Assembly (NCBI GenBank): GCA_964464175.1
Contig: CAYXFD010000004.1
Coordinates: forward strand, 73,892 to 137,891
Reading direction: 5' to 3'
DNA: 64,000 nucleotides
Origin: an uncultured Candidatus Cloacimonadota bacterium
GTDB taxonomy: Bacteria > Cloacimonadota > Cloacimonadia > Cloacimonadales > JAJBBL01
Shown here in pieces: positions 1-64,000 of this stretch (position 1 is the stretch's first letter; every line of letters starts with the position of its first letter). The translations under genes were made by a program, and so were the position numbers. Below the pieces are notes generated by a model that was given only the letters and a program-made list of their open reading frames with translations, was not told the origin of the DNA and searched no databases.

Positions 1-1929
1 GGTTCGGAACAGGCAGAAGTTATTGACACTCCGATCAAATCAAACTTTAAAGAGGGACTTACGGTTTTGGAGTACTTCATTTCAACCCACGGGGCGAGGA
101 AAGGACTTGCTGATACTGCCCTGAAAACTGCTGATGCCGGATACTTGACCAGAAGACTTGTTGATGTTGCCCAGAATGCTATTATTTTAACCGAAGACTG
201 TGGCACAATCGAAGGCTTAGAGGTATCAGCGATTAAAGAAGGGTTAGAAGTAGTTGTTTCCCTCGCTGAAAGAATCCAGGGAAGGACAGCCTTAGATGAT
301 ATTACTGATCAGGTTACGGGTAAAGTTCTCGTTAATGCCGGAGAAGAGATTACGAATGAAGCCGCCAAAACGATTCAAAAACATGGAATCGTTTCAGTAA
401 AAATAAGATCAGTTGTGACCTGTGAAGCAAAAAGGGGTATCTGTGCTAAATGCTACGGAAGAAACCTTGCTACTCAAAAACCGGTGAGCATTGGCGAGCC
501 GGTAGGAGTCATTGCTGCCCAGAGTATTGGGGAGCCGGGTACTCAGCTTACGTTGAGAACATTCCATATTGGTGGTGCTGCGAGTACTGATATCGAATCA
601 GCAGAAGTTACAGCTTCAGTTGACGGAATTGTCAAATTCAAGAGAATGAACACTGTGACAACTAAATCGGGTGAATTGATCTCGATCAGTAAGCTTGGCC
701 GAATTCAATTACTTTCCGAAGAGGATAAGAAGACAGTCCTCGACGAATATAAGGTAGAATATGCTGCCACAATCTCTGTCAGAGACGGAGAGAGTGTAGT
801 AAAAGACTTCAAACTATTTTCCTGGGATCCATATAACAATCCATTAGTTGCTACCGCCGAAGGGTACATACATTTTGAGAATCTGATAAAGGATGTAACC
901 TATAGAGAAGAGTTCAATGAGCAAATCGGAAAAAGAGAGACAACGATCATTGAATCCAAAGACCGCAAGGTACAACCTCAGTTCAAACTTATCAAACCGA
1001 ACGGTTCGGAGGAGATCATTCCCTTGCAAACCGGTTTAAGTATCGAAGTTGAAGACGGAGTCTATGTCTATCCGGGTGATGTTCTGGGTAAGATCTCCCG
1101 TATAACAACCAAGATGAGAGATATTACCGGTGGACTTCCCAGAGTGGGAGACCTGTTCGAAGCCAGAGTTCCTAAAGATAAAGCAATTATTAGTGAGATT
1201 ACAGGAAAGGTTAGAATAGGTGATCTGACCAAATTGGGACGAACGATATTTGTCACAGCTGAAACGGGTGAAGAGAGAAAGTATGTAATACCGCCCGGTA
1301 AAAGATTGATCGTTCACCAAGGGGACTTCATTGAAAATGGTGATCCCTTATCTGACGGTCCTCTTGACCCGCATGATATTCTTGCGGCAAAAGGTATCAA
1401 AGCTGCTCAGATGCTGATACTAAATGAGATTCAGGAAATATACCGAAAACAAGGTGTAAAGATCGATGATAAGCATTTAGGTGTCATAATCAGGCAAATG
1501 TTCAAGAAAGTCAAGATTGTCAGCCCAGGTCATACTTATTTCCTTGAAGGTGATTTAGTAGATAAGAATGAAGTCTTAACCGAGAATATGAAGATTGAAG
1601 AGGAAGGAGGAACCGGGGCGACTTACGATCAGATACTACTGGGAATAACGAAAGCATCCCTGAATACAGACAGCTGGTTATCCGCTGCTTCCTTCCAGGA
1701 AACAACAAAAGTATTGACTCAGGCAGCAATCGAAGGTAAAATTGATTTTCTTGAAGGGTTAAAAGAGAGTATTATTCTGGGTCATCGTGTCCCGGTTGGT
1801 ACCGGAGCCAAACATCACAACAATATTGTCAATAAAGCTGTTGAGGAAGGGAAAACTATTGCTGAGATAGTAAAGGAAATTGCTCATCAGGAAGAAAAGA
1901 AAGAAGTTGAAGATATCTTGAACTTCTGA
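1..1929 (+). CDS. rpoC: DNA-directed RNA polymerase subunit beta' (C-terminal part; 5' end is off the left edge)
   Basis: Frame 1 is open from nt 1 ([56 protein letters not shown]). Trigger-loop motifs [16 protein letters not shown] and [16 protein letters not shown] are separated by a ~190-aa insertion. rpsL-rpsG-fusA follow. Confidence 0.97.
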
Positions 1930-1978
1930 CGGTTATCATAAACCATAGTTAGTCTTATAAAATAATGGAGGAATAATA

Positions 1979-2353
1979 GTGCCAACAATTAATCAGTTAG
2001 TCCGCAAAGGAAGAAAAAAGATTGCTAAAAAGAACAAAAATCGAGCACTGGAAGCATGTCCACAAAGACGGGGAGTATGCACAAGGGTCTATACGACTAC
2101 TCCCAAGAAACCGAATTCTGCCTTGAGAAAAGTTGCCAGAGTAAGGTTAACCAATGGCTTTGAAGTCACAGCCTATATACCAGGTGAAGGGCATAATTTG
2201 CAGGAACACTCGATTGTCTTGATTAGAGGGGGAAGGATCAAAGACCTTCCAGGCGTAAGATTTCACATTGTGCGTGGAGCGCTTGATGCCAGTGGAGTTG
2301 AAAAGAGGATTAATTCCCGTTCAAAATATGGGACAAAGAGGCCGAAGAAATAA
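1979..2353 (+). CDS. rpsL: 30S ribosomal protein S12
   Basis: GTG start with a GGAGG Shine-Dalgarno (SD) site 7 nt upstream. [11 protein letters not shown] and [36 protein letters not shown] are the canonical S12 sequence. Confidence 0.97.
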
Positions 2354-2480
2354 TAACGGTTAAGAAAGAGATGTCTTTGTCATTCAGGGACTGAATGATA
2401 ACGAGAAAAGAGACAGATTCTTAAGACGTGAAATAAATAGCGAAAACCTATAACAAATACTTAATTAAGAGGAATGATAA

Positions 2481-2951
2481 ATGGCAAGGAAAAAGAGATC
2501 AATTAAGAGGGAGATACTACCTGATCCGAAATATCATAATGTAAAAGTCACCAAGTTTATCAACAGTGTCATGAGAAAAGGAAAGAAGAGCATTGCAGAG
2601 AACATCGTATATGGTGCTTTCGATATTGTTGCCGAGAAAACAAAGAAAGATCCTTTAGAGGTTTTTCTGCAGGCGATCGATAATGTCAGACCTCTTGTGA
2701 AGGTGCTTTCCAAAAGAGTTGGTGGACAGAACTATCAGATACCTCTGGAGGTTTCGGAGAAAAACGGACAGGCAATTGCTTTTCGCTGGGTAATCGGATT
2801 TGCTAAAAAGCGTTCCGAAAAAACCATGAATCAGAGGTTAGCTGCTGAATTTATAGCTGCTTACAACAGAGAAGGAGCCAGTATCAAGAAGAGGGAAGAT
2901 ACCCATAAAATGGCTGAAGCGAACAAGGCTTTCGCTCATTTACGCTGGTAG
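2481..2951 (+). CDS. rpsG: 30S ribosomal protein S7
   Basis: 156 aa. ARKKRSIKREILPDPKY at the N-terminus and AFAHLRW at the C-terminus; positioned between rpsL and fusA. Confidence 0.96.
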   Translation: MARKKRSIKREILPDPKYHNVKVTKFINSVMRKGKKSIAENIVYGAFDIVAEKTKKDPLEVFLQAIDNVRPLVKVLSKRVGGQNYQIPLEVSEKNGQAIAFRWVIGFAKKRSEKTMNQRLAAEFIAAYNREGASIKKREDTHKMAEANKAFAHLRW

Positions 2952-2997
2952 AGTTCTTTAAAGCAGGACAGCTTAAGTTTTTTAGTTTTTGATTCTT

Positions 2998-5094
2998 ATG
3001 GCGAAAATATTCAGTCTTCCGGCAATTAGAAATATAGGGATTATTGCCCATATTGATGCCGGTAAGACAACTGTTACCGAAAGGATTCTTTATTATACAG
3101 GATATCTGCACAGAATGGGCGAGGTTCATGACGGTACGGCCTTTATGGACTGGATGGAGCAGGAAAAAGATCGCGGTATCACTATAACCTCAGCGGTTAC
3201 TTCCTGTTACTGGAAAGAAAAGCAGATTAATATTATTGATACCCCCGGTCATGTCGATTTTACGGCTGAAGTCGAAAGATCCTTACGTGTTCTTGACGGT
3301 GCTATAGGAGTTTTTTGTGCAGTAGCCGGAGTAGAACCTCAATCCGAAACGGTATGGCATCAAGCAGATCATTATAAAGTACCCCGTCTGGTTTTTATCA
3401 ACAAGATGGACAGGGTAGGCGCAGATTTTGATCACGTCATTGAGATGATCAATGAGAGACTGACTCCTGATGCTTTTGCGATACAAATACCTCTTGGAAA
3501 AGAGGATAACTTCAAAGGTATTATCAATCTTCTGGAAATGAAGGCCTATCTCTTTGACGAAACAACTTTAGGGCTGAATTTCGAAGTGATCGAAATACCG
3601 GATAAGTATCTTGGAGAGGCAGAGCAAAAACGGGAAAAGATGCTTGAGATTTTATCCGAATTCAGTGAAGGGATAATGGACAAGTACATTCACGGTGAAG
3701 AAGTATCAACGGAGTTATTGAAAAAGACAATCAGAGAGCTGACGGTAAAGAATGAAGTGGTACCGATCCTATGTGGTTCTGCTCTAAAAAATACCGGTAT
3801 TCAACTCCTCCTTGATGCTATTAATGATTATCTCCCTTCTCCCCTGGATGTTCCCCCAATGGTAGGAAAAAACAGAAAGACCGGTGATGATGTCCTGCTT
3901 TATCCTTCTTATGAGGAAAAATTTGCCTCTCTTGTCTTCAAGGTCCAGATGGATAAATATGTCGGAAAACTTCTCTATGTCCGGGTTTATTCTGGCAGTG
4001 TAAAAAAAGGTGAAATTCTCGTGAACCAGACTAACAACCGGAAAGAGAGAATTGCCCGGATTCTGCAGATGCATTCCAATAAGAAGACGGATGTCGATGT
4101 AATGAGAGCAGGGGATATCGGTGCAATTGTAGGAACAAAAGCTACAATTACAGGAGACACCCTGACTAAAGAAGAAAATGATCTTCTTCTGGAGCAGATC
4201 ACTTTCCCCGATTCTGTCATCTCGATAGCGATAGAGCCCAAAACTAAGGCTGATCAAGATAATCTATCTGACTCTCTCAATCGTATGCAGGAAGAGGATC
4301 CGACCTTTCATGTTCATCAGGATAAAGATTCAGGTCAGATACTGATCTCAGGAATGGGAGAACTGCATCTGGAGATTATTGTCGACAGGTTAAGAAAAGA
4401 GTATAATGTAAATATCAATACTGGTAATCCTCAGGTTTCTTACAAAGAGACGATAACTAAGACGGTCGAGGTTAGCGGTGAGTTCATCAGAGATGTAGAA
4501 GGCAAAGGACATTTTGCTATCGTTAAACTCCGTCTCTCTCCCCTGGCAGATAATCAGACTACTGAACACAAAAAGAACCGGTTTGTGAACCGAATTTCTG
4601 AAGAGATTATTCCTCGGCAGTTTTGGCAGGCTGTAGAAGAGGGTTCTGTCAGTGCCCTGATCGATGGACCTTTAACAGGAAACCCTGTCGAAAAGGTAAA
4701 TATCGAGTTAGTTGGGGGAGAGTATAATGAGTTGGTATCAAAAGATGTTGATTTTCTGATAGCCTCTTCCATTGCTGTGAACAATGGTTTGTCAAAAGCA
4801 TCACCGGTTGTAATGGAACCGATTATGCTGGTTAATGTTCTGACTCCCGAAGATTTTGTCGGTGATATCATTGGTGACATCAATGCTAAGAGGGGTAAGA
4901 TCATTGTGATCCGTTCCAATCAGAACAAACAAAATATTGTAGCAGAAGTTCCAATGAGTGAGTTATTCGGATACTCTACCCGGATCCGTTCATTATCTCA
5001 GGGGAGAGCGATTTATACGATGGAGTTTATGAAATACGAAAAGACTTCAGCTGTGATTCAAAAGGGTATCATTAAAAACTATAGAGGATATTAA
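2998..5094 (+). CDS. fusA: Elongation factor G
   Basis: GTPase motifs AHIDAGKTT, DTPGHVDF and NKMD; ~700 aa; str-operon position. The start is uncertain (ATG 2998 vs TTG 2989) because neither has an obvious SD. Confidence 0.93.
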   Translation: MAKIFSLPAIRNIGIIAHIDAGKTTVTERILYYTGYLHRMGEVHDGTAFMDWMEQEKDRGITITSAVTSCYWKEKQINIIDTPGHVDFTAEVERSLRVLDGAIGVFCAVAGVEPQSETVWHQADHYKVPRLVFINKMDRVGADFDHVIEMINERLTPDAFAIQIPLGKEDNFKGIINLLEMKAYLFDETTLGLNFEVIEIPDKYLGEAEQKREKMLEILSEFSEGIMDKYIHGEEVSTELLKKTIRELTVKNEVVPILCGSALKNTGIQLLLDAINDYLPSPLDVPPMVGKNRKTGDDVLLYPSYEEKFASLVFKVQMDKYVGKLLYVRVYSGSVKKGEILVNQTNNRKERIARILQMHSNKKTDVDVMRAGDIGAIVGTKATITGDTLTKEENDLLLEQITFPDSVISIAIEPKTKADQDNLSDSLNRMQEEDPTFHVHQDKDSGQILISGMGELHLEIIVDRLRKEYNVNINTGNPQVSYKETITKTVEVSGEFIRDVEGKGHFAIVKLRLSPLADNQTTEHKKNRFVNRISEEIIPRQFWQAVEEGSVSALIDGPLTGNPVEKVNIELVGGEYNELVSKDVDFLIASSIAVNNGLSKASPVVMEPIMLVNVLTPEDFVGDIIGDINAKRGKIIVIRSNQNKQNIVAEVPMSELFGYSTRIRSLSQGRAIYTMEFMKYEKTSAVIQKGIIKNYRGY

Positions 5095-5131
5095 GAAAAT
5101 GAGAATAGTGGTTTTACCAAGGGGGTGATGT

Positions 5132-5437
5132 ATGGAGCTTACACTAAATTTCACTGATAACAAAGCAATGATGAAGATCGACGGTGCGATATCAAGTGAG
5201 AACGTTTTTTTGTTACAAGACAAATTGAAAGAAGTTTTAGAATCCGATGTTAAGCTATTGGAGATGGATTTAAGCGCCAGCAGAAGTATGTGCAGCTCGG
5301 CAATAGGTAAAATTCTGTACTTCTATAAAGATTTTCAGGAACGGGACGGAGTTCTGGAAATAGTTAAATGCTCACCAAGTATATACGAGCTTTTTACCAC
5401 GATTAAGCTGAATCAATTATTTACGGTAAATTTATAA
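5132..5437 (+). CDS. STAS-domain protein (anti-sigma-factor antagonist, SpoIIAA/RsbV-like)
   Basis: 101 aa with a typical STAS layout (MKIDGAISSENVFLLQDKLKE...LEMDLSASRSMCSSAIGKIL). A Ser sits at the position of the phosphorylatable Ser in the DLS..x..SS.G motif. Lies only 37 nt after the fusA stop, with no hairpin between. Confidence 0.75.
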   Translation: MELTLNFTDNKAMMKIDGAISSENVFLLQDKLKEVLESDVKLLEMDLSASRSMCSSAIGKILYFYKDFQERDGVLEIVKCSPSIYELFTTIKLNQLFTVNL

Positions 5438-5614
5438 AGCAAAGTTTTTTTATCGCTCCCTCAGTGAACAGATTTTTTGGTAAGGATAGAATAGCTTAAG
5501 CAACTCAGAAAAAATGAACTTAACTCACATATTTCATCTAATCTTCGGAACTTCTGACCATTGTTATTGTTCTGAAATTTTGCCTGAAAAAAATAAGAAA
5601 GAGCCAATAAGAAC

Positions 5615-6520
5615 ATGAAAGAAAAGATACTGGTAATTGATACTAACCTCGACTTACTGCAATCGATCAAGAATCTACTGGAACTCTATCAATTTGAAGT
5701 AGATTTGGCGGTTTGTGGCAAAGAAGCATTAGACAGGATTACTTCCAATAATTATGATCTTATTCTTGCCGACATTCATCTGCCTGACATCAATGGTTTG
5801 GAGTTGCTGGAAAGAGTAAAGCTTACTATCAATTCAGAAATACCAGTTGTGATGATGACAGGATTGATCACAGTCGATGTCGTGATAAAATCAATAAATC
5901 TCGGAGCATCAGATTTCATCAAGAAGCCTTTTAATGACTATCAGATACACAAAGCAATAACGCGACAGATTAATAAAAGAAAGAAGGACTTCTATTTTAA
6001 TAACTATAACCGCTATTTGATGGGGACGCACTACAGTTTTGAGTTCTCTGCAAGCGATTATCTGGATTTCAATATTACCGATTTTTTGGTTAGTCACCTT
6101 GTCAGATTAAAAGAATTAACCCCTGCAGTTTGTAACGAACTTTCCTTATGTATTGAAGAGATGCTCAGTAATGCTTTTATTCACGGGACTTTTGAGATTG
6201 GCTCTTCCTATAAGACAATGAGTCACAGTGAATATAGTCAGAAGATCAAAGAGTTGTTACTTGATCCTCAAATAAATAAGAGAATTGTTTCGATTGATAT
6301 TCGTTTTAGGAAAAAGGCTAAAGTTGTCTCGATAGCCGTAACTGATCAAGGGAAAGGGTATGATAATAATCACTTTAGGGATGACGATAAGGATAATATC
6401 TTTCGTGGTCTGAGTCTGATAAAGATACTTGCAGATAAGGTCGAAATCCTTGATCAGGGAAGAACGATAAAAGTCGAAAAAACTATTGATAGAAAGGCTC
6501 TTAAAAAGACTCAACAATAG
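5615..6520 (+). CDS. Response-regulator receiver domain fused to a SpoIIAB/RsbW-like serine kinase (HATPase_c_2-like) domain
   Basis: N-terminal REC: ILVIDTN, LILADIHLPDINGLE (phospho-acceptor Asp), VVMMTG, KKPF. C-terminal kinase: N-box EEMLSNAFIHG, G-box VTDQGKGYD, RGLSLIKILADKVEI. Confidence 0.75.
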   Translation: MKEKILVIDTNLDLLQSIKNLLELYQFEVDLAVCGKEALDRITSNNYDLILADIHLPDINGLELLERVKLTINSEIPVVMMTGLITVDVVIKSINLGASDFIKKPFNDYQIHKAITRQINKRKKDFYFNNYNRYLMGTHYSFEFSASDYLDFNITDFLVSHLVRLKELTPAVCNELSLCIEEMLSNAFIHGTFEIGSSYKTMSHSEYSQKIKELLLDPQINKRIVSIDIRFRKKAKVVSIAVTDQGKGYDNNHFRDDDKDNIFRGLSLIKILADKVEILDQGRTIKVEKTIDRKALKKTQQ

Positions 6521-6698
6521 AGATGAATTGATTTGACTGCCTAAGGAAAATCTCTGATATCATCAACACTTCGATAAAGCCGCCAGCTATTTTATTTCGG
6601 GTAACTAATGGAATTGAACCGCCTTACCGGTAATTTATGATATCGGCTGATTCCCATCTTTTTATTTAAAAAATAATAGATAACAGGTTCCCAAGGAT

Positions 6699-7598
6699 AT
6701 GAAAGTCCTCGAAGCAATAAAATTCCTTAAGGAGAGCTTTTTAAGAAGTGGGATAAAAGACCCTCTTTATGATGCTCAGAAGATAATCGCCTTCTATCTG
6801 GAGATACCTTTCTTAGAACTTAACCTTCATGCCGATCGCTTGTTGACTGACAAAGAATACGCACTTATGGTCAAGGCGGGTAAGAGAAGAGCTGAGCATG
6901 AACCGTTACAGTATATTTTTGGCAAAGCTTATTTCATGGATTTAGATCTTTTTGTGGGCAAGGGTGTTCTTATTCCGCGAAAAGAGACGGAATTACTGGT
7001 TGAAAAAGTACTGGCAGATTTTCCTCAGTTCTCTACTAATCATGACGCAGAGACCATATCTATGCTCGATATCGGCACAGGCAGTGGAAACATAGCGATA
7101 TCAATAGCAAAACACCGTCCTGACTGGCATATCCAAGCAGTTGATATTTCCCCGCAAGCTCTCAAGATAGGCCGGGAAAATGCCCGCAGACATAATGTTA
7201 AGGTCTCCTTCCGGAAGTCAGATCTTTTTAAAGGTATCGTTGGTCTTTACGATGTTATCATAGCCAATCCCCCCTATATATCTGAGGATGATTATGGGTC
7301 TCTCGACCAAGAGATCATTGCCTATGAACCGGAATCAGCTCTCGTAGCCCGGGAAAATGGCTTGTATTATTATCGCCGGATACTCAGAGAGGCAAAAAAG
7401 TATCTCAGAACCGCTGGGGTTATCTATTTTGAGATAGGTTTTGATCAGGGCGATAGATTAAGAAAGCTTGCCAGTGAATATGGCTACAGAATCATTGACA
7501 TGATAAAGGATTATCAACATTTTGACCGGGTAGTTAAATTAGCGAGAGTTAGAAATTCAGATTATACAGAAGCAAAAGAGGTATTATGGAAAAACTGA
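6699..7598 (+). CDS. prmC: Peptide chain release factor N5-glutamine methyltransferase
   Basis: EPLQYIFG, SAM motif LDIGTGSGNIAI, catalytic IIANPPYI. Overlaps murA by 13 nt. Confidence 0.9.
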   Translation: MKVLEAIKFLKESFLRSGIKDPLYDAQKIIAFYLEIPFLELNLHADRLLTDKEYALMVKAGKRRAEHEPLQYIFGKAYFMDLDLFVGKGVLIPRKETELLVEKVLADFPQFSTNHDAETISMLDIGTGSGNIAISIAKHRPDWHIQAVDISPQALKIGRENARRHNVKVSFRKSDLFKGIVGLYDVIIANPPYISEDDYGSLDQEIIAYEPESALVARENGLYYYRRILREAKKYLRTAGVIYFEIGFDQGDRLRKLASEYGYRIIDMIKDYQHFDRVVKLARVRNSDYTEAKEVLWKN

Positions 7599-8887
7599 TA
7601 ATTGATGGTGGAAAGAGATTATGCGGTGAAATAGCAGTGAGAGGAGCCAAAAATGCTGTTCTTCCTCTAATGGCTGCATCACTTTTATCTGATGGCGTCT
7701 GTAAGATAACCAATGTACCAGCTCTTAACGACATAAAGATGATGGCTCACCTAATGAGGATCATTGGTTCCCGGATAGATTTCGAAAACTCTACCCTGAC
7801 TATTGATAATCGTTATTGCAGTTTTTTTGAAGCTCCTTATGAACTGGTCAGTAAAATGAGAGCATCCATCTATGTGCTTAGTCCTCTATTAGCCCGGTTC
7901 GGTAAAGCCCGTGTCTCTTTACCCGGAGGGTGTGCTATTGGTGCTCGTCCCATTGATCTGCATTTGAAGGCTTTAGAAAAAATGGGAGCTGTTTTGAATA
8001 TTGAGCATGGTTATATCAATGCCCGTTTAAAGAAAAATCAAACATCACGGATAAAAGATAAGGAGAGAAGAAATACCGCCAGATTCCAAGGTGCTGATAT
8101 CTTTTTTGATAAAGCAAGTGTTGGCGCAACTGTAACAGTTCTTCTGGCAGCAGTGACAGCCGAGGGAGAAACCAGAATTATTAATGCCGCCTTAGAACCG
8201 GAGATCGGTGCAGTAGTGGAGTTTTTACAAAAAATGGGAGCGAAGATCTCAGGCAGTGGGACATCGGAATTAGTTGTACAAGGTGTAGAAAAGCTATCTC
8301 CGGTTGCTGAAGCAGTAATTCCAGACAGGATCGAAGCAGGGACTTTCTTGATTGCTGCTGCTCTGACCAGGGGTGATGTTAAATTAACCAATGTTATTCC
8401 TGAACACTTAGCAGCTTTAATAGAAAAACTGGAAGAAGCCGGTTGTTTTATAGAAAAAGGAAAAGACTGGCTAAGACTGACGATTGATAAAAAACCTCAG
8501 GCAGTGAGCATAACAACGAAGCCATATCCCGGTTTTCCTACCGATCTGCAGGCGCAATTCACTTCTTTGATGGCTCTCTCTGAAGGAATTAGTATTGTTG
8601 AAGAGACTATCTTTTCCGAAAGATTTCATCACATCCCGGAATTGAACAGATTGGATGCAGATATTGTCCTGGAAGGGGATAAAGCAATAATAAAAGGGGT
8701 AAAGCAGTTAAGTGGGGCAGAGGTGATGGCAACTGATCTAAGAGCCAGTGCAGCTCTGGTATTGGCCGGATTAGCAGCTCAAGGGGTAACGACCATATCA
8801 CGTATTTACCATCTCGACAGGGGATATGAAAAGATGGAGAAAAAGCTCAATAAACTTGGTGCTTCCATCAAAAGAATTAATGTGTGA
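7586..8887 (+). CDS. murA: UDP-N-acetylglucosamine 1-carboxyvinyltransferase
   Basis: GAKNAVLPLMAA, active-site loop LPGGCAIGARPIDLH, FPTDLQAQF, MATDLRASAALVLAG, RIYHLDRGYE. Carries a ~15-aa basic insertion relative to enterobacterial MurA as I recall it. Confidence 0.95.
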   Translation: MEKLIIDGGKRLCGEIAVRGAKNAVLPLMAASLLSDGVCKITNVPALNDIKMMAHLMRIIGSRIDFENSTLTIDNRYCSFFEAPYELVSKMRASIYVLSPLLARFGKARVSLPGGCAIGARPIDLHLKALEKMGAVLNIEHGYINARLKKNQTSRIKDKERRNTARFQGADIFFDKASVGATVTVLLAAVTAEGETRIINAALEPEIGAVVEFLQKMGAKISGSGTSELVVQGVEKLSPVAEAVIPDRIEAGTFLIAAALTRGDVKLTNVIPEHLAALIEKLEEAGCFIEKGKDWLRLTIDKKPQAVSITTKPYPGFPTDLQAQFTSLMALSEGISIVEETIFSERFHHIPELNRLDADIVLEGDKAIIKGVKQLSGAEVMATDLRASAALVLAGLAAQGVTTISRIYHLDRGYEKMEKKLNKLGASIKRINV

Positions 8888-9102
8888 TATCACACGCTCA
8901 TTCAACTCTCACTATTAGGAGATTTACTTTTTCCGACAATAGAGCACTGATACTATCAGCTCTTAATCGTAGTCGTTCTTCTATTGTATATTTGACCCGG
9001 AACAGAATCAAACATATCACCCCTTTTCTCCTGTTGATAGCAATACTGCTCGTAATTCAAGTGTAACTGTTGTGATTAAGGAGAATAAGTGAGGACAAGA
9101 AT

Positions 9103-9131
9103 AAAAAAAAGCTCCTATTACAAGGAGCTTT
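9103..9131 (-). terminator. Rho-independent terminator of groES
   Basis: On the minus strand: CAAAGCTCCT-TGTAAT-AGGAGCTTTTTTTTT (9-bp stem followed by a T8 run), 30 nt after the groES stop. Confidence 0.8.
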
Positions 9132-9160
9132 GAATAATTATAAGGAACCTGAAGTAATAA

Positions 9161-9433
9161 TTAGTCTTCTATTTTAGCCAATACGTCGGTACGGGATAAG
9201 ATTATATACTTCTTATTCTCTACATCAATCTCAGTTCCGCTGTATTTGCCGTAAAGTACTTTATCGCCTGCTTTCAGAACTTTTTGTAAGTCCTCGTCCG
9301 TTCCAACTGCAATAACCTCTCCCATCTGGGGTTTCTCTTTTGCAGTATCTGGAATAATGATACCACCCACATTTTTCTCCATTAGTTCCTTTACTTCTAC
9401 TACTACTCGATCATCAATAGGTTGCAATTTCAT
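9161..9433 (-). CDS. groES: Co-chaperonin GroES (10 kDa)
   Basis: MKLQPIDDRVVVEV...GGIIIPDTAKEKPQMGEVIAVG...YGKYSGTEI. ATG at 9433 chosen because of AAGGAGG 6 nt upstream; the longer track ORF from 9484 is an upstream extension. No groEL follows. Confidence 0.93.
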   Translation of the reverse strand: MKLQPIDDRVVVEVKELMEKNVGGIIIPDTAKEKPQMGEVIAVGTDEDLQKVLKAGDKVLYGKYSGTEIDVENKKYIILSRTDVLAKIED

Positions 9434-9484
9434 AACAATCCTCCTTAGTATTCTTTTTTTATCAATATAACTCTTTCTGGGCAA

Positions 9485-9511
9485 TTAGCAAACACTTATT
9501 GCGAGTGCCAG
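9485..9511 (-). promoter_or_regulatory. CIRCE-like inverted repeat (putative HrcA operator) upstream of groES
   Basis: TTAGCAaaC-N9-GAGTGCcAg compared with the consensus TTAGCACTC-N9-GAGTGCTAA (14/18 matches, exact 9-nt spacer). Lies ~50 nt upstream of the groES start. Confidence 0.5.
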
Positions 9512-9634
9512 TTTCAGATATCCCCTCTCTTTGTCAAATGAAAAATTCCTTTTTCTTTTTATAGGTATGAGCTGCCGTTATTCTTATGGAATTCCTCTTC
9601 AGACTAAATGATCGATAAGCGGTTTTATCAAATC

Positions 9635-10915
9635 CTATAACTGACAAGCCGGTTGCCTCGTTTTAATGAAACAAATCAAGTTCTCAATATCAACGACTTG
9701 CTGACTGCCGTTAGCCATCTTCTTTAACGTTACTGTTTGTTTAGCTAACTCCTCATCACCGATGATGAGTGAGTAATCGGCATTTAGCCGGTCAGCACTT
9801 TTCATTTGCGCCTTTAGCGACGTTTTTTCGATATCAAATTCAACAGAGATATCATTATACCGCAGTTCAGCACCTAATTTCAAGGCAAATTTGGCAGCGT
9901 TGTCTCCCAGGGCAACAAGATAGATAAATGGTGCCGGAATTTTTCCAAAGGAGAGGTTTTCCTTCTCCATAACAGCCAGCAGTCTCTCAAAACCGCCGGC
10001 AAAACCTATAGCAGGAAGATCGTTTCCCCCTAATTCCTTGATCAAAGTGTTATATCTTCCCCCACCGAGCAGGGCATTTTGTGCACCAAGGCTATCAGTA
10101 ACGATCTCAAAGGCAGTTTTGTTATAATAATCCAATCCTCTGATAATGCGGGGATTAACAACAAATTTTATCTTCATTATCTCGAGGTATTCTTTTACCA
10201 GTTCGAAAGCAGTCCTACATTCTTCATCCAGAAAATCGAGGATAGAAGGGGCTGTTTCCGCTATTCTGCGACAGCTTTCGTTTTTACAGTCCAGCAACCT
10301 TTTGGGATTTGTGATCATTCTGCGGCGACAATCTCCACAGAGATCTTGTTCATAACGTCCGAAATACTCCTTCAACTGCTCATCATAAAGGGGAGAGCAG
10401 TTAACACAACCGATGCTGTTGATCTCTAAACGGTAGTTTTTTAGACCGAGTTTTTGAATAAAAGCGACGGCTAAAGAGATTACTTCAGCATCAGAATAGG
10501 GATGATCAGACCCGATAAGCTCAATCCCATATTGATAAAACTGCCGGTATCTTCCTTTCTGCGGTCTGTCATATCGGAACATCGGACCGAGATAATAGAG
10601 TTTGTTAATATTACCGGAACGGTCGAGATTATTCTCCACGAAACTTCTTACGACCGGAGCTGTTCCCTCCGGACGAAGGGCAAAGACTCTCCCCTTTTTA
10701 TCGGTAAACTTATACATCTCTTTTTCGATGATATCGGATGTTTCACCAACAGTTCGTTCGAAAAGCCGGGCGTTTTCAAAAATCGGAGTTACTATCTCGG
10801 AGAAACTGTATAAATCAGCGATTTTCCTGAAGACATTAATAACATATTGCCATTTGTAGCTTATATCGGGCAAGATATCGTAAGTTCCTCTTGGTACAGA
10901 TATTCTTTCAGCCAT
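9635..10915 (-). CDS. hisS: Histidine--tRNA ligase
   Basis: RGTYDILP, FALRPEGTAPVVR, MFRYDRPQKGRYRQFYQ, LLGGGRYN. ATG at 10915 chosen because of GAGGAG 6 nt upstream. Confidence 0.93.
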   Translation of the reverse strand: MAERISVPRGTYDILPDISYKWQYVINVFRKIADLYSFSEIVTPIFENARLFERTVGETSDIIEKEMYKFTDKKGRVFALRPEGTAPVVRSFVENNLDRSGNINKLYYLGPMFRYDRPQKGRYRQFYQYGIELIGSDHPYSDAEVISLAVAFIQKLGLKNYRLEINSIGCVNCSPLYDEQLKEYFGRYEQDLCGDCRRRMITNPKRLLDCKNESCRRIAETAPSILDFLDEECRTAFELVKEYLEIMKIKFVVNPRIIRGLDYYNKTAFEIVTDSLGAQNALLGGGRYNTLIKELGGNDLPAIGFAGGFERLLAVMEKENLSFGKIPAPFIYLVALGDNAAKFALKLGAELRYNDISVEFDIEKTSLKAQMKSADRLNADYSLIIGDEELAKQTVTLKKMANGSQQVVDIENLICFIKTRQPACQL

Positions 10916-11055
10916 ATATTCTCCTCTTTGGAATGACCATTTCATTATTACCGTTTTCTATCTGCGATCAATTATTCTCTGCGGTTATTGCTTCAACAAA
11001 TACTGATCTGAATTGTTCGGCATCACAATGAAATCAATCATTTCTCAGATAAAAA

Positions 11056-11323
11056 GTGTGTGCACCTGCAGTTGATATCTATCCCGTCTGAAAAATGAGG
11101 TAGTTAGCTCGGAGCAAATTATCCGGCGGCACATCGCAAGATCTGCTTATTGCTGCTTCCTTCCGGACCTGACAAGGTTTACAGGTTGCAATTGCGTCGG
11201 GTTTGCTCTTCAACACCACTTATCTCAGCTTCAGGGAGAATCAATATTCGCCTGCAGGGATTCAGCCCCTCTGTAGCGGCTTGAGGGTTACAGGGCACCG
11301 CTGGCTCCCCGCCTAGCACACGC
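11056..11323 (-). ncRNA. ffs: Signal recognition particle RNA, long form with Alu domain (Bacillus scRNA-like)
   Basis: The minus strand reads GUGCUAGGCGGGGAGCCAGCGGUGCCCUGUAACC...GGGGCUGAAUCCC...AAGUGGUGUUGA...UGUCAGGUCCGGAAGGAAGCAGC...GUGCCGCC...CCGAGCUAACU...CUGCAGGUGCACAC. This gives the universal domain IV motif GUCAGGUCCGGAAGGAAGCAGC plus 5' Alu-domain motifs near-identical to B. subtilis scRNA as I recall it. The 5' GUGUGC and 3' GCACAC close the terminal helix. Ends are +/- ~5 nt. Confidence 0.88.
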
Positions 11324-11471
11324 GTTCAATTTCTTTATAAGCCCGATAATTGTCAAGTTCTCATGAAATTCAGTTGTTAATTAACGGCTAACCTGAAATA
11401 CCGTCAGTCTTATGATTATAGATATCTCTTTCAGGAAAAGTGTTGAATTTAGATCTGTTGTTATTCAATGA

Positions 11472-11509
11472 AACGAAGCCTGAATCCCTTCAGGAATTCA
11501 GGCTTCGTT
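11472..11509 (-). terminator. Perfect 14-bp hairpin between the cargo gene and the SRP RNA gene (possible terminator or processing site; no U-tract)
   Basis: AACGAAGCCTGAAT-N10-ATTCAGGCTTCGTT, 80 nt downstream of the stop at 11589. No T-run on either side. Confidence 0.4.
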
Positions 11510-11588
11510 AAGAACTATGGTTACTGGGCTTATCTCTCAACAATAAAAGAGAAAAAGCTCATCTTTGTATTAGAGTTCGGGTTCGACC

Positions 11589-12980
11589 TTATTTCATAAG
11601 AATCATCTTTTTAGTTTCGATTAATGATCCGTTCGATATCCGGTAGAAATATACACCGCTGCTCACTGGACGGTTAGCCTCGTCTCTTCCTTGCCATAAG
11701 ATCTTATGGTTGCCGGCGCGGAGATATTCGTCAGCCAGGGTTTTCACTAACTGTCCCTTGATGTTATAAACCTCAAGGGTTATGAAGCTGTCTTCAGTGA
11801 GATTAAATCCGATATAAGTTTCAGGATTGAAAGGATTTGGATAATTATCGATCATGAAAACTTCAGGACTATTCTGGCTATCTTCTCCGGTACTTCTCTC
11901 TTCTTCGATCCCAATCCCTCTGACGAACAGCGGTAGCATTCCGATCCCGGCAGTTCTGTGACGGACTGCCCCAAAATAATTTCGCGGTTGTTGCGGCAGG
12001 AATTTAACATAGATGGTCTGTGATACAGAACCAGCATCCGGTTCAATATTGAGTACCTGTTGAAATCCGCTATCCGCATCAAAAGAGATCAAATAACCTC
12101 TGGGGGAACGGAGATTAATGTTGGTTACAAGATTTTGACCGTTTAACTCGTAGCTGAGAATAGATTCTTCATCAATGAGTACTTCTCCAAAATACAATGA
12201 ATCAGGGACTAAAGTTAGTTCCGGAGGAAATTCATCGTCCATTACTCCAATTCCGTATAACCTCACAAACTGCTGAGGAAAACCTGCTGTACGATGTCGT
12301 ATCCTGCCGGAGAACTCATGAGGCATAAAGGGGAGAAACTTAACATATACCGTTTCGTTTATCTCTCCGTTGACCGGTTCAATAACAAGCCGGTTTTGAA
12401 AACCGTCATCTTCTTGTAAAGAGACAAGGTAACTCCGGGAAGCATGGATAGCAAGATTAGAAATGAGATCGGAGGCTTCCAAAGAATAGCTAAGGACAAC
12501 CTCTTCTCCGAGCATTACTTCTCCAAAATACAATGAATCGGGAGTTGTTGCTACTTGTGGCGAGCTGTCCGGATCAAATATTCCGATACCATGTAATGCC
12601 ACAAACTGATTAGGAACTCCTAAGGCTCTGTTTCGGACTCTTCCCTGAATAATACCAGGGCGTAAGGGGAGGAATTTTACATAGATAGTAGCAGAAATTT
12701 CTCCATTATCAGGTTCAATAACAATCTGTCTCTGAAACCCTGTTTGTTCGTTCAATGATATCAGGAAGGCTTGTGAGACATGAAGAAAAACACTCGAAGT
12801 TAAATCACTACCAGTCAATGTATAGCTTTGAACAGATTCTTCACCGATCGCAATTTCACCAAAAGATAAAGCCACAGGATTTACCGTAAGAGACGGAGTT
12901 TGTGCGGCAAGATTAGCCGAAAAACCTAACATAACAACAATAACAAGAAACAACCCCAAAGCACTAAATCGTTTAACCAT
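11589..12980 (-). CDS. Secreted protein: signal peptide, 3 tandem ~112-aa beta-sandwich-like repeats, T9SS type-A-like C-terminal sorting domain
   Basis: Signal peptide MVKRFSALGLFLVIVVMLGFSANLAAQ, with GGAGGTGA SD. Repeats carry (A/S)L(S/Y)FGE(I/V)..GEE...SY.L...L......YL(I/V)SL....GFQ....IEP..GE(I)....YVKFLP. C-terminus NYPNPFNPETYIGFNL...LEVYNIKGQLVKTL...WQGRD..N..VSSGVYFYRI...KKMILMK matches the Por_Secre_tail/FlgD-Ig-like pattern. Confidence 0.8.
   Translation of the reverse strand: MVKRFSALGLFLVIVVMLGFSANLAAQTPSLTVNPVALSFGEIAIGEESVQSYTLTGSDLTSSVFLHVSQAFLISLNEQTGFQRQIVIEPDNGEISATIYVKFLPLRPGIIQGRVRNRALGVPNQFVALHGIGIFDPDSSPQVATTPDSLYFGEVMLGEEVVLSYSLEASDLISNLAIHASRSYLVSLQEDDGFQNRLVIEPVNGEINETVYVKFLPFMPHEFSGRIRHRTAGFPQQFVRLYGIGVMDDEFPPELTLVPDSLYFGEVLIDEESILSYELNGQNLVTNINLRSPRGYLISFDADSGFQQVLNIEPDAGSVSQTIYVKFLPQQPRNYFGAVRHRTAGIGMLPLFVRGIGIEEERSTGEDSQNSPEVFMIDNYPNPFNPETYIGFNLTEDSFITLEVYNIKGQLVKTLADEYLRAGNHKILWQGRDEANRPVSSGVYFYRISNGSLIETKKMILMK
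11907..12902 (-). repeat. Three intragenic tandem domain repeats, period 336 nt (112 aa)
   Basis: The FGE(I/V) anchors fall at aa 37-43, 149-155 and 261-267 (spacing exactly 112 aa). The 23-nt string ACTTCTCCAAAATACAATGAATC is identical at 12181 and 12517. Confidence 0.8.
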
Positions 12981-13330
12981 AAATCACCTCCATGGGCAAT
13001 AATATTTTATGACGAAAGAGATGTTGCATTTCTCTCATCAATAGATAAGACAATCATTTTTCGGGTTATCCTGCAAAAAAAATCATATTGTTCTAACCTG
13101 GCGTGTTTATGCTCATCACCATCAATAATGATCTGTCTTTTGTTTACTAAGATTGAGAAAGATTATTGGTGTCAATATTTTTTCCTATGGGATTCCCTGA
13201 CCTGAATTCTATGATACTCCTGATTCGGAAAAATGCAGTCTGATAATGGAGCCACAGAGATAATCAGAGAGTCAAATTAACCACCCTATCTTTTTTCCGG
13301 CAAAGAGATACGAAAAGGAAACTTAAGTGA

Positions 13331-13386
13331 TACCCCTCTTCTAAGTCGTAGTTGGCATAGTCCGACTACGACTCAGAAGAGAGGTA
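13331..13386. repeat. 56-nt palindromic element, copy A (REP/MITE-like), flanked by the 7-bp direct repeat TAAGTGA
   Basis: TACCCCTCTTCTAAGTCGTAGTTGG-CATA-GTCCGACTACGACTCAGAAGAGAGGTA. TAAGTGA occurs at 13324-13330 and again at 13387-13393. About 80% identical to copy B at 42911-42966. Confidence 0.7.
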
Positions 13387-13706
13387 TAAGTGAGGTAAAT
13401 CTTTCTGATCTCAGGCGTTTTAACCTATCTGGGCAGCGGCCGGAGAAGATATAGCGATTGAGGACGGGTATATTTTTTCAGCACTTCTTATGACCTTGCT
13501 GACCGATACATCGCAGGGATGATTATGGTCTATCTTGATCTGCAATGAAAGAGCCGAAAACAATTTATTTGACAGGGAAGGGGAAAATCGGAGAAGTCAA
13601 AAGGAAATCAATATAAGTAGAGAGCGGTTAAATTTTCGTGATTATAGCCCAAAGGAGAGCTTGCGGGGAGTGCGAAAATGGTAGTTCAGATGATATAGGA
13701 GAATAG

Positions 13707-15866
13707 ATGTGGAATATGAGATACCGTAAAATCTGGAAGAAGTGGTATATATTGTTATTCTCGTCCCTTTTGATAGTGTTGGCAGTTATCCTAATTGAGA
13801 AACTTCCTTTTATTGAGGATATGGAGAACAGGGCTCTCGATTACCGTTTTAGAACTTTTTCCCAAGAAGAAAGAGCGAGCCGGGAGATAGTATTACTGAC
13901 AATAGATGATTCCAGTTTGGAGTATTTTATGGAACATGGGATTGTCTGGCCCTGGCCCAGAGACTATTATGCAGAAGTTGTTAATTATTTCGAGCGAGTA
14001 GGAGCAAAAGCTGTTCTATTTGATCTTCTGTTTTACGAACAGGATATTGAGCGGTTTGATGTTGAAGCTGAAGTTACGGACGGACGCTTTGCCCGGGCGA
14101 TGAGTGCCTATGGGAAAGCTGTTCTGGCTGGTCAGATGATGCACGAAGAGATTGCCGTTTCGGACTATTTAGAAAGGTTAAATGTATCGGCGAAGCTTGA
14201 GGGTGATAAGGTAGTAAGGGAATATTCCGGAGTCAGAGCACCAATAGACAAATTCCTGCAAACAACGGGAGAATTGGGAATTATCAATGTCCTTCCGGAC
14301 GAGGACGGGATAGTAAGAAGAATACCAATGTTATACAACAAAGGTGATCTAATTCTGTCTCAATTTGCATTGGCAGGACTGCTTGCTTCCGGTGAAGTTG
14401 AAGAGATAACTTATTATGAAGGTGTTTTTTCTCTTGATGGAAGAGAGATACCGCTCGATAAGGATGGTAATTATCTTATTAACTGGTATGGGAGTGACGG
14501 GCCTCAGGGGAGTTTTACCTATTATCCTTTTAGTGCTGCTATTCAGTCAGCTGTTGCTGACAAAAGAGGGGTAAAAACAACTTTACCGGCAGAGGCTTTT
14601 CGGGGGAAATATGTGATTATCGGAGCTACAGCTCCCGGTCTCAGGGATCTATTGCCGACCCCGGTATCGAAGTATCATCCGGGGGCAGAGTTATGGGCAA
14701 CGGTTTTAAGTAATATTTTGAATGAAGAGTTTGTGCGTCTAATGTCTGATGAATGGCGGGTGATCTACTATCTTCTGCTCTCCTTTTTACTTGTTATTTG
14801 TTTCACCAGAGATCCTTTCAGGAGAGGAAATATTATGGTGGGTTTCATCTTTTTGTCGGTCTTTTTGCTTCCTCTGTTAAGCTGGCATTTTTACCGGCTG
14901 GAGATCAGGATGGTTGCCCCCTTGATAACTGTGGTCTTGTCTTTTATGTACATCACGACTATCAGTTACATCAGTGAAGGTAAAGCAAAGAGAGAGATCA
15001 AGCAGGCATTCGGAAGATACTTACACCCGGAGGTAGTGGAGCATCTTATCGAGAATCCCGAGTTGGTTGACTTTAAGGGCTATGAATACAATGCTACAGT
15101 TTTCTTTACCGATATCTATGATTTTACTGCTTTTTCCGAAAGGAATACTCCACAGGAACTGATCAGATTATTAAATGAGTATTTTGACAGTCTGACAGCT
15201 AATATTCTGGATAATGAAGGTATGCTCGACAAGTTTATGGGGGATGGGATAATGGCGATTTTCGGAGTTCCGGTCGCTACAAATGATCACCCCTATAAGG
15301 CATGTAAAGCTGCTCTTGAACATAAAAAAAGATGGTTGGAGTTAAAAGACAGGATCAAAGATACCGATTATGTCGAGCTCTTTCATCTAAACACCAGAAT
15401 CGGTATTCATACCGGAAATTTAGTTGCCGGTAATATCGGTTCTTCACAAAGGGTGGATTATACGGCAATTGGTGATACGGTTAATCTCGGTTCCCGTCTG
15501 GAAGGAATGAATAAATATTATCAAACTCATATCATCCTGAGTGAAAGCACTTATCAGCGGGTGAAAGAGTTTTTTGTCTGCCGTGAACTCGATTATCTCA
15601 GAGTTAAAGGGAAAAGTGAACCGACCAGGATCTTCGAACTGCTTGCTCTCCGGGGTGAGGGTGAGTTTTCCTGGGTTGAAACTTATCTTAAGGGGCTTCA
15701 ATACTATCGGGAAGGTTTGTGGGACAAAGCTATGGAGATCTTTCACTCTCTGACTGAACCACCTCTGAGTGATAAAGTCTCTAAAATTATGTTTGACCGT
15801 TGTCAGGAGCTAAAGAAAAATTCTCCGATTGATTGGAACGGTATCTATATTTGGGAGGTAAAATAA
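13707..15866 (+). CDS. CHASE2 sensor-domain class III adenylate/guanylate cyclase
   Basis: N-terminal TM, then CHASE2-like ALDYRFRTF...IVLLTIDDSSL...WPWPRDYYAEVVNYFERVGAKAVLFDLLF, then 3 TM segments. Cyclase core: ATVFFTDIYDFTAFSE, KFMGDGIMAIFGVP, IGIHTGNLVAGNIGS, YTAIGDTVNLGSRLEG. AGGAG SD 5 nt upstream. Confidence 0.88.
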   Translation: MWNMRYRKIWKKWYILLFSSLLIVLAVILIEKLPFIEDMENRALDYRFRTFSQEERASREIVLLTIDDSSLEYFMEHGIVWPWPRDYYAEVVNYFERVGAKAVLFDLLFYEQDIERFDVEAEVTDGRFARAMSAYGKAVLAGQMMHEEIAVSDYLERLNVSAKLEGDKVVREYSGVRAPIDKFLQTTGELGIINVLPDEDGIVRRIPMLYNKGDLILSQFALAGLLASGEVEEITYYEGVFSLDGREIPLDKDGNYLINWYGSDGPQGSFTYYPFSAAIQSAVADKRGVKTTLPAEAFRGKYVIIGATAPGLRDLLPTPVSKYHPGAELWATVLSNILNEEFVRLMSDEWRVIYYLLLSFLLVICFTRDPFRRGNIMVGFIFLSVFLLPLLSWHFYRLEIRMVAPLITVVLSFMYITTISYISEGKAKREIKQAFGRYLHPEVVEHLIENPELVDFKGYEYNATVFFTDIYDFTAFSERNTPQELIRLLNEYFDSLTANILDNEGMLDKFMGDGIMAIFGVPVATNDHPYKACKAALEHKKRWLELKDRIKDTDYVELFHLNTRIGIHTGNLVAGNIGSSQRVDYTAIGDTVNLGSRLEGMNKYYQTHIILSESTYQRVKEFFVCRELDYLRVKGKSEPTRIFELLALRGEGEFSWVETYLKGLQYYREGLWDKAMEIFHSLTEPPLSDKVSKIMFDRCQELKKNSPIDWNGIYIWEVK

Positions 15867-17128
15867 TGTTCCGAAGTTTAAGAAATGCCGGATTCATACT
15901 GGCCGCTCTGCTTCTGCTCTCTCTTGCTGTTAGCAGTATTGCAGCTAATGAGCTGACCGTAAAGAGAGAACGGAGTGTAATGCGGGAGGGGCCAGGTTCA
16001 TTCTTTGCAATAGTATCTGAGTTCTCTGTTGGTGAGGTAGTAAACCTTATCGAGGAAGAAGATGATTGGTTTAAGGTCAGTTATCTTAGCCTGGACGGGT
16101 ACATATCACCCCGGATATTAGAGGCAGCTCCACCAAGAACCGACATCTTTTCCAGAATGGCTGACTCCATAGCTGGAACTGAGGCTTCCCGGCATGTGAT
16201 GTCGGCAGGTATCAAGGGGTTTGGCGAGCATTTCAGCCAGACTTTCAAAGGGGATGAGACATTTATTGATTATGCCCTGGACTATTCCATCAACCCCAGA
16301 GAATACCGCCGTTTTAAAAGAGACACTTATCGTGGAATCAATCTGAGAAGGCTCAGAAGAGATGTGTCAATTCCTGTTAGTGATGTACCCGGTTTTTATT
16401 CGGAGGTAGAAGAGGGTTTGGGACTCGGAATCGCTTCTCGTATTGCCAGGTTAGGTTTGTATCGTGACTTTGAAGTTGTTGATTATGTCAATTATGTCGG
16501 AAATCTGGTGGTTGAGGGAAGCGAAGTCTTTGATAATTCCTTTAAGTTTTTCATTCTCGACATTGAGAATCCTAATGCTTATGCCTGTCCCGGGGGGATA
16601 ATATTTATCACGAAAGGGATGCTGAGGGTTATCAGAAATGAAGCTGAATTAGCCTTAGTTCTGGCACATGAAGTAGCACATAGTGCCCGTTTTCACGGAA
16701 TTATTGAGATGGAGCAGCGTCAGCATCAGATAGGCTCAGAACTCGCTTTCGATGAAATGGATCGACATTTTGACGAATTTTTGCCCGATGCGGTTTCACA
16801 GGATGTAAAAGAGTTAATTGAGGAAATGAATCAGGAAGCTTTTAAGATCTTCGAGACCCTGATTCAGGGGAGATTAGATCAATATGAGGAAGAGGCGGAT
16901 TTCCTCGGAATGATCTATGCCGTCCGTGCCGGATATGATCCTCAGGTTTTCCTGAGCCTCCTTAACCGATTGCTCAGTGAGGGACATCTTTCCAACAATG
17001 AACACTACACTCAGGAATCGAACAAAATGAGAAGCGAAAAAATGCAAAGAAACATCAAAAAAATCGATATTCCTTCCGGCTTGCTCATTAACAGTGAGCG
17101 TTATCGGTCAGTTATGATCAGATTGTGA
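15866..17128 (+). CDS. Secreted SH3b-domain M48-family zinc metalloprotease
   Basis: The ATG overlaps the cyclase stop (TAATG). Signal peptide MFRSLRNAGFILAALLLLSLAVSSIAA. SH3b-like VMREGPGSFFAIVSEFSVGEVVNLIEEEDDWFKVSY. HEXXH as LVLAHEVAHSARFH, plus downstream EEEADFLGMIYAVRAGYDP. Confidence 0.82.
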   Translation: MFRSLRNAGFILAALLLLSLAVSSIAANELTVKRERSVMREGPGSFFAIVSEFSVGEVVNLIEEEDDWFKVSYLSLDGYISPRILEAAPPRTDIFSRMADSIAGTEASRHVMSAGIKGFGEHFSQTFKGDETFIDYALDYSINPREYRRFKRDTYRGINLRRLRRDVSIPVSDVPGFYSEVEEGLGLGIASRIARLGLYRDFEVVDYVNYVGNLVVEGSEVFDNSFKFFILDIENPNAYACPGGIIFITKGMLRVIRNEAELALVLAHEVAHSARFHGIIEMEQRQHQIGSELAFDEMDRHFDEFLPDAVSQDVKELIEEMNQEAFKIFETLIQGRLDQYEEEADFLGMIYAVRAGYDPQVFLSLLNRLLSEGHLSNNEHYTQESNKMRSEKMQRNIKKIDIPSGLLINSERYRSVMIRL

Positions 17129-17213
17129 GAAACGGTGTTTCAATAAGAGCGGGATAAAAAACATATCATCAGGATAACTTAACTTAGACAACAGAAGAAG
17201 CGTTTAGCGGAAG

Positions 17214-17582
17214 CTATTCGCTTCTCACAATGCGAAAGCCATAATGATAAGCTGCACTGTTCCGGATGCTTCTGAACCGGTTGGTAGTCCGGCTATGTTT
17301 TTCATCGAAAAACCAGGAACCTCCTCTCAGAACCGATGTATCCCCGGTTTCAGGTCCTCTGGGATTGAAACGGGGACTGTTTCGGTAGTAATTCTCGTCA
17401 TATCTGTCCCAGCACCATTCCCAGACATTACCGCTCATATCATAAATCCCGAGGATATTTGGTTTTTTACTTCCGACAGGATGGGTTTTTTGCCTGGAGT
17501 TCCCATTATACCAGGCAACTTCATCTATATCATCGCTCCCTGAGTAAATCAGGTTTTTGCTGTAGATACCAACTCTGGGCAG
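17214..17582 (-). pseudogene. Remnant of an FGE-sulfatase (SUMF1-like) domain gene: C-terminal half only
   Basis: Stop-to-stop frame gives LPRVGIYSKNLIYSGSDDIDEVAWYNGNSRQKTHPVGSKKPNILGIYDMSGNVWEWCWDRYDENYYRNSP..VLRGGSWF...GFRIVR. The N-terminal half of the domain (the RLPTEAEWEYAARGG region) is absent. A signal-peptide-like segment (KIVPILFFLFRLSLFPLAAQ) lies upstream in another frame with no start codon. Confidence 0.55.
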
Positions 17583-17669
17583 CTAAAGGGAAAAGGGATA
17601 GCCGGAAAAGAAAAAAAAGTATCGGAACTATTTTAGTAAGGAATCCCAGTGTTTATAGGAGCGAAAGAT

Positions 17670-17703
17670 AAAAAAAAGCGAGATGAATAATAATCATCCC
17701 GCT
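17670..17703 (-). terminator. Rho-independent terminator of the lipoprotein gene
   Basis: Minus strand AGCGGGATGA-TTATTAT-TCATCTCGCT followed by T8, 26 nt after the stop at 17729. Confidence 0.75.
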
Positions 17704-17728
17704 TTCAAGATTAGTTTAACAATTAGAC

Positions 17729-18274
17729 CTATTGTCTTTCAAGAACTTTATCCAGTTCATCAAAAGCTTGAGATGCTTTGAACTGGTTGTAAAGAGCTTC
17801 TTCGTTACGGATCTGATTTCTTAAGGTGCGGTTGACCTCGTTTTGAGGGATACTAACCCGGATAAAGGTCTGATATCTTCCGTTGTCCAAGACAAAAGTC
17901 TCTCTTCGGGCTATCTGAGTGCCGCTGAAATTAGCATTAGCAACTACTCTGGCTACACTGCTGGTCAGAGCCAAAACCTGTGGATCCTCTACTCCTGCCT
18001 CTTCGATATAGTTCTTGATCATACTCTGAACATGTGTCTCGACATATTGAGCTGCTTCCTGCATGGCATTGGCATAGGCGGCTTTCTCTGAGGCATTTTG
18101 GCTGACATTCACCGATTGACCATAAGTAAAAACATACTCAGAATCACCTTGCATGCCATACCAATCAGGTTGAAAGACAGCCTGGGGGCTATGCCGGGCA
18201 GATTTTCCGGAAGAACAGGCTGAGAGAATGAACAACCCGATAACTAAGAGAATAACGATACTTCTTACTTTCAT
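17729..18274 (-). CDS. Lipoprotein (possibly LPP20/FlgP-like; function uncertain)
   Basis: MKVRSIVILLVIGLFILSAC lipobox, GGGAGG SD 6 nt upstream of ATG 18274. The Ala/Gln-rich helical core SEKAAYANAMQEAAQYVETHVQSMIKNYIEEAG resembles the LPP20 family. Confidence 0.6.
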   Translation of the reverse strand: MKVRSIVILLVIGLFILSACSSGKSARHSPQAVFQPDWYGMQGDSEYVFTYGQSVNVSQNASEKAAYANAMQEAAQYVETHVQSMIKNYIEEAGVEDPQVLALTSSVARVVANANFSGTQIARRETFVLDNGRYQTFIRVSIPQNEVNRTLRNQIRNEEALYNQFKASQAFDELDKVLERQ

Positions 18275-18413
18275 TTGGTACCTCCCTGAATACATTAGAA
18301 ATTTTTTTCCAACTTTTATTACTCTTCGAATACTGTCTATAAATATTACACTCTTCCGCTCTTCATTGGCTCTATTTCAGAGACAAGATCGTTAGAATGC
18401 TTTTTAGAGTTTT

Positions 18414-19841
18414 TCACCTGCTTTTCTGCTTTAGTTGTTCATCTCCAGATAACTGATCCTTTCCCATCATTAATCTGGCTGCCTTAGGGAGAAGTTGTTT
18501 CAGTCTGCTGTCAATTTGCTGAGATAGTTCTCTGATCTCCCATTGAGCATGCTTATCTGAGCGGAGACGAGAAAAGTGATATAGTTCTCTTAAATTGGTT
18601 TTAAAAATCACATTTACTTTATGAGCGTTTGTCATAAGATAAGAACCGAGACCCCTTTTATGATCTTCGAGTTTATCATAAAGAGGAGAAAGAGCTGATA
18701 AAGATTCTTTGATTAAATGCTCCGAACGGGTTTTTCTAAAAATCTCCGGTATAACAAAGCCGTACTGGGGATGGTATCCGGAGCGGATAATTGTAGCAAG
18801 ACGATGCCGCTTTAGTTGGGCAAAGCAACTTGATGAAACACTAGCCTGGATTTGACAGTCAACCAGCTCAAAAGCTTTAGGTACCTGATGGTAGATATTT
18901 ATATCAGAGAATACTCTCTGAAACAATTGTTCTTTTTTCTCTGTAGATAGTTTCTTTAATTTTAGAAGGAGTTGAGAGAAATCCTGTGGATAGTTCTCGA
19001 AGAATAGACCGGCTAATATTCTCTCCTCGGGATCTGTCATCAGGATAGTTATGTCTCTGTTCAGAGGATTTGAGTCCGGTGGTTCGGCAATGTTAGAATT
19101 AAATTCCGGGAAACAGTTTTTCAGTTTCTTTTTATAGGGATCGGATTCAACATAACGAATAAGGGATGGAGTTACTTTTTTGACCTGTGAGCCCAGGGAA
19201 GTGTAAAGAATGCTGGCTTCCAGCAGCTCCATATTGGCTAATCGCCGCAGCAGATTCTCCAGACTTCGGGCATTGATAGTCATACCCATCTGGGTGGTCG
19301 TGGCTAAGGGAAGGACGTAACGGGCATCTTCCTTGGCCATTTCTTCTCTATTTCTATGAGCTAAAGCGGGAAGTTTTTCTTCGTAGTAATTGTAGGCTTT
19401 CTTGTACAATTCCTTATAAAGATCAAACAACTGAGAGATTTGTTGTTTGTAAGGTTTTTCCAGCGGAGAATCTCTTAACTCCTGAGGAGTAACGAATTCG
19501 TTATTCCAGGTTACATAACGTTGAGATTTCTCGGTGAAGGAGGCCAATCTGCTCTTCTGAACATACTCGGTCAGGTAACGCGAAATGCCGATGATATCGA
19601 TATTAAATACAGCATGTTCGGCGATTGAGGAATGTCCCATCTCGAAAACGATCTTCTCGTTTGATTGACGGGCTTTCTCAACCTCAGAGATCGCTTCCTG
19701 TCGTAAGTCATTCACATTCTTCCGGCTTCTGCTGATTCGGGCATAAGCAGCTGAAATTGTTTCCGGAGTTGCCTGAAGGGGCATATTAAGCATCTCTATT
19801 AAAGTTCTGTCAATGTTGAATCCAGCTATATCGACGATCAT
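18414..19841 (-). CDS. thyX: FAD-dependent thymidylate synthase ThyX, long (475-aa) form
   Basis: ThyX motifs GHSSIAEHAVF, a degenerate KSRLASFTEKSQRY, then ~240 aa later a second LKRHRLATIIRS, and SRLRSDKHAQWEIREL. Confidence 0.7.
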   Translation of the reverse strand: MIVDIAGFNIDRTLIEMLNMPLQATPETISAAYARISRSRKNVNDLRQEAISEVEKARQSNEKIVFEMGHSSIAEHAVFNIDIIGISRYLTEYVQKSRLASFTEKSQRYVTWNNEFVTPQELRDSPLEKPYKQQISQLFDLYKELYKKAYNYYEEKLPALAHRNREEMAKEDARYVLPLATTTQMGMTINARSLENLLRRLANMELLEASILYTSLGSQVKKVTPSLIRYVESDPYKKKLKNCFPEFNSNIAEPPDSNPLNRDITILMTDPEERILAGLFFENYPQDFSQLLLKLKKLSTEKKEQLFQRVFSDINIYHQVPKAFELVDCQIQASVSSSCFAQLKRHRLATIIRSGYHPQYGFVIPEIFRKTRSEHLIKESLSALSPLYDKLEDHKRGLGSYLMTNAHKVNVIFKTNLRELYHFSRLRSDKHAQWEIRELSQQIDSRLKQLLPKAARLMMGKDQLSGDEQLKQKSR

Positions 19842-19889
19842 TGATCAAAATCTCCTGAAAATTATTAAGAAAGTCGTTAAAGGGAGGAT

Positions 19890-20687
19890 TTATCTCCTGA
19901 AACTCTCTACGATCGAAACTCCATTGCTCGTTCCGATACGATTGGCTCCTGCTTCAAGCATTTTCACAGCTAAATCTGTTGATCTGACTCCGCCGGAAGC
20001 TTTCACTCCGAGTTTAGGTCCTACTATCTCTCTCATCAAAGATACATCATCTACAGTTGCTCCTGCTGAAGAAAACCCGGTAGATGTCTTAACAAAGAGA
20101 GCTCCAGACTTCTTTGCTGCCAGGCAGGCGATTATTTTTTCTTCAGTAGTCAGCAGACAGGTTTCTATGATAACTTTCAAATCGACATCATTATCGAAAC
20201 AGATATCAGAAACGATGCCAATATCACTGAGCAGGGAACTAATATCTCTTTCTTTGATTAAGGCGATATTATTAACCATATCAATTTCTGCGGCACCTTC
20301 CCGGATACAATGTCGGGTTTCCTCTCCTTTTATCTCACTATTATTAGCACCGAGTGGAAAACCAACAACAGAGCAGACGAGAGAAGCAGAGCTTTTCAGG
20401 GCAGACTGACAAAGAGTAACAAAGAAAGGATTAATACAGACCGCCTTAAAATGAAAACTTTCCGCTTCCTCACACAGTTTGGTTATATCGGCTGAAATCG
20501 AGTCCGGTTTAAGGTTAGTATGATCAATGAACTCAGCAAGAGTGGTAATTTTTTTTACGGTCTGATCTTCTCCCTCCATCCGGCAGATTTTGCAATTCAA
20601 ACAAACCTCGTGTCCACCTCCGCAACGGCACTTTTTTTCTTCTCCTCTAACGAAGTATTGCAGAGCGATTTTTTTTATCTCATTCAT
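19890..20687 (-). CDS. deoC: Deoxyribose-phosphate aldolase with ~45-aa Cys-rich N-terminal extension
   Basis: IDHTNLKPD, VCSVVGFPLG, LKVIIETCLL, Schiff-base region FVKTSTGF, VKASGGVR. ATG 20687 has GAGGAG 8 nt upstream; the internal ATG 20579 has no SD. Confidence 0.85.
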   Translation of the reverse strand: MNEIKKIALQYFVRGEEKKCRCGGGHEVCLNCKICRMEGEDQTVKKITTLAEFIDHTNLKPDSISADITKLCEEAESFHFKAVCINPFFVTLCQSALKSSASLVCSVVGFPLGANNSEIKGEETRHCIREGAAEIDMVNNIALIKERDISSLLSDIGIVSDICFDNDVDLKVIIETCLLTTEEKIIACLAAKKSGALFVKTSTGFSSAGATVDDVSLMREIVGPKLGVKASGGVRSTDLAVKMLEAGANRIGTSNGVSIVESFRR

Positions 20688-20810
20688 TGTACGAACTCCT
20701 CATCTTTTTTATCTTTTTCTGTTCTAATAATTTAGAATTCTGGTTTCGACATCACTAACTCAATATTGTTACAATCATATAATCAAGCAAGACAATCTTA
20801 ACCAAGCACT

Positions 20811-21872
20811 CTAAGACATCTTTGCCCTGGCTGCTAACTGACCACAGGCTGCGTTGATATCGTCTCCCCTGCTTTTACGGTAGGTGACAGCAAAGGGCAG
20901 AACCTGTAAGTATTCGGTAAATCTCTCTATCTCTTGAGCTGATGGAGATTGAAAAATTTGTTTAGCTGTGGTTTTATTCCACGAGATCAGATTGACTTTG
21001 CAGCAGAGATCTCCGATATAATCAATCAAAGCCTGAGCATCTTCTTTACCGATGTTGAAATCTTTGATCATGATATATTCAAACGTTACCCGGAAAGGAT
21101 TATTTCTCTGATAGAATAGCAATTCTTCCTTCAGTGTCGGAAGCGGGTAGAGCTTGGCCACCGGCATCAAGTATTCTCTTTTCTCCTGAATTGCCGAGTT
21201 GAGAGAGACTGCTAATTTAACCTTGATTCTTTCAGCGAAAAGCTTCCTCATGCCGGGGATAATTCCACAGGTAGAGACTGTTATCCGCCGCGGACTGAAA
21301 GAAAGGGTTTGCTCTTCCTGCAGCAATCGGATACTCTTGCAGAGATTATCAAGATTATCCAGCGGTTCTCCCATACCCATGAAGACGATGTTGGTTAGCT
21401 TTGTCTCTCTGTTATCCTGTAAGGCGATCAGAACCTGAGCTATTATTTCAGCAGCATTAAGACTGCGGTTAAAACCTGAATTACCGGTCGCACAGAACCG
21501 GCATTTTCTCAAACAACCGACCTGTGAAGATACACAGAGAGTTTGTTTGCTTTGTGCCGGGATAAGAACCATCTCTATCAGATTACCGTCTGTGAGCTCA
21601 AGCAGGTATTTTTTTGTTCCGTCAACCGACAGGGATACTTTTTTTACTTCCGGTAACTCTATTGGAATCTTTTCCTGTAAAGAATCTCTGAGATTCTTAG
21701 GCAGATTGGACATCTTAGTATAGTCAGTAATCAGTTTTTTGTAGATCCAATCACAGACCTGAGTTGCTCTATAGCGGGCTTTCCGGGGATTATGGGCAGA
21801 GAGAGGTAAAAACAATTCGCACCATTCCTTGGAGTTGTATGATAAAGGAGAAGGAGGGGGAATATGGCTCAT
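20811..21872 (-). CDS. rlmN: 23S rRNA/tRNA (adenine-C2)-methyltransferase, radical SAM
   Basis: CVSSQVGCLRKCRFCATG (CxxxCxxC), FMGMGEPLDN, C-terminal GDDINAACGQL. 4-nt overlap with the upstream PSP1 gene. Confidence 0.9.
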   Translation of the reverse strand: MSHIPPPSPLSYNSKEWCELFLPLSAHNPRKARYRATQVCDWIYKKLITDYTKMSNLPKNLRDSLQEKIPIELPEVKKVSLSVDGTKKYLLELTDGNLIEMVLIPAQSKQTLCVSSQVGCLRKCRFCATGNSGFNRSLNAAEIIAQVLIALQDNRETKLTNIVFMGMGEPLDNLDNLCKSIRLLQEEQTLSFSPRRITVSTCGIIPGMRKLFAERIKVKLAVSLNSAIQEKREYLMPVAKLYPLPTLKEELLFYQRNNPFRVTFEYIMIKDFNIGKEDAQALIDYIGDLCCKVNLISWNKTTAKQIFQSPSAQEIERFTEYLQVLPFAVTYRKSRGDDINAACGQLAARAKMS

Positions 21873-22771
21873 TTTTTGTGGTTCTTTCTGGTTCTCTGTC
21901 TATTGTTATGGTTTCGCTTATTTTTGTTGTCGTTACCGGGGAGATTATTAAGTGTTTTCCCGCTCTTCATATCCTTAAACTGTTGCAAAGAGATAACTTC
22001 TATGATTTGATCCTCGTTTGAAAGGTGCACAGTTTTGTTAAAATAGTCGTTCTTGTAAACAAAGAGACGGCTGTTATCATGTTTTATCTCTTCTCCGATT
22101 TCGGGGAATTCCTTGGCTGTTTCGGCATAGTAATCTTCCTCATAATGGAGACAACAGAGTAAGCGGCCACAAGGACCCGATATCTTGGAGAGGTTGCCGG
22201 AAAGATTCTGATCCTTAACCATTTTTATCGTTACCTGACTAAATCGTTTCAGAAAGGAGGCACAGCAATACTTATAACCGCACATGCCAATACCGCCGAT
22301 CCGTTTTGCCTCATCTCTGCCGGTAGATTGATGCAACTCAATTCTTGTTTTAAAAACCGTTGCCAGTTCCCGAACAAAATCACGGAAGTCAATGCGGCAG
22401 TCAGCAGTAAAGAAGAAGGTCAATTTATTACCGTCAAATTGATATATAGTTTCAATAAGTTTCATCTCGAAAGGATATTTGGGGAGTAGGGAATTGAACT
22501 TTTGCGCTGCTGTCAGTTCCTTTTCCCGAACAATATCGAGCTGTTTGCATTCGTCTTCCTGAGCAGTTTTGATGATCTTCAGAATCTTCTTGTTCTCGAA
22601 TAAAACATCCAGCTCTTCACTGGAGATGGAACTGTGGATAACAGTCCCAATATCATAACCTCTTTCCACTTCAACGATTACGAGGGCCTCAGGTTCTATG
22701 TCTATATTGTTAGGATTAATGAAATATCCGAGCCTTCCGGAACGGAATTCAACTTCCACATAATGGTTCAT
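21869..22771 (-). CDS. ricT: PSP1-domain protein (RicT/YaaT-like)
   Basis: FFFTADCRIDFRDFVRELATVFKTRIELHQ.G.RDEAKRIGGIGMCGYKYCC and CGRLLCCLHYE. ATG 22771 has GAGGT 5 nt upstream. Confidence 0.8.
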   Translation of the reverse strand: MNHYVEVEFRSGRLGYFINPNNIDIEPEALVIVEVERGYDIGTVIHSSISSEELDVLFENKKILKIIKTAQEDECKQLDIVREKELTAAQKFNSLLPKYPFEMKLIETIYQFDGNKLTFFFTADCRIDFRDFVRELATVFKTRIELHQSTGRDEAKRIGGIGMCGYKYCCASFLKRFSQVTIKMVKDQNLSGNLSKISGPCGRLLCCLHYEEDYYAETAKEFPEIGEEIKHDNSRLFVYKNDYFNKTVHLSNEDQIIEVISLQQFKDMKSGKTLNNLPGNDNKNKRNHNNRQRTRKNHKK

Positions 22772-22931
22772 TATTACCTCTATATTTTTTTGTATGCTAT
22801 TTATTATTAACATCGGTTATCAGGCTTTACCTGCCTGCCAAACAATAGAACCGGGTTATTCTAAGCACGGGGTATGACAATCTAAAGGATAGTTTTTATC
22901 ACCCTTTTTCTTTGTTATATCATCTGCAGGA

Positions 22932-24152
22932 TCACATCTTCATTTTGTACAAAGCTGCGATAAGGTTTTCCTCGGCAGAAGTGAGATCTACTTTTCTGCG
23001 TTGTTTTACGGTTTCAGCTGTTTGCAGAAAAGCATCCAAACGATAAGAACGGAGATCATTACCGGTGCCCCAACTAAACGAAGGGATAAAACCAGAGAGC
23101 AGTTCATGACCGTATAGATTACATCCTATGCCGATCACAGTTCCAGTATTGATAGAACAATTGATTCCCGTTTTAGAATGATCTCCAATAATTGCTCCCA
23201 AAAATTGGTTACCTGTATTTATTGTTTCTTTAGCAGGATAGAAATATGATTTAACAGGTTTATAGTTATTCTTGAGATCACTATTATTTGTATCCGCGCC
23301 CAGATTAATCCATTCTCCCAGAAAAGCATGACCGAGAAAACCGTCATGCTGTTTATTGGAAAATCCTTGAATAATTGAGGATTCTACCTCCCCGCCGATC
23401 TTGCAGGTTGGTCCGATCGTAGTTCCTTCATAGATCTTGGCAGCTGCCTTTATCAGAGTATTTTTTCCAATGTAGACCGGTCCTGAGATAACGGCATTGG
23501 GTAAAATCCTCACGTTTTCATCAATGACAACAGGTCCTTCCGAAGCATCAATAACCACTCCCGGTTTAAACTGACTCCCTTCTCCTATCCAGACATTGTA
23601 GGGATTTAAGATAGTTACTCCGGGTTCTGTTTCAAAGAAATTATCCTGCTCATAAAAGAATTCGAAAAAGTCATTACGAATATATTCTGAGTTATTCGAG
23701 ATGAGTTCCCAGGTATATTGCCAACAGTTAACCGGTTCAGGATCAATATCTATTCTGTTCAAGTTTTGGGAGAACTTTTCAAGCTCTTCGGAGGAGAGTT
23801 CTCGCTCTTTTGTTTCGCAACGAAAGGCAATGATCGCATCTCTTTCTGCCAGAAGTGAGTTAGGGGATAAAGACTGAAGTCTTTTGACCCAATCATCAGA
23901 AATTTTCAATCTGCTGTTGATAAAGACTGTTTCTCCGTTGCTCAGTGCGTTAATCTTTTTATCAGGATGTCTCTCCTGATATGTTTCAGAAAGATGACCG
24001 GGAATGACCAATGCCGGGTTTTCGATTTCCATAAAAGCAGCAATTCGCTGCCTGAGCTTAAGAATTCCCAGTCTCAAATCTCCAGTCGATCTGTTTAGTG
24101 TTAAAGGATAGAAGTTTTCAATATATCTATCATCAAATATCACATAGTTCAT
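22932..24152 (-). CDS. Putative sugar nucleotidyltransferase with left-handed beta-helix (GlmU-like)
   Basis: N-terminal MNYVIFDD...FYPLTLNRSTGDLRLGILKL, and C-terminal hexapeptide-repeat region (IGEGSQFKPGVVIDASEGPVVIDENVRILPNAVISGPVYIGKNTLI...). Confidence 0.55.
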   Translation of the reverse strand: MNYVIFDDRYIENFYPLTLNRSTGDLRLGILKLRQRIAAFMEIENPALVIPGHLSETYQERHPDKKINALSNGETVFINSRLKISDDWVKRLQSLSPNSLLAERDAIIAFRCETKERELSSEELEKFSQNLNRIDIDPEPVNCWQYTWELISNNSEYIRNDFFEFFYEQDNFFETEPGVTILNPYNVWIGEGSQFKPGVVIDASEGPVVIDENVRILPNAVISGPVYIGKNTLIKAAAKIYEGTTIGPTCKIGGEVESSIIQGFSNKQHDGFLGHAFLGEWINLGADTNNSDLKNNYKPVKSYFYPAKETINTGNQFLGAIIGDHSKTGINCSINTGTVIGIGCNLYGHELLSGFIPSFSWGTGNDLRSYRLDAFLQTAETVKQRRKVDLTSAEENLIAALYKMKM

Positions 24153-24266
24153 TTCTTTACCTCAAATGTATAGAATAACACATTTTATACCACTGCCAGC
24201 ATTTTGCTAAGAGGTATTACGTCAAATGATTTTTGGCTTTTCTTGAGGCCTGATTCTGCTGCTAAT

Positions 24267-25400
24267 CTATTTCCAGGAAAAGAAATCAAACAGACCGCGA
24301 AAAGCCACGAAAATAAGATAGAAAGGCTGGATGATCGCCCAGACCGGAAAAAATGTAAGCCTTCCTCTTTCTGATTCAAATTTGGTGAAATTGAGAGCTA
24401 CAAAAATAAACTCACTAACGAACTTACCGGCAAAGAGAAGCAGAGCAGTCTGCCAGCTTAAAAAAAGCAGAATAAGCATGACTAAATGAAGAGAAAAAAC
24501 AATTACCAGATAGATGAAGAATTCCGGATTTAAGGCAAGCTGCCACTTAGAATTGGAAGCCCAACGGCTACGTTGACTAATTAGGTGGGAAAAAGATTTA
24601 ACCGGTTGAGTATAGACAAAAGAGTGACCTATGAGAGAAAAGGTTACTTTAAGATTTTTTTTACGAAAAAGCTGCAAAAGATTCACATCATCTCCGGAGA
24701 GAAGATGCTTAATTTTTTCAAAGCCACCCACCTGGTAAAATGATTGTCTTCGATAAGCCAGATTCTGGTTGGAACAGGAAAAATATTTGCCTGATAGAAT
24801 AGCACCTGCAGCAGCCATGAACATCAGCAGAAAATCGAAGAACTCGAATCGGTGAAGGATAGAACTCTTCTTCCAGTTAGGTAATTGCGTTCTCGAGAAA
24901 CCGGCAACCATTGATATTTTCTGCGAAAATTTGCTAACCATTGCTTCAATCCAATACTTGGTTACCAGACAGTCAGCATCAGTCAGGAGGATTATCTCAT
25001 TTTGACTCTCTTCGATAGCCCGGGAAAGAGCAAATTTCTTGGGAGATATCCCTTCCGGAGTACTTTCGATATTAACTAAACGGATATTAGTCCATTTAGA
25101 ACAGAAATCCTCAATAATCTGAGCTGTTTTATCGTTCGATCTGTCATTAGCTATAATAATTTCATAAAGCTCTTGCGGATATGATTGATTGATCAGAGAG
25201 GTCAATAGTCTTCCTATGTTCTGTTCTTCATTTCTGGCAGCTACAACAACAGAGACGGCAGACTTTCGGTAATTTGGTTCGGATTCGTCTTTCCTCAGAC
25301 CGGAATGGAAGATAAGCAGGTATATATCATAAAAAACAAGTAAAAAAAGACCCAGGAGAAAGAGAATGTTGGAAATTGTCATACTAAGAACCGGGAACAT
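24267..25400 (-). CDS. Membrane glycosyltransferase family 2 (processive-type)
   Basis: VSVVVAARNEEQNI, IIANDRSNDKT, LLTDADC, QRSRWA (QxxRW), flanking TM segments. Confidence 0.8.
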   Translation of the reverse strand: MFPVLSMTISNILFLLGLFLLVFYDIYLLIFHSGLRKDESEPNYRKSAVSVVVAARNEEQNIGRLLTSLINQSYPQELYEIIIANDRSNDKTAQIIEDFCSKWTNIRLVNIESTPEGISPKKFALSRAIEESQNEIILLTDADCLVTKYWIEAMVSKFSQKISMVAGFSRTQLPNWKKSSILHRFEFFDFLLMFMAAAGAILSGKYFSCSNQNLAYRRQSFYQVGGFEKIKHLLSGDDVNLLQLFRKKNLKVTFSLIGHSFVYTQPVKSFSHLISQRSRWASNSKWQLALNPEFFIYLVIVFSLHLVMLILLFLSWQTALLLFAGKFVSEFIFVALNFTKFESERGRLTFFPVWAIIQPFYLIFVAFRGLFDFFSWK

Positions 25401-25432
25401 TAATCATTCAGTCAGGTAAGAGTCAGGATCAT

Positions 25433-27613
25433 TCATGGCCTGGGGATTATTATATTAGGTGCTTCTAAGTCAAGGAACGGGATAGAATCCTGTTCTGTAC
25501 TGCTACTACCCCCCAAATAAACAATCAATGAATCATATATATTCTCTCTATACATAGAAGGATAGAAGTTGTAATGCAGGCTGTCCGACAAAGGTGTGGG
25601 CTCAGTCCCAGAGATAAATAACTCCTCAATGGAAGCTTCGGTTATATTTCGGGGGAGTAAACCGGTATTGGCCGAGATTCTCTGTGAGATTATTCCTTCC
25701 GGTCTGGACAGCTCTAATTCAGAGGCATCAACAATTGGAGTTCCGCTGCTGCTTTTGGGGGCGATGTTTTCTATTGCTCTTTTCATAATGGGAGGCCAGG
25801 AGGGGAGAGCTGCTATTGCTCCCGATTGATTCTTCCCTAAGGAAGAGTTATCATCAAACCCGACCCAGATACCCAAAACAAGCTGTTTGTTGAAACCAAT
25901 GAACCAGGCATCTCTGAAGTCATCTGTCGTTCCTGTTTTCCCAGCAGCATACCAGCGATAACCCCTTGTTCTGACCGATCTTCCGGTTCCTTCGTTAACG
26001 ACACTCTCTAACAGGCTTGACATCAGATAGGCAGTTTTTTCATCGATAACTCTTATCTGTTCAGGGAGTGCCATTTCCAGAATGTTTCCGTTTTTATCTT
26101 CGATTCGACGGATAAAAACCGGAGTTACTCTTTTTCCGCTGTTGGCATAAGCAGTATAAGCAGATATTAACTCGATTGGCCGAACTTCGAAGGAACCGAT
26201 TGCTAAAGAGTAATAGGGTTGTAATGGCGTGGTTATGCCAAATCTTCTTGAGTAGTCGATAATGCGGGAGGGACCGAGATCACTTATCACTTTAATGGCA
26301 ACAGTGTTGATTGATTTGTTAATCGCTTCCCTTAATCTGAGATATCCTTCATGAGTTTGGGAATAGTTTCGGGGTTTCCAGAAGATGGAGTCGCTTTGAA
26401 CAAAGACAACTGGTTCATCCTTAATCATAGTAGCGGGAGTATAACGGGAGTCGAGTGCTGCAGTATAGAGAATTGGTTTAAAAGAGGAACCGGGTTGACG
26501 TCTGGCTTGGGTGACTCGATTAAATTTACTGTGATTGAAATCTCTACCCCCGATCATTATTCTGACATAACCTGTCTGAGGTTCTATGCCAAAAACAGCT
26601 CCCTGTACGTAAGGGGTGGCAATATCGATTGAATCTGGTGGATGATCTTCATAGAGGTGGGGATAATCTTGCCTTTGCTCCAAGACAGATAGTTCATAAT
26701 TCATTAGAGAATCTGCATAGATCTGCAGGTCGTAGTCGAGAGTGGTGTAGATCTTCAAACCTTCAGTGAAGAGCTTGGTAGTTCCGTATTTTCTCTCCAC
26801 AAGCAGTCTCACATGTTCCAGAAAATAATCAGCAGTACCATGTTCACTTTTCGCAGAGACCAAGGTAATCGGTTCTTCCACTGCTTCATGGTATTCTTCC
26901 TGAGAAATCACTTCTTGGTCTAACATCACGGATAAGACCGTGTTTCTCCGTTTTATTGAGCGTTCCGGGTTTCTTAGGGGAGAGTAGGCAGATGGCAATT
27001 GGATAAGTCCGATCAGAGTTGCAGCTTCAGGAATCGACAAATCCCGGGCGTCCTTATTAAAGTAGCGGTGAGATGCTGCCTCAACACCATAAGCTCCGGC
27101 ACCGAGATAGATCTTATCCAAATACATCTCCAGGATTTCTTCTTTGCTATAATTTCTTTCGATATTGACCGCGAGCATCATCTCTTTAATCTTTCTGGGA
27201 ATCTGCTTATCGAGTGAGAGGAATAGATTTCGGGCAAGCTGTTGGGTAATTGTGCTTCCTCCCTGAGCAAAGCCCTGATGCCTAAGATCGATCAAAATTG
27301 CTCTGAAAAGGCTTCGTAATTCTACTCCCCAGTGATTGTGAAATCTTCTGTCTTCAACTGCAATGACCCCTTTGACCAGATAAGAAGGGAGAGTCTGAAT
27401 ATCTGTACTTCGTCTGTGTTCAACCGCAAAAACATGAATGAGATTATCATTTACATCATAAACTTCCGACCCGGTTTTCATGTCCAATCTTTGCAGTTCG
27501 GAGAGAGGTGGAAGCTGGTTGCTGTAATAGAAGAAAATCCCGCTGCCGATCCCGGTCAGGAGAAAGAGAACTCCTAACATTAATAAAACGAATCTATAAG
27601 TATAGACTTTCAT
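25433..27613 (-). CDS. mrcA: Bifunctional class A penicillin-binding protein (PBP1A family)
   Basis: Glycosyltransferase motifs EDRRFHNHWGV and GGSTITQQL. Transpeptidase motifs GSSFKP (SxxK), SINT (SxN), KTGTT. Confidence 0.92.
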   Translation of the reverse strand: MKVYTYRFVLLMLGVLFLLTGIGSGIFFYYSNQLPPLSELQRLDMKTGSEVYDVNDNLIHVFAVEHRRSTDIQTLPSYLVKGVIAVEDRRFHNHWGVELRSLFRAILIDLRHQGFAQGGSTITQQLARNLFLSLDKQIPRKIKEMMLAVNIERNYSKEEILEMYLDKIYLGAGAYGVEAASHRYFNKDARDLSIPEAATLIGLIQLPSAYSPLRNPERSIKRRNTVLSVMLDQEVISQEEYHEAVEEPITLVSAKSEHGTADYFLEHVRLLVERKYGTTKLFTEGLKIYTTLDYDLQIYADSLMNYELSVLEQRQDYPHLYEDHPPDSIDIATPYVQGAVFGIEPQTGYVRIMIGGRDFNHSKFNRVTQARRQPGSSFKPILYTAALDSRYTPATMIKDEPVVFVQSDSIFWKPRNYSQTHEGYLRLREAINKSINTVAIKVISDLGPSRIIDYSRRFGITTPLQPYYSLAIGSFEVRPIELISAYTAYANSGKRVTPVFIRRIEDKNGNILEMALPEQIRVIDEKTAYLMSSLLESVVNEGTGRSVRTRGYRWYAAGKTGTTDDFRDAWFIGFNKQLVLGIWVGFDDNSSLGKNQSGAIAALPSWPPIMKRAIENIAPKSSSGTPIVDASELELSRPEGIISQRISANTGLLPRNITEASIEELFISGTEPTPLSDSLHYNFYPSMYRENIYDSLIVYLGGSSSTEQDSIPFLDLEAPNIIIPRP

Positions 27614-27618
27614 TTAGC

Positions 27619-28158
27619 TTATTCATCTCCAATTTTCTTTAGAAGTAAATGGGCGATATAACCTGTAATCACTCCAGTGATCATACCCAATATAATTAAC
27701 AGGGGAGTCAAATAAAATATTTCATTTTCTTTAATCAGGAGTAGTCTCACGGCAAAGAGCTGCCCTAAATTATGGAATACTGCTCCGGCTATACTGATAC
27801 CGATGATACTAAAGTTAACCGGAAGATAGATCAGAATAATCATTATCAGGAAAGCAAATAGTCCACCACACAGTGAGAGCAGAGTCGTCGGACTAAACAA
27901 AGTACCTGTAATAAAACCTCCCAGAATTATCTTGGCTATGATGACAATAAATGCCTCCCGGTGATTCTTTCTGATGATAAGAATCAAGGGGATAATGTTA
28001 GCTAAACCGATTTTCATAAAGGGCAGTATTTTTGGAATAAAACTTTCCAAGACAAAGATTGAGGCAGCTGCTGCTGTGAAAAGTGCTGTCATAATCAGCT
28101 TTCTTTGCTGAGTCATTTCTTTGAAATTCAAAAGATCATTTTGAGACGAGGGATTCAT
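27619..28158 (-). CDS. Small polytopic membrane protein, Gx-transporter / heptaprenyl-diphosphate-synthase-component-I-like
   Basis: 179 aa, ~5 TM, LFTAAAASIFVLESFIPKILPFMKIGLANIIPLILII. Family call from memory of the family pattern only. Confidence 0.5.
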   Translation of the reverse strand: MNPSSQNDLLNFKEMTQQRKLIMTALFTAAAASIFVLESFIPKILPFMKIGLANIIPLILIIRKNHREAFIVIIAKIILGGFITGTLFSPTTLLSLCGGLFAFLIMIILIYLPVNFSIIGISIAGAVFHNLGQLFAVRLLLIKENEIFYLTPLLIILGMITGVITGYIAHLLLKKIGDE

Positions 28159-28163
28159 ATAAC

Positions 28164-31100
28164 CTACCAGAAGGAAAAAGAACGACGGAAAAATATCTCA
28201 TGAGAGTTTCTTTCGCTTCGAGGCTTAAGATAGAATCTGTAGGCAACTCTTAACCGATAGGGTAAATTGTAATGAAAAGTAATATTATGGTAGATTAGTA
28301 GATCTCTTTCTCCTACCACATCAACTGGTTTTTGCAAAAGAAACTCATAGTCGAGATAGAGATCTTGAGTTACAAATTTTCCCATGGCGATAGAGAGATT
28401 ATTAAGCAGAATATTCTTTCCGAACTGAATGATCTCACTCTCTTCTTCCGGTTCTCTACCCTGTTCGTTAAAACCATAAGTGTTGACCAGGTTTTCAACA
28501 AGACTGGGCTTTATCGAGAAGAAATCAAGTTTTAACAGATGTCTGGTACGGTTAATAAACGGCGAAATAAAGGGATCAACAATAGCTCCTGTAATGCCCA
28601 TCCCGGCAAGTTGCAGGAATTCATCCTGCATCAGAGAGCTTTGTTGAGAACGGGGAATATCTTCTAATCTTCTATTGTAACGTAATTTTGATAGTACATG
28701 CAAGGTGGTTCGGTCTTCGGGGTTATCGGATCTAAGCTGGAATTGCATATTTTCAAAGAAATTTGCCGAACTCCCGTCATGTTCGTTAAAAACATCAAGA
28801 GTAATCAGGCTGCCATCAGAGGCATATTTAAAGAAGACTCCCTTTAGACGATAATCATTTAATTCATAATTTATATAAAAATCGGCATAATCAAGATTAA
28901 AGGTAGTTCCAAACATATCGAGAGAGCCTGATTCAGAAGCGAAGAAAGCATCTTCCGGGATCCATTCATTATTGCGATAAAGCAGTTGGATATAACTATT
29001 GGATAGAAGCTGGAGATTTAGAGGATAGGTCACATAACGTACCTGATTCTCGGCAATGAGTTTCAGATCAAGTTCAAAAGGTAGCGGATCTTCATAAGTT
29101 TCACCTCTTTTTTCTGTAGCTATGTTGATGAGTTTAAATAGATTTTCGGTCTCCGGGGGATAAGTAACAGAGGCATTGGAAAGATAAAGGTCGCCAATGA
29201 TCTTTATATCGTCAAAAGGTCCCGTTATTTCTGCTTCTTCCGAGTTTCTACCTTTTATAACGACTTTTCCGGTAGTATTATGAGGGAAATAAGAGGGGAT
29301 GTGAACTGTAATCCCGTTACTTGTTGATCTGGCATAGAACTGTCCGAGATTGAGCATTCCAAGCATAAAGTCGTTTTCATTATCTTTGATTTCGTTTCTC
29401 AGAAAGAATCTTCCATCACCTATTTTGTTTTCGAAGCGGTTGATACTTAAAAGGTTGTTTTCAATGAGGAATTCCAGATTTATATTTTCTACTCTGTGGA
29501 TCTGGTTTTTAACGAGTAAAGTTCCGTCAGAGAGTGAAAAGTTTCCTTTCATTACAGACAATTCATCTTCTCTGATCCCAAAGAAGACTTCTATATCAGT
29601 GTTGGAGTATCCACTTTCCAAAATAGGAAAACTCTCTGACAGAGCCTTTAACAGGTCACCCTGAAAACGAAAAGCTATCTGGTCCTCAATATCGTAAATG
29701 CGGTTTCTAAAGACATTATACCCGAGATTGCCTTCAATTTTAACAGTAAACAGATCATTATTAACAGCAAAAAATTCACTGATATTAAGAACCTGATCGC
29801 TTTGAAAAGCTGTTAATCTAAGCGTGTCTATTACAACGATAGAAGAATGAGAGCCATTGTGATCGATAAAAAAGTCATTCCAATTGAAACTACAAGCGAG
29901 AGCTTCCAGGGAGATCTCTATGGCATTCTTATTTTCCGTTCTCTGAAAAATCAGTTCAGCGTTGACCAATCCTTCAAGTGATGTGTTCGGCATGATATGA
30001 TTGAGTGGAAGATCTTCAGAATAAGCATGGATATCTGTATCGTAGTATTTATTCAAGACAGTCTCACCGGTAACATTGACTAACGGTGTATCTCCGGTGG
30101 TTTTCAAGGTATTGATATATCTAAGTGTTTCATTTTTAAAACTATTTTGCTCTGCTTCTCTAATTAAGGAAAATTCAACCGCATTATTAAAGGGACCGAG
30201 TTTCTTATAGGAGACATCAGAAGCTGTTACAAAACCGTTAATCTTTTCCGGATATACAACTTGAAGGTCCAAATCGACCTCACCATTAATATAATTTGAT
30301 ATCAATGGTTTGGAAAAATAACTGAAATATTTTGAAAGACTTAGCTTTTGACCATTGAGATCAAGCGTGAAGTTGAGATGGGGTTTGGTTTTCAGCAGCA
30401 ACTCTGCATGCAGTTCCCGATTTAAAGCAAACTCTTCTGTTCTAAGACTGTCTGTTGTTCCTTGAGCACTAAAGGTCAAATGGAAAGGTTCATAGTGATA
30501 GGTTGTATTATCAGTTTCAATACTGATTGAGGAAGTATTGTCATTAAAATCTACAGCTAAAGCAGCCTGTACATTTCCTGCCAGTTCTCCATAAAGAAGG
30601 TTGTACATCCTAATAGCTGCCCGGCTCTGTATGATGTTATCGATGAATGAAAATTCAACACTACCCGATAAATTAGGATAAGACTGTAGGAAACCGGATT
30701 TAGGCAGAAGAATCTCATTTAAACTTAATCCGAAGAGATTTAATTCTGAAGAAACATTTCTCTCAGACAAGTTCCCGAAAGTAGAGAGAGAGAATCTATC
30801 TCCGGACAGAACAGCTTGTAACTCATCATTATTGATAACTGAAGTAAGATCCATCTCCGAGAGAATAAGATAATTGTTTACTATTTTTAGATTGCTGAGA
30901 GTTATTTGAGAGGTAAAATTTTCGCTTTTATATGATAATTCAGCCTTTAAATCAGTCTCAAAGGAAAAGTCGAATAATTGAAAAGCAAGGTTATCATGCA
31001 TAAACTGAAAATTAAGTCCTTCCTTAAAAGTAAAATCACCCTCTCCGGTGACTACATTATTTTGCCACACAGCATTTTCCAATTTGAGGGTAAAAAATCT

Positions 31101-32291
31101 GTCTGAATAATCCGCTGCCAGCCGGAGATCTTCAACGTTTTCCTCGAGAAGAGAGAGAGAGTCGCTGGTAATAATGATCTTTCCCAAAGGGTCAAAGAGA
31201 GAGCCTGAAAATGCCAAAGCGATATCTGCCTTACCGCTAAAGGAGGCATGATATTTCTCAAGAGGTATTCGGTTACAACTGAGTGTTAAATTAATCTCAG
31301 GTTCATTGAGAATATTACGAAGTTCCAGATCAAAAACCGTTCTGTTATCATCGATAAAAAGATTGTCCGAATGGAAGAACCAACGGTCTCCTAATGAGAA
31401 CAATTCTATCTGTTCTCCTTGGAATTCTTTATCAAGATAACTACCTGATATATCCCGTATCATTCCGTCTAACCAAAAGACTTTGCCGTCAAAATTCCCT
31501 TCCATCTCTATCAGAAGATCAAGTTCATCCAAGAATTTCAAGCTCAACTCAGTAGGACGATAGTCGTGTAACATAAAGGATGCTGCGATCAATTCTTCAT
31601 TTTGTAGTTCAATTTCTGCTGAAAGTGCCGGCAGAACCGGTTGCTTATCTGCAGGTTCAAGATAGGATAAAGCCTGGGCTCTTTTCTCTGCTTCTTCACT
31701 ATTCGCAGCAATTTTCTCCCTTCTTAAATTAAGAGAGACCAGTGTTTTCTCGTTATTGATAATTTGAAGATCAAAATCGGGAAAGATATCTGTATAACTG
31801 ACTTGAGTGTCATTGTAATGGATTACTAATTCTCCCTGGACGACATTAAGGTTTTCAAAATAATCGCTAATATCTGGTATAGACGGTATTTGAAAATCGA
31901 AACCCTTAGTGGTAGTGAAATCGTTTTGAGGAGGATCAGTAATGCGAAGAGTTAGTTTTGGTTCGATGATCGAGATAGTCTCTACTGCTTTGGAAAGCTT
32001 AAAATTGGAAAAGATTATTTGCAGGAGGTTATAGTTAAAGTAGATATGCGAGACATTTAGACTGAAGTTGTTATTCTTATCGATAATCTCAATGTCGGCT
32101 AAATGGAGTTGTTTGTCACTTAAGGTCAAACTTCCTATCGCTGTGACTGTATCAAACCGCCCGTCAATATAGGAGGTTATTTGTTCAATAATCTTAACAT
32201 CATAGCGAGTAAAACGGGTGATAAGATAAAAAGAGATATTGATTAGAAACAGAATTCCTAAGAGAATGAACAACCATCTTTTGTTCTTCAC
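28164..32291 (-). CDS. Large inner-membrane-anchored envelope protein, TamB/AsmA-like
   Basis: 1375 aa with a single N-terminal anchor (WLFILLGILFLINISFYLI), a long beta-rich body, and a C-terminus ...RVAYRFYLKP...FFRRSFSFW reminiscent of the TamB C-terminal domain. No TamA/BamA-like gene adjacent. Confidence 0.55.
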   Translation of the reverse strand: MKNKRWLFILLGILFLINISFYLITRFTRYDVKIIEQITSYIDGRFDTVTAIGSLTLSDKQLHLADIEIIDKNNNFSLNVSHIYFNYNLLQIIFSNFKLSKAVETISIIEPKLTLRITDPPQNDFTTTKGFDFQIPSIPDISDYFENLNVVQGELVIHYNDTQVSYTDIFPDFDLQIINNEKTLVSLNLRREKIAANSEEAEKRAQALSYLEPADKQPVLPALSAEIELQNEELIAASFMLHDYRPTELSLKFLDELDLLIEMEGNFDGKVFWLDGMIRDISGSYLDKEFQGEQIELFSLGDRWFFHSDNLFIDDNRTVFDLELRNILNEPEINLTLSCNRIPLEKYHASFSGKADIALAFSGSLFDPLGKIIITSDSLSLLEENVEDLRLAADYSDRFFTLKLENAVWQNNVVTGEGDFTFKEGLNFQFMHDNLAFQLFDFSFETDLKAELSYKSENFTSQITLSNLKIVNNYLILSEMDLTSVINNDELQAVLSGDRFSLSTFGNLSERNVSSELNLFGLSLNEILLPKSGFLQSYPNLSGSVEFSFIDNIIQSRAAIRMYNLLYGELAGNVQAALAVDFNDNTSSISIETDNTTYHYEPFHLTFSAQGTTDSLRTEEFALNRELHAELLLKTKPHLNFTLDLNGQKLSLSKYFSYFSKPLISNYINGEVDLDLQVVYPEKINGFVTASDVSYKKLGPFNNAVEFSLIREAEQNSFKNETLRYINTLKTTGDTPLVNVTGETVLNKYYDTDIHAYSEDLPLNHIMPNTSLEGLVNAELIFQRTENKNAIEISLEALACSFNWNDFFIDHNGSHSSIVVIDTLRLTAFQSDQVLNISEFFAVNNDLFTVKIEGNLGYNVFRNRIYDIEDQIAFRFQGDLLKALSESFPILESGYSNTDIEVFFGIREDELSVMKGNFSLSDGTLLVKNQIHRVENINLEFLIENNLLSINRFENKIGDGRFFLRNEIKDNENDFMLGMLNLGQFYARSTSNGITVHIPSYFPHNTTGKVVIKGRNSEEAEITGPFDDIKIIGDLYLSNASVTYPPETENLFKLINIATEKRGETYEDPLPFELDLKLIAENQVRYVTYPLNLQLLSNSYIQLLYRNNEWIPEDAFFASESGSLDMFGTTFNLDYADFYINYELNDYRLKGVFFKYASDGSLITLDVFNEHDGSSANFFENMQFQLRSDNPEDRTTLHVLSKLRYNRRLEDIPRSQQSSLMQDEFLQLAGMGITGAIVDPFISPFINRTRHLLKLDFFSIKPSLVENLVNTYGFNEQGREPEEESEIIQFGKNILLNNLSIAMGKFVTQDLYLDYEFLLQKPVDVVGERDLLIYHNITFHYNLPYRLRVAYRFYLKPRSERNSHEIFFRRSFSFW

Positions 32292-32355
32292 AGACTAATC
32301 TCCCGAATCATGATCAATATAAGCAACCTCAATTATGTTCTCTATCTTCTGAAAC

Positions 32356-33042
32356 TCACTGTTTAGTCAATCTACCCTTTTCCAAAACGTAATGAGTATC
32401 CATTTTATTGGCGATTTCCAGATTATGAGTAACGATAATGAAGGAACAATTCTCTGCTTCATTTAGTTGTATAATCAGATCAATGATCTCATCACTATGA
32501 CGAGGATCAAGATTTCCCGTTGGCTCATCAGCAAGGACTATTTCAGGTTTATTTATCAAAGCCCTGGCTACAGCTACCCGTTGTTGTTCTCCACCGCTCA
32601 ATTGATTAGGATATTGATTAAAATGCTTTTTCAGATCGACTTTTTCTAAGAGTTCTTTGGCAATCTTCAGACTCTCTTTCCAATTTCCGGAGGCAATGAA
32701 ATGAGGGATAGCGACATTCTCGCAGGCAGAGAAGTCTTCTAACAGATAATGAAACTGAAAAACAAAACCGATAGTCCTGTTGCGGAATAGAGCAAGCTGC
32801 TTGTGCTGAAAATCGATTTTATAGCCAGAGTAGTAAATATCACCACTATCGGGTCTATCCAGAATTCCTAAAAGATGCAATAAGGTGCTTTTACCACAAC
32901 CTGACTCTCCGGTTATAGCAACGGTTTCTTTTTCTTCAACGGAAAGGTAAGTCCCTTGTAATACATCCAAAATTTTACCGGCATCCCGGTATGATTTGAA
33001 TAGTTTTTTCGCTTCTAATAGTGCCATATTCTCCTCGATCAA
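32356..33042 (-). CDS. lolD: Lipoprotein-releasing system ATP-binding protein (MacB/LolD-type ABC ATPase)
   Basis: Walker [10 protein letters not shown], signature LSGGEQQR, Walker [12 protein letters not shown]. 4-nt overlap with the permease gene. Confidence 0.8.
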
Positions 33043-34283
33043 CCACTACGAATTGTCTCGATTATCGTTAACTGTGTGATTTTTTTCATAGCAAACATCG
33101 CTGCCCAGAGAGCAATGAGAAGTGATATAGCCATGATAAGGACTATAGTTGCTATATCAGGGGTTATCGAAAACTGCTCTATGAAGTAAACATCTCCCTT
33201 CAAAGCCAGATGGGTCTGTTTTGTTAAAAAATATGCGAGTAGAAATCCGCAACCAATGCCGCAAAAAATAGCCAATAGACTCAACAGTGTTGTCTTGCTG
33301 AGAAAGAAGTAACTTATGAGCTTATTGCTACACCCGACAGCCTTTAAAATACCGATCTCTTTCTTTTTTTCCAGGATGGTAGTAGTAGTATTGCTGATGA
33401 TGTTAAAGGAGGCGATCAGTACCAAGAAACTCAGAATAATTGCTATGACCCATTTCTGTAGGGTTAACATTGTAAAGAGATTGCTGTTGAAATCTATCCA
33501 GGAATAGATAAGATAGCTATTTTGGAGTTTCATATTCCAGAGATAAGAGAGATAATCAGCCCGCTCCACATTCTCTTCGGTAAGTTTCACCTCTATCATG
33601 TCATAAAGATGATCAGAATCGATTAGCAGGGGGAAAAGGTCTTCATTTAAGAATATGGTTCTGGAGTCTGTATCGTAGATCCCCGAATGAAATACCCCTT
33701 TAACGTTAACAGTGACTTCCCCCATCTTCAAGCCAAACATTGTGTACTGCATATTTACGGGAGTTATCAGAGTAATCTGATCTCCGGGTTCGATTTGTAA
33801 CTGATGGGCTAAGACGGAGCCGATGACGGCATCACTATGACCTGTCAATTCTCCGCTGCCCCGTGATATATAACGATGGTAATTGATCGGGAGTTCATCC
33901 TTATCCCATTCTATGCTTCTGGCGATTACCCCTTTAACCTGATCTTTACCCAGTGCCATGACTTGGGCGATCATTACCGGAGAAAAAGAAGCAACTTCAG
34001 GCTCTGTACTCAGAAAAACGGTGAGTTCTCTGATATCCTGATCGCTCAGCTTATCTGACTCAAATCCATAAAGATATACATGGGCGTTGACTCCGAGTAG
34101 TCCTTCTTTGAGGGTATTCTGGTATCCATTCAATAGGGTCAAAGCCGCGGTTAGGATAGCTACAGAGAGAGCAAAACCTCCGAAAGAAATCAGGGTAGCC
34201 GGTTTTCTAAACTGCTTTTTGTTGAGTCTCAAAGAGTTTCTGACTAAGAAAAGAAGTAATCTGACTTTTTTTTTCATGAGCAA
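33039..34283 (-). CDS. Lipoprotein-releasing system permease (LolC/E family, FtsX-type)
   Basis: N-terminal TM, ~230-aa periplasmic domain, C-terminal FtsX-like 3-TM bundle (EIGILKAVGCSN...). Confidence 0.78.
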   Translation of the reverse strand: MLMKKKVRLLLFLVRNSLRLNKKQFRKPATLISFGGFALSVAILTAALTLLNGYQNTLKEGLLGVNAHVYLYGFESDKLSDQDIRELTVFLSTEPEVASFSPVMIAQVMALGKDQVKGVIARSIEWDKDELPINYHRYISRGSGELTGHSDAVIGSVLAHQLQIEPGDQITLITPVNMQYTMFGLKMGEVTVNVKGVFHSGIYDTDSRTIFLNEDLFPLLIDSDHLYDMIEVKLTEENVERADYLSYLWNMKLQNSYLIYSWIDFNSNLFTMLTLQKWVIAIILSFLVLIASFNIISNTTTTILEKKKEIGILKAVGCSNKLISYFFLSKTTLLSLLAIFCGIGCGFLLAYFLTKQTHLALKGDVYFIEQFSITPDIATIVLIMAISLLIALWAAMFAMKKITQLTIIETIRSG

Positions 34284-34744
34284 TATCTCTGATTAGGCAG
34301 GTTATTATGGATAAAAAACCTGTAAAGTTCTTTTCTTCCCAAAGCTAACAAACCCAAAACAACTGATGTGTCAGCAGTAAACAAAGTCAAGAAGCAAAAT
34401 AAACCCGGAACAGTAACATCTACAAATAGCCGAGACAACATTTCCGTTGAGGTTATTGAATGTAGATACCATTTTGACCGAAGCTTGCTAAGATTAATCT
34501 GGAGATATAGACGGTCCCTGTAAGCTCAGTATATAAAAAATCAGGCTTGCTGCTCGTCTGATTAACCACATTACTCACAAATACTTCGTTAGCCTGCTAA
34601 TTCTTCTTCGACAGGCAACATATTACGAGAGAAACTCTATCGTCAAAAGAGAGAAACCGTTGGAAGTACTGTATCGACTTTTCCATTTAAGCAATCTCTC
34701 TAATAAGATCAAGATATTATCCGCCTAAGGAATAATAGATTTTT

Positions 34745-36547
34745 TTAGAAGAAAAGGTGCCGGTTATCTTCTATCTTTGCCTCTTCCATTAACTCTTGAT
34801 ACCAATCGTTCAAGTGTTGATTGCGTTCCCTTTCGGTCATTTCAGCCAATAACTGATCTTTTCTTTCCTCAAAATCGTCCATATCAGGATGTTCTCTCTT
34901 ATCAACATGGGCAATATAAGCTCCCCGCTCTCCGGTTATCAAGGATGTAAACTCTCCTTCCTCGGAAGCAAGTATTGCTTCATTGAGTTCCTCGACCCGT
35001 CCTATTCTCGGAATACTTCGATCAGCCGTAACGTTTTTGGCTTCGATAATTTCCCATCCTTCCCGGGTTGCAGCAGCAAGAAATTCATCCTGCTCATAAT
35101 TAGCATAAAATTCGGCTGCTTTTTCTTTTGCCAATTCGCGTTTCTTATTCATTTCAACTGCAGATTTAACTCTTCTGCGAACATCTTCCAGTTCGTCATA
35201 TCTTTCGGGTAACTTTTCCGCTAATTGTAAGACGAAAAGGTCTCCGTTGGGGGATTCTTTTATCTCCGGAACAGCTCCAACTCTTTTGTCAAAGGCGAAA
35301 GAAACCAAATCTTCAAATCTACCCAAACCCTGGATAAATTGAGCATTGTCTTCAAATAGTCCTGATTCTTGAACGGTCAGCTCAAAGTCTTCTGCAGCTG
35401 TATTGATTCCTTTCTTGGTCACACTCTGATGAAAGTCAGAAGCTTTGTCGGCAATCTCTAATCTGGTGAGTTCCGAAGCTTCCACACGGAACAGGATATG
35501 ACTTGCTCTTATTTCCTCCGCTCCATCTTCTCCGCTACGTTTATCGGTAACTTTGATAATATGCCAGCCAAATTGCGTATTTACCGGCTCACTGATCTCT
35601 CCAATCTCCATGCTAAAGGCTTTTTCTTCAAATTCGGGAACCATTCTGCCTCTTCCGAAGAAATCCAGATCTCCGCCTTGTTCAGCATTACTGGGATCTT
35701 GAGAGAACTCTCTTGCCATCTCGGCAAAATCAGCTCCCCTTTTAATCTCACCCCAAACTTTGTCAGCAGTTTGTTTTTCCTCTGCCATATCTCTTTCACT
35801 CGGTTCCATAGGGAAACGGACATAATCATAACGAGCACTCGGCTGTCTTTTAAAATCATCTCTGTTCTCATCATAATAGGCTTGAATTTCTTCCTCAGTA
35901 GCCTCGACATCCTTTATCTTATTGGGATCGAAAAAGATAACTTTTGCTTCACCCTTGTTATTCCTTTTGATAAAATCGTCACGGACTTCTTGTTCGGTAA
36001 CAGTAACTTCATTCCTTACTCTCTCTAACAGTATTTCATAAGGCAACTGGTCCCGGATATGATTTTCAAGCCAACTAAGATCCAGGGGTTGACCATTAGG
36101 TGCAATACCGGTAATTAAAGTATTCAGATATAATTCTTGGCTAAAAGATCCATTCTGATGGAAAATATCCGCTTCTCTTATAAACTGTGGCGGCTCATTT
36201 TTGAGTTTGTCAATAACCTGCTCATCGCTGATCCTGATGCGTCTTCTTCTGATTTCCTGATCGAATAGTATTCTCTGAACCAACTGTTGCCAGGTTTGAT
36301 CATTTAACTGCTGTATTACCTGTTCGTCGGGTTGTTCTTCCGGATTCTCAGCCATATAATTCTGATATGTATTCTGTAAATACTGCATGTATTCCTGATA
36401 AGAAATCTTCCTACCGGCAATTCTACCTATATGTGTTGATTGACGGTCAAATAATCCACCGATACCCATTATTGCCATACCGACAATAAAAACAAAGGCA
36501 GTTAAATAGATTATTATCCTCGCCTTCTTTCTGAAAACATCAAGCAT
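34745..36547 (-). CDS. ppiD: Membrane-anchored periplasmic chaperone / parvulin-type peptidyl-prolyl isomerase (PpiD-like)
   Basis: N-terminal anchor [28 protein letters not shown]. Parvulin domain ASHILF...[21 protein letters not shown]...FGWHIIKV. Confidence 0.8.
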
Positions 36548-36769
36548 TCCTAAACCTCCTGCATTTAGAACCTATTAGTAGCTAATTCGTAACAAGAATT
36601 TATCAAACCTCTTTTTGTCAATCATAACTTTTATTTCAGAGATCTGAGGTCATTGATTTGAATTGGTAGTACCTAATTTTACTCATGTTCTACCGATGAG
36701 TGTTTGTGGAACGGATGCCAGTGGAGCTTAACTTGGCGGATACCCGAGATGTGTTGCAGGTAAAGAAAA

Positions 36770-36792
36770 AAGCCCGCCTAAGACGGGCTTTT
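36770..36792 (-). terminator. Rho-independent terminator of the RHH gene
   Basis: Minus strand AAGCCCG-TCTTAGG-CGGGCTT followed by a T-run (TTTTTT), ~20 nt after the stop at 36814. Confidence 0.75.
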
Positions 36793-36813
36793 AAAGGTTA
36801 AACGGTTTGATTA

Positions 36814-37029
36814 TTAATCGAACTTTTTCTGGAAGTTCTTCATAGTAGTTTGATGTTTCTTTATCAGATCATCGATAGCTTCTCTACCTAATTCTTCCAG
36901 TTTCATTCTCTTTATGGCTGCTATCGTTTTAAAGGTAGCAACTGTGTCGTCATCTAATCTAAAAGTCAGACGACTCGCTTTGGATTCATCAAATTCTTGA
37001 ATCTCTTTCTTTTTTCTTCCTCTTGCCAT
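36814..37029 (-). CDS. Small ribbon-helix-helix (CopG/Arc-like) DNA-binding protein
   Basis: 71 aa with a basic N-terminus MARGRKKK, a beta-strand RLTFRLDDDTVATFKTIAA, then two helices. Has its own terminator and no partner gene. Confidence 0.55.
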   Translation of the reverse strand: MARGRKKKEIQEFDESKASRLTFRLDDDTVATFKTIAAIKRMKLEELGREAIDDLIKKHQTTMKNFQKKFD

Positions 37030-37454
37030 AATTCACCTCTCTTACGACAATGATAGACCATGAAGTGATGCTTCATGATGAAATCACGATGTCATTGTAT
37101 TTAACTTTTCTATCAGAATTATATATAACTTTGTCAATTGGAAACATAGGTATATATTGATTGATTAGTGAAATGGAAGTTTGAACAATGAACTAAATGC
37201 TTGCATAGCAGGGAATAGCAAAATATGAGCAGCGTTCATAAAAGTGAAAAAGATTGTCACAAAAGGACTATTAAGTAAACAAGCTTTTTGGGATGCTTTG
37301 ATGGTAAAATGAATAAACTTGACCTGAGACAACGGAGAGTTTTTTTTGTAGATATTTTTGTTAATCAGTCAAGAAAGTCAATAAAGAGTAAGCGCATGGT
37401 TACAACGAAGAGGAGATAATCTATTAGAAACAGTTTTTTCAGTAAAGGTGAAGA

Positions 37455-38807
37455 ATGGACAGAGAATTAACGACTCAAGACATCATACAAGTTCTCTCCA
37501 GTTATAGTGCAGAGCATTTGAAGGATCTCATAGTAGATATTCATCCTGTAGATATTTTAGAAGCTATTCTTGAATATGAAGGCGATAAAAGAGAACTAAT
37601 TAACAAGCTCTCTCTTGATACTGTTGTCGCAATACTGGAACGTGCTGCGGATGAGGATAAGTATTTACTATATACTCTTCTTTCCGAATCACAACAGAAG
37701 CAGATGCTGCGTGAGATGGCCTCCGATGAGTTAGTTGACTTTTTAGAGTCGGTGGAACCAGAAAAAGCAGAGTCTATTTTCAAGAAATTAGATAAAGATG
37801 ATGCTGCTGAAGTAAAGCGATTGATGGGTTATGGACCGGAGACTGCCGGTGGTATTATGGTGACCGAGTTCATGGCAGTGAAATCCGACATGACGATCTG
37901 GGATGTTTTACATCTGCTCCAAAAGGAGGGGAAGGAAGCTGAAACGATAAGTACCCTATATGTGCTTGATGAACAGGATGTATTAACGGGAGCTGTTTCG
38001 CTTCATGAGATAGTGGTTAGTGATTTCAAAACAAAGATATCTGATATAATGAACGAAAAAGTGATCAGCGTGACAACTGATGTGGATCAGGAAGAAGTAG
38101 GGAGAATTTTTCAAAGATATGGTTTTGCCAGTGTTCCGGTAGTCGATCAAAAGGATCAAATGCAGGGAGTCATTACCTCAGACGATATTATGGAAGTTTT
38201 GAGGGAAGAGAATACCGAAGACTTTGAGAAAATGGCTGCTTTGATGCCTCATGAAGAGGACTACCTTGACACAAGTGTCTTTAATTTAGCAAAGAAGAGA
38301 ATTACCTGGTTACTGATCTTAATGATATCTGCGACTTTTACCGGCTTGATAATCCAGGGATTTGAAGATGCCCTTAGTGCGGTAGTTCTCTTAGCTGCTT
38401 TCATCCCGATGCTTATGGATACAGGGGGTAATGCCGGAGCCCAGGCTGCAACTCTTGTTATCAGAGGAATGGCAGTCGGTGAAGTTACGGTAAAGGATTT
38501 CTATTTAGTATTGTCGAAGGAGTTTCGGGTCAGTATCATTGTAGGTTTAATTTTGGCGTTATTCAATTTCATCCGAATAATGTTGTTAGACAGACCAGGT
38601 TTTCTTTTAGCCCTTACGGTCTCAATCGCTCTGTTTTGTACAGTCGTAATAGCCAAGGCAGTCGGATGCATTCTGCCGATATTTGCTAAGAGTTTAAAAG
38701 TAGATCCGGCATTGATGGCAGCCCCTATCATCACGACTATAGTCGATGCTCTTTCTCTGATTATCTATTTTTCCTTAGCAACGTTTATATTACAGATACC
38801 CGCCTAA
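37455..38807 (+). CDS. mgtE: Magnesium transporter MgtE
   Basis: N-domain, CBS pair (IMVTEFMAV...; VPVVDQKDQMQGVITSDDI), TM domain with MDTGGNAGAQAATLVIRG. Confidence 0.92.
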   Translation: MDRELTTQDIIQVLSSYSAEHLKDLIVDIHPVDILEAILEYEGDKRELINKLSLDTVVAILERAADEDKYLLYTLLSESQQKQMLREMASDELVDFLESVEPEKAESIFKKLDKDDAAEVKRLMGYGPETAGGIMVTEFMAVKSDMTIWDVLHLLQKEGKEAETISTLYVLDEQDVLTGAVSLHEIVVSDFKTKISDIMNEKVISVTTDVDQEEVGRIFQRYGFASVPVVDQKDQMQGVITSDDIMEVLREENTEDFEKMAALMPHEEDYLDTSVFNLAKKRITWLLILMISATFTGLIIQGFEDALSAVVLLAAFIPMLMDTGGNAGAQAATLVIRGMAVGEVTVKDFYLVLSKEFRVSIIVGLILALFNFIRIMLLDRPGFLLALTVSIALFCTVVIAKAVGCILPIFAKSLKVDPALMAAPIITTIVDALSLIIYFSLATFILQIPA

Positions 38808-38811
38808 TAAA

Positions 38812-39723
38812 GTGACTTCAGTTAAGAATAAAAGAGACACCGGTCTCATTTTTAAAGCGAAGAAAAAGTTCGGACAAAATTTTTTGATCGATAAGAACAT
38901 AGCCGCTAAAATCGTAGCAGCAGCAGATTTAAGGAAAAATGATGAAGTGTGGGAGATTGGTTCAGGTAAAGGAATTCTGACGGAAAAACTTCTGAAAACC
39001 GGGTGCCGGCTGACCTGTTTTGAGATCGACAGAGATTTGATCAGTTTGTTGGAGGATAAGTTTTCCGGAGAGATACAGCTTATCCCTCATGATGTATTCA
39101 AAGCAGACTGGGAAAAGCTCTTCGAAGCTATTGAAAAAAGAAGCGGAAGAAAGCCCCGAATAACTATTGTAGCCAACATACCCTATAATATAACTTCTCC
39201 CTTGATCTACAGATTAACTGCAAAATCGGAGTTTTTCAAAGCTATTGTCTTGATGATACAGAAAGAGGTAGCCGAGAGAATCATTGCTTCTCCCGGGAAC
39301 AAGGATTACGGATTGCTGAGCCTGAGAGTTCAATATCATTTCAATGTTAAAAGGCTGTTCAATGTTCCGCCACATCTTTTCAGACCACAACCGGAGGTTA
39401 TTTCCTCGGTAATCAAAATGATTCCCCGAAAGCAGAAAATCATTCTATCCGACCCCAACCTTTTCTGGCGGATTGTTGAGGCAGCGTTCCATCACCGGCG
39501 GAAAACTTTAAAAAACAACCTCCGCTCAATTCTTTCTCAGCAAGAATTACAGGTATTGACAGAATTGATGGAGAAAAGAAACTCAATCAATGAATCAATA
39601 TCCCAAGATGCCGGAATTGAAAGAATAAAGTTTAATTTAACAAATCGAGGAGAGACTTTGGATGAAAAAGACTATCTTGATCTTTATCATCTTATTAGGA
39701 ATATCCGTAAGCTTAATCAGTGA
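38812..39723 (+). CDS. rsmA: 16S rRNA (adenine1518/1519-N6)-dimethyltransferase
   Basis: GTG start. KKKFGQNFLIDKNI, EIGSGKGILT, VANIPYNITSP, AFHHRRKTL. Confidence 0.9.
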   Translation: MTSVKNKRDTGLIFKAKKKFGQNFLIDKNIAAKIVAAADLRKNDEVWEIGSGKGILTEKLLKTGCRLTCFEIDRDLISLLEDKFSGEIQLIPHDVFKADWEKLFEAIEKRSGRKPRITIVANIPYNITSPLIYRLTAKSEFFKAIVLMIQKEVAERIIASPGNKDYGLLSLRVQYHFNVKRLFNVPPHLFRPQPEVISSVIKMIPRKQKIILSDPNLFWRIVEAAFHHRRKTLKNNLRSILSQQELQVLTELMEKRNSINESISQDAGIERIKFNLTNRGETLDEKDYLDLYHLIRNIRKLNQ

Positions 39724-41413
39724 AACAGCTCTGATTGAAAGCGAATACCAGAGTTCATACGGAAATGTTCTCTTTCTCAATAACTACCGTTATCATCAGA
39801 GTATATCACCAAAATGGTCATTCATTCATACCGGTAATCTGATTCAATCGAGAAACAAAAGATTTAACCGCTATAGCAGAAACACCGATTTGGGTTGGTA
39901 TATCAGCAGAGATGAGCACCCCGTAAGCTATAAGCTCCATCTTGATTATATAGCTGCCTTAGATAAGGCAGAACCTGATTCTGAGATGTATGAGATAGAT
40001 AAAGTCAGAAGACAGATGGGCCTGGAACTTCTGATCAATCCTTTAGACAGTCTTGCAGTCCATTCAGGTTTTACTTATATTCGATCCGGAGAGAGCAACA
40101 GCAGGTATCTCGATAAAACAGTCAGCAGCAACGGCTACCAAAGTAACAACATTATCCACTATATCCAATCTTTTAATTCAGCAAATCTGATGATTAATTC
40201 ATATTTCAATATTTTACGCCTTGACTATGATTATTTAAGAAGTTATGGTGGAATTACTAAATTTGATATTGTTGATCCGGTAATCAACACGGAATTCTCA
40301 TATCACCAGGATTTGAGTAAAATTTATCTCCTTAATGATCAGGTTGACACTCATATTCGTTCACTTTATCGAGCCTCGATTCTTCATAAGAACAGATTAT
40401 CAGATGATCTTGCTTTCCGTATTGGAAATATTTACCAAGCTCGTGATAATCGTCTGCGGGAATCTCAAGACCGTAATTATCTGGAAACTGATAATCTTCT
40501 ATTTACAAGCGCTATTTTGTTTTGGGAACCTTTCAGAATGTCGATTGACGGAGAATACAGGCTTTTTTCCCGTTCCTTCAAAGAAGAGACCAGCAGTAGA
40601 AAACAAGAGCAAAGAGGCATCAAAGGCAGCGTGAGTTACATCTTCTCGGAAAGGGATTCTCTGAGCTACAGTCATAGCGTTAATCTTACCCGTACTGATT
40701 ATACCTTGAAAACTAATATTCTCGATAATGACCAAAGATATGAGGAACAACAAATAAGCCTCTATCTATATTTCAGAGACGGTTTGAGACTTATTAATCA
40801 TTTCAGTTTTATGAGCAGAGAAGAGGTCTATCTGAAGTCAGATATGTCGGCAAATAACAAAAACACCCGCATCTATAATCTGCTCCCGGCATTAAACATA
40901 GCTTTAAGCAGAAATCTGCTCTTTACTCAGGAATATCATCTAAGGGCTGATTATGATGATTTCATCTATGATGACACTATCAGAGACAGAATGTACAGAA
41001 GGTTTTCCGCTGCTTACTCCCTCTTGAGCGGTCTGCCCTGGAAATCAGGACACTACCGCTATACACCGGAAAGAGAGAGCTTCTACAGTTCTTTTGATTT
41101 TCTTCTGGGAGTTAGCTATAAATACGATACAAATAGTAGTGGAAACCGAGCCGGGGATGCTTATGAGATCTTTGCTGAAAATGAATACCATACCTTACAG
41201 TTCGAGCTTTTCCGCAGGGTCTATGCTCTGGAGTTGGGAATGAGGCCGAGATTCATCTGGTCCAACATCCGTTATGAGTTCAGTCATAATTTCGATATTT
41301 CTTATTATTTCCCAAACCGAAGTAATTATGTCAGTTTTAACATTAATAGTTCAGGAAGCAACAAGGAGGATTTGCTCTGGAGAATTAAGGCATTAGTTAA
41401 CATTTATTTTTAA
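39662..41413 (+). CDS. Hypothetical outer-membrane beta-barrel protein
   Basis: Signal peptide MKKTILIFIILLGISVSLIS with GAGGAG 9 nt upstream. Alternating hydrophobic/aromatic-rich strands and a terminal ...LVNIYF. Its start overlaps the rsmA 3' end by 62 nt. Confidence 0.6.
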   Translation: MKKTILIFIILLGISVSLISETALIESEYQSSYGNVLFLNNYRYHQSISPKWSFIHTGNLIQSRNKRFNRYSRNTDLGWYISRDEHPVSYKLHLDYIAALDKAEPDSEMYEIDKVRRQMGLELLINPLDSLAVHSGFTYIRSGESNSRYLDKTVSSNGYQSNNIIHYIQSFNSANLMINSYFNILRLDYDYLRSYGGITKFDIVDPVINTEFSYHQDLSKIYLLNDQVDTHIRSLYRASILHKNRLSDDLAFRIGNIYQARDNRLRESQDRNYLETDNLLFTSAILFWEPFRMSIDGEYRLFSRSFKEETSSRKQEQRGIKGSVSYIFSERDSLSYSHSVNLTRTDYTLKTNILDNDQRYEEQQISLYLYFRDGLRLINHFSFMSREEVYLKSDMSANNKNTRIYNLLPALNIALSRNLLFTQEYHLRADYDDFIYDDTIRDRMYRRFSAAYSLLSGLPWKSGHYRYTPERESFYSSFDFLLGVSYKYDTNSSGNRAGDAYEIFAENEYHTLQFELFRRVYALELGMRPRFIWSNIRYEFSHNFDISYYFPNRSNYVSFNINSSGSNKEDLLWRIKALVNIYF

Positions 41414-41604
41414 TATTGACATTCAGTGCTGTTTTTGGCAATATGCTCATCGCAACTTGAGAAATCATTTGTCATATTGTATTAATAATTATACCAATTA
41501 CTTCAGGCAGCGTGTTATTTTATGTGGATTAATTATTGTTAATAGTAGGCAGCGATTGACCGGTGTGACATTTTGTTGCAATAATATTGGATAAGTTAAA
41601 ATAA

Positions 41605-42588
41605 TTAGATACTGCCTGAAAATTCCATTATGAGTAAACCCGATTCCCCATTCGCGATTAAGATGTAGCGCCCGTAAAGAAGAATCCCCGACATCTCCGC
41701 AGAAACAGGGCTGTGGTAGGCAACTTCATAAGGTTGCAGAGAGTTAGCTATTCTGACAACGGATAATCCGCTTCTTCCCAAAGCAAGATAGGCAAATTCG
41801 CCTCTAACCTCAATAGCTCGAGCACTTGCCGGTAGTAGTAGAGAGCTTAGTTCCCGGGGATCATCTGGCTGACTGATATCATATATCTTCAATCCACCTT
41901 CAAAAGCAACATAAGCTAAATGATTAACGACATCAATATCATAGACATTAGGGAGATCTTCAAAACTTATTTCCAAGGGGTTATAAGAATTTTCTATATC
42001 AATGACAGAAAATCCATAGCGACAGGAGGCATACAAATACGGCCACCGAAGAGTAACATTATTAACGTTTTGTCCGCCGACAAATATGCGGCTAACTTCA
42101 AAAATGTTAAAATGACTACTTATATCAAGAATTCTTATGCCACCTGTATTATCAGCCAAATAGACAAAATTACCAGCATAATCGAGACCGAATGAGCTGT
42201 CATCTGTAGAAAAGTGCCCGCTGATCTCCGGCCCGAAAGGACTATTTACGTCAATGATCTTAAAACCGGCTTCTCCGGCGGCAACATATATATAGTCTCC
42301 TCCGGCAAATTTGAGATCGTAGTAAGTTCCGTTATCTTCGAAATATGACATTTCCTGAGGGAAATGTGGTGAGGAGATATCAATAATCCGTAATCCTCCG
42401 AGACCATCAGCTAAATAGACGGTGTTATCTGTTGCGGCAAGAGAATAAGCAAATCCCTGAGAATTGAGCTCACCAATGTGATAAAGGTAAGGGGTATTGA
42501 CACCAGTACCGGTAGTATCACTCAGATTACAACCGGTAAAAAACAGAAAGGTACTGCTCAGTACTGATAATAATAACTTACATTTCAT
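41605..42588 (-). CDS. LVIVD-repeat beta-propeller lipoprotein
   Basis: Lipobox LFFTGC. At least 7 repeats of the type GGLRIIDIS, GFKIIDVN, GGIRILDIS, GFSVIDIEN, GGLKIYDISQP, SGLSVVRIAN, SGLLIMEF. Confidence 0.8.
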   Translation of the reverse strand: MKCKLLLSVLSSTFLFFTGCNLSDTTGTGVNTPYLYHIGELNSQGFAYSLAATDNTVYLADGLGGLRIIDISSPHFPQEMSYFEDNGTYYDLKFAGGDYIYVAAGEAGFKIIDVNSPFGPEISGHFSTDDSSFGLDYAGNFVYLADNTGGIRILDISSHFNIFEVSRIFVGGQNVNNVTLRWPYLYASCRYGFSVIDIENSYNPLEISFEDLPNVYDIDVVNHLAYVAFEGGLKIYDISQPDDPRELSSLLLPASARAIEVRGEFAYLALGRSGLSVVRIANSLQPYEVAYHSPVSAEMSGILLYGRYILIANGESGLLIMEFSGSI

Positions 42589-42910
42589 TCCTGCTCCAAA
42601 GATTATGTGGTTTTGCTATCTTGCCTCTTTTTTCTACCTGTTGGAGTGACAGCTTCACTTCTCTTATCATTAACTGAAATGTTGACTGATTGTGTCAATA
42701 ATTTGTTTGCAAGATCTTTATCCAATGAGCACAAGCAAAATCAAAGCAATTCCTTGTCTCTACAGCAGCAATTTAAATCTGGAGAAGATATGGAAAAAAA
42801 ACTAACTATCCTGAGAAGCGGTTCAGAAATTCTTTTAACTTAGCATGATTGCCTTTTGTTCCCGGCAGATTTGTCTGTAATCCGGAATATTCAGAGAGAT
42901 ATCAGTAGTT

Positions 42911-42966
42911 TACCCCTGCTCTAAGTCGTAGTCAGTATAAGCCGACTACGACTTAGAGCAGGGGTA
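42911..42966. repeat. 56-nt palindromic element, copy B (perfect 23-bp stem)
   Basis: TACCCCTGCTCTAAGTCGTAGTC-AGTATAAGCC-GACTACGACTTAGAGCAGGGGTA. Same length and core (CTAAGTCGTAGT / CCGACTACGACT) as copy A at 13331-13386. Confidence 0.75.
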
Positions 42967-43279
42967 AACCTCAGGTATTAGTGTGAGTCAAAAGTAATGA
43001 GATGATCGATGTACAGAGTATTTTTAGCTTTTTGATTAGAGTTTGAACATACATAATGTCCGATATTAGCATTAGAGGGCAAGGAAATTTAAATTTGCAG
43101 CAAGAGAACCTAAAACAGATTTTTGTGACGTAAAAATGTTTTTGAGATCTTGAAGGAAAAGGATGATGCTCTGTTATGAATATCAATTGCTAAAGGTAGA
43201 ACTTACACGGCGACTTTGATTGAAAAGAAGAGGCAGATTTAGGAGGAGAATAACGAGCAGTTATTTACGGGAGTATAGC

Positions 43280-43307
43280 TTGACATTTTAATGCTTAAAA
43301 ATATAGT
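43280..43307 (+). promoter_or_regulatory. Near-consensus sigma70-type promoter (TTGACA-16 nt-TATAGT) ~690 nt upstream of the giant ORF
   Basis: TTGACA at 43280-43285 and TATAGT at 43302-43307, spacer 16 nt. No plausible ORF between it and 43820. Confidence 0.4.
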
Positions 43308-43749
43308 ACAATTTTGCAGTAATGACAATGTAGTGATGGTAATTGTGAGGTTTTGTAAAAGAAATGATTTAGCGGGAGGAAGAGTGGAGGCTGTAGTTTA
43401 GTTATCTAAAGGGATAGATATTGTTAACTGTTATTGGATAATCCGGCGGGATATCTTCCTACAATGGGGGACTATGCATAATCGGAAGAGAGAGAGCACC
43501 GATAAGTCCGAGACTTGATTTGTTAAGAAATTTCTAACAAAAGTTGTTATAATTGTTGGTATTAAGGTTTGTCATATTATTAAAGGTTACTCAACGGCCG
43601 GAATTTGCACTAAAGCCGATTAAATAGAGGAAAAATGGGTTAAGTCTATGTTTAGCTGGTTGGTTTTCGATGACTGCTGGAGAATAAGTTGCGGGTAAAT
43701 ACCGAGCATAAGGGAAAAAAAAATGTAAAAAGCCTTGACAAAATTCCGA

Positions 43750-43777
43750 ATGACAAGAGAAGTTGTTGCAGTATAAA
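43750..43777 (+). promoter_or_regulatory. Second candidate promoter (ATGACA-16 nt-TATAAA), preceded by TTGACA and an A9 tract
   Basis: ATGACA at 43750-43755 and TATAAA at 43772-43777. A9 at 43715-43723. A TTGACA at 43735-43740 is 31 nt from the -10, which is too far. Confidence 0.3.
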
Positions 43778-43819
43778 TTCATTGTGAGGTGGCATGATTT
43801 TTAAGTTTAAGGAGAAACT

Positions 43820-43936
43820 ATGGGAATGGTAATAAGAGTGAGGTTTGAATGTGATATGGATTTTTTTGTGGCTACTGTTTTTTGGGGCTTTAATAGGGCT
43901 TTCATAACGGCTATGATAATAAATAATAGGAAGTGA
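43820..43936 (+). CDS. Candidate 38-codon upstream small ORF (hydrophobic peptide), below the ORF-track size cutoff
   Basis: AAGGAG at 43809-43814, 5-nt spacer, ATG 43820. Encodes MGMVIRVRFECDMDFFVATVFWGFNRAFITAMIINNRK and ends TGA 43934-43936, 56 nt before the giant ORF start. Confidence 0.25.
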   Translation: MGMVIRVRFECDMDFFVATVFWGFNRAFITAMIINNRK

Positions 43937-43992
43937 CAATCATGAAAAAAATAATAGGTAGATTAAATTTTTGCTCAAATGAGGAGGTTAAC

Positions 43993-46900
43993 ATGAGAGT
44001 AAAGCCATCTGGAACGCTGCGATTAGTTGCGTTTTTAGTTCTATTTGCAATGTTGTTCGGATTTTCAGCATCCGAATTGTATGCTCAATCAAGAGCTTTT
44101 GATGAAACGCATATTGCGGTATCAATAACAGATCCCGCTACTGATGCACGAGTAATCATTGGTTCGACAGTCCGGGTAGAGTTAACAGACCCGTCGATTG
44201 GAGATCCTACGGAAGTGGCTTCTGCTTCGGTCGACTATAGTTTGTTCGGAGTAGCAGACGAAGTCGATATGGACTGGGATGATGATATTTCCCGCTGGGT
44301 AGCAGAGTACATCGTCGTTGAAGGAACCTTGAATGATGAAAATGCTCATGTAGAAGTACATGCAGCGTATGTCGGTGGTGGCGGACAATGGACGGTTGAT
44401 GATGCCGTATTTGTAGTGAATAATATTGCTGCTGATGTCAATGGCTTAACTTTAGATATTGAAGTTGAGGATGCAGATGATGACGGCAAGGCAATTTTGG
44501 GTTCTACAATCATTGTTAAATTCGAGTTAAGTGATGTTGATGAAGCAACAGCTGACTTTTCCGACTTTGGTGGCGGGGCTGCTGTACCTTTTGTTGAAGA
44601 CGCCGGGGAATGGACAGCCCAATACCTTGTACAGGTTGGAGATGAGGAAGGAACGGGAGTTGTTGAGGTATCGGTGTTTGTGGATGGAAATCCCAATCCG
44701 GGTATCGTCGATAGCGATCCGATTGCTTACAACAACAAATTTCAAGCGGAAATTGAACTTATTGGGTATGATGATCCGGAAGTGCCGAACGACTTGGAAA
44801 CCGGTGCTGCCAATCTGGTTTACAGCATTACATACTTACCCGGAGCGGGTGTTGCCTGGAATGATGCAGACTTGCAGATTGGCTACATGGATGATGATGG
44901 GATAACCTTTGTTCCGATCGCAACGGTCGGGATAAGCGGTCCTTTTGTAGAAGGTGTTGATGAATACAGATGGAACCTGGCAATTCCTCACAATTTACCC
45001 CATGCCAGAGTAATTGTCTGGGTAGAATTGTTTGATGCCTTCGATAATGGAGCAGAGCACTATTCATATTTCAATATTACCCCGCTTCCCGAGATAACGA
45101 TCACAGATATAGACAATTTTGCTGATCCTATCCGGGTTGATGATAACGGATTTTTCTGGGTTCCCGCAGAAGGGAATGGGGTTCAGGTAACCTTTGACGT
45201 TTCCAATATACAGAGATTTGATGAAGACGAAGGTTTGATTGTTACGCTGAGTAATGAAGATGCCGATTTCGAAGTAGAGAAAGAGATTGTCATTGATCCT
45301 CTGGTTGCAACCTATACAGCAGAGTTTGCTTATGACGATATTTTTGACACAACAAGATCTGCAGCTACTCCGGGAACTCTTGACGGTAAGACAATTACTG
45401 TAGAGGTCAGCGGACAGGTAAAGGGATTTACGGCAGTAGATGATGACAGTGATTTGATCGAAGAGATTATTGATGAGACGACTTTCACAGTTGATCAGCA
45501 ACCGGTTATTACAGATGTTGTTTTCCTTAAGCCACACACAGATGGACTTACTGTTTTTAACAGTATCTGGCTTCAGGATCATCCTTATGCAGAGAATCGC
45601 AGAGTTGTTGTAACGGTTGAATCACCAAACGATGTAACTGTTCCGACGATATCTACGGTAGATTACATAGGTACTGACTTCAACTACAATCATATTGAAA
45701 CCGATGAGTACTTTGATGATGAGGATAATCGTTTTCAGGTCTTTACTTACCGGCTTCAATTTTTAGGATTAGAATTTGAAGAGGAAGAAGATATTTATGC
45801 CGTAATCGGTTTTGAATTCAGTACGGAGACAGTTTCAGGTTATCCCGGAGAGGATTACCTGCACGAGATAGTAGTTGTAGAGGTTCCTGACAGAGCAGTA
45901 GTAACCGGCTATTCTCCGGATGATGATACCAGAGATGATGAAGACACTTGGTTTTCTCCTCGACATCGACTTGATGTTGTCTATAATTTCAAGTCAATAG
46001 TAAATCCTTATACGAATAATGGACAACGACCACCAGCATTAGCTGATTTTGAAGAGATTGTCGATGATATCGTATTGAATTGGCGATTTGCTTTGCCTAT
46101 TGGTGAAGGATCAACCCAGGATATCATTGAAACAATAACACTTCAGCAGGGAACAGAAGAAGTTGACTATCCATTATATCAATATGCTGCCAGATGGGAA
46201 CAGTATCCAAATGTTCCGTTTATCTGGCACCATTATGATGATGGTGAGGATGTTACCCTGAGATTCATCGTTGATCTTTTATACAATCCCAACAATGCTG
46301 TTCCCACTGAGCGAACCATATACGTGGATAAGCAGGTACCGGTCTATGATGAAGATCTGCTTTATATCGCTGTTATGAGCGGGGAGCCTGTAGATGGTGA
46401 TTTCCAGCTTATTGATGATGGGTTTGACCCGAATAAGATTATTACTTTAGCTCTGACACCGGACGGAGAATGGCCGGCTGATGATGTCACCGGTGATCCG
46501 TATAAAATATATCTGAAATATAGGGCTAAAGATGATTTCTTACCACTCAATAACGGTTCTGGTGTCGCTGATATCGAAGCGCCATCAGTTCCTGCCGGAT
46601 GGTCTGTGAGCGAATTTATTCCAGCTGACTTGCGCGATCCCTTCCTGGAAAAAATATTTGCCCTGACTCCAGCAAATCCGGAAAACATTAATGAAGAGTA
46701 TGATTTCTCTGTCACCTTAGGTACGGTCATTGACAATGTCGGACATTACAACTATGGTGGTGAGATAAATCATTATGATCCAAACTGGCAGGGTTCAGGT
46801 CCTGAACTTAACTTCACCTTCACTTCAGATTATTTATACGAACTGGAATTTGCCAGAGCGTATAAGATTGATGAGCTTATCCATCCTGATGATAGATGGT

Positions 46901-49900
46901 TATGGGATTATTCAGCACCTTATGTTAAAACCGAGGCAAATATCGGTTTCCAGATGAAACTGGAAACTCCTGATGTCGGGCGCGGGGTAGATGTTGATGA
47001 GATTAACATTACCAGCATCGAGCTTAACACCTACTGGGTAACCAACACAACCGGAACGGATACCGTTTGGGTCGAGCTTGCCTATGACGCAGTCTCTGAT
47101 GTATGGTATCTTGATCAACCTGTCCAGGTAAGTGAGAATTACGGGCACGGTGATACGATTAAATTCCAATACAGAATAAACTATGAGATTACATACATAG
47201 GAAGCCCGGAAACTACAACTGCTTATAAACTATCATCTGTTATTGACGGTTTAGCTATAGTAGATGACCAAAGAGCTGGTCTCACTTCTGTTGAGATCTG
47301 GAGTGAATCTCTCGGCTACGGTCAGGAAGGTTACGTAGTTCCTGGTGATCAAGAAGGCATTTTACAGATAGAATTCGTTGATGTCGGTAACTATTTCTAT
47401 GGATTGGACGTAGATCCTGATAATCCGCATCAACCGGCAGTGCCAACTCTTATTGTCAATGATCTTGATAATTTTATAGCAGGAAGATATGACGAAGATT
47501 TAGATGTAGTTGTCCCGATGCCGGCAGCTTATTTTGTCCAAGCTGAAGATTTAGAGTGGACACAAACTGATGGTATTAACGGAATCTGGACAGCAACGAT
47601 TGACAATCTCGTGATCTTTGATCCGGGAACATTTATCGAATATTTTACCTACAATGTTAACGATGTTGTAGGTAATGGTTTCCATAATGGTCAGAGACAT
47701 GTCAGGATTGTTGCTAACGGTCCGATCGTTCCGTTTATTGATGATGCCAAATTGGTAACGGAACTTCAGACAGGTGAACAGGTTGACAATTATCTTGCCA
47801 GAATTTCCGAGATACCATTAGATACAGCTGTTGATCCCTACCAAAGAGTTGAGATTTTCATCGATACTGAATATACAGCTTATATAACTGAAGTCGATGT
47901 CTATCCTGCAGATCCTGAGGTAGAAGGATTAGAATTTGTTTTTGCCGGCTACCGTACTTCGGAATTTGGTGAACCGGGCCAGCATGTTGCTATGTTCTAT
48001 GCTCTTGTTCATGAGAACTTCAACCGTGAGCACGGTGAATTGATCGAATTGGTTGCCGAAACCCAAGGTGAACCTATCGGACAGCCGATATTCGAGATGA
48101 CCCATAACTTTGAGGTTATCTTTGATGATTCGGAAGTTTTGGATTTCACAGCAACAGAGGCTTTTGTTCAAGGTTCCGGTACGGGTTTGGGCGGACAAGA
48201 ATGGATTAATGATGTATTCCATCCGGAAAGAGATATGCGGGTTGTAGCTGTATTTCCTAACCTCGGTGGAATGCTGGTTGATGATGAAGATATCAATATA
48301 GATTTTCTGAACACCGATTTGACAAACTGGTTCGTACTGAATATTGATGAATTCGGTATTGAGAACAGGTTTGCCGATGACATAGAAGTTGTCTGGGTTC
48401 CGGATGAAGATGAAGTCCGAATGAGAGAAGATGAAGAAGAGACCGGAACGTATTATGCAACGGTCGTCTGGAATATCCCAGCTTTCGAAATACCTCTTGC
48501 CGAGGATTTAACGGAAGATTCTTATACATTAGCTATAGACTATAAAAATATCTATAAGCTTCACAAAGATCTGGACATTGAATTCTACAAGGATGTCGAA
48601 GCACCGGAAATAGTAGATTATAAGCTCTACTATCTTGATGCCGATGAAGAATATGTCGAGATCGACGATGCTTACACAGATGGTGTGTTTGCTGCTGATC
48701 AGGATTGGAGCAGAATCAGAGTATTCTTTGCTGATAATCCCGAGAATAATGCCGGCTTACAAGATGTTATGATAGCTTTCGAGGCTTATCCGGAAACTTA
48801 TCAGTACGACGATGAATATCCATTGGCACTGCTTGCTCTGAACAGCATTGAGAAAACGAACTGGGAGATTTTTGCAGACGGTACAGGTTATGTTGATCTG
48901 GAGTTTGTCGAAACTCTCGAGGGAGATCTCTATAGCGGCAGGCATTTAGCTAATGGTTTATATAAAGTCGTTATCAATCATTTGAAGGATAAGTTTGATA
49001 ATGAACCGTTAGATGAATTTGATGAACCAATCGAATTCGTACAGGATTTCTTGTTTAATTATCATCCTGCTGATATGACAATAAATATCGGTGGACAGAC
49101 TTCAGACTTTGCTCTCAACTTATCAGACGGTCCGCTTGATATTATGGCTTATACCGATTCTGAGATGGGAATTGAGGGTATCGAGTTCCGTCTTTATTAT
49201 GATGATAATAATCTGGGAGAAGATGGTTTTGATCCGACTAATACGAACCTTAACCATCACTTAACTGGTACTCCTGATTTCACCTTCCCCTATACCGCAA
49301 TCTGGAATATGGACGACGAAGCTTTCTACGCCTTCCTTGATGATTTTGCGTATAGAGTATATGATGATGATGGTGGCTATGAGTTATTACCATACAGAGG
49401 CTTCTATCTCAGAGCAAGTGCGATAGTCCAGGGTCGTGATCTTTTTGATGTCATTGAATACATTCAGTTAGTCGATGATGTCGCTCCGGTACCGGCTCCG
49501 CATATGGATGATATTGTGAAGATGATCAATTACATCTATCCGGCTCAGAATGTTCTTAATATACCGGTTGACTTCAATATCATCGATGCTGAAGAGGTAA
49601 AGGTTGAGATCTATAGTAACGGAGAACTGATAGAGACCCTGGTTCAGGATGTAGTTGATCCGCACGGAACAACCAACCTGGAATGGGATTTTGACGGCAG
49701 ATTACCAGGCACTTATACAACAGCAGTTTATGGAAAAGACATTAGCGAAAACTGGTCGAATGCTGTTGCCGGTCCGATGATCTATTTGGAAAATGCTGTA
49801 ATGAAAGCAGTTGTTGAGACGAATGTCTATCGCTTCAGAGATACTCCGCATGAAGAATTGCCTCTCAGTGGAGATCCCTATCTGACACTCGGCCCGAACT

Positions 49901-52900
49901 TCTACATTGATGGAGACACTCCTCTGATCATTGACGACGAGAACTTCATTATGTTGGAAGCGGTGATCTATAATACTTATGTTGATTTTGCCGATGAACC
50001 TTTGATGGGAATCGAGAGTTTGAGTTTCTATGGTGAGTTCTTTGAATATCTGTATTACGAATCCTTTAGAAGTCGTGACGAAGAACCTCCTGTACCAGAT
50101 CATACTGTCGAATTGGTGCCCAATGATCCAACTCATCAACCGCATGTTGGTGTTGATGGTGTTATTCCAAGCAGCATAATACCTGTATTCTATAATGCCG
50201 TCGAAGACAGACATGAAGGTAGAATCCGATTAGCTGTACCCAATAACATCTTTGACGGATTCATCGCGGAAGGTGAAGATTTCGAGTTTTGGTTCAAGGC
50301 TAATATAGTCCCAATTGATGAGTTTGAAGGTATTGATCCTCCGGATCCCGCTAACCTGCCCTTCGCAGGCTTCAGAGTTGACCTTCGCGCTCCGGAATTG
50401 GCAATTACTCCGGTTTATCAGCCGGGCTTAGAATTGATGTCCTGGGAAAAACCGGGTTCTTTTGTCGTAGCCGGGGAATTACCCGTATATGATATTAATG
50501 ATGTCTTTGTAACTGGTCTTCAATGGAAAATTGAAGATGAGGATGACTGGAAGAATGCCTGGTTTGATAATGTTGTAATCCCGGATGTCCCGGATAACAT
50601 GTTATATAACTATCAGGATTGGATGATAATGGGTGGTGCTGCAGATACCTTCCTCGGCGACAGCTTTGAGGGTGCAGTTCAGATCCGGGTATTTGCCGAA
50701 GACGAAGTGGGTAACCTCTTTGAATCTGAAGTTGTATTGGTTGATGTTGACAACAATGCTCCGGAGACCCGTTTCACTCATGCAGTTCATCCAACAGTTG
50801 ATCCTGAATTATACATTGAGAATACTAATTTGGCTCTGATCGGCCAGACAGTTCATACTGACAACGACAGCTTATTCATCTATGAAGGTGAAAATGCCTT
50901 ACGTCTGTTTGTCGAAAAAGACGGTCTTGACGCCGACTTACAGCCACCATTACACGTCTATTTCCGTAATGTTAATGATCCCTGGCAAATTGATGGTGCC
51001 GGACACGGTGTTCCGTACAGTCCTAATGTGCCCTTAGATCCATGGAATTTCGGTTTTGTCTTACCACCGAATATCAGTATGTATCAGTTTACGATCCTTG
51101 CTGAAGACCTTCCGGCTGGTGAATATCACTTTGTAGTCGCAGCCAAGGATGAGATGGAGAATTTAGAAGGGGATACCGCTTCTGATATCCATGCATATAC
51201 CGGCGGTTTAACTCCGGATGAGTTAGATGCTATGGATTACTTATGGATAGTAGTTGAACCTGAACCGAAAGTAATAACCGAGATCGTAAGTCACAATGAT
51301 AGCGACATTGTTGGCGGCTGGATTAACCTTGCTGCTACCAGTGCTCAACAAAACATCGATGAACTTCATCAAACCATGCGTTTCGAAAGAAGAATGCAGG
51401 GTGAAGACTGGATCGAGATCGCTACCATAGACAAAGCTGTTGATTCAAACGATGTCTTCTTCCACCTGAAGAAGAGTCAGATACCACAATTTGACGGTCT
51501 TAACGGCGACCTGGGTATCTTCATCTACAATCCGGCTAACGGAGATTTATGGGAAATGACAGCAGAGATGGATGATGACGAGGTTGTGGCCTGGTCAGCA
51601 ACACTTGATCTCCCCTTTGGTAATTACGAATTAGAATACCATTTAGACCTTAACGGAGATGGTGTCGTAAACAGCATAGATTCCTACATTGCTTATTATC
51701 AACTCGGTGTAGGAGTTGATAATAGTGATTACGATCAGGAACATTTCCACATCCTTCCGGCAGCTTATCTGCCACCGTTCGTAGTAACCGAATGGATGTA
51801 TGCCCTTGATACTACTGAAATCACAGGTGCAAGAACTGAGGTTGGTTACGGTCTCTATGAGATCAGAGCTTTACCGCTTGATATTGATGTCCCTGACGGA
51901 TATACAGAAGAATTACACGCCAGAGAACTGCTCATCGATAATGTAACTCCGGAAATATTCAGTTTCACGGCAACAGCAAGTGAACAAATGATTGCTCCGG
52001 GAACTGAACAGGATTTTGTAACAAGCATCAATCCTGAGACCTTATTAGTTCCCTTTGATGATATACTCGAGTTATCATATCAGTATTCACTGCAGCCTGC
52101 AGACACCGATGAGAACAGACAATGGATAACTATTGAGACTCTGGATACAAATAACATGGCGGGCCTCTATTACTGGCAATGGGATGCACCAATAGTAGAT
52201 CATATGCCTGAACCTGATACCTGGTTCTATCTCAGAATCTATGTCAGAGATATTGCCGGAAACTATGCAACTTCGGTTGAATATCCGATCCTGGTAAAAG
52301 GTAGTGGTCCTGAGATGCTGGTTGATACGATCAATGAAGTACCGATCGATTCGGAAAACAATGTATTTGTTATTCCCGAACCGGTTTACGATGATGTGAA
52401 TGATGAATATGTGGTCATTATTGATGTCGCAGCAACTTTGCAGGATACACAACCTATAGTATTTACTCATCCGGTTACCGGTGAAGAGTTATCTGTTGAA
52501 CCTTTGATGGCTAAGTTCGAGTATCAGTATAAAGAATCAATGCCTCAGCCCTGGTCAGCCTGGACAGAGTTTGACGATGAGTTCGTCCCTGTAACTAATG
52601 GAATAGCCACAATGCCGTTACAGCTTGATCCACAGGATCTCTGGGAAGGTTATTACAGATTCCGTGTCATTACTAAAGATATCTTTGATAATGAAACTGC
52701 CGCTGCTGATGCACCGGTTACTTACGTTATCTTTGATGCTCTGCTCTTCAGCTCACCGGCAATGATCACTCAGATAGGTAATGTTGATGAGATCGTACCT
52801 GATCCCGCAGACGAAGATGCTTTCTATACCTTTGCTCAGAGCAGAACAGCTTATCAGGGTAATATCCATATTAATTTAGCCGATCACGACGAGATAGCCT

Positions 52901-55900
52901 CCATCACAGTTGAGTGGAATCAGGAGAACGTGGATAACGGCTGGAACAACATATATACAACACCGGCAAACCAACCGGTAATAGAAACACCTTTCTGGAA
53001 TCCACCGGCTACTTTCGAAGACGATTACATTTATGTCAGAGTAAAAGTGCATGACGGATTAGGAAATTCAGAAGTGGCTCATACAGTAAGAGTGTTCATT
53101 GATACGGTTGCTCCTACAGCTACAGTTGCCTATGTTGGCCAAACAGTGCCTGACAATGGCGGTGGAGCACGTAGAGACGACGAAGATCAAGATCCGGTAA
53201 TTGAAGACCTGTTGATTGCCAATGACAAGACAGTTATTCTGAATGACCGTGATCTGATCATTGAACTTGATTATCACAACTTAATTGATAACGACACTAT
53301 CAATGATATCAAGAAAATGGAAATAACAGTGAACAGAGTATATTCATTGTCGGGTGACCGGGTAATGATAGTCGATCCGGATGATGAATTTGACAGATAC
53401 CTGTTATTCAGCGAAACCTTCGGACATATCAACGCTGCTCCGGTAAGTATTGTTATACCGGCAGATGATGTTCCAAGGAATTTCGGACCGATAGTTCCAT
53501 TGTCTAATTTACCTGACGGCATTTATGAAATCGAGATCTGGCTTACAGACTATGCCGGTAACATCCTGCTTGATGACGATGATGAACCACAACCAAACAC
53601 ATTTGACGAGTTACAGGAACTCTATATAGATACTGAACCGCCGTTGATTCTGGATGTTGTTTCAACATCACATCCGAATAATGTTGCAGTTTATAACGAA
53701 ACAGTCCAGTTCGATGTCAGCTACTTAGATCTGATTGGTGTTCCTGAAACCGATGCCTTTACTGTTGTCTTCAGTCATGGCGATTTAACTCAGGAAGTCA
53801 ATGAGTACATGTTTGATGAAGATACTGGAAACATACTCTTTAGCTGGACACCGAGCCCTGAATTTGTTCAGTTGTTTGCCAGCGGCTCAACAGAAAAGCA
53901 GATTGATATGGCTATCTGGGCTACCGATTATCTCGGCAATGCAATTGCCAATCCTTTCGGTATGATATTCACTCTGATAGCTACCGATCCTTACTACCCG
54001 GCTAAAATCTATGTCGTCAGAGATAATACAGTTGTTGATGGTGACAGAGATCAGTTCGTTGACTGGACCGATGATGAGGGGTCTGTTGAACACTACATTG
54101 GTACTGACCGTACACCGGGTGAAGATCCGTTCGAGCCGATGCTTTATTCCTACATCCCACAAACAGTGGCTTACGGTATAGATAATCTGGCAAATGTAGA
54201 ATACAGATTCTATTATCAGCATGAAGATGATGACAGTGACGATTGGACTCTTATCGGAAGCAAACAGGGTAACCAATTCGACGTTGGTCCTAATGTATTG
54301 AACTACTTCATACAGCATCCGGCATTATATCACCATCAATATTCAATCGCCTGGGATATCGTTGATTTACCGGGTGGTAACTATATCATCAGAACAGTCA
54401 GTAACTATAGCGATGTTAATGATCTCATCGAAGAGAAGATCTCAGACATCCATGTAGCTGTCTATGAAGGAACAATAATTCCTCATGTTGTCATTTATGA
54501 CAATATGACCGGACTTAATGTGGATGTTGATCAAGTAGAGCGTGGCATGCCTTATCGCTACGAATTGAGAACTGAGAATTTCGAAGGAGATGCCCAATTT
54601 GTGAACAGCCTCCGTTACAAATTCCGTTATGTAGAATTCGATGCTAACGGAAATGAAGTTCCGGTATCAGAATGGAAATACTTTGTTGATGAGAATTATG
54701 ACAATGATCCTATGGTAGTTGACTGGCATATTACTGATGCACCTTACATCTACCCCTGGTACATCTATGATTACTATACAGTAGATGCTTATATCAAAAT
54801 TGTAGGTTATGCTAAAGATAACTGGGGTACCTTAACCCTGCTTAACGATATTCTCGTTAATGAAGATGCTTACACTTACGCCCAAATAGTTGATACTACA
54901 CCACCGATGATTGAAGATGTTCTCGTTTACTGGACAGATCAGGATCCGATTGACCCGGCATACGATTGGGTCAGCGGAGCTTTGGTTGATGTTGACGGAG
55001 ATCCGGTTGACAATCAGGTACAAGTAAAAGCTATGCTGGAAACTAATGTAGATGTTCATGATATTGATTATGTGGAATTCTGGTTCGAGGGTGTGTTAAT
55101 AGCAACCCATACAAACCATATTCCTATCAATGGAGAATTATGGACTGATTTATATGCAATTGAGCTTCCGAATGATCCTGCTGTATTGTCCGGTATGATC
55201 GAAGTAGTTGCCTACGATGTTAATGACAATGCCAGTGAACCATTCGAAGTAATGATCAATATTGATAATGTTGATCCTGTTACTGAGCTGGTTGTCAAAG
55301 ATACTGAAGGTAATGAAATTGATCCTCGTTATCTTGGCCTCTGGGAAACTGTTATTCTTGATGCCCAGGCTTATGATAATGAGTCCGGTATAGCCGGTGT
55401 TCAGTTCTCTTTTGCCCACGTAGATGATGTTCGTGATGATCATATGTATTACTCGATTTGTGAAGATGAACTGATTCCTCGTGAAGACATAGGACCTTAT
55501 GCTTACGAATTCCAGATCAAACCTTCCTATGAAGAGGGAGATCAAGCGAGACTGCAAAATGGTTTCGTCTTTGGCGAATACTACGTTTTCAAGGCTGTTG
55601 TCGTTGATAACGTCGGCTTGGAAGATGAGAGCATGACTGACGAGTATCAGGTAACCTACGGTGCTACTGCAACGATCCTTCGGGTTGAAGATCCTGCCTC
55701 TAACAGATGGCATCCGAATGTTAACAATATCATTCCTGTTCGTCTGCATGGAGACTTCAATATTGTTACTCAGGTGAATGTAGACGACGAACTGGAAAGA
55801 GTAGAATATCTCTTACATACTGAAAATGAGAACTGGGAAGAGGCTATGAGTCTCGATATAGTTGATGTTAACGGTGGCTTTGCTAATCTCGTTATTAACC

Positions 55901-58900
55901 TTGATGATGAAGATGTCTATCCCGCCGATGAATACTATATCGGAGTCAGACCTCGTGAACGTGACACACGTCTCTACTTCCCGGTAGTCGATTATGCTCA
56001 TATCACTCTTGACCGGGTAATGGATGTTGAGTGGACACATCATGACACTGTTATTGATTTCAACGGTGAAGAGTTTGTTGTTCATTTCACAGTATTATCA
56101 GACGATGAACTAATCGTTGGTCCTGATGCCCAAATAGTTCTTGAGTATAAGATACCGGGCGTTGATATGCCTGATCATGATTGGCGGGCATTGAATGTCG
56201 GAAGCCAGACTCTTCAGAGAATAAGCACAACTACCTATAAAGCGATATTTACCGATATCGATATCTGGCATGTTCCTGCAGTTGATCTGCTCAACGGAGT
56301 GCTTAACTTCAGATTTACTGCTGAAGATAAAGCCTTCCCCGTACCGAATGAAGATCACATCGTAATGAACGACATCATGTATGATACTACACCTCCGGAA
56401 GCAGTCATTACTTCTGTCACTTTCGACGGAGAAGATGAAAATCTGGTAAATAACGATCCAATCGTTATTCCTTTAGGTTCGGTAATGGAATTAGAAGCTC
56501 ATGCCTGGGATGTTCTCTATGGTCAATATGTAGCTGTAGCTTCCGGAATTGAAAGAGTCGAATTCTATTATACAACTAATGACGCTCCTGTTCTTCCGGG
56601 GATCGATAACTGGCATGATGACTGGAGCCTGATAGGTGTTCAGGAAGATGGTGATGAGATGTTTACCCAATCCTGGAACACTAACGGGTACCCGTTAGGA
56701 AATAACTATAAACTGATGGTCGTAGCCTATGATAACGTAGGCAATGAATCAGCCGTTACTCCGGAAGATCTGATCAATGTGAATATCGTTGTACCGGAAA
56801 ACCTGGAACCCTATGCCTTTGTTACTGCAATGACATTCGATAATGATGTCGCTGATAGTGATTTCCTCTATGCAGTTTCCAAAGCCTGGGCTGCTGACGA
56901 TACAATCGATGCAGTCGTATTTGAATACTTCAACGGTGCGGAATGGACTCAGTTTACTCAAGCAGTTCAGGAACAAAACCTTTCTAACAATGAAATATTG
57001 TGGAAAGCCCAGTTCAATGCCGAAGGTATGGGAACATGGGGTGTAAGTGCCATCAGAGCGGTTGTAACCTACAACGGAATAGAATCAGCGATCAAACCGG
57101 AACTGGAAGTTGTTTATAACCAGGGTGGTATTCTTGAGCCACTTATTCCAACTGATGTTGAACTCTATTACGACAACCTGATAAATGTCTATAATGATGC
57201 TAATAACCTTTATGTGACTTCAATTCACGACGGTGAATGGGAAGAGATGCCTAACGTACTTAGTGTCTATGGTGGTTATGAAGCATCCTATAATGTTGAT
57301 GCTTCCGGAATGTATCACTTCTGGGCTTCATCATTATTCTATATCTATGATGGTGATAATGAACTTGAAGATGTAGTTGTTCACCTTGGTAAAGCAGAAT
57401 TGATCGTCTATGATTACGGAACAGTGTCAGATAACGACAATGTAATAATGACTACTATACCAGACGGTACAGACTATCTCTACTTCCAGAATGTTGGAAA
57501 TGAGATGGCTCCGCCTGAAGGTATTGAGTTCCTCAGCGACCAGAAAGCGGTTACAGCAAGTCCGGTTCAGGATCTTACTCTCACAATGGCTCTTAATGAT
57601 CTGATGGATGAGGGTACGGTTGTTGGTATGCATTATGATGGCGACATGTGGCAGTTAGTAGCGGCGGTCGTTGATGAAGATGCCATGACTGCTACCTTTG
57701 AAGCAGAAAGTGGTCACATCTATGCCGTTGGACAATACACCGGTGTAGTCATCGAAGCTGCCTTCGTTTCCTTCGATCCGCAGCACATTGATAACCTTAA
57801 CAACTATTGGACTGATGCAGATCCGGAAATCAAATTCTTCGTTTACGAAGGAATTGATGACAACGGCTACATGGCACCGGAACCGGGTACTTTCACTTAT
57901 GAAATGTACATATCTGTACCACCGCTTGATCATGAGGTCCTTATTCCAGATAATGATCTTACCTACGATCAAGGTTATGTAACTTATGATGCTGCAGATC
58001 TGGTACACATCCATGAATATACTGTAAGACTGGTAGTAAGTAAGGATGGCTTTGTTTCAGAAGCTTCGAGAAACTTCTGGGCAGATGCTGCCGGACCGAC
58101 TATCCAACCGCTGGCTTCAGGTGGTCAACTTAACCACGAAAACAGAATTATCGAAGCTATAATAATTGACGATGGTTCCGGAATAGCCGACGTTCAACTG
58201 ACTCTTACTTTTGTCAGAGGACGCACCAGCAGCTATTCATCAATCGTGGTTCCGTTAAGTAACCTGATGGTTAATGGTGATGTATATTCTTACGAAGTTA
58301 GTTATGATGATCTTATCCAGCTCGGATACAGATTCATCGACAGCTATGATTTGAGAGAAACCCAGATACTCTCAGCAACCTGGGAAGCAACAGATAATGT
58401 TGACTATAACACAGTCGCTGATCCTGCCTTCTATACAGTTAACATCGAAGGTCCGATTATTCACTTCACGGGCTTCGAAGATGGCTGGTGGCTCAATCCT
58501 ACTGCCAATACACCACTGACGTTCGACATTATCGTTCCTGACGGCAGAATTATGCCGACTGATGGTGTTGAGATTACCTTGATTGAAGTCACTCAGAGTG
58601 ATCCAACAGAGCCGGGTGACAATATTGAAAATATGATTCAATTCATGACCTTAGCTCCAATAGGACCTCCGGTTGATGGAGTCTATAGTTACGAACTCAA
58701 CTTCGGCTATAATATCTCACCACAGGCAATTGCTGTTAGACTGGAAGTTGAAGCAACAGATAACTATGAAATCAAGAACTACTCAGAGCAGACTTACGGT
58801 ACCGACTATGTTGCACCATTTGCCTGGGCATTATCTCCAATAGGTGATATTGTCGATCCTGAGGTACATCCACCAACATATGAATCAGCTGTTGTTTCTT

Positions 58901-60966
58901 ATGGAACTGAAGTAGCTATTGGAGTAGCTTATGAAGACCTTGCCGGATTTGTCGTCTTAGAAACCGGTGAATGGTGGTGGGATGACGAATTCCCGGGATG
59001 GTTCTGGAACGAGTACATGGTTTATTATACTGGCGGAAGCGGCATAAATACCAACGTAGTTGCAGTTTACCTTAACGGACATAATATCGAAGAAATGCCG
59101 GGTGCTAACGTGGATAAGAACTCAGGAACCTACATTGCTAACTTCGATGAACTTCTTGATCCGGGTGAATACAACGTAATTGCTACAGTTACCGATAATG
59201 CCGGTAATGTTGCTTCACTGTCATACAGCTTTACCGTTGTTGGCGGTGCTCCAACCATTACCTTCAATCCGGTTAACGGCGAAGAATGGTGGCTCAATTC
59301 TACCGAGCACAATGAGTTTAGTTTTGAGGTTGAATCTCAGAACCAGCTTGCCAGCGGTGGTATTGTTGCTAACTTCTACAGTGTACCTGCTAATGAACTG
59401 ATCCAGGGTCCGATGACCCCCACACCAGGAACTGATGAAACCTTTAGCGTTCATTTACAAGGTGGTATCGTTCCTGCTAATCAGACAGGTGTACGCTTAG
59501 AGGTAACCGCTACCGACGTTTGGGGTGGAACTTCAACCGGTAATCAGGTTTACGGTATTGATAACTATCAACCAATGATAACTTTCCATACCCCGGAAGA
59601 CGGAGCAGGCTTTGCTTACGGTCATGGTGTTAATATCACCGCAACTGTTAGTGATCAAGCTCCAACCAGAGCTCTGGTTTCCGGACCGAGCCGAAATACA
59701 ATGTCAACTGCCCGTGTAGCTTCCAGAGATATCGGACGAGAAGTACTTCAAGGAACTACAACCGGCATAACAGCAGATAGAATGCGTGGCGATGATGACG
59801 ACAGAGCAGGCTCAGGATTGATCGAAGTCAGACTGAGAGTTGTTAAGCCGTCAGGTGAATATGCCTATAATGAATTTGTTCACAGTGATGGTGTATTGCC
59901 GGTCATAGCAATTTCTGAAACGATCAATTCGATGGATCTCGATGAATACGGAACCTACAATATTAATATTGTAGCCAAAGATCGGGCTCATAATACAAGT
60001 GTAGCTTCCATTAGCTTCCAAGTTGTAACGACTCAGACCCCGGCAGTCACAATTAATCCGATAGAAGGATGGCTGAGTAACACAGAGACTAATGAATTAA
60101 CCTTCCAGGTTGATTCAGCTGATAACAACATCACAGCCTCTGCTAAGGTCTATGCTATACCTTCAGGAGATATGATAATTGAACCCACAACAATCAGCCC
60201 GAACCAGAATGGAGTTTATATCGTGAATCTGCACGGTAGTCTCATTCCAGAGCTTTCAACAGCAGTCAGACTGGAAGTAACGGCAACCGACAGCTTCGGA
60301 CTGGTAGGACAAGCAACACGACTGTTCAACGTAGATAATACTCCTCCGGAAATAACGGTATTTACTCCGGAATCCGGAACTGAGATTACCCTGATTGACG
60401 CAGAGACAACTATCAACATCTATGCTGAATTCAGTACGTCTGGTTCAGGCATTGCCAGTGCCAAACTGAGAATGACCAATCCGCATAATGTGGTTCAGAC
60501 AATTGCAGAAGTTGGAGCTGGCAGTGAGGAGATATCTGCTGTAGTCAGCGATCTCAGTGTAGGTAATTACACAGTGCGCTTAACTGTCATGGATATCGCA
60601 GGTAATCAGGTAACTGAAAGTATCACTTTCAGAGTGATCCCTGCTCCTGCTGAACCTGAAGTCCTAGCTCTCGGAGAAGCCTTTGTTTATCCGAATCCAG
60701 TTGATTCAGAAACAGGTGCAACCTTCAGAGTTGAGATGAATACTGCCGCTAACGTCACAATCAGAATCTATGACTTTGCCGGAAACGAAGTAAGGGTTCT
60801 GGACAGAAATGCTCACACCGGCAGATCAGATTACATGGAAGTTGTTTGGGACGGAAGAAACAATAACGGTCAGAAATTGGCACGCGGTGCATATTTCGCC
60901 CGCATAGTCGCTAACGATGGCAAAAAGATTGTTGAGAAAGTAGTAAAAGTAGCTATCATAAAATAA
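43993..60966 (+). CDS. Giant (5,657-aa) acidic secreted protein: array of Ig-like/beta-sandwich modules ending in a T9SS type-A-like C-terminal sorting domain (putative adhesin or surface-layer component)
   Basis: Single open frame of 16,974 nt. GAGGAGG at 43981-43987 lies 5 nt before ATG 43993. Signal peptide MRVKPSGTLRLVAFLVLFAMLFGFSASELYAQ. Recurrent module-boundary motifs D-x-x-x-P (DNTPPEITVF, DNYQPMITFH, DTTPPEAVIT, DTTPPMIEDV, DNVTPEIFSF, DNNAPETRFT, DTVAPTATVA, DTEPPLILDV). Also D..SGI..V (DDGSGIADVQL, DNESGIAGVQF, ASGIERVEF, GSGIASAKL) and D..GN (YDNVGNES, TDNAGNVAS, MDIAGNQVT, RDIAGNYAT). Confidence 0.85.
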   Translation: MRVKPSGTLRLVAFLVLFAMLFGFSASELYAQSRAFDETHIAVSITDPATDARVIIGSTVRVELTDPSIGDPTEVASASVDYSLFGVADEVDMDWDDDISRWVAEYIVVEGTLNDENAHVEVHAAYVGGGGQWTVDDAVFVVNNIAADVNGLTLDIEVEDADDDGKAILGSTIIVKFELSDVDEATADFSDFGGGAAVPFVEDAGEWTAQYLVQVGDEEGTGVVEVSVFVDGNPNPGIVDSDPIAYNNKFQAEIELIGYDDPEVPNDLETGAANLVYSITYLPGAGVAWNDADLQIGYMDDDGITFVPIATVGISGPFVEGVDEYRWNLAIPHNLPHARVIVWVELFDAFDNGAEHYSYFNITPLPEITITDIDNFADPIRVDDNGFFWVPAEGNGVQVTFDVSNIQRFDEDEGLIVTLSNEDADFEVEKEIVIDPLVATYTAEFAYDDIFDTTRSAATPGTLDGKTITVEVSGQVKGFTAVDDDSDLIEEIIDETTFTVDQQPVITDVVFLKPHTDGLTVFNSIWLQDHPYAENRRVVVTVESPNDVTVPTISTVDYIGTDFNYNHIETDEYFDDEDNRFQVFTYRLQFLGLEFEEEEDIYAVIGFEFSTETVSGYPGEDYLHEIVVVEVPDRAVVTGYSPDDDTRDDEDTWFSPRHRLDVVYNFKSIVNPYTNNGQRPPALADFEEIVDDIVLNWRFALPIGEGSTQDIIETITLQQGTEEVDYPLYQYAARWEQYPNVPFIWHHYDDGEDVTLRFIVDLLYNPNNAVPTERTIYVDKQVPVYDEDLLYIAVMSGEPVDGDFQLIDDGFDPNKIITLALTPDGEWPADDVTGDPYKIYLKYRAKDDFLPLNNGSGVADIEAPSVPAGWSVSEFIPADLRDPFLEKIFALTPANPENINEEYDFSVTLGTVIDNVGHYNYGGEINHYDPNWQGSGPELNFTFTSDYLYELEFARAYKIDELIHPDDRWLWDYSAPYVKTEANIGFQMKLETPDVGRGVDVDEINITSIELNTYWVTNTTGTDTVWVELAYDAVSDVWYLDQPVQVSENYGHGDTIKFQYRINYEITYIGSPETTTAYKLSSVIDGLAIVDDQRAGLTSVEIWSESLGYGQEGYVVPGDQEGILQIEFVDVGNYFYGLDVDPDNPHQPAVPTLIVNDLDNFIAGRYDEDLDVVVPMPAAYFVQAEDLEWTQTDGINGIWTATIDNLVIFDPGTFIEYFTYNVNDVVGNGFHNGQRHVRIVANGPIVPFIDDAKLVTELQTGEQVDNYLARISEIPLDTAVDPYQRVEIFIDTEYTAYITEVDVYPADPEVEGLEFVFAGYRTSEFGEPGQHVAMFYALVHENFNREHGELIELVAETQGEPIGQPIFEMTHNFEVIFDDSEVLDFTATEAFVQGSGTGLGGQEWINDVFHPERDMRVVAVFPNLGGMLVDDEDINIDFLNTDLTNWFVLNIDEFGIENRFADDIEVVWVPDEDEVRMREDEEETGTYYATVVWNIPAFEIPLAEDLTEDSYTLAIDYKNIYKLHKDLDIEFYKDVEAPEIVDYKLYYLDADEEYVEIDDAYTDGVFAADQDWSRIRVFFADNPENNAGLQDVMIAFEAYPETYQYDDEYPLALLALNSIEKTNWEIFADGTGYVDLEFVETLEGDLYSGRHLANGLYKVVINHLKDKFDNEPLDEFDEPIEFVQDFLFNYHPADMTINIGGQTSDFALNLSDGPLDIMAYTDSEMGIEGIEFRLYYDDNNLGEDGFDPTNTNLNHHLTGTPDFTFPYTAIWNMDDEAFYAFLDDFAYRVYDDDGGYELLPYRGFYLRASAIVQGRDLFDVIEYIQLVDDVAPVPAPHMDDIVKMINYIYPAQNVLNIPVDFNIIDAEEVKVEIYSNGELIETLVQDVVDPHGTTNLEWDFDGRLPGTYTTAVYGKDISENWSNAVAGPMIYLENAVMKAVVETNVYRFRDTPHEELPLSGDPYLTLGPNFYIDGDTPLIIDDENFIMLEAVIYNTYVDFADEPLMGIESLSFYGEFFEYLYYESFRSRDEEPPVPDHTVELVPNDPTHQPHVGVDGVIPSSIIPVFYNAVEDRHEGRIRLAVPNNIFDGFIAEGEDFEFWFKANIVPIDEFEGIDPPDPANLPFAGFRVDLRAPELAITPVYQPGLELMSWEKPGSFVVAGELPVYDINDVFVTGLQWKIEDEDDWKNAWFDNVVIPDVPDNMLYNYQDWMIMGGAADTFLGDSFEGAVQIRVFAEDEVGNLFESEVVLVDVDNNAPETRFTHAVHPTVDPELYIENTNLALIGQTVHTDNDSLFIYEGENALRLFVEKDGLDADLQPPLHVYFRNVNDPWQIDGAGHGVPYSPNVPLDPWNFGFVLPPNISMYQFTILAEDLPAGEYHFVVAAKDEMENLEGDTASDIHAYTGGLTPDELDAMDYLWIVVEPEPKVITEIVSHNDSDIVGGWINLAATSAQQNIDELHQTMRFERRMQGEDWIEIATIDKAVDSNDVFFHLKKSQIPQFDGLNGDLGIFIYNPANGDLWEMTAEMDDDEVVAWSATLDLPFGNYELEYHLDLNGDGVVNSIDSYIAYYQLGVGVDNSDYDQEHFHILPAAYLPPFVVTEWMYALDTTEITGARTEVGYGLYEIRALPLDIDVPDGYTEELHARELLIDNVTPEIFSFTATASEQMIAPGTEQDFVTSINPETLLVPFDDILELSYQYSLQPADTDENRQWITIETLDTNNMAGLYYWQWDAPIVDHMPEPDTWFYLRIYVRDIAGNYATSVEYPILVKGSGPEMLVDTINEVPIDSENNVFVIPEPVYDDVNDEYVVIIDVAATLQDTQPIVFTHPVTGEELSVEPLMAKFEYQYKESMPQPWSAWTEFDDEFVPVTNGIATMPLQLDPQDLWEGYYRFRVITKDIFDNETAAADAPVTYVIFDALLFSSPAMITQIGNVDEIVPDPADEDAFYTFAQSRTAYQGNIHINLADHDEIASITVEWNQENVDNGWNNIYTTPANQPVIETPFWNPPATFEDDYIYVRVKVHDGLGNSEVAHTVRVFIDTVAPTATVAYVGQTVPDNGGGARRDDEDQDPVIEDLLIANDKTVILNDRDLIIELDYHNLIDNDTINDIKKMEITVNRVYSLSGDRVMIVDPDDEFDRYLLFSETFGHINAAPVSIVIPADDVPRNFGPIVPLSNLPDGIYEIEIWLTDYAGNILLDDDDEPQPNTFDELQELYIDTEPPLILDVVSTSHPNNVAVYNETVQFDVSYLDLIGVPETDAFTVVFSHGDLTQEVNEYMFDEDTGNILFSWTPSPEFVQLFASGSTEKQIDMAIWATDYLGNAIANPFGMIFTLIATDPYYPAKIYVVRDNTVVDGDRDQFVDWTDDEGSVEHYIGTDRTPGEDPFEPMLYSYIPQTVAYGIDNLANVEYRFYYQHEDDDSDDWTLIGSKQGNQFDVGPNVLNYFIQHPALYHHQYSIAWDIVDLPGGNYIIRTVSNYSDVNDLIEEKISDIHVAVYEGTIIPHVVIYDNMTGLNVDVDQVERGMPYRYELRTENFEGDAQFVNSLRYKFRYVEFDANGNEVPVSEWKYFVDENYDNDPMVVDWHITDAPYIYPWYIYDYYTVDAYIKIVGYAKDNWGTLTLLNDILVNEDAYTYAQIVDTTPPMIEDVLVYWTDQDPIDPAYDWVSGALVDVDGDPVDNQVQVKAMLETNVDVHDIDYVEFWFEGVLIATHTNHIPINGELWTDLYAIELPNDPAVLSGMIEVVAYDVNDNASEPFEVMINIDNVDPVTELVVKDTEGNEIDPRYLGLWETVILDAQAYDNESGIAGVQFSFAHVDDVRDDHMYYSICEDELIPREDIGPYAYEFQIKPSYEEGDQARLQNGFVFGEYYVFKAVVVDNVGLEDESMTDEYQVTYGATATILRVEDPASNRWHPNVNNIIPVRLHGDFNIVTQVNVDDELERVEYLLHTENENWEEAMSLDIVDVNGGFANLVINLDDEDVYPADEYYIGVRPRERDTRLYFPVVDYAHITLDRVMDVEWTHHDTVIDFNGEEFVVHFTVLSDDELIVGPDAQIVLEYKIPGVDMPDHDWRALNVGSQTLQRISTTTYKAIFTDIDIWHVPAVDLLNGVLNFRFTAEDKAFPVPNEDHIVMNDIMYDTTPPEAVITSVTFDGEDENLVNNDPIVIPLGSVMELEAHAWDVLYGQYVAVASGIERVEFYYTTNDAPVLPGIDNWHDDWSLIGVQEDGDEMFTQSWNTNGYPLGNNYKLMVVAYDNVGNESAVTPEDLINVNIVVPENLEPYAFVTAMTFDNDVADSDFLYAVSKAWAADDTIDAVVFEYFNGAEWTQFTQAVQEQNLSNNEILWKAQFNAEGMGTWGVSAIRAVVTYNGIESAIKPELEVVYNQGGILEPLIPTDVELYYDNLINVYNDANNLYVTSIHDGEWEEMPNVLSVYGGYEASYNVDASGMYHFWASSLFYIYDGDNELEDVVVHLGKAELIVYDYGTVSDNDNVIMTTIPDGTDYLYFQNVGNEMAPPEGIEFLSDQKAVTASPVQDLTLTMALNDLMDEGTVVGMHYDGDMWQLVAAVVDEDAMTATFEAESGHIYAVGQYTGVVIEAAFVSFDPQHIDNLNNYWTDADPEIKFFVYEGIDDNGYMAPEPGTFTYEMYISVPPLDHEVLIPDNDLTYDQGYVTYDAADLVHIHEYTVRLVVSKDGFVSEASRNFWADAAGPTIQPLASGGQLNHENRIIEAIIIDDGSGIADVQLTLTFVRGRTSSYSSIVVPLSNLMVNGDVYSYEVSYDDLIQLGYRFIDSYDLRETQILSATWEATDNVDYNTVADPAFYTVNIEGPIIHFTGFEDGWWLNPTANTPLTFDIIVPDGRIMPTDGVEITLIEVTQSDPTEPGDNIENMIQFMTLAPIGPPVDGVYSYELNFGYNISPQAIAVRLEVEATDNYEIKNYSEQTYGTDYVAPFAWALSPIGDIVDPEVHPPTYESAVVSYGTEVAIGVAYEDLAGFVVLETGEWWWDDEFPGWFWNEYMVYYTGGSGINTNVVAVYLNGHNIEEMPGANVDKNSGTYIANFDELLDPGEYNVIATVTDNAGNVASLSYSFTVVGGAPTITFNPVNGEEWWLNSTEHNEFSFEVESQNQLASGGIVANFYSVPANELIQGPMTPTPGTDETFSVHLQGGIVPANQTGVRLEVTATDVWGGTSTGNQVYGIDNYQPMITFHTPEDGAGFAYGHGVNITATVSDQAPTRALVSGPSRNTMSTARVASRDIGREVLQGTTTGITADRMRGDDDDRAGSGLIEVRLRVVKPSGEYAYNEFVHSDGVLPVIAISETINSMDLDEYGTYNINIVAKDRAHNTSVASISFQVVTTQTPAVTINPIEGWLSNTETNELTFQVDSADNNITASAKVYAIPSGDMIIEPTTISPNQNGVYIVNLHGSLIPELSTAVRLEVTATDSFGLVGQATRLFNVDNTPPEITVFTPESGTEITLIDAETTINIYAEFSTSGSGIASAKLRMTNPHNVVQTIAEVGAGSEEISAVVSDLSVGNYTVRLTVMDIAGNQVTESITFRVIPAPAEPEVLALGEAFVYPNPVDSETGATFRVEMNTAANVTIRIYDFAGNEVRVLDRNAHTGRSDYMEVVWDGRNNNGQKLARGAYFARIVANDGKKIVEKVVKVAIIK
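58439..60450 (+). repeat. Three diverged ~250-258-aa super-modules inside the giant ORF
   Basis: Signature (A/G)VRLEV(E/T)ATD at 58732-58761, 59488-59517 and 60262-60291 (spacings 756 and 774 nt). Each is preceded by P.I.F/N..(E)GWW/WL(N/S).T....F and followed by D(N/T)..P.I....P(E).G. Confidence 0.7.
60685..60963 (+). other. T9SS-type C-terminal sorting domain of the giant protein
   Basis: VYPNPVDSETGATFRVEMNTAANVTIRIYDFAGNEVRVLDRNAHTGRSDYMEVVWDGRNNNGQKLARGAYFARIVANDGKKIVEKVVKVAIIK aligns motif-for-motif with the C-terminus of the 11589-12980 protein. Confidence 0.7.
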
Positions 60967-60976
60967 ATGAGTAGCT

Positions 60977-60998
60977 GGGGCACGGCTTGCCGTGCCCC
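60977..60998 (+). terminator. GC-rich hairpin (partial terminator or attenuator) between the giant ORF and the beta-barrel gene
   Basis: GGGGCACGG-CTTG-CCGTGCCCC, 11 nt after the stop, followed by CTGCTTCTCTT (weak U-tract). The next gene's SD is 18 nt further on. Confidence 0.45.
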
Positions 60999-61026
60999 CT
61001 GCTTCTCTTAAATAATGGAGGAATAA

Positions 61027-61980
61027 ATGAAAAATGTTAGATTGATACTCATTGCCCTGATGCTAATTACTGCTTTAGGTTCTCTCTTTGCCGACAATTC
61101 GGCTGCTGTCTATACAAGGATCGGCATCGATGCTCGTTCAGTCGGAATGGGTGGAACCGGAGCAGCTTTCCTGGATAATGTTACAGCAACCTATATCAAT
61201 CCTGCTGTTCTGGCTGATGTGAAAAGAATTGAGTTCTCTTCCGCAACCCGGCAGAATATGGAGTGGGATAAGAATCAGCACGCTGCTGCCTTAGGGTTTA
61301 AACTCCCTTACGGTTATGTAGCCTTGTCATGGCAGAATGCCCATACCAGTGATTTTCAGGGTTATAATGCCGATGGGACTGCAAGCGACAAATTCAGCGT
61401 TGGTGATCATAACTTAGGAGTTAGTTTTGCTGCGAGTTTTAGCCGTTTTAACTTTGGGATTACTCCTAGACTCTATATGTCGAACATTGAAGATGAATCA
61501 ACTACCGGTTATGGAGTTGATCTCGGTTTTCTGTATCATATTAACCGTTATTTTAATTTCGGTTTTGCCGCCCGGGACGTAATCTCAGATTATGATGGAG
61601 AAGGGACAGAAGTATCTCGAGTATTTATCCCCTCGATAGCTGCTTTTCCGATTCCCGGTTTGACGATAGCCGCTGATCTTATTGGGGTAGAGGATTTTGA
61701 TGAACCGCAACTTAGATTAGGAGCCGAATACTGGATTGGTGTCGGTGATGAAGCCGATATGGGTTCCAGCTTATCGGGGATAAGAGTCAGAGAGAGTTCT
61801 ACCTGGTCAGATATTATGTCAAAAACACAAGCCGGTATTCGCGGTGGTGTTAATGACGGGGCATTTACAGCAGGTTTTGGACTTAGATTTCAAATGTTAG
61901 AGCTCAATTATGCTTATCAGGTAGCCAAGGAAGAATTCACCAACGATCATCACACCTATTCTCTGTTGCTTAGATTCTGA
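61027..61980 (+). CDS. Outer-membrane beta-barrel protein, PorV/PorQ-like (or PorP/SprF-like)
   Basis: Signal peptide MKNVRLILIALMLITALGSLFA. N-terminal GIDARSVGMGGTGAAFLDNVTATYINPAVLA motif typical of PorV/PorQ-type barrels. Alternating strands and a terminal ...YSLLLRF. GGAGG SD 5 nt upstream. Confidence 0.5.
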   Translation: MKNVRLILIALMLITALGSLFADNSAAVYTRIGIDARSVGMGGTGAAFLDNVTATYINPAVLADVKRIEFSSATRQNMEWDKNQHAAALGFKLPYGYVALSWQNAHTSDFQGYNADGTASDKFSVGDHNLGVSFAASFSRFNFGITPRLYMSNIEDESTTGYGVDLGFLYHINRYFNFGFAARDVISDYDGEGTEVSRVFIPSIAAFPIPGLTIAADLIGVEDFDEPQLRLGAEYWIGVGDEADMGSSLSGIRVRESSTWSDIMSKTQAGIRGGVNDGAFTAGFGLRFQMLELNYAYQVAKEEFTNDHHTYSLLLRF

Positions 61981-62095
61981 TAGGTTGTTGAGATAATGAT
62001 AACTTAGTTATCCAAGCCAGTTCGTACTTCACGGAGCAGGTGTCATTTTTTAAAATGATAGTTTTCCGTTGATGACTGACAGGATGCCTTGAAAT

Positions 62096-62152
62096 GCAGA
62101 AGCTTAGGTGAAGCTGTCATAAGCTTTACCTTAGCTTTATGCAGAGGTATTT
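62096..62152 (+). terminator. Imperfect long hairpin followed by a T-rich tract (possible terminator)
   Basis: GCAGAAGCTTAGGTGAAGCT-GTCAT-AAGCTTTACCTTAGCTTTATGC, then ...TTTATTTTTCTTAGTCTTTTTT. Confidence 0.35.
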
Positions 62153-62208
62153 ATTTTTCTTAGTCTTTTTTGATTCTGGATTGATAACGTAATCTAAGGG
62201 AGATTGAT

Positions 62209-64000
62209 ATGAAACGAGTATTTATATTATTAATGGTTCTCCTGCTTTCTTCTTCAATTTTTGCCGATACTAATCAGCACCGTAGTCTTATTGATGCAGC
62301 TCAATCTTATGAAGTAGGCAACTATGAGCAGGCATTGAATACCATGAACAGAATCGAATCTGTTTATCATGGAACTCCGGAATATGCCTTGTTGATGGGT
62401 AAGATTCTGCTGGAACTTGGTGACTATATGAATGCCTATAATTGGCTCACCGAATATGCTGTGAGTTATATGGGCAAAGAAGATATAGTCAGTGAAGAGT
62501 TACTGCAGAAGATCTATGAAGCGGGATTGTATCAGGAGATATCCCCGGTAGCTGTTTCTTTGGGAAGACTTGCCGGCAACATCAACAGTATAGGTTCAGA
62601 GTATGCACCGGTTTTAGCCGATGAAGGCAGAACCATTATCTTCGGATCTAACAGGCGGAGTATTTTTGACAGAGAGAATATATTTATTTCAGAATTTATA
62701 AACCAGAGATGGACAGATCCGATTGAGATAAAAGAGCTTTGTACTGACCGTAATGAAACTGTTGGATCGATTTCCAAAGACGGCACAACTCTCTATATTT
62801 CCGGTCAGTATGATAGAAGAGAAAGAACATCCAATATCTACAAATCGAATCTCAGATACGGATACTGGGAAAAACCGGAGATGATAGCGTCAGTCTCCAG
62901 CAGGTTTCACGATATTCAACCTTTTGTATATAACGAACAGGCTATGTTCTTTACCAGTAATCGGCTTGGTAATAACCGGAATTATGACATTTTTGTCTCT
63001 GAAAAGATCGGAGGCATGTGGCAAACACCTGTAAGTATCGGTGAAGTTATCAATACCGGCTATGATGAACAAACACCCTTTTTAAGTCCTGATGGACAGA
63101 CTCTTTATTTTTCCTCTAATGGTCATCCCGGTTATGGTGGTTTTGATATTTTCAAAGCAGAGAGAAAAGATGATACCTGGACTAACTGGACTAAACCGGA
63201 GAATCTAGGACCTATCATAAACTCCAATAGAGATGATCGTTATTTTTTCATTTCACCGGATGATAGATACGCCTACATGTCTTCCAGTCGTTTTGACGGA
63301 ATTGGCCAAGAAGACATCTATTACATTGATTTGCTCAAACTTAGAGAAATGGAGCAGATGATTGCCGATATGATGCTCAAGGATATTGTTGAAGAATATG
63401 ATATCGAAGTAAACGGTATTGTTGTTGATGAAGTCAATAATCCCGTCTCAACTGAGATCAAGTGGACTTATATCCACGAGGATACGATCAATAATATTGA
63501 GATAATAAGTGCTGAAGACGGTACTTTCAATCTCAGTGTTCCTTATATTGAGCGGCTGAAATATCATGTCGAAGCTCCTGGTTATGCAGTTCGGGAAGAG
63601 ATATTAGTCGTACCTTCTCACACAGCTGCCTTTAATGTTACAATTCGTTTGGTCAGTCTCGAAAATGAGATGAAGATCTCAGGTATAGTTACAGACACAG
63701 AAGAGCAGGGATTGAGGGCAATGTTGACCTGGTCTTACACTTTGTTGGATGAGGTTATAGATTATCATGTTATCTCTAACCACGATGGTCACTACAGTAT
63801 TTCTCTTCCCTTGATGTCTCAGATCAACTATCGTGTCGAGAAGAATAACTATTTGCCGATATCGGGTACAATGGTAGTTCCTGAAGATGAATCTTCATTA
63901 ACGAGGGACTTCACAATGCTGAGATTGGCTGCTGATGAAATATTCACTATCGATAATATTCTGTTTGAATTTGCCAAAGCTGATCTGCTTCCAGAGTCTT
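62209..64000 (+). CDS. PorE-like outer-membrane-associated protein: signal peptide, TPR-like region, PD40/TolB-like beta-propeller repeats, two carboxypeptidase-regulatory-like domains, start of an OmpA_C domain (3' end off the right edge)
   Basis: Not in the supplied track because there is no stop in the window. I checked by hand that the frame is open from ATG 62209 to nt 64000 (597 codons). MKRVFILLMVLLLSSSIFA. TPR-like YEVGNYEQALNTM...LELGDYMNAYNWL. PD40-like SEYAPVLADEGRTIIFGSNR, ISKDGTTLYISG, QPFVYNEQAMFFTSNR, EQTPFLSPDGQTLYFSSN, FISPDDRYAYMSSSR. CRD-like VNGIVVDEVNNPV.. and ISGIVTDTEEQGL... OmpA onset FTIDNILFEFAKADLLPES. Confidence 0.75.
   Translation, partial: MKRVFILLMVLLLSSSIFADTNQHRSLIDAAQSYEVGNYEQALNTMNRIESVYHGTPEYALLMGKILLELGDYMNAYNWLTEYAVSYMGKEDIVSEELLQKIYEAGLYQEISPVAVSLGRLAGNINSIGSEYAPVLADEGRTIIFGSNRRSIFDRENIFISEFINQRWTDPIEIKELCTDRNETVGSISKDGTTLYISGQYDRRERTSNIYKSNLRYGYWEKPEMIASVSSRFHDIQPFVYNEQAMFFTSNRLGNNRNYDIFVSEKIGGMWQTPVSIGEVINTGYDEQTPFLSPDGQTLYFSSNGHPGYGGFDIFKAERKDDTWTNWTKPENLGPIINSNRDDRYFFISPDDRYAYMSSSRFDGIGQEDIYYIDLLKLREMEQMIADMMLKDIVEEYDIEVNGIVVDEVNNPVSTEIKWTYIHEDTINNIEIISAEDGTFNLSVPYIERLKYHVEAPGYAVREEILVVPSHTAAFNVTIRLVSLENEMKISGIVTDTEEQGLRAMLTWSYTLLDEVIDYHVISNHDGHYSISLPLMSQINYRVEKNNYLPISGTMVVPEDESSLTRDFTMLRLAADEIFTIDNILFEFAKADLLPES

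Follow-up and report, generated by a model that had tools for sequence, protein, structure and literature searches.

In the window analyzed here, a 64,000-nucleotide stretch of DNA from an uncultured Candidatus Cloacimonadota bacterium, a gene for a 5,657-amino-acid protein is followed by a gene for an outer-membrane barrel and then by one for a PorE-like protein (Table 1). For this phylum, the published case for a type IX secretion system (T9SS) is that one “may be present” (PMC11285876). It is reasonable to ask whether these genes serve one another, or whether a general secretion factor or general envelope proteins merely lie beside an oversized reading frame. We favor the view that the trio is probably a surface-fiber module, in which the giant protein is held by the barrel and braced to peptidoglycan by the PorE-like protein.

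Table 1. Positions of features in the 64,000-nucleotide window
Feature	Position	Strand	Basis or remark
Long SRP RNA (RF01854)	11058-11321	-	184.6 bits
Second, unrelated T9SS type A CTD protein, 463 aa	11589..12980	-	TIGR04183, 41.4 bits (cut-off 23)
Promoter-like site TTGACA-16-TATAGT, near-consensus sigma-70-type	43280..43307	+	11/12 matches
Shine-Dalgarno GAGGAGG	43981-43987	+	read from sequence; 5 nt before the giant's ATG
Giant gene, 5,657 aa	43993..60966	+	uninterrupted ORF, 16,974 nt including stop
Predicted Sec signal peptide of giant, aa 1-31	43993..44085	+	read from translation, without a predictor
Conserved part of giant, aa ~4780-5560	58330..60672	+	internal repeats, Pfam, conservation gradient
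T9SS type A C-terminal sorting domain of giant, aa 5565-5657	60685..60963	+	TIGR04183; ends KVAIIK
GC-rich stem-loop	60969..61004	+	dG -28.5 kcal/mol; directly after the giant's stop
Barrel gene, PorV/PorQ-family, 317 aa	61027..61980	+	60 nt past the giant's stop
PorE-like gene, first 597 of 807 aa	62209..64000	+	ORF open at window end

The giant protein and its sorting domain

The long ORF, strong Shine-Dalgarno sequence, and signal peptide described in a first-pass annotation of this DNA are all present where it placed them. The stop-to-stop frame of the giant opens at GTG 43933, and ATG 43993 is the plausible start because both the Shine-Dalgarno sequence and the signal peptide fit there. 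The signal peptide, MRVKPSGTLRLVAFLVLFAMLFGFSASELYA followed by Q, is predicted to be cleaved between LYA and Q to leave an N-terminal Gln. The composition (D 10.3%, E 8.0%, K 1.5%, R 2.6%, and one Cys) bears out the acidity that had been claimed, and the translation suggests a secreted, very acidic, Lys-, Arg-, and Cys-poor protein consisting mostly of diverged Ig-like modules. A promoter-like site lies in the 1.4 kb of non-coding DNA before the gene. This is a candidate promoter for the giant gene but weak evidence of one, because such sites do not exceed shuffle expectation in the region.

HMM searches gave no family match in about the first 5,000 amino acids. PDB sequence relatives were found neither for residues 1-4800 nor with a profile of residues 3190-4190, and profile comparison detects homology among the internal modules. 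Residues ~4780-5560 carry three copies of a ~260-amino-acid unit with Big_13 (57 bits) and Big_3_2 (27.9 bits) Ig-like domains. Conservation climbs toward the C-terminus, and this repeated region, among the most conserved parts of the protein, may lie closest to the membrane.

The C-terminal sorting domain (CTD) proposed for both the giant and the 463-amino-acid protein is recognized in each by TIGR04183, with 31.1 bits for the giant. The noted likeness of the two tails likewise stands (BLASTP with the giant's last 100 residues, 30% identity over 74 amino acids, E 2e-9). At the giant's C-terminus, the Pfam models FlgD_ig and PF18962 score 39.6 and 26.8 bits (cut-off 27 for both) and CHU_C scores 23 bits, under its own cut-off. 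The domain is nearly invariant among closer orthologs. Although the 463-amino-acid protein is outside the cassette, its CTD indicates that this genome has other cargo relying on the sorting signal. Type A CTDs are also found on many further proteins, both in the window and in relatives' flanking sequence. Core T9SS genes (SprA/Sov, PorU, PorZ, PorK/L/M/N) were not seen in the window or the fetched flanks.

In its size, acidity, and chains of Ig-like modules, the giant resembles LapA and SiiE, which are giant Ig-repeat adhesins of the Bap/RTX type, and, like them, it may be kept at the outer membrane by a partner of its own. However, LapA and SiiE carry a T1SS secretion signal rather than a T9SS CTD. 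The giant also differs in that its modules are so diverged that Pfam matches are confined to about the last 650 amino acids, and in the absence of recent tandem repeats outside residues ~4780-5560.

The barrel and the PorE-like protein

The barrel gene has the length, spacing, and sequence marks described for it, namely GIDARSVGMGGTGAAF...YINPAVLA as an N-terminal plug motif and a terminal Phe. Of the PorV/PorQ/SprF-like identity first suggested, the PorV/PorQ part holds. The best family model is PorV_fam (E 8e-22, 78 bits against a cut-off of 90), followed by PorQ, and the PorQ model gives 62 bits versus 24 for PorV. The barrel falls under the PorV, PorQ, and PorV2 equivalog cut-offs, and indeed all three proteins of the trio score below equivalog cut-offs. 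The barrel is not PorP/SprF-like, and the HMM search gave no match to TIGR03519. The best PDB sequence relative is Flavobacterium johnsoniae PorV (6h3i_F, E 2e-10). An AF2 model (pLDDT 76) comprises 14 strands and a plug, and Foldseek ranks PorV structures 8gl6_F and 6h3i_F at the top (E 3e-10, TM 0.66) with FadL and TodX as the next best folds. PorV is thus ahead of FadL in both sequence and fold, which argues against membership in an unrelated family such as FadL only. NCBI names one ortholog a PorV/PorQ family protein. These comparisons support classification as a predicted 14-stranded outer-membrane barrel of the PorV/PorQ family.

The stem-loop between the giant and barrel genes ends ~20 nt before the barrel's Shine-Dalgarno sequence. 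A hairpin occurs at the corresponding place in all 18 orthologous spacers that were folded, with weak covariation support. The window's stem-loop was not called by a terminator scan because it lacks a T-run. We consider it a candidate attenuator or 3′ stabilizer that could set the ratio of giant to barrel expression.

The third protein is complete on an identical contig (L001), where its 807 amino acids include OmpA_C at residues 585-680. Because this domain begins at residue ~582-585 and the window encodes 597 residues, only its first ~13 amino acids fall within the window. The architecture initially proposed was TPR, PD40 repeats, two CRD-like domains, and the onset of OmpA_C. The Pfam matches that pass the threshold are PD40 repeats and a single CarboxypepD_reg domain, and the OmpA_C onset is present; the second CRD and the TPR have no separate Pfam matches. 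The proposed likeness to PorE is upheld by alignment of residues 30-376 to positions 63-419 of the PorE model, a span overlapping the TPR (residues 25-149) and propeller (167-435) regions of PorE. PD40, CRD, and OmpA_C then follow in the same order as in PorE.

PorE (PG1058) of Porphyromonas gingivalis has many paralogs in Tannerella forsythia and F. johnsoniae (PMC7192894). Like the F. johnsoniae homologs, which have a signal peptide without a lipoprotein signal, the third protein carries an SPI signal peptide and no lipobox, whereas P. gingivalis PorE has a lipobox. It is further distinguished from PorE by a score of 191 bits (cut-off 600) and by an additional ~120 amino acids after OmpA_C that have no family match. 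CHU_0125_OmpA gives 218 bits (cut-off 620), and the nearest PDB relatives of the OmpA_C domain are generic OmpA-like domains. Orthologs range from 509 to 937 amino acids, some having no CRD match. Identity as a generic Pal is contradicted by the multidomain PorE/CHU_0125 matches, which include the TPR/propeller part, together with the CRD and OmpA_C. The evidence supports a PorE-like, presumably periplasmic protein with a TPR-like N-terminal region, PD40 propeller, CRD, and OmpA_C.

Linkage of the trio and competing explanations

A scan of species-representative genomes with two narrow peptide patterns yielded 31 Cloacimonadota loci. A colinear giant homolog ends just upstream of the barrel in 29 of these, and a third-gene homolog follows the barrel in 29. 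Two loci (L017 and L045) lack an upstream giant because their contigs start at or inside the barrel, and in the two without a third gene (L032 and L045) the contig stops at the barrel or close to it. The trio is therefore colinear wherever the contig reached. The same order is found on metagenome contigs, with products of 5,657, 5,696, 6,464, and 7,031 amino acids. Identity to the window is 36-69% for the barrel, 24-42% for the aligned giant, and 28-43% for the third protein, and, outside its tail, the giant changes at roughly twice the rate of the barrel. Linkage in relatives, which the first-pass annotation had held up as a test, persists across Cloacimonadota even where the barrel is only 36% identical. 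Its surmise that the host is not a classical Bacteroidota was correct, as close homologs all come from Cloacimonadota, and the long SRP RNA it reported was confirmed.

The components are also joined more tightly elsewhere. Among the barrel's top 150 relatives, 36 proteins have at least 400 amino acids, of which 14 carry OmpA and 9 carry TPR. At locus L094, a 1,828-amino-acid homolog of giant residues 5057-5643, complete with CTD, is followed 54 nt on by a barrel::OmpA_C fusion, which is similar to the barrel (E 8e-22) as well as to the OmpA_C of the third gene (E 5e-20). Another barrel fusion (P0061) comes after an ORF of at least 3,246 amino acids. PorV-family barrels of other phyla come immediately after a CTD protein at L087 (PorU-like), L013 (M6-like), and L064.

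It is very improbable that the 17-kb ORF arose by misassembly or a chimeric join or is a decaying pseudogene. Some relatives have the gene in two pieces or in a shorter form (5,740 + 1,301 amino acids in L006, 1,841 in L039, and 2,338 stop-to-stop in L030), and short-read contigs often break within it. However, the ORF is uninterrupted in the window, base composition shows no break, and the identical barrel occurs on nine contigs. The frameshift or join that had been considered is contradicted by independent ENA and JGI assemblies, which match the window exactly over 12,974 nt and both report the 5,657-amino-acid product. Moreover, at 16 of the 31 loci, including some on complete long-read chromosomes, the colinearity of orthologs extends beyond 3,300 amino acids. 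We also regard as improbable, if somewhat less so, the proposal that the barrel is a FadL-type uptake channel and the OmpA-family protein a Pal/TolB-like or CHU_0125-type integrity protein, neither with a functional tie to the giant. JGI annotates one barrel ortholog as a long-subunit fatty acid transport protein, and the FadL and TodX folds, the slight lead of CHU_0125_OmpA over PorE, and the generic relatives of OmpA_C point the same way. This proposal is opposed by the ranking of PorV above FadL, by gene order kept at 36% barrel identity, by the giant-like protein and barrel::OmpA fusion of another lineage, and by the barrels that directly follow CTD proteins in several other phyla.

A more serious alternative, though still an unlikely one, is that the barrel acts as the general PorV shuttle for all type A CTD cargo in Cloacimonadota. 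The giant would then be ordinary cargo that loses its CTD to a PorU-type sortase before linkage to lipopolysaccharide, and adjacency would reflect co-expression of the shuttle with its most demanding cargo. A single PorV is said to serve every type A CTD in Bacteroidota (PMC12618676), and thus the barrel might be this organism's equivalent. The many other type A CTD proteins would need a shuttle too, and at L087 such a barrel adjoins a PorU-like sortase. The pattern scan found a single barrel locus per Cloacimonadota genome, one bin excepted, and no second Cloacimonadota PorV-family paralog was recognized among the named barrel matches; however, two narrow patterns would miss divergent paralogs, so that one locus per genome is not established. 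A freely diffusing shuttle also would not predict phylum-wide linkage to the giant and the OmpA protein, nor its persistence elsewhere as a fusion beside a giant-like protein. Furthermore, the barrel is ~70 amino acids shorter than canonical PorV and scores higher as PorQ.

A proposed fiber-anchoring module

For the dedicated surface-fiber module that we favor, the signal peptide suggests that the giant is exported by Sec. Its CTD would then route it across the outer membrane in type IX fashion, perhaps through a SprA-type translocon. We speculate that the giant stays on the cell, where its Ig-like modules would form a long and strongly acidic chain, with the variable N-terminal part outward and the conserved C-terminal part at the membrane. 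The barrel would be its outer-membrane partner, taking up the CTD and holding the fiber non-covalently. On the periplasmic side, the PorE-like protein may bind the barrel via its TPR/propeller part and fix the assembly to peptidoglycan via OmpA_C, and therefore the pull on the fiber would be borne by the cell wall.

Precedents exist in the PorE-PorP-PG1035 complex and in SprB bound to SprF (PMC9143113), and type B cargo have cognate shuttle proteins encoded adjacent to them (PMC12618676). As in those systems, the gene for a CTD protein that is very large or kept at the surface adjoins that of its own barrel (PMC9143113, PMC12618676), and the cargo is here proposed to be held non-covalently rather than linked to A-LPS. 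P. gingivalis PorE, a TPR/propeller/CRD/OmpA_C protein, binds its barrel and links it to peptidoglycan. However, SprB and PG1035 have type B CTDs, PorP/SprF-family barrels, and Bacteroidota hosts, whereas the giant has a type A CTD, a barrel of the PorV/PorQ (FadL-like) family, and a Cloacimonadota host. In addition, the PorE-like gene lies inside the cassette, and a motility context is not evident.

A related precedent is the attachment complex, in which PorU stays bound to PorV and PorZ to PorQ. These cargo-side partners, like PorA, are secreted T9SS components with their own CTDs (PMC11285876), and the adjacencies in other phyla described above are porU-porV-like. In contrast to PorU and PorZ, the giant is a non-enzymatic module array rather than a sortase or A-LPS carrier. 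Its ~317-amino-acid barrel is also smaller than known PorV and PorQ barrels (~350-400 amino acids) and is linked to a PorE-like gene, which is not so for PorV or PorQ.

Thus, the trio appears to parallel SprB-SprF and PG1035-PorP-PorE, but to be built from type A and PorV-family parts. This points to a dedicated fiber-barrel-wall anchoring module outside Bacteroidota.

Reading frame, composition and modules of the giant protein

The giant gene is present as the first-pass annotation described it, with an uninterrupted 16,974-nt frame, a strong Shine–Dalgarno sequence (GAGGAGG, 5 nt 5′ of the ATG), a signal peptide and a product rich in Asp and Glu. Read from the translation, the N-terminus is a Sec signal peptide, MRVKPSGTLRLVAFLVLFAMLFGFSASELYA followed by Q, with the predicted cut between LYA and Q. 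An assembly artefact is very unlikely, because independent ENA and JGI contigs agree with the window (0 mismatches over 12,974 nt, the same 5,657-aa product and a complete third gene) and the base composition of the window is without discontinuity; we therefore reject this explanation of the frame. The rest of the window is ordinary chromosome that includes the end of rpoC and genes for EF-G, HisS, ThyX, DeoC, RlmN, PBP1a, LolCDE, MgtE and RsmA, and the long SRP RNA called on the first pass is indeed found there.

Features of the window and their positions
Feature	Position	Strand	Description
Long (Bacillus-type) SRP RNA	11058-11321	-	
463-aa CTD cargo	11589-12980	-	choice-of-anchor D / PapD-like N-terminal domain
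CHASE2-adenylate/guanylate cyclase	13707-15866	+	
ORF	28164-32291	-	1,374 aa; no Pfam or NCBIfam match
ORF	39662-41413	+	583 aa; no Pfam or NCBIfam match
LVIVD-repeat protein	41605-42588	-	
Upstream stretch	42589-43992		1.4 kb, AT-rich, no convincing gene
Promoter-like site	43280-43307		near-consensus
Giant ORF	43993 (ATG) to 60966 (stop)	+	16,974 nt, 5,657 aa, single open frame (ORF list, translation)
Dockerin-like loop	51646-51681		giant aa ~2552-2563
GC-rich hairpin	60969-61004	+	directly 3′ of the giant's stop codon
Barrel gene	61027-61980	+	317 aa; 60 nt 3′ of giant; GIDARSVGMGGTGAAF and YINPAVLA motifs; terminal Phe
Barrel insert	61747-61824		barrel aa ~241-266
Third gene (PorE-like)	62209 to window end, still open	+	597 aa in window; 807 aa complete elsewhere

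In the giant, Asp makes up 10.3% of residues, Glu 8.0%, Lys 1.5% and Arg 2.6%, and Cys occurs once; six housekeeping proteins encoded in the window have 6.3% Lys, 5.4% Arg and 1.0% Cys. The depletion extends to each of 20 long orthologue fragments (L015-L043), where Lys is at 0.7-2.1%, Arg at 1.2-2.3% and Cys at 0-0.7% (at most 0.2% in all but one), and acidity differs more among these orthologues than the depletion of the three residues does. A fibre of this composition would be strongly anionic. It is tempting to speculate that the scarcity of Lys, Arg and Cys may shield the fibre from trypsin- or gingipain-type proteases.

The first-pass annotation assigned C-terminal sorting domains (CTDs) of type IX secretion (T9SS) cargo both to the giant and to the unrelated 463-aa protein. 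Both C-termini pass TIGR04183, the T9SS type A sorting domain (cut-off 23 bits), with 31.1 bits for giant aa 5565-5652 and 41.4 bits for the 463-aa protein, and the claimed likeness of the two tails is recovered as an alignment of the giant's last ~90 aa (E 2e-9). The giant's tail also matches PF13860 FlgD_ig (39.6 bits, cut-off 27) and lies just below the cut-off of 27 for PF18962 Por_Secre_tail (26.8 bits). For the type B CTD family (TIGR04131 / PF13585), CHU_C gives 23.2 bits, short of the 27 required and a weaker match than to the type A models. Among closer relatives the giant's CTD is nearly invariant (...GRNN.G.KLARG.YFARVIANDGKKIVEKVVKIAIKK) and distinct from the generic CTD of the 463-aa protein. 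The signal peptide and CTD, which are two of the criteria for T9SS type A cargo, suggest that the giant would be exported by a T9SS-type route.

Big_13 and Big_3_2 Ig-like domains stand N-terminal to this tail. Before about aa 5,000 there is no Pfam or NCBIfam match (Pfam at E <= 10 yields only sub-threshold matches), and a PDB sequence search found no relative for aa 1-4800 or for an orthologue profile of aa 3190-4190. Plain self-BLAST returned the identity match alone, and fragment BLAST located repeats only in aa ~3780-5560, mostly in 4780-5560, with a ~260-aa unit occurring three times. The giant is not a recent repeat protein. Profiles made from orthologue alignments reveal weak homology among modules of aa ~1580-5600, Big_13-type modules included. 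This pattern of BLAST and profile matches supports the description of the giant as many diverged Ig-like modules over its C-terminal two thirds. For the N-terminal third the description is no more than plausible, the Ig-like look of the first ~1,500 aa coming from a reading of the sequence. Conservation climbs toward the C-terminus, and a single-sequence AF2 model of aa 33-1000 has a pLDDT of 32, too low to be of use.

Two observations concern other parts of this gene. Within the array is a single dockerin-like calcium-binding loop, DLNGDGVVNSID, for which Pfam Dockerin_1 gives an E value of 0.096 only; cohesin/dockerin systems are known from some Cloacimonadota (PMC8542988). The upstream stretch (no Rfam match) contains a promoter-like site that would imply a ~680-nt 5′ leader for the giant.

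The barrel and the PorE-like protein

The barrel gene has the length, spacing, motifs and terminal Phe first read from the sequence. Its best family is PorV/PorQ (NF033709 PorV_fam, 78.2 bits, E 8e-22, under the cut-off of 90), and the equivalog models give 62 bits for PorQ (NF033711, cut-off 220), 47 for PorV2 (NF052325, cut-off 325) and 24 for PorV (NF033710, cut-off 250). We regard the barrel as a divergent member of the superfamily rather than as an equivalog because these scores fall below the cut-offs, yet its orthologue P0121 carries the PorV/PorQ family name at NCBI and the relatives at L013 and L064 exceed the PorV_fam cut-off (157 and 202 bits). An exhaustive profile search from the barrel gathered 18,156 relatives at E <= 1e-3 (192 at E <= 1e-30), and the barrel therefore belongs to a large, mostly unstudied PorV/PorQ-related family of small barrels, most of which are ~300 aa.

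When a profile of 33 barrel orthologues was compared with the PDB, the best solved relative was Flavobacterium johnsoniae PorV (E 2e-10). The AF2 model (pLDDT 76, pTM 0.72) has 14 strands and an N-terminal plug, and Foldseek placed PorV at the top (8gl6_F, with E 2.7e-10 and TM 0.66, and 6h3i_F), with FadL and TodX below. The modelled fold is thus predicted to be the 14-stranded FadL type with an N-terminal plug, nearest to PorV. A FadL-only identity is rejected, given that PorV ranked first by both PDB profile search and Foldseek. The PorP/SprF identity entertained on the first pass is likewise rejected, because TIGR03519 produced no match at E <= 0.1; it is the PorV/PorQ type, also named there, that was borne out.

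Predicted strands 10 and 11 of the barrel are separated by an insert, GSSLSGIRV.E.TTWS.ILS, that is specific to the clade and almost without variation. This insert has low pLDDT and no counterpart in the wider ~300-aa family. By barrel topology it would be a periplasmic turn, and the PorE-like protein may dock there.

For the third protein, a TPR, PD40 repeats, two CRD-like domains and an OmpA_C domain had been claimed, and the architecture of PorE is TPR, beta-propeller, CRD and OmpA_C (PMC7192894). PD40 (62-64 bits), one CarboxypepD_reg domain (33.5-34.4 bits, cut-off 32.3) and OmpA (74.5 bits, aa 585-680) were recovered, and the PorE model NF052230 aligns over its positions 63-419 with aa 30-376; TPR gave no separate Pfam match. 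Over the complete protein, the PorE model scores 191 bits (cut-off 600) and CHU_0125_OmpA slightly more (218 bits, cut-off 620). Its OmpA_C is nearest to generic OmpA-like domains, with the PorE domain 6TOP at E 2e-13, and the ~120 residues that follow match no assigned family. A generic Pal is rejected on the combination of the PorE-model alignment with PD40, CRD and OmpA_C. We consider the third protein to be PorE-like in its predicted architecture but not a PorE equivalog and, as far as model scores indicate, neither the giant nor the barrel is equivalent in this sense to any characterised component.

The signal peptide of the third protein (MKRVFILLMVLLLSSSIFA, cut before DT) is of the SPI type, with neither a Cys nor a lipobox. 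In this it differs from Porphyromonas gingivalis PorE, an outer-membrane lipoprotein with a lipobox Cys. The PorE homologues of F. johnsoniae are likewise reported to be without the lipoprotein Cys (PMC7192894).

Conservation of the trio and fusions of the barrel

The close homologues of the barrel all come from Candidatus Cloacimonadota metagenome-assembled genomes, and the early guess that the organism is not a classical Bacteroidota was correct. The order giant, barrel, OmpA protein recurs on metagenome contigs, with giants of 5,696, 6,464/6,485 and 7,031 aa. A scan of one genome per GTDB species yielded 31 Cloacimonadota loci, several of them from complete chromosomes. A colinear giant homologue ends directly before the barrel in 29 of the 31 (L017 and L045 begin at or within the barrel, and their upstream side is absent), and a third-gene homologue of 509-937 aa, stop to stop, comes next after it, again in 29 (L032 and L045 run out at or near the barrel). 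Synteny, proposed earlier as a check, is thus kept on either side of the barrel down to 36% barrel identity. Across these loci, identity to the window's proteins is 36-69% for the barrel and, over the aligned parts, 24-42% for the giant and 28-43% for the third protein. The literature searched describes neither this gene trio nor giant proteins in Cloacimonadota.

The giant-homologue frame is open across the whole 10-kb flank in 16 loci (at least 3,311 aa) and reaches the contig start in 11. Exceptions are L030 (2921-9934) and L039 (4425-9947), where the stop-to-stop frame is much shorter at 2,338 and 1,841 aa, respectively. Separately, the giant of L006 (1-9944) is in two pieces of 5,740 and 1,301 aa. 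Sequencing error or a frameshift could explain these split or short forms, as could real truncation or decay of the gene.

Each orthologous spacer that was folded has a GC-rich hairpin directly after the stop of the giant gene (L003, L005, L014, L015, L018, L019, L023-L026, L029, L031, L033, L034, L036, L037, L040 and L042), with dG of -20 to -29.5 kcal/mol and differing stem sequences. Loci from Cloacimonadales have a second hairpin, in which CUUCCUC pairs with the Shine–Dalgarno sequence GGAGGAA of the barrel gene. RNAalifold detects weak covariation in these intergenic hairpins because the spacers align poorly. Attenuation, mRNA stabilisation and translational coupling are possible roles of the hairpin.

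Among the best 150 relatives of the barrel, 36 are proteins of at least 400 aa, of which 14 contain OmpA domains (one has three) and nine contain TPR repeats. For example, a barrel::OmpA fusion from another lineage (L094) is similar to the window's barrel (E 8e-22) as well as to the third gene's OmpA_C (E 5e-20), and lies 54 nt 3′ of a CTD-terminated 1,828-aa protein homologous to giant aa 5057-5643. Another barrel fusion comes after an ORF of at least 3,246 aa. Cooperation of the barrel with OmpA and TPR modules is thus supported by gene fusion, as far as sequence can indicate. At L094 (4460-11413; also at L095) the giant-like protein and the fusion are followed by a polysaccharide gene set comprising UDP-glucose dehydrogenase, UbiA, a beta-helix protein, an epimerase, a DegT aminotransferase and a sugar transferase, and two glycosyltransferases lie 3′ of the cassette at L003.

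In phyla other than Cloacimonadota, the gene immediately before a PorV-family barrel encodes a different large protein, usually with a CTD. WOR-3 has a PorU-like sortase there, TA06 an ExeM/NucH-like protein and Ignavibacteria a 1,206-aa protein of no known kind, and an M6-like inactive metalloprotease also takes this place. Together with the Cloacimonadota trio, these neighbours make it a general theme that PorV-family barrels are paired with CTD proteins. A conserved protein of ~1,200-1,300 aa, with no NCBIfam match, stands directly before the barrel in Ignavibacteria, Rhodothermales, Marinimicrobia and Calditrichota (L064, L060, L061, L069, L070 and L074 from Ignavibacteria; L071, L058 and L050). 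It has calcium-binding DNDGDG-type repeats, an fn3-like region and a CTD ending in ...AVIK or ...AIIK, and may be an unrecognised PorV partner in those phyla.

A putative export and anchoring cassette

The observed domains, linkage, pattern of evolutionary rates and fusions support the cassette interpretation of the first-pass annotation, with the barrel type corrected to PorV/PorQ. From them we infer contacts among the three proteins, retention of the CTD and use of a translocon. The giant would be exported by Sec, and its type A CTD would direct it over the outer membrane via a T9SS-type translocon. The adjacent PorV/PorQ-like barrel would then capture the CTD in a permanent, non-covalent hold, and the PorE-like protein would brace the barrel to peptidoglycan. 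Binding of cargo CTDs by the barrel is proposed indirectly, from the conserved adjacency and the highly conserved CTD of the cargo. It might instead be that the barrel is the organism's general PorV and is not private to the giant. This alternative gains from the finding of one barrel locus per genome, one bin excepted, in searches with narrow patterns.

No T9SS core gene (SprA/Sov, PorU, PorV, PorK/L/M/N or GldK-N) occurs in the window or in the +/-10-kb flanks of the relatives. With a PorU-like sequence from a WOR-3 locus as query, the Cloacimonadota loci gave matches to CTD tails only, and none of eight neighbouring CTD proteins scanned is PorU or PorZ. The T9SS of Cloacimonadota is described only as one that "may be present" (PMC11285876, citing PMC8542988), and the latter source merely notes a CTD on a scaffoldin.

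Known systems offer a parallel. A PorE-PorP-PG1035 complex and the binding of SprB to SprF have been described (PMC9143113), and cognate shuttles are encoded beside type B cargo (PMC12618676). A further precedent is that PorA, PorU and PorZ carry CTDs of their own (PMC11285876). SprB-SprF and PG1035-PorP-PorE represent a cognate barrel and PorE anchoring for type B cargo. The Cloacimonadota trio would follow the same logic, but with a type A signal and a PorV-family barrel, and in a phylum other than Bacteroidota. To our knowledge, T9SS biology is based almost entirely on two Bacteroidota models, in which type A signals are thought to share one PorV and private PorP-type partners serve only type B cargo.

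A more ambitious reading, which we offer tentatively and consider rather doubtful as a whole, is that the trio is a phylum-wide, third kind of T9SS anchoring module. In this scheme a fibre with a type A CTD would escape processing by a PorU sortase and stay bound permanently to a private, miniaturised PorQ-like barrel that the PorE-like protein would bolt to peptidoglycan, with barrel and wall-binder fused in some lineages. These uncultured syntrophs would have the fibre as their main surface structure. If so, and assuming a chain of ~55 Ig-like modules, this Lys-, Arg- and Cys-poor fibre would be ~0.2 micrometres long. It could then bring the cell into contact with partners or particles and withstand the proteases that the cell itself secretes.

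Type A cargo with its own PorV/PorQ-family barrel and PorE-like brace would extend the principle of a cognate shuttle or anchor to the PorV family. The arrangement is kept across an uncultured sister phylum and has an echo in at least one other lineage, where barrels are fused to OmpA or TPR modules, and the trio would provide independent genomic support for a link of the barrel-PorE type to the cell wall. Cloacimonadota are key degraders of amino acids and propionate in digesters. The giant, which supplies ~5,000 residues without a recognisable family, can be nominated as their dominant surface structure.
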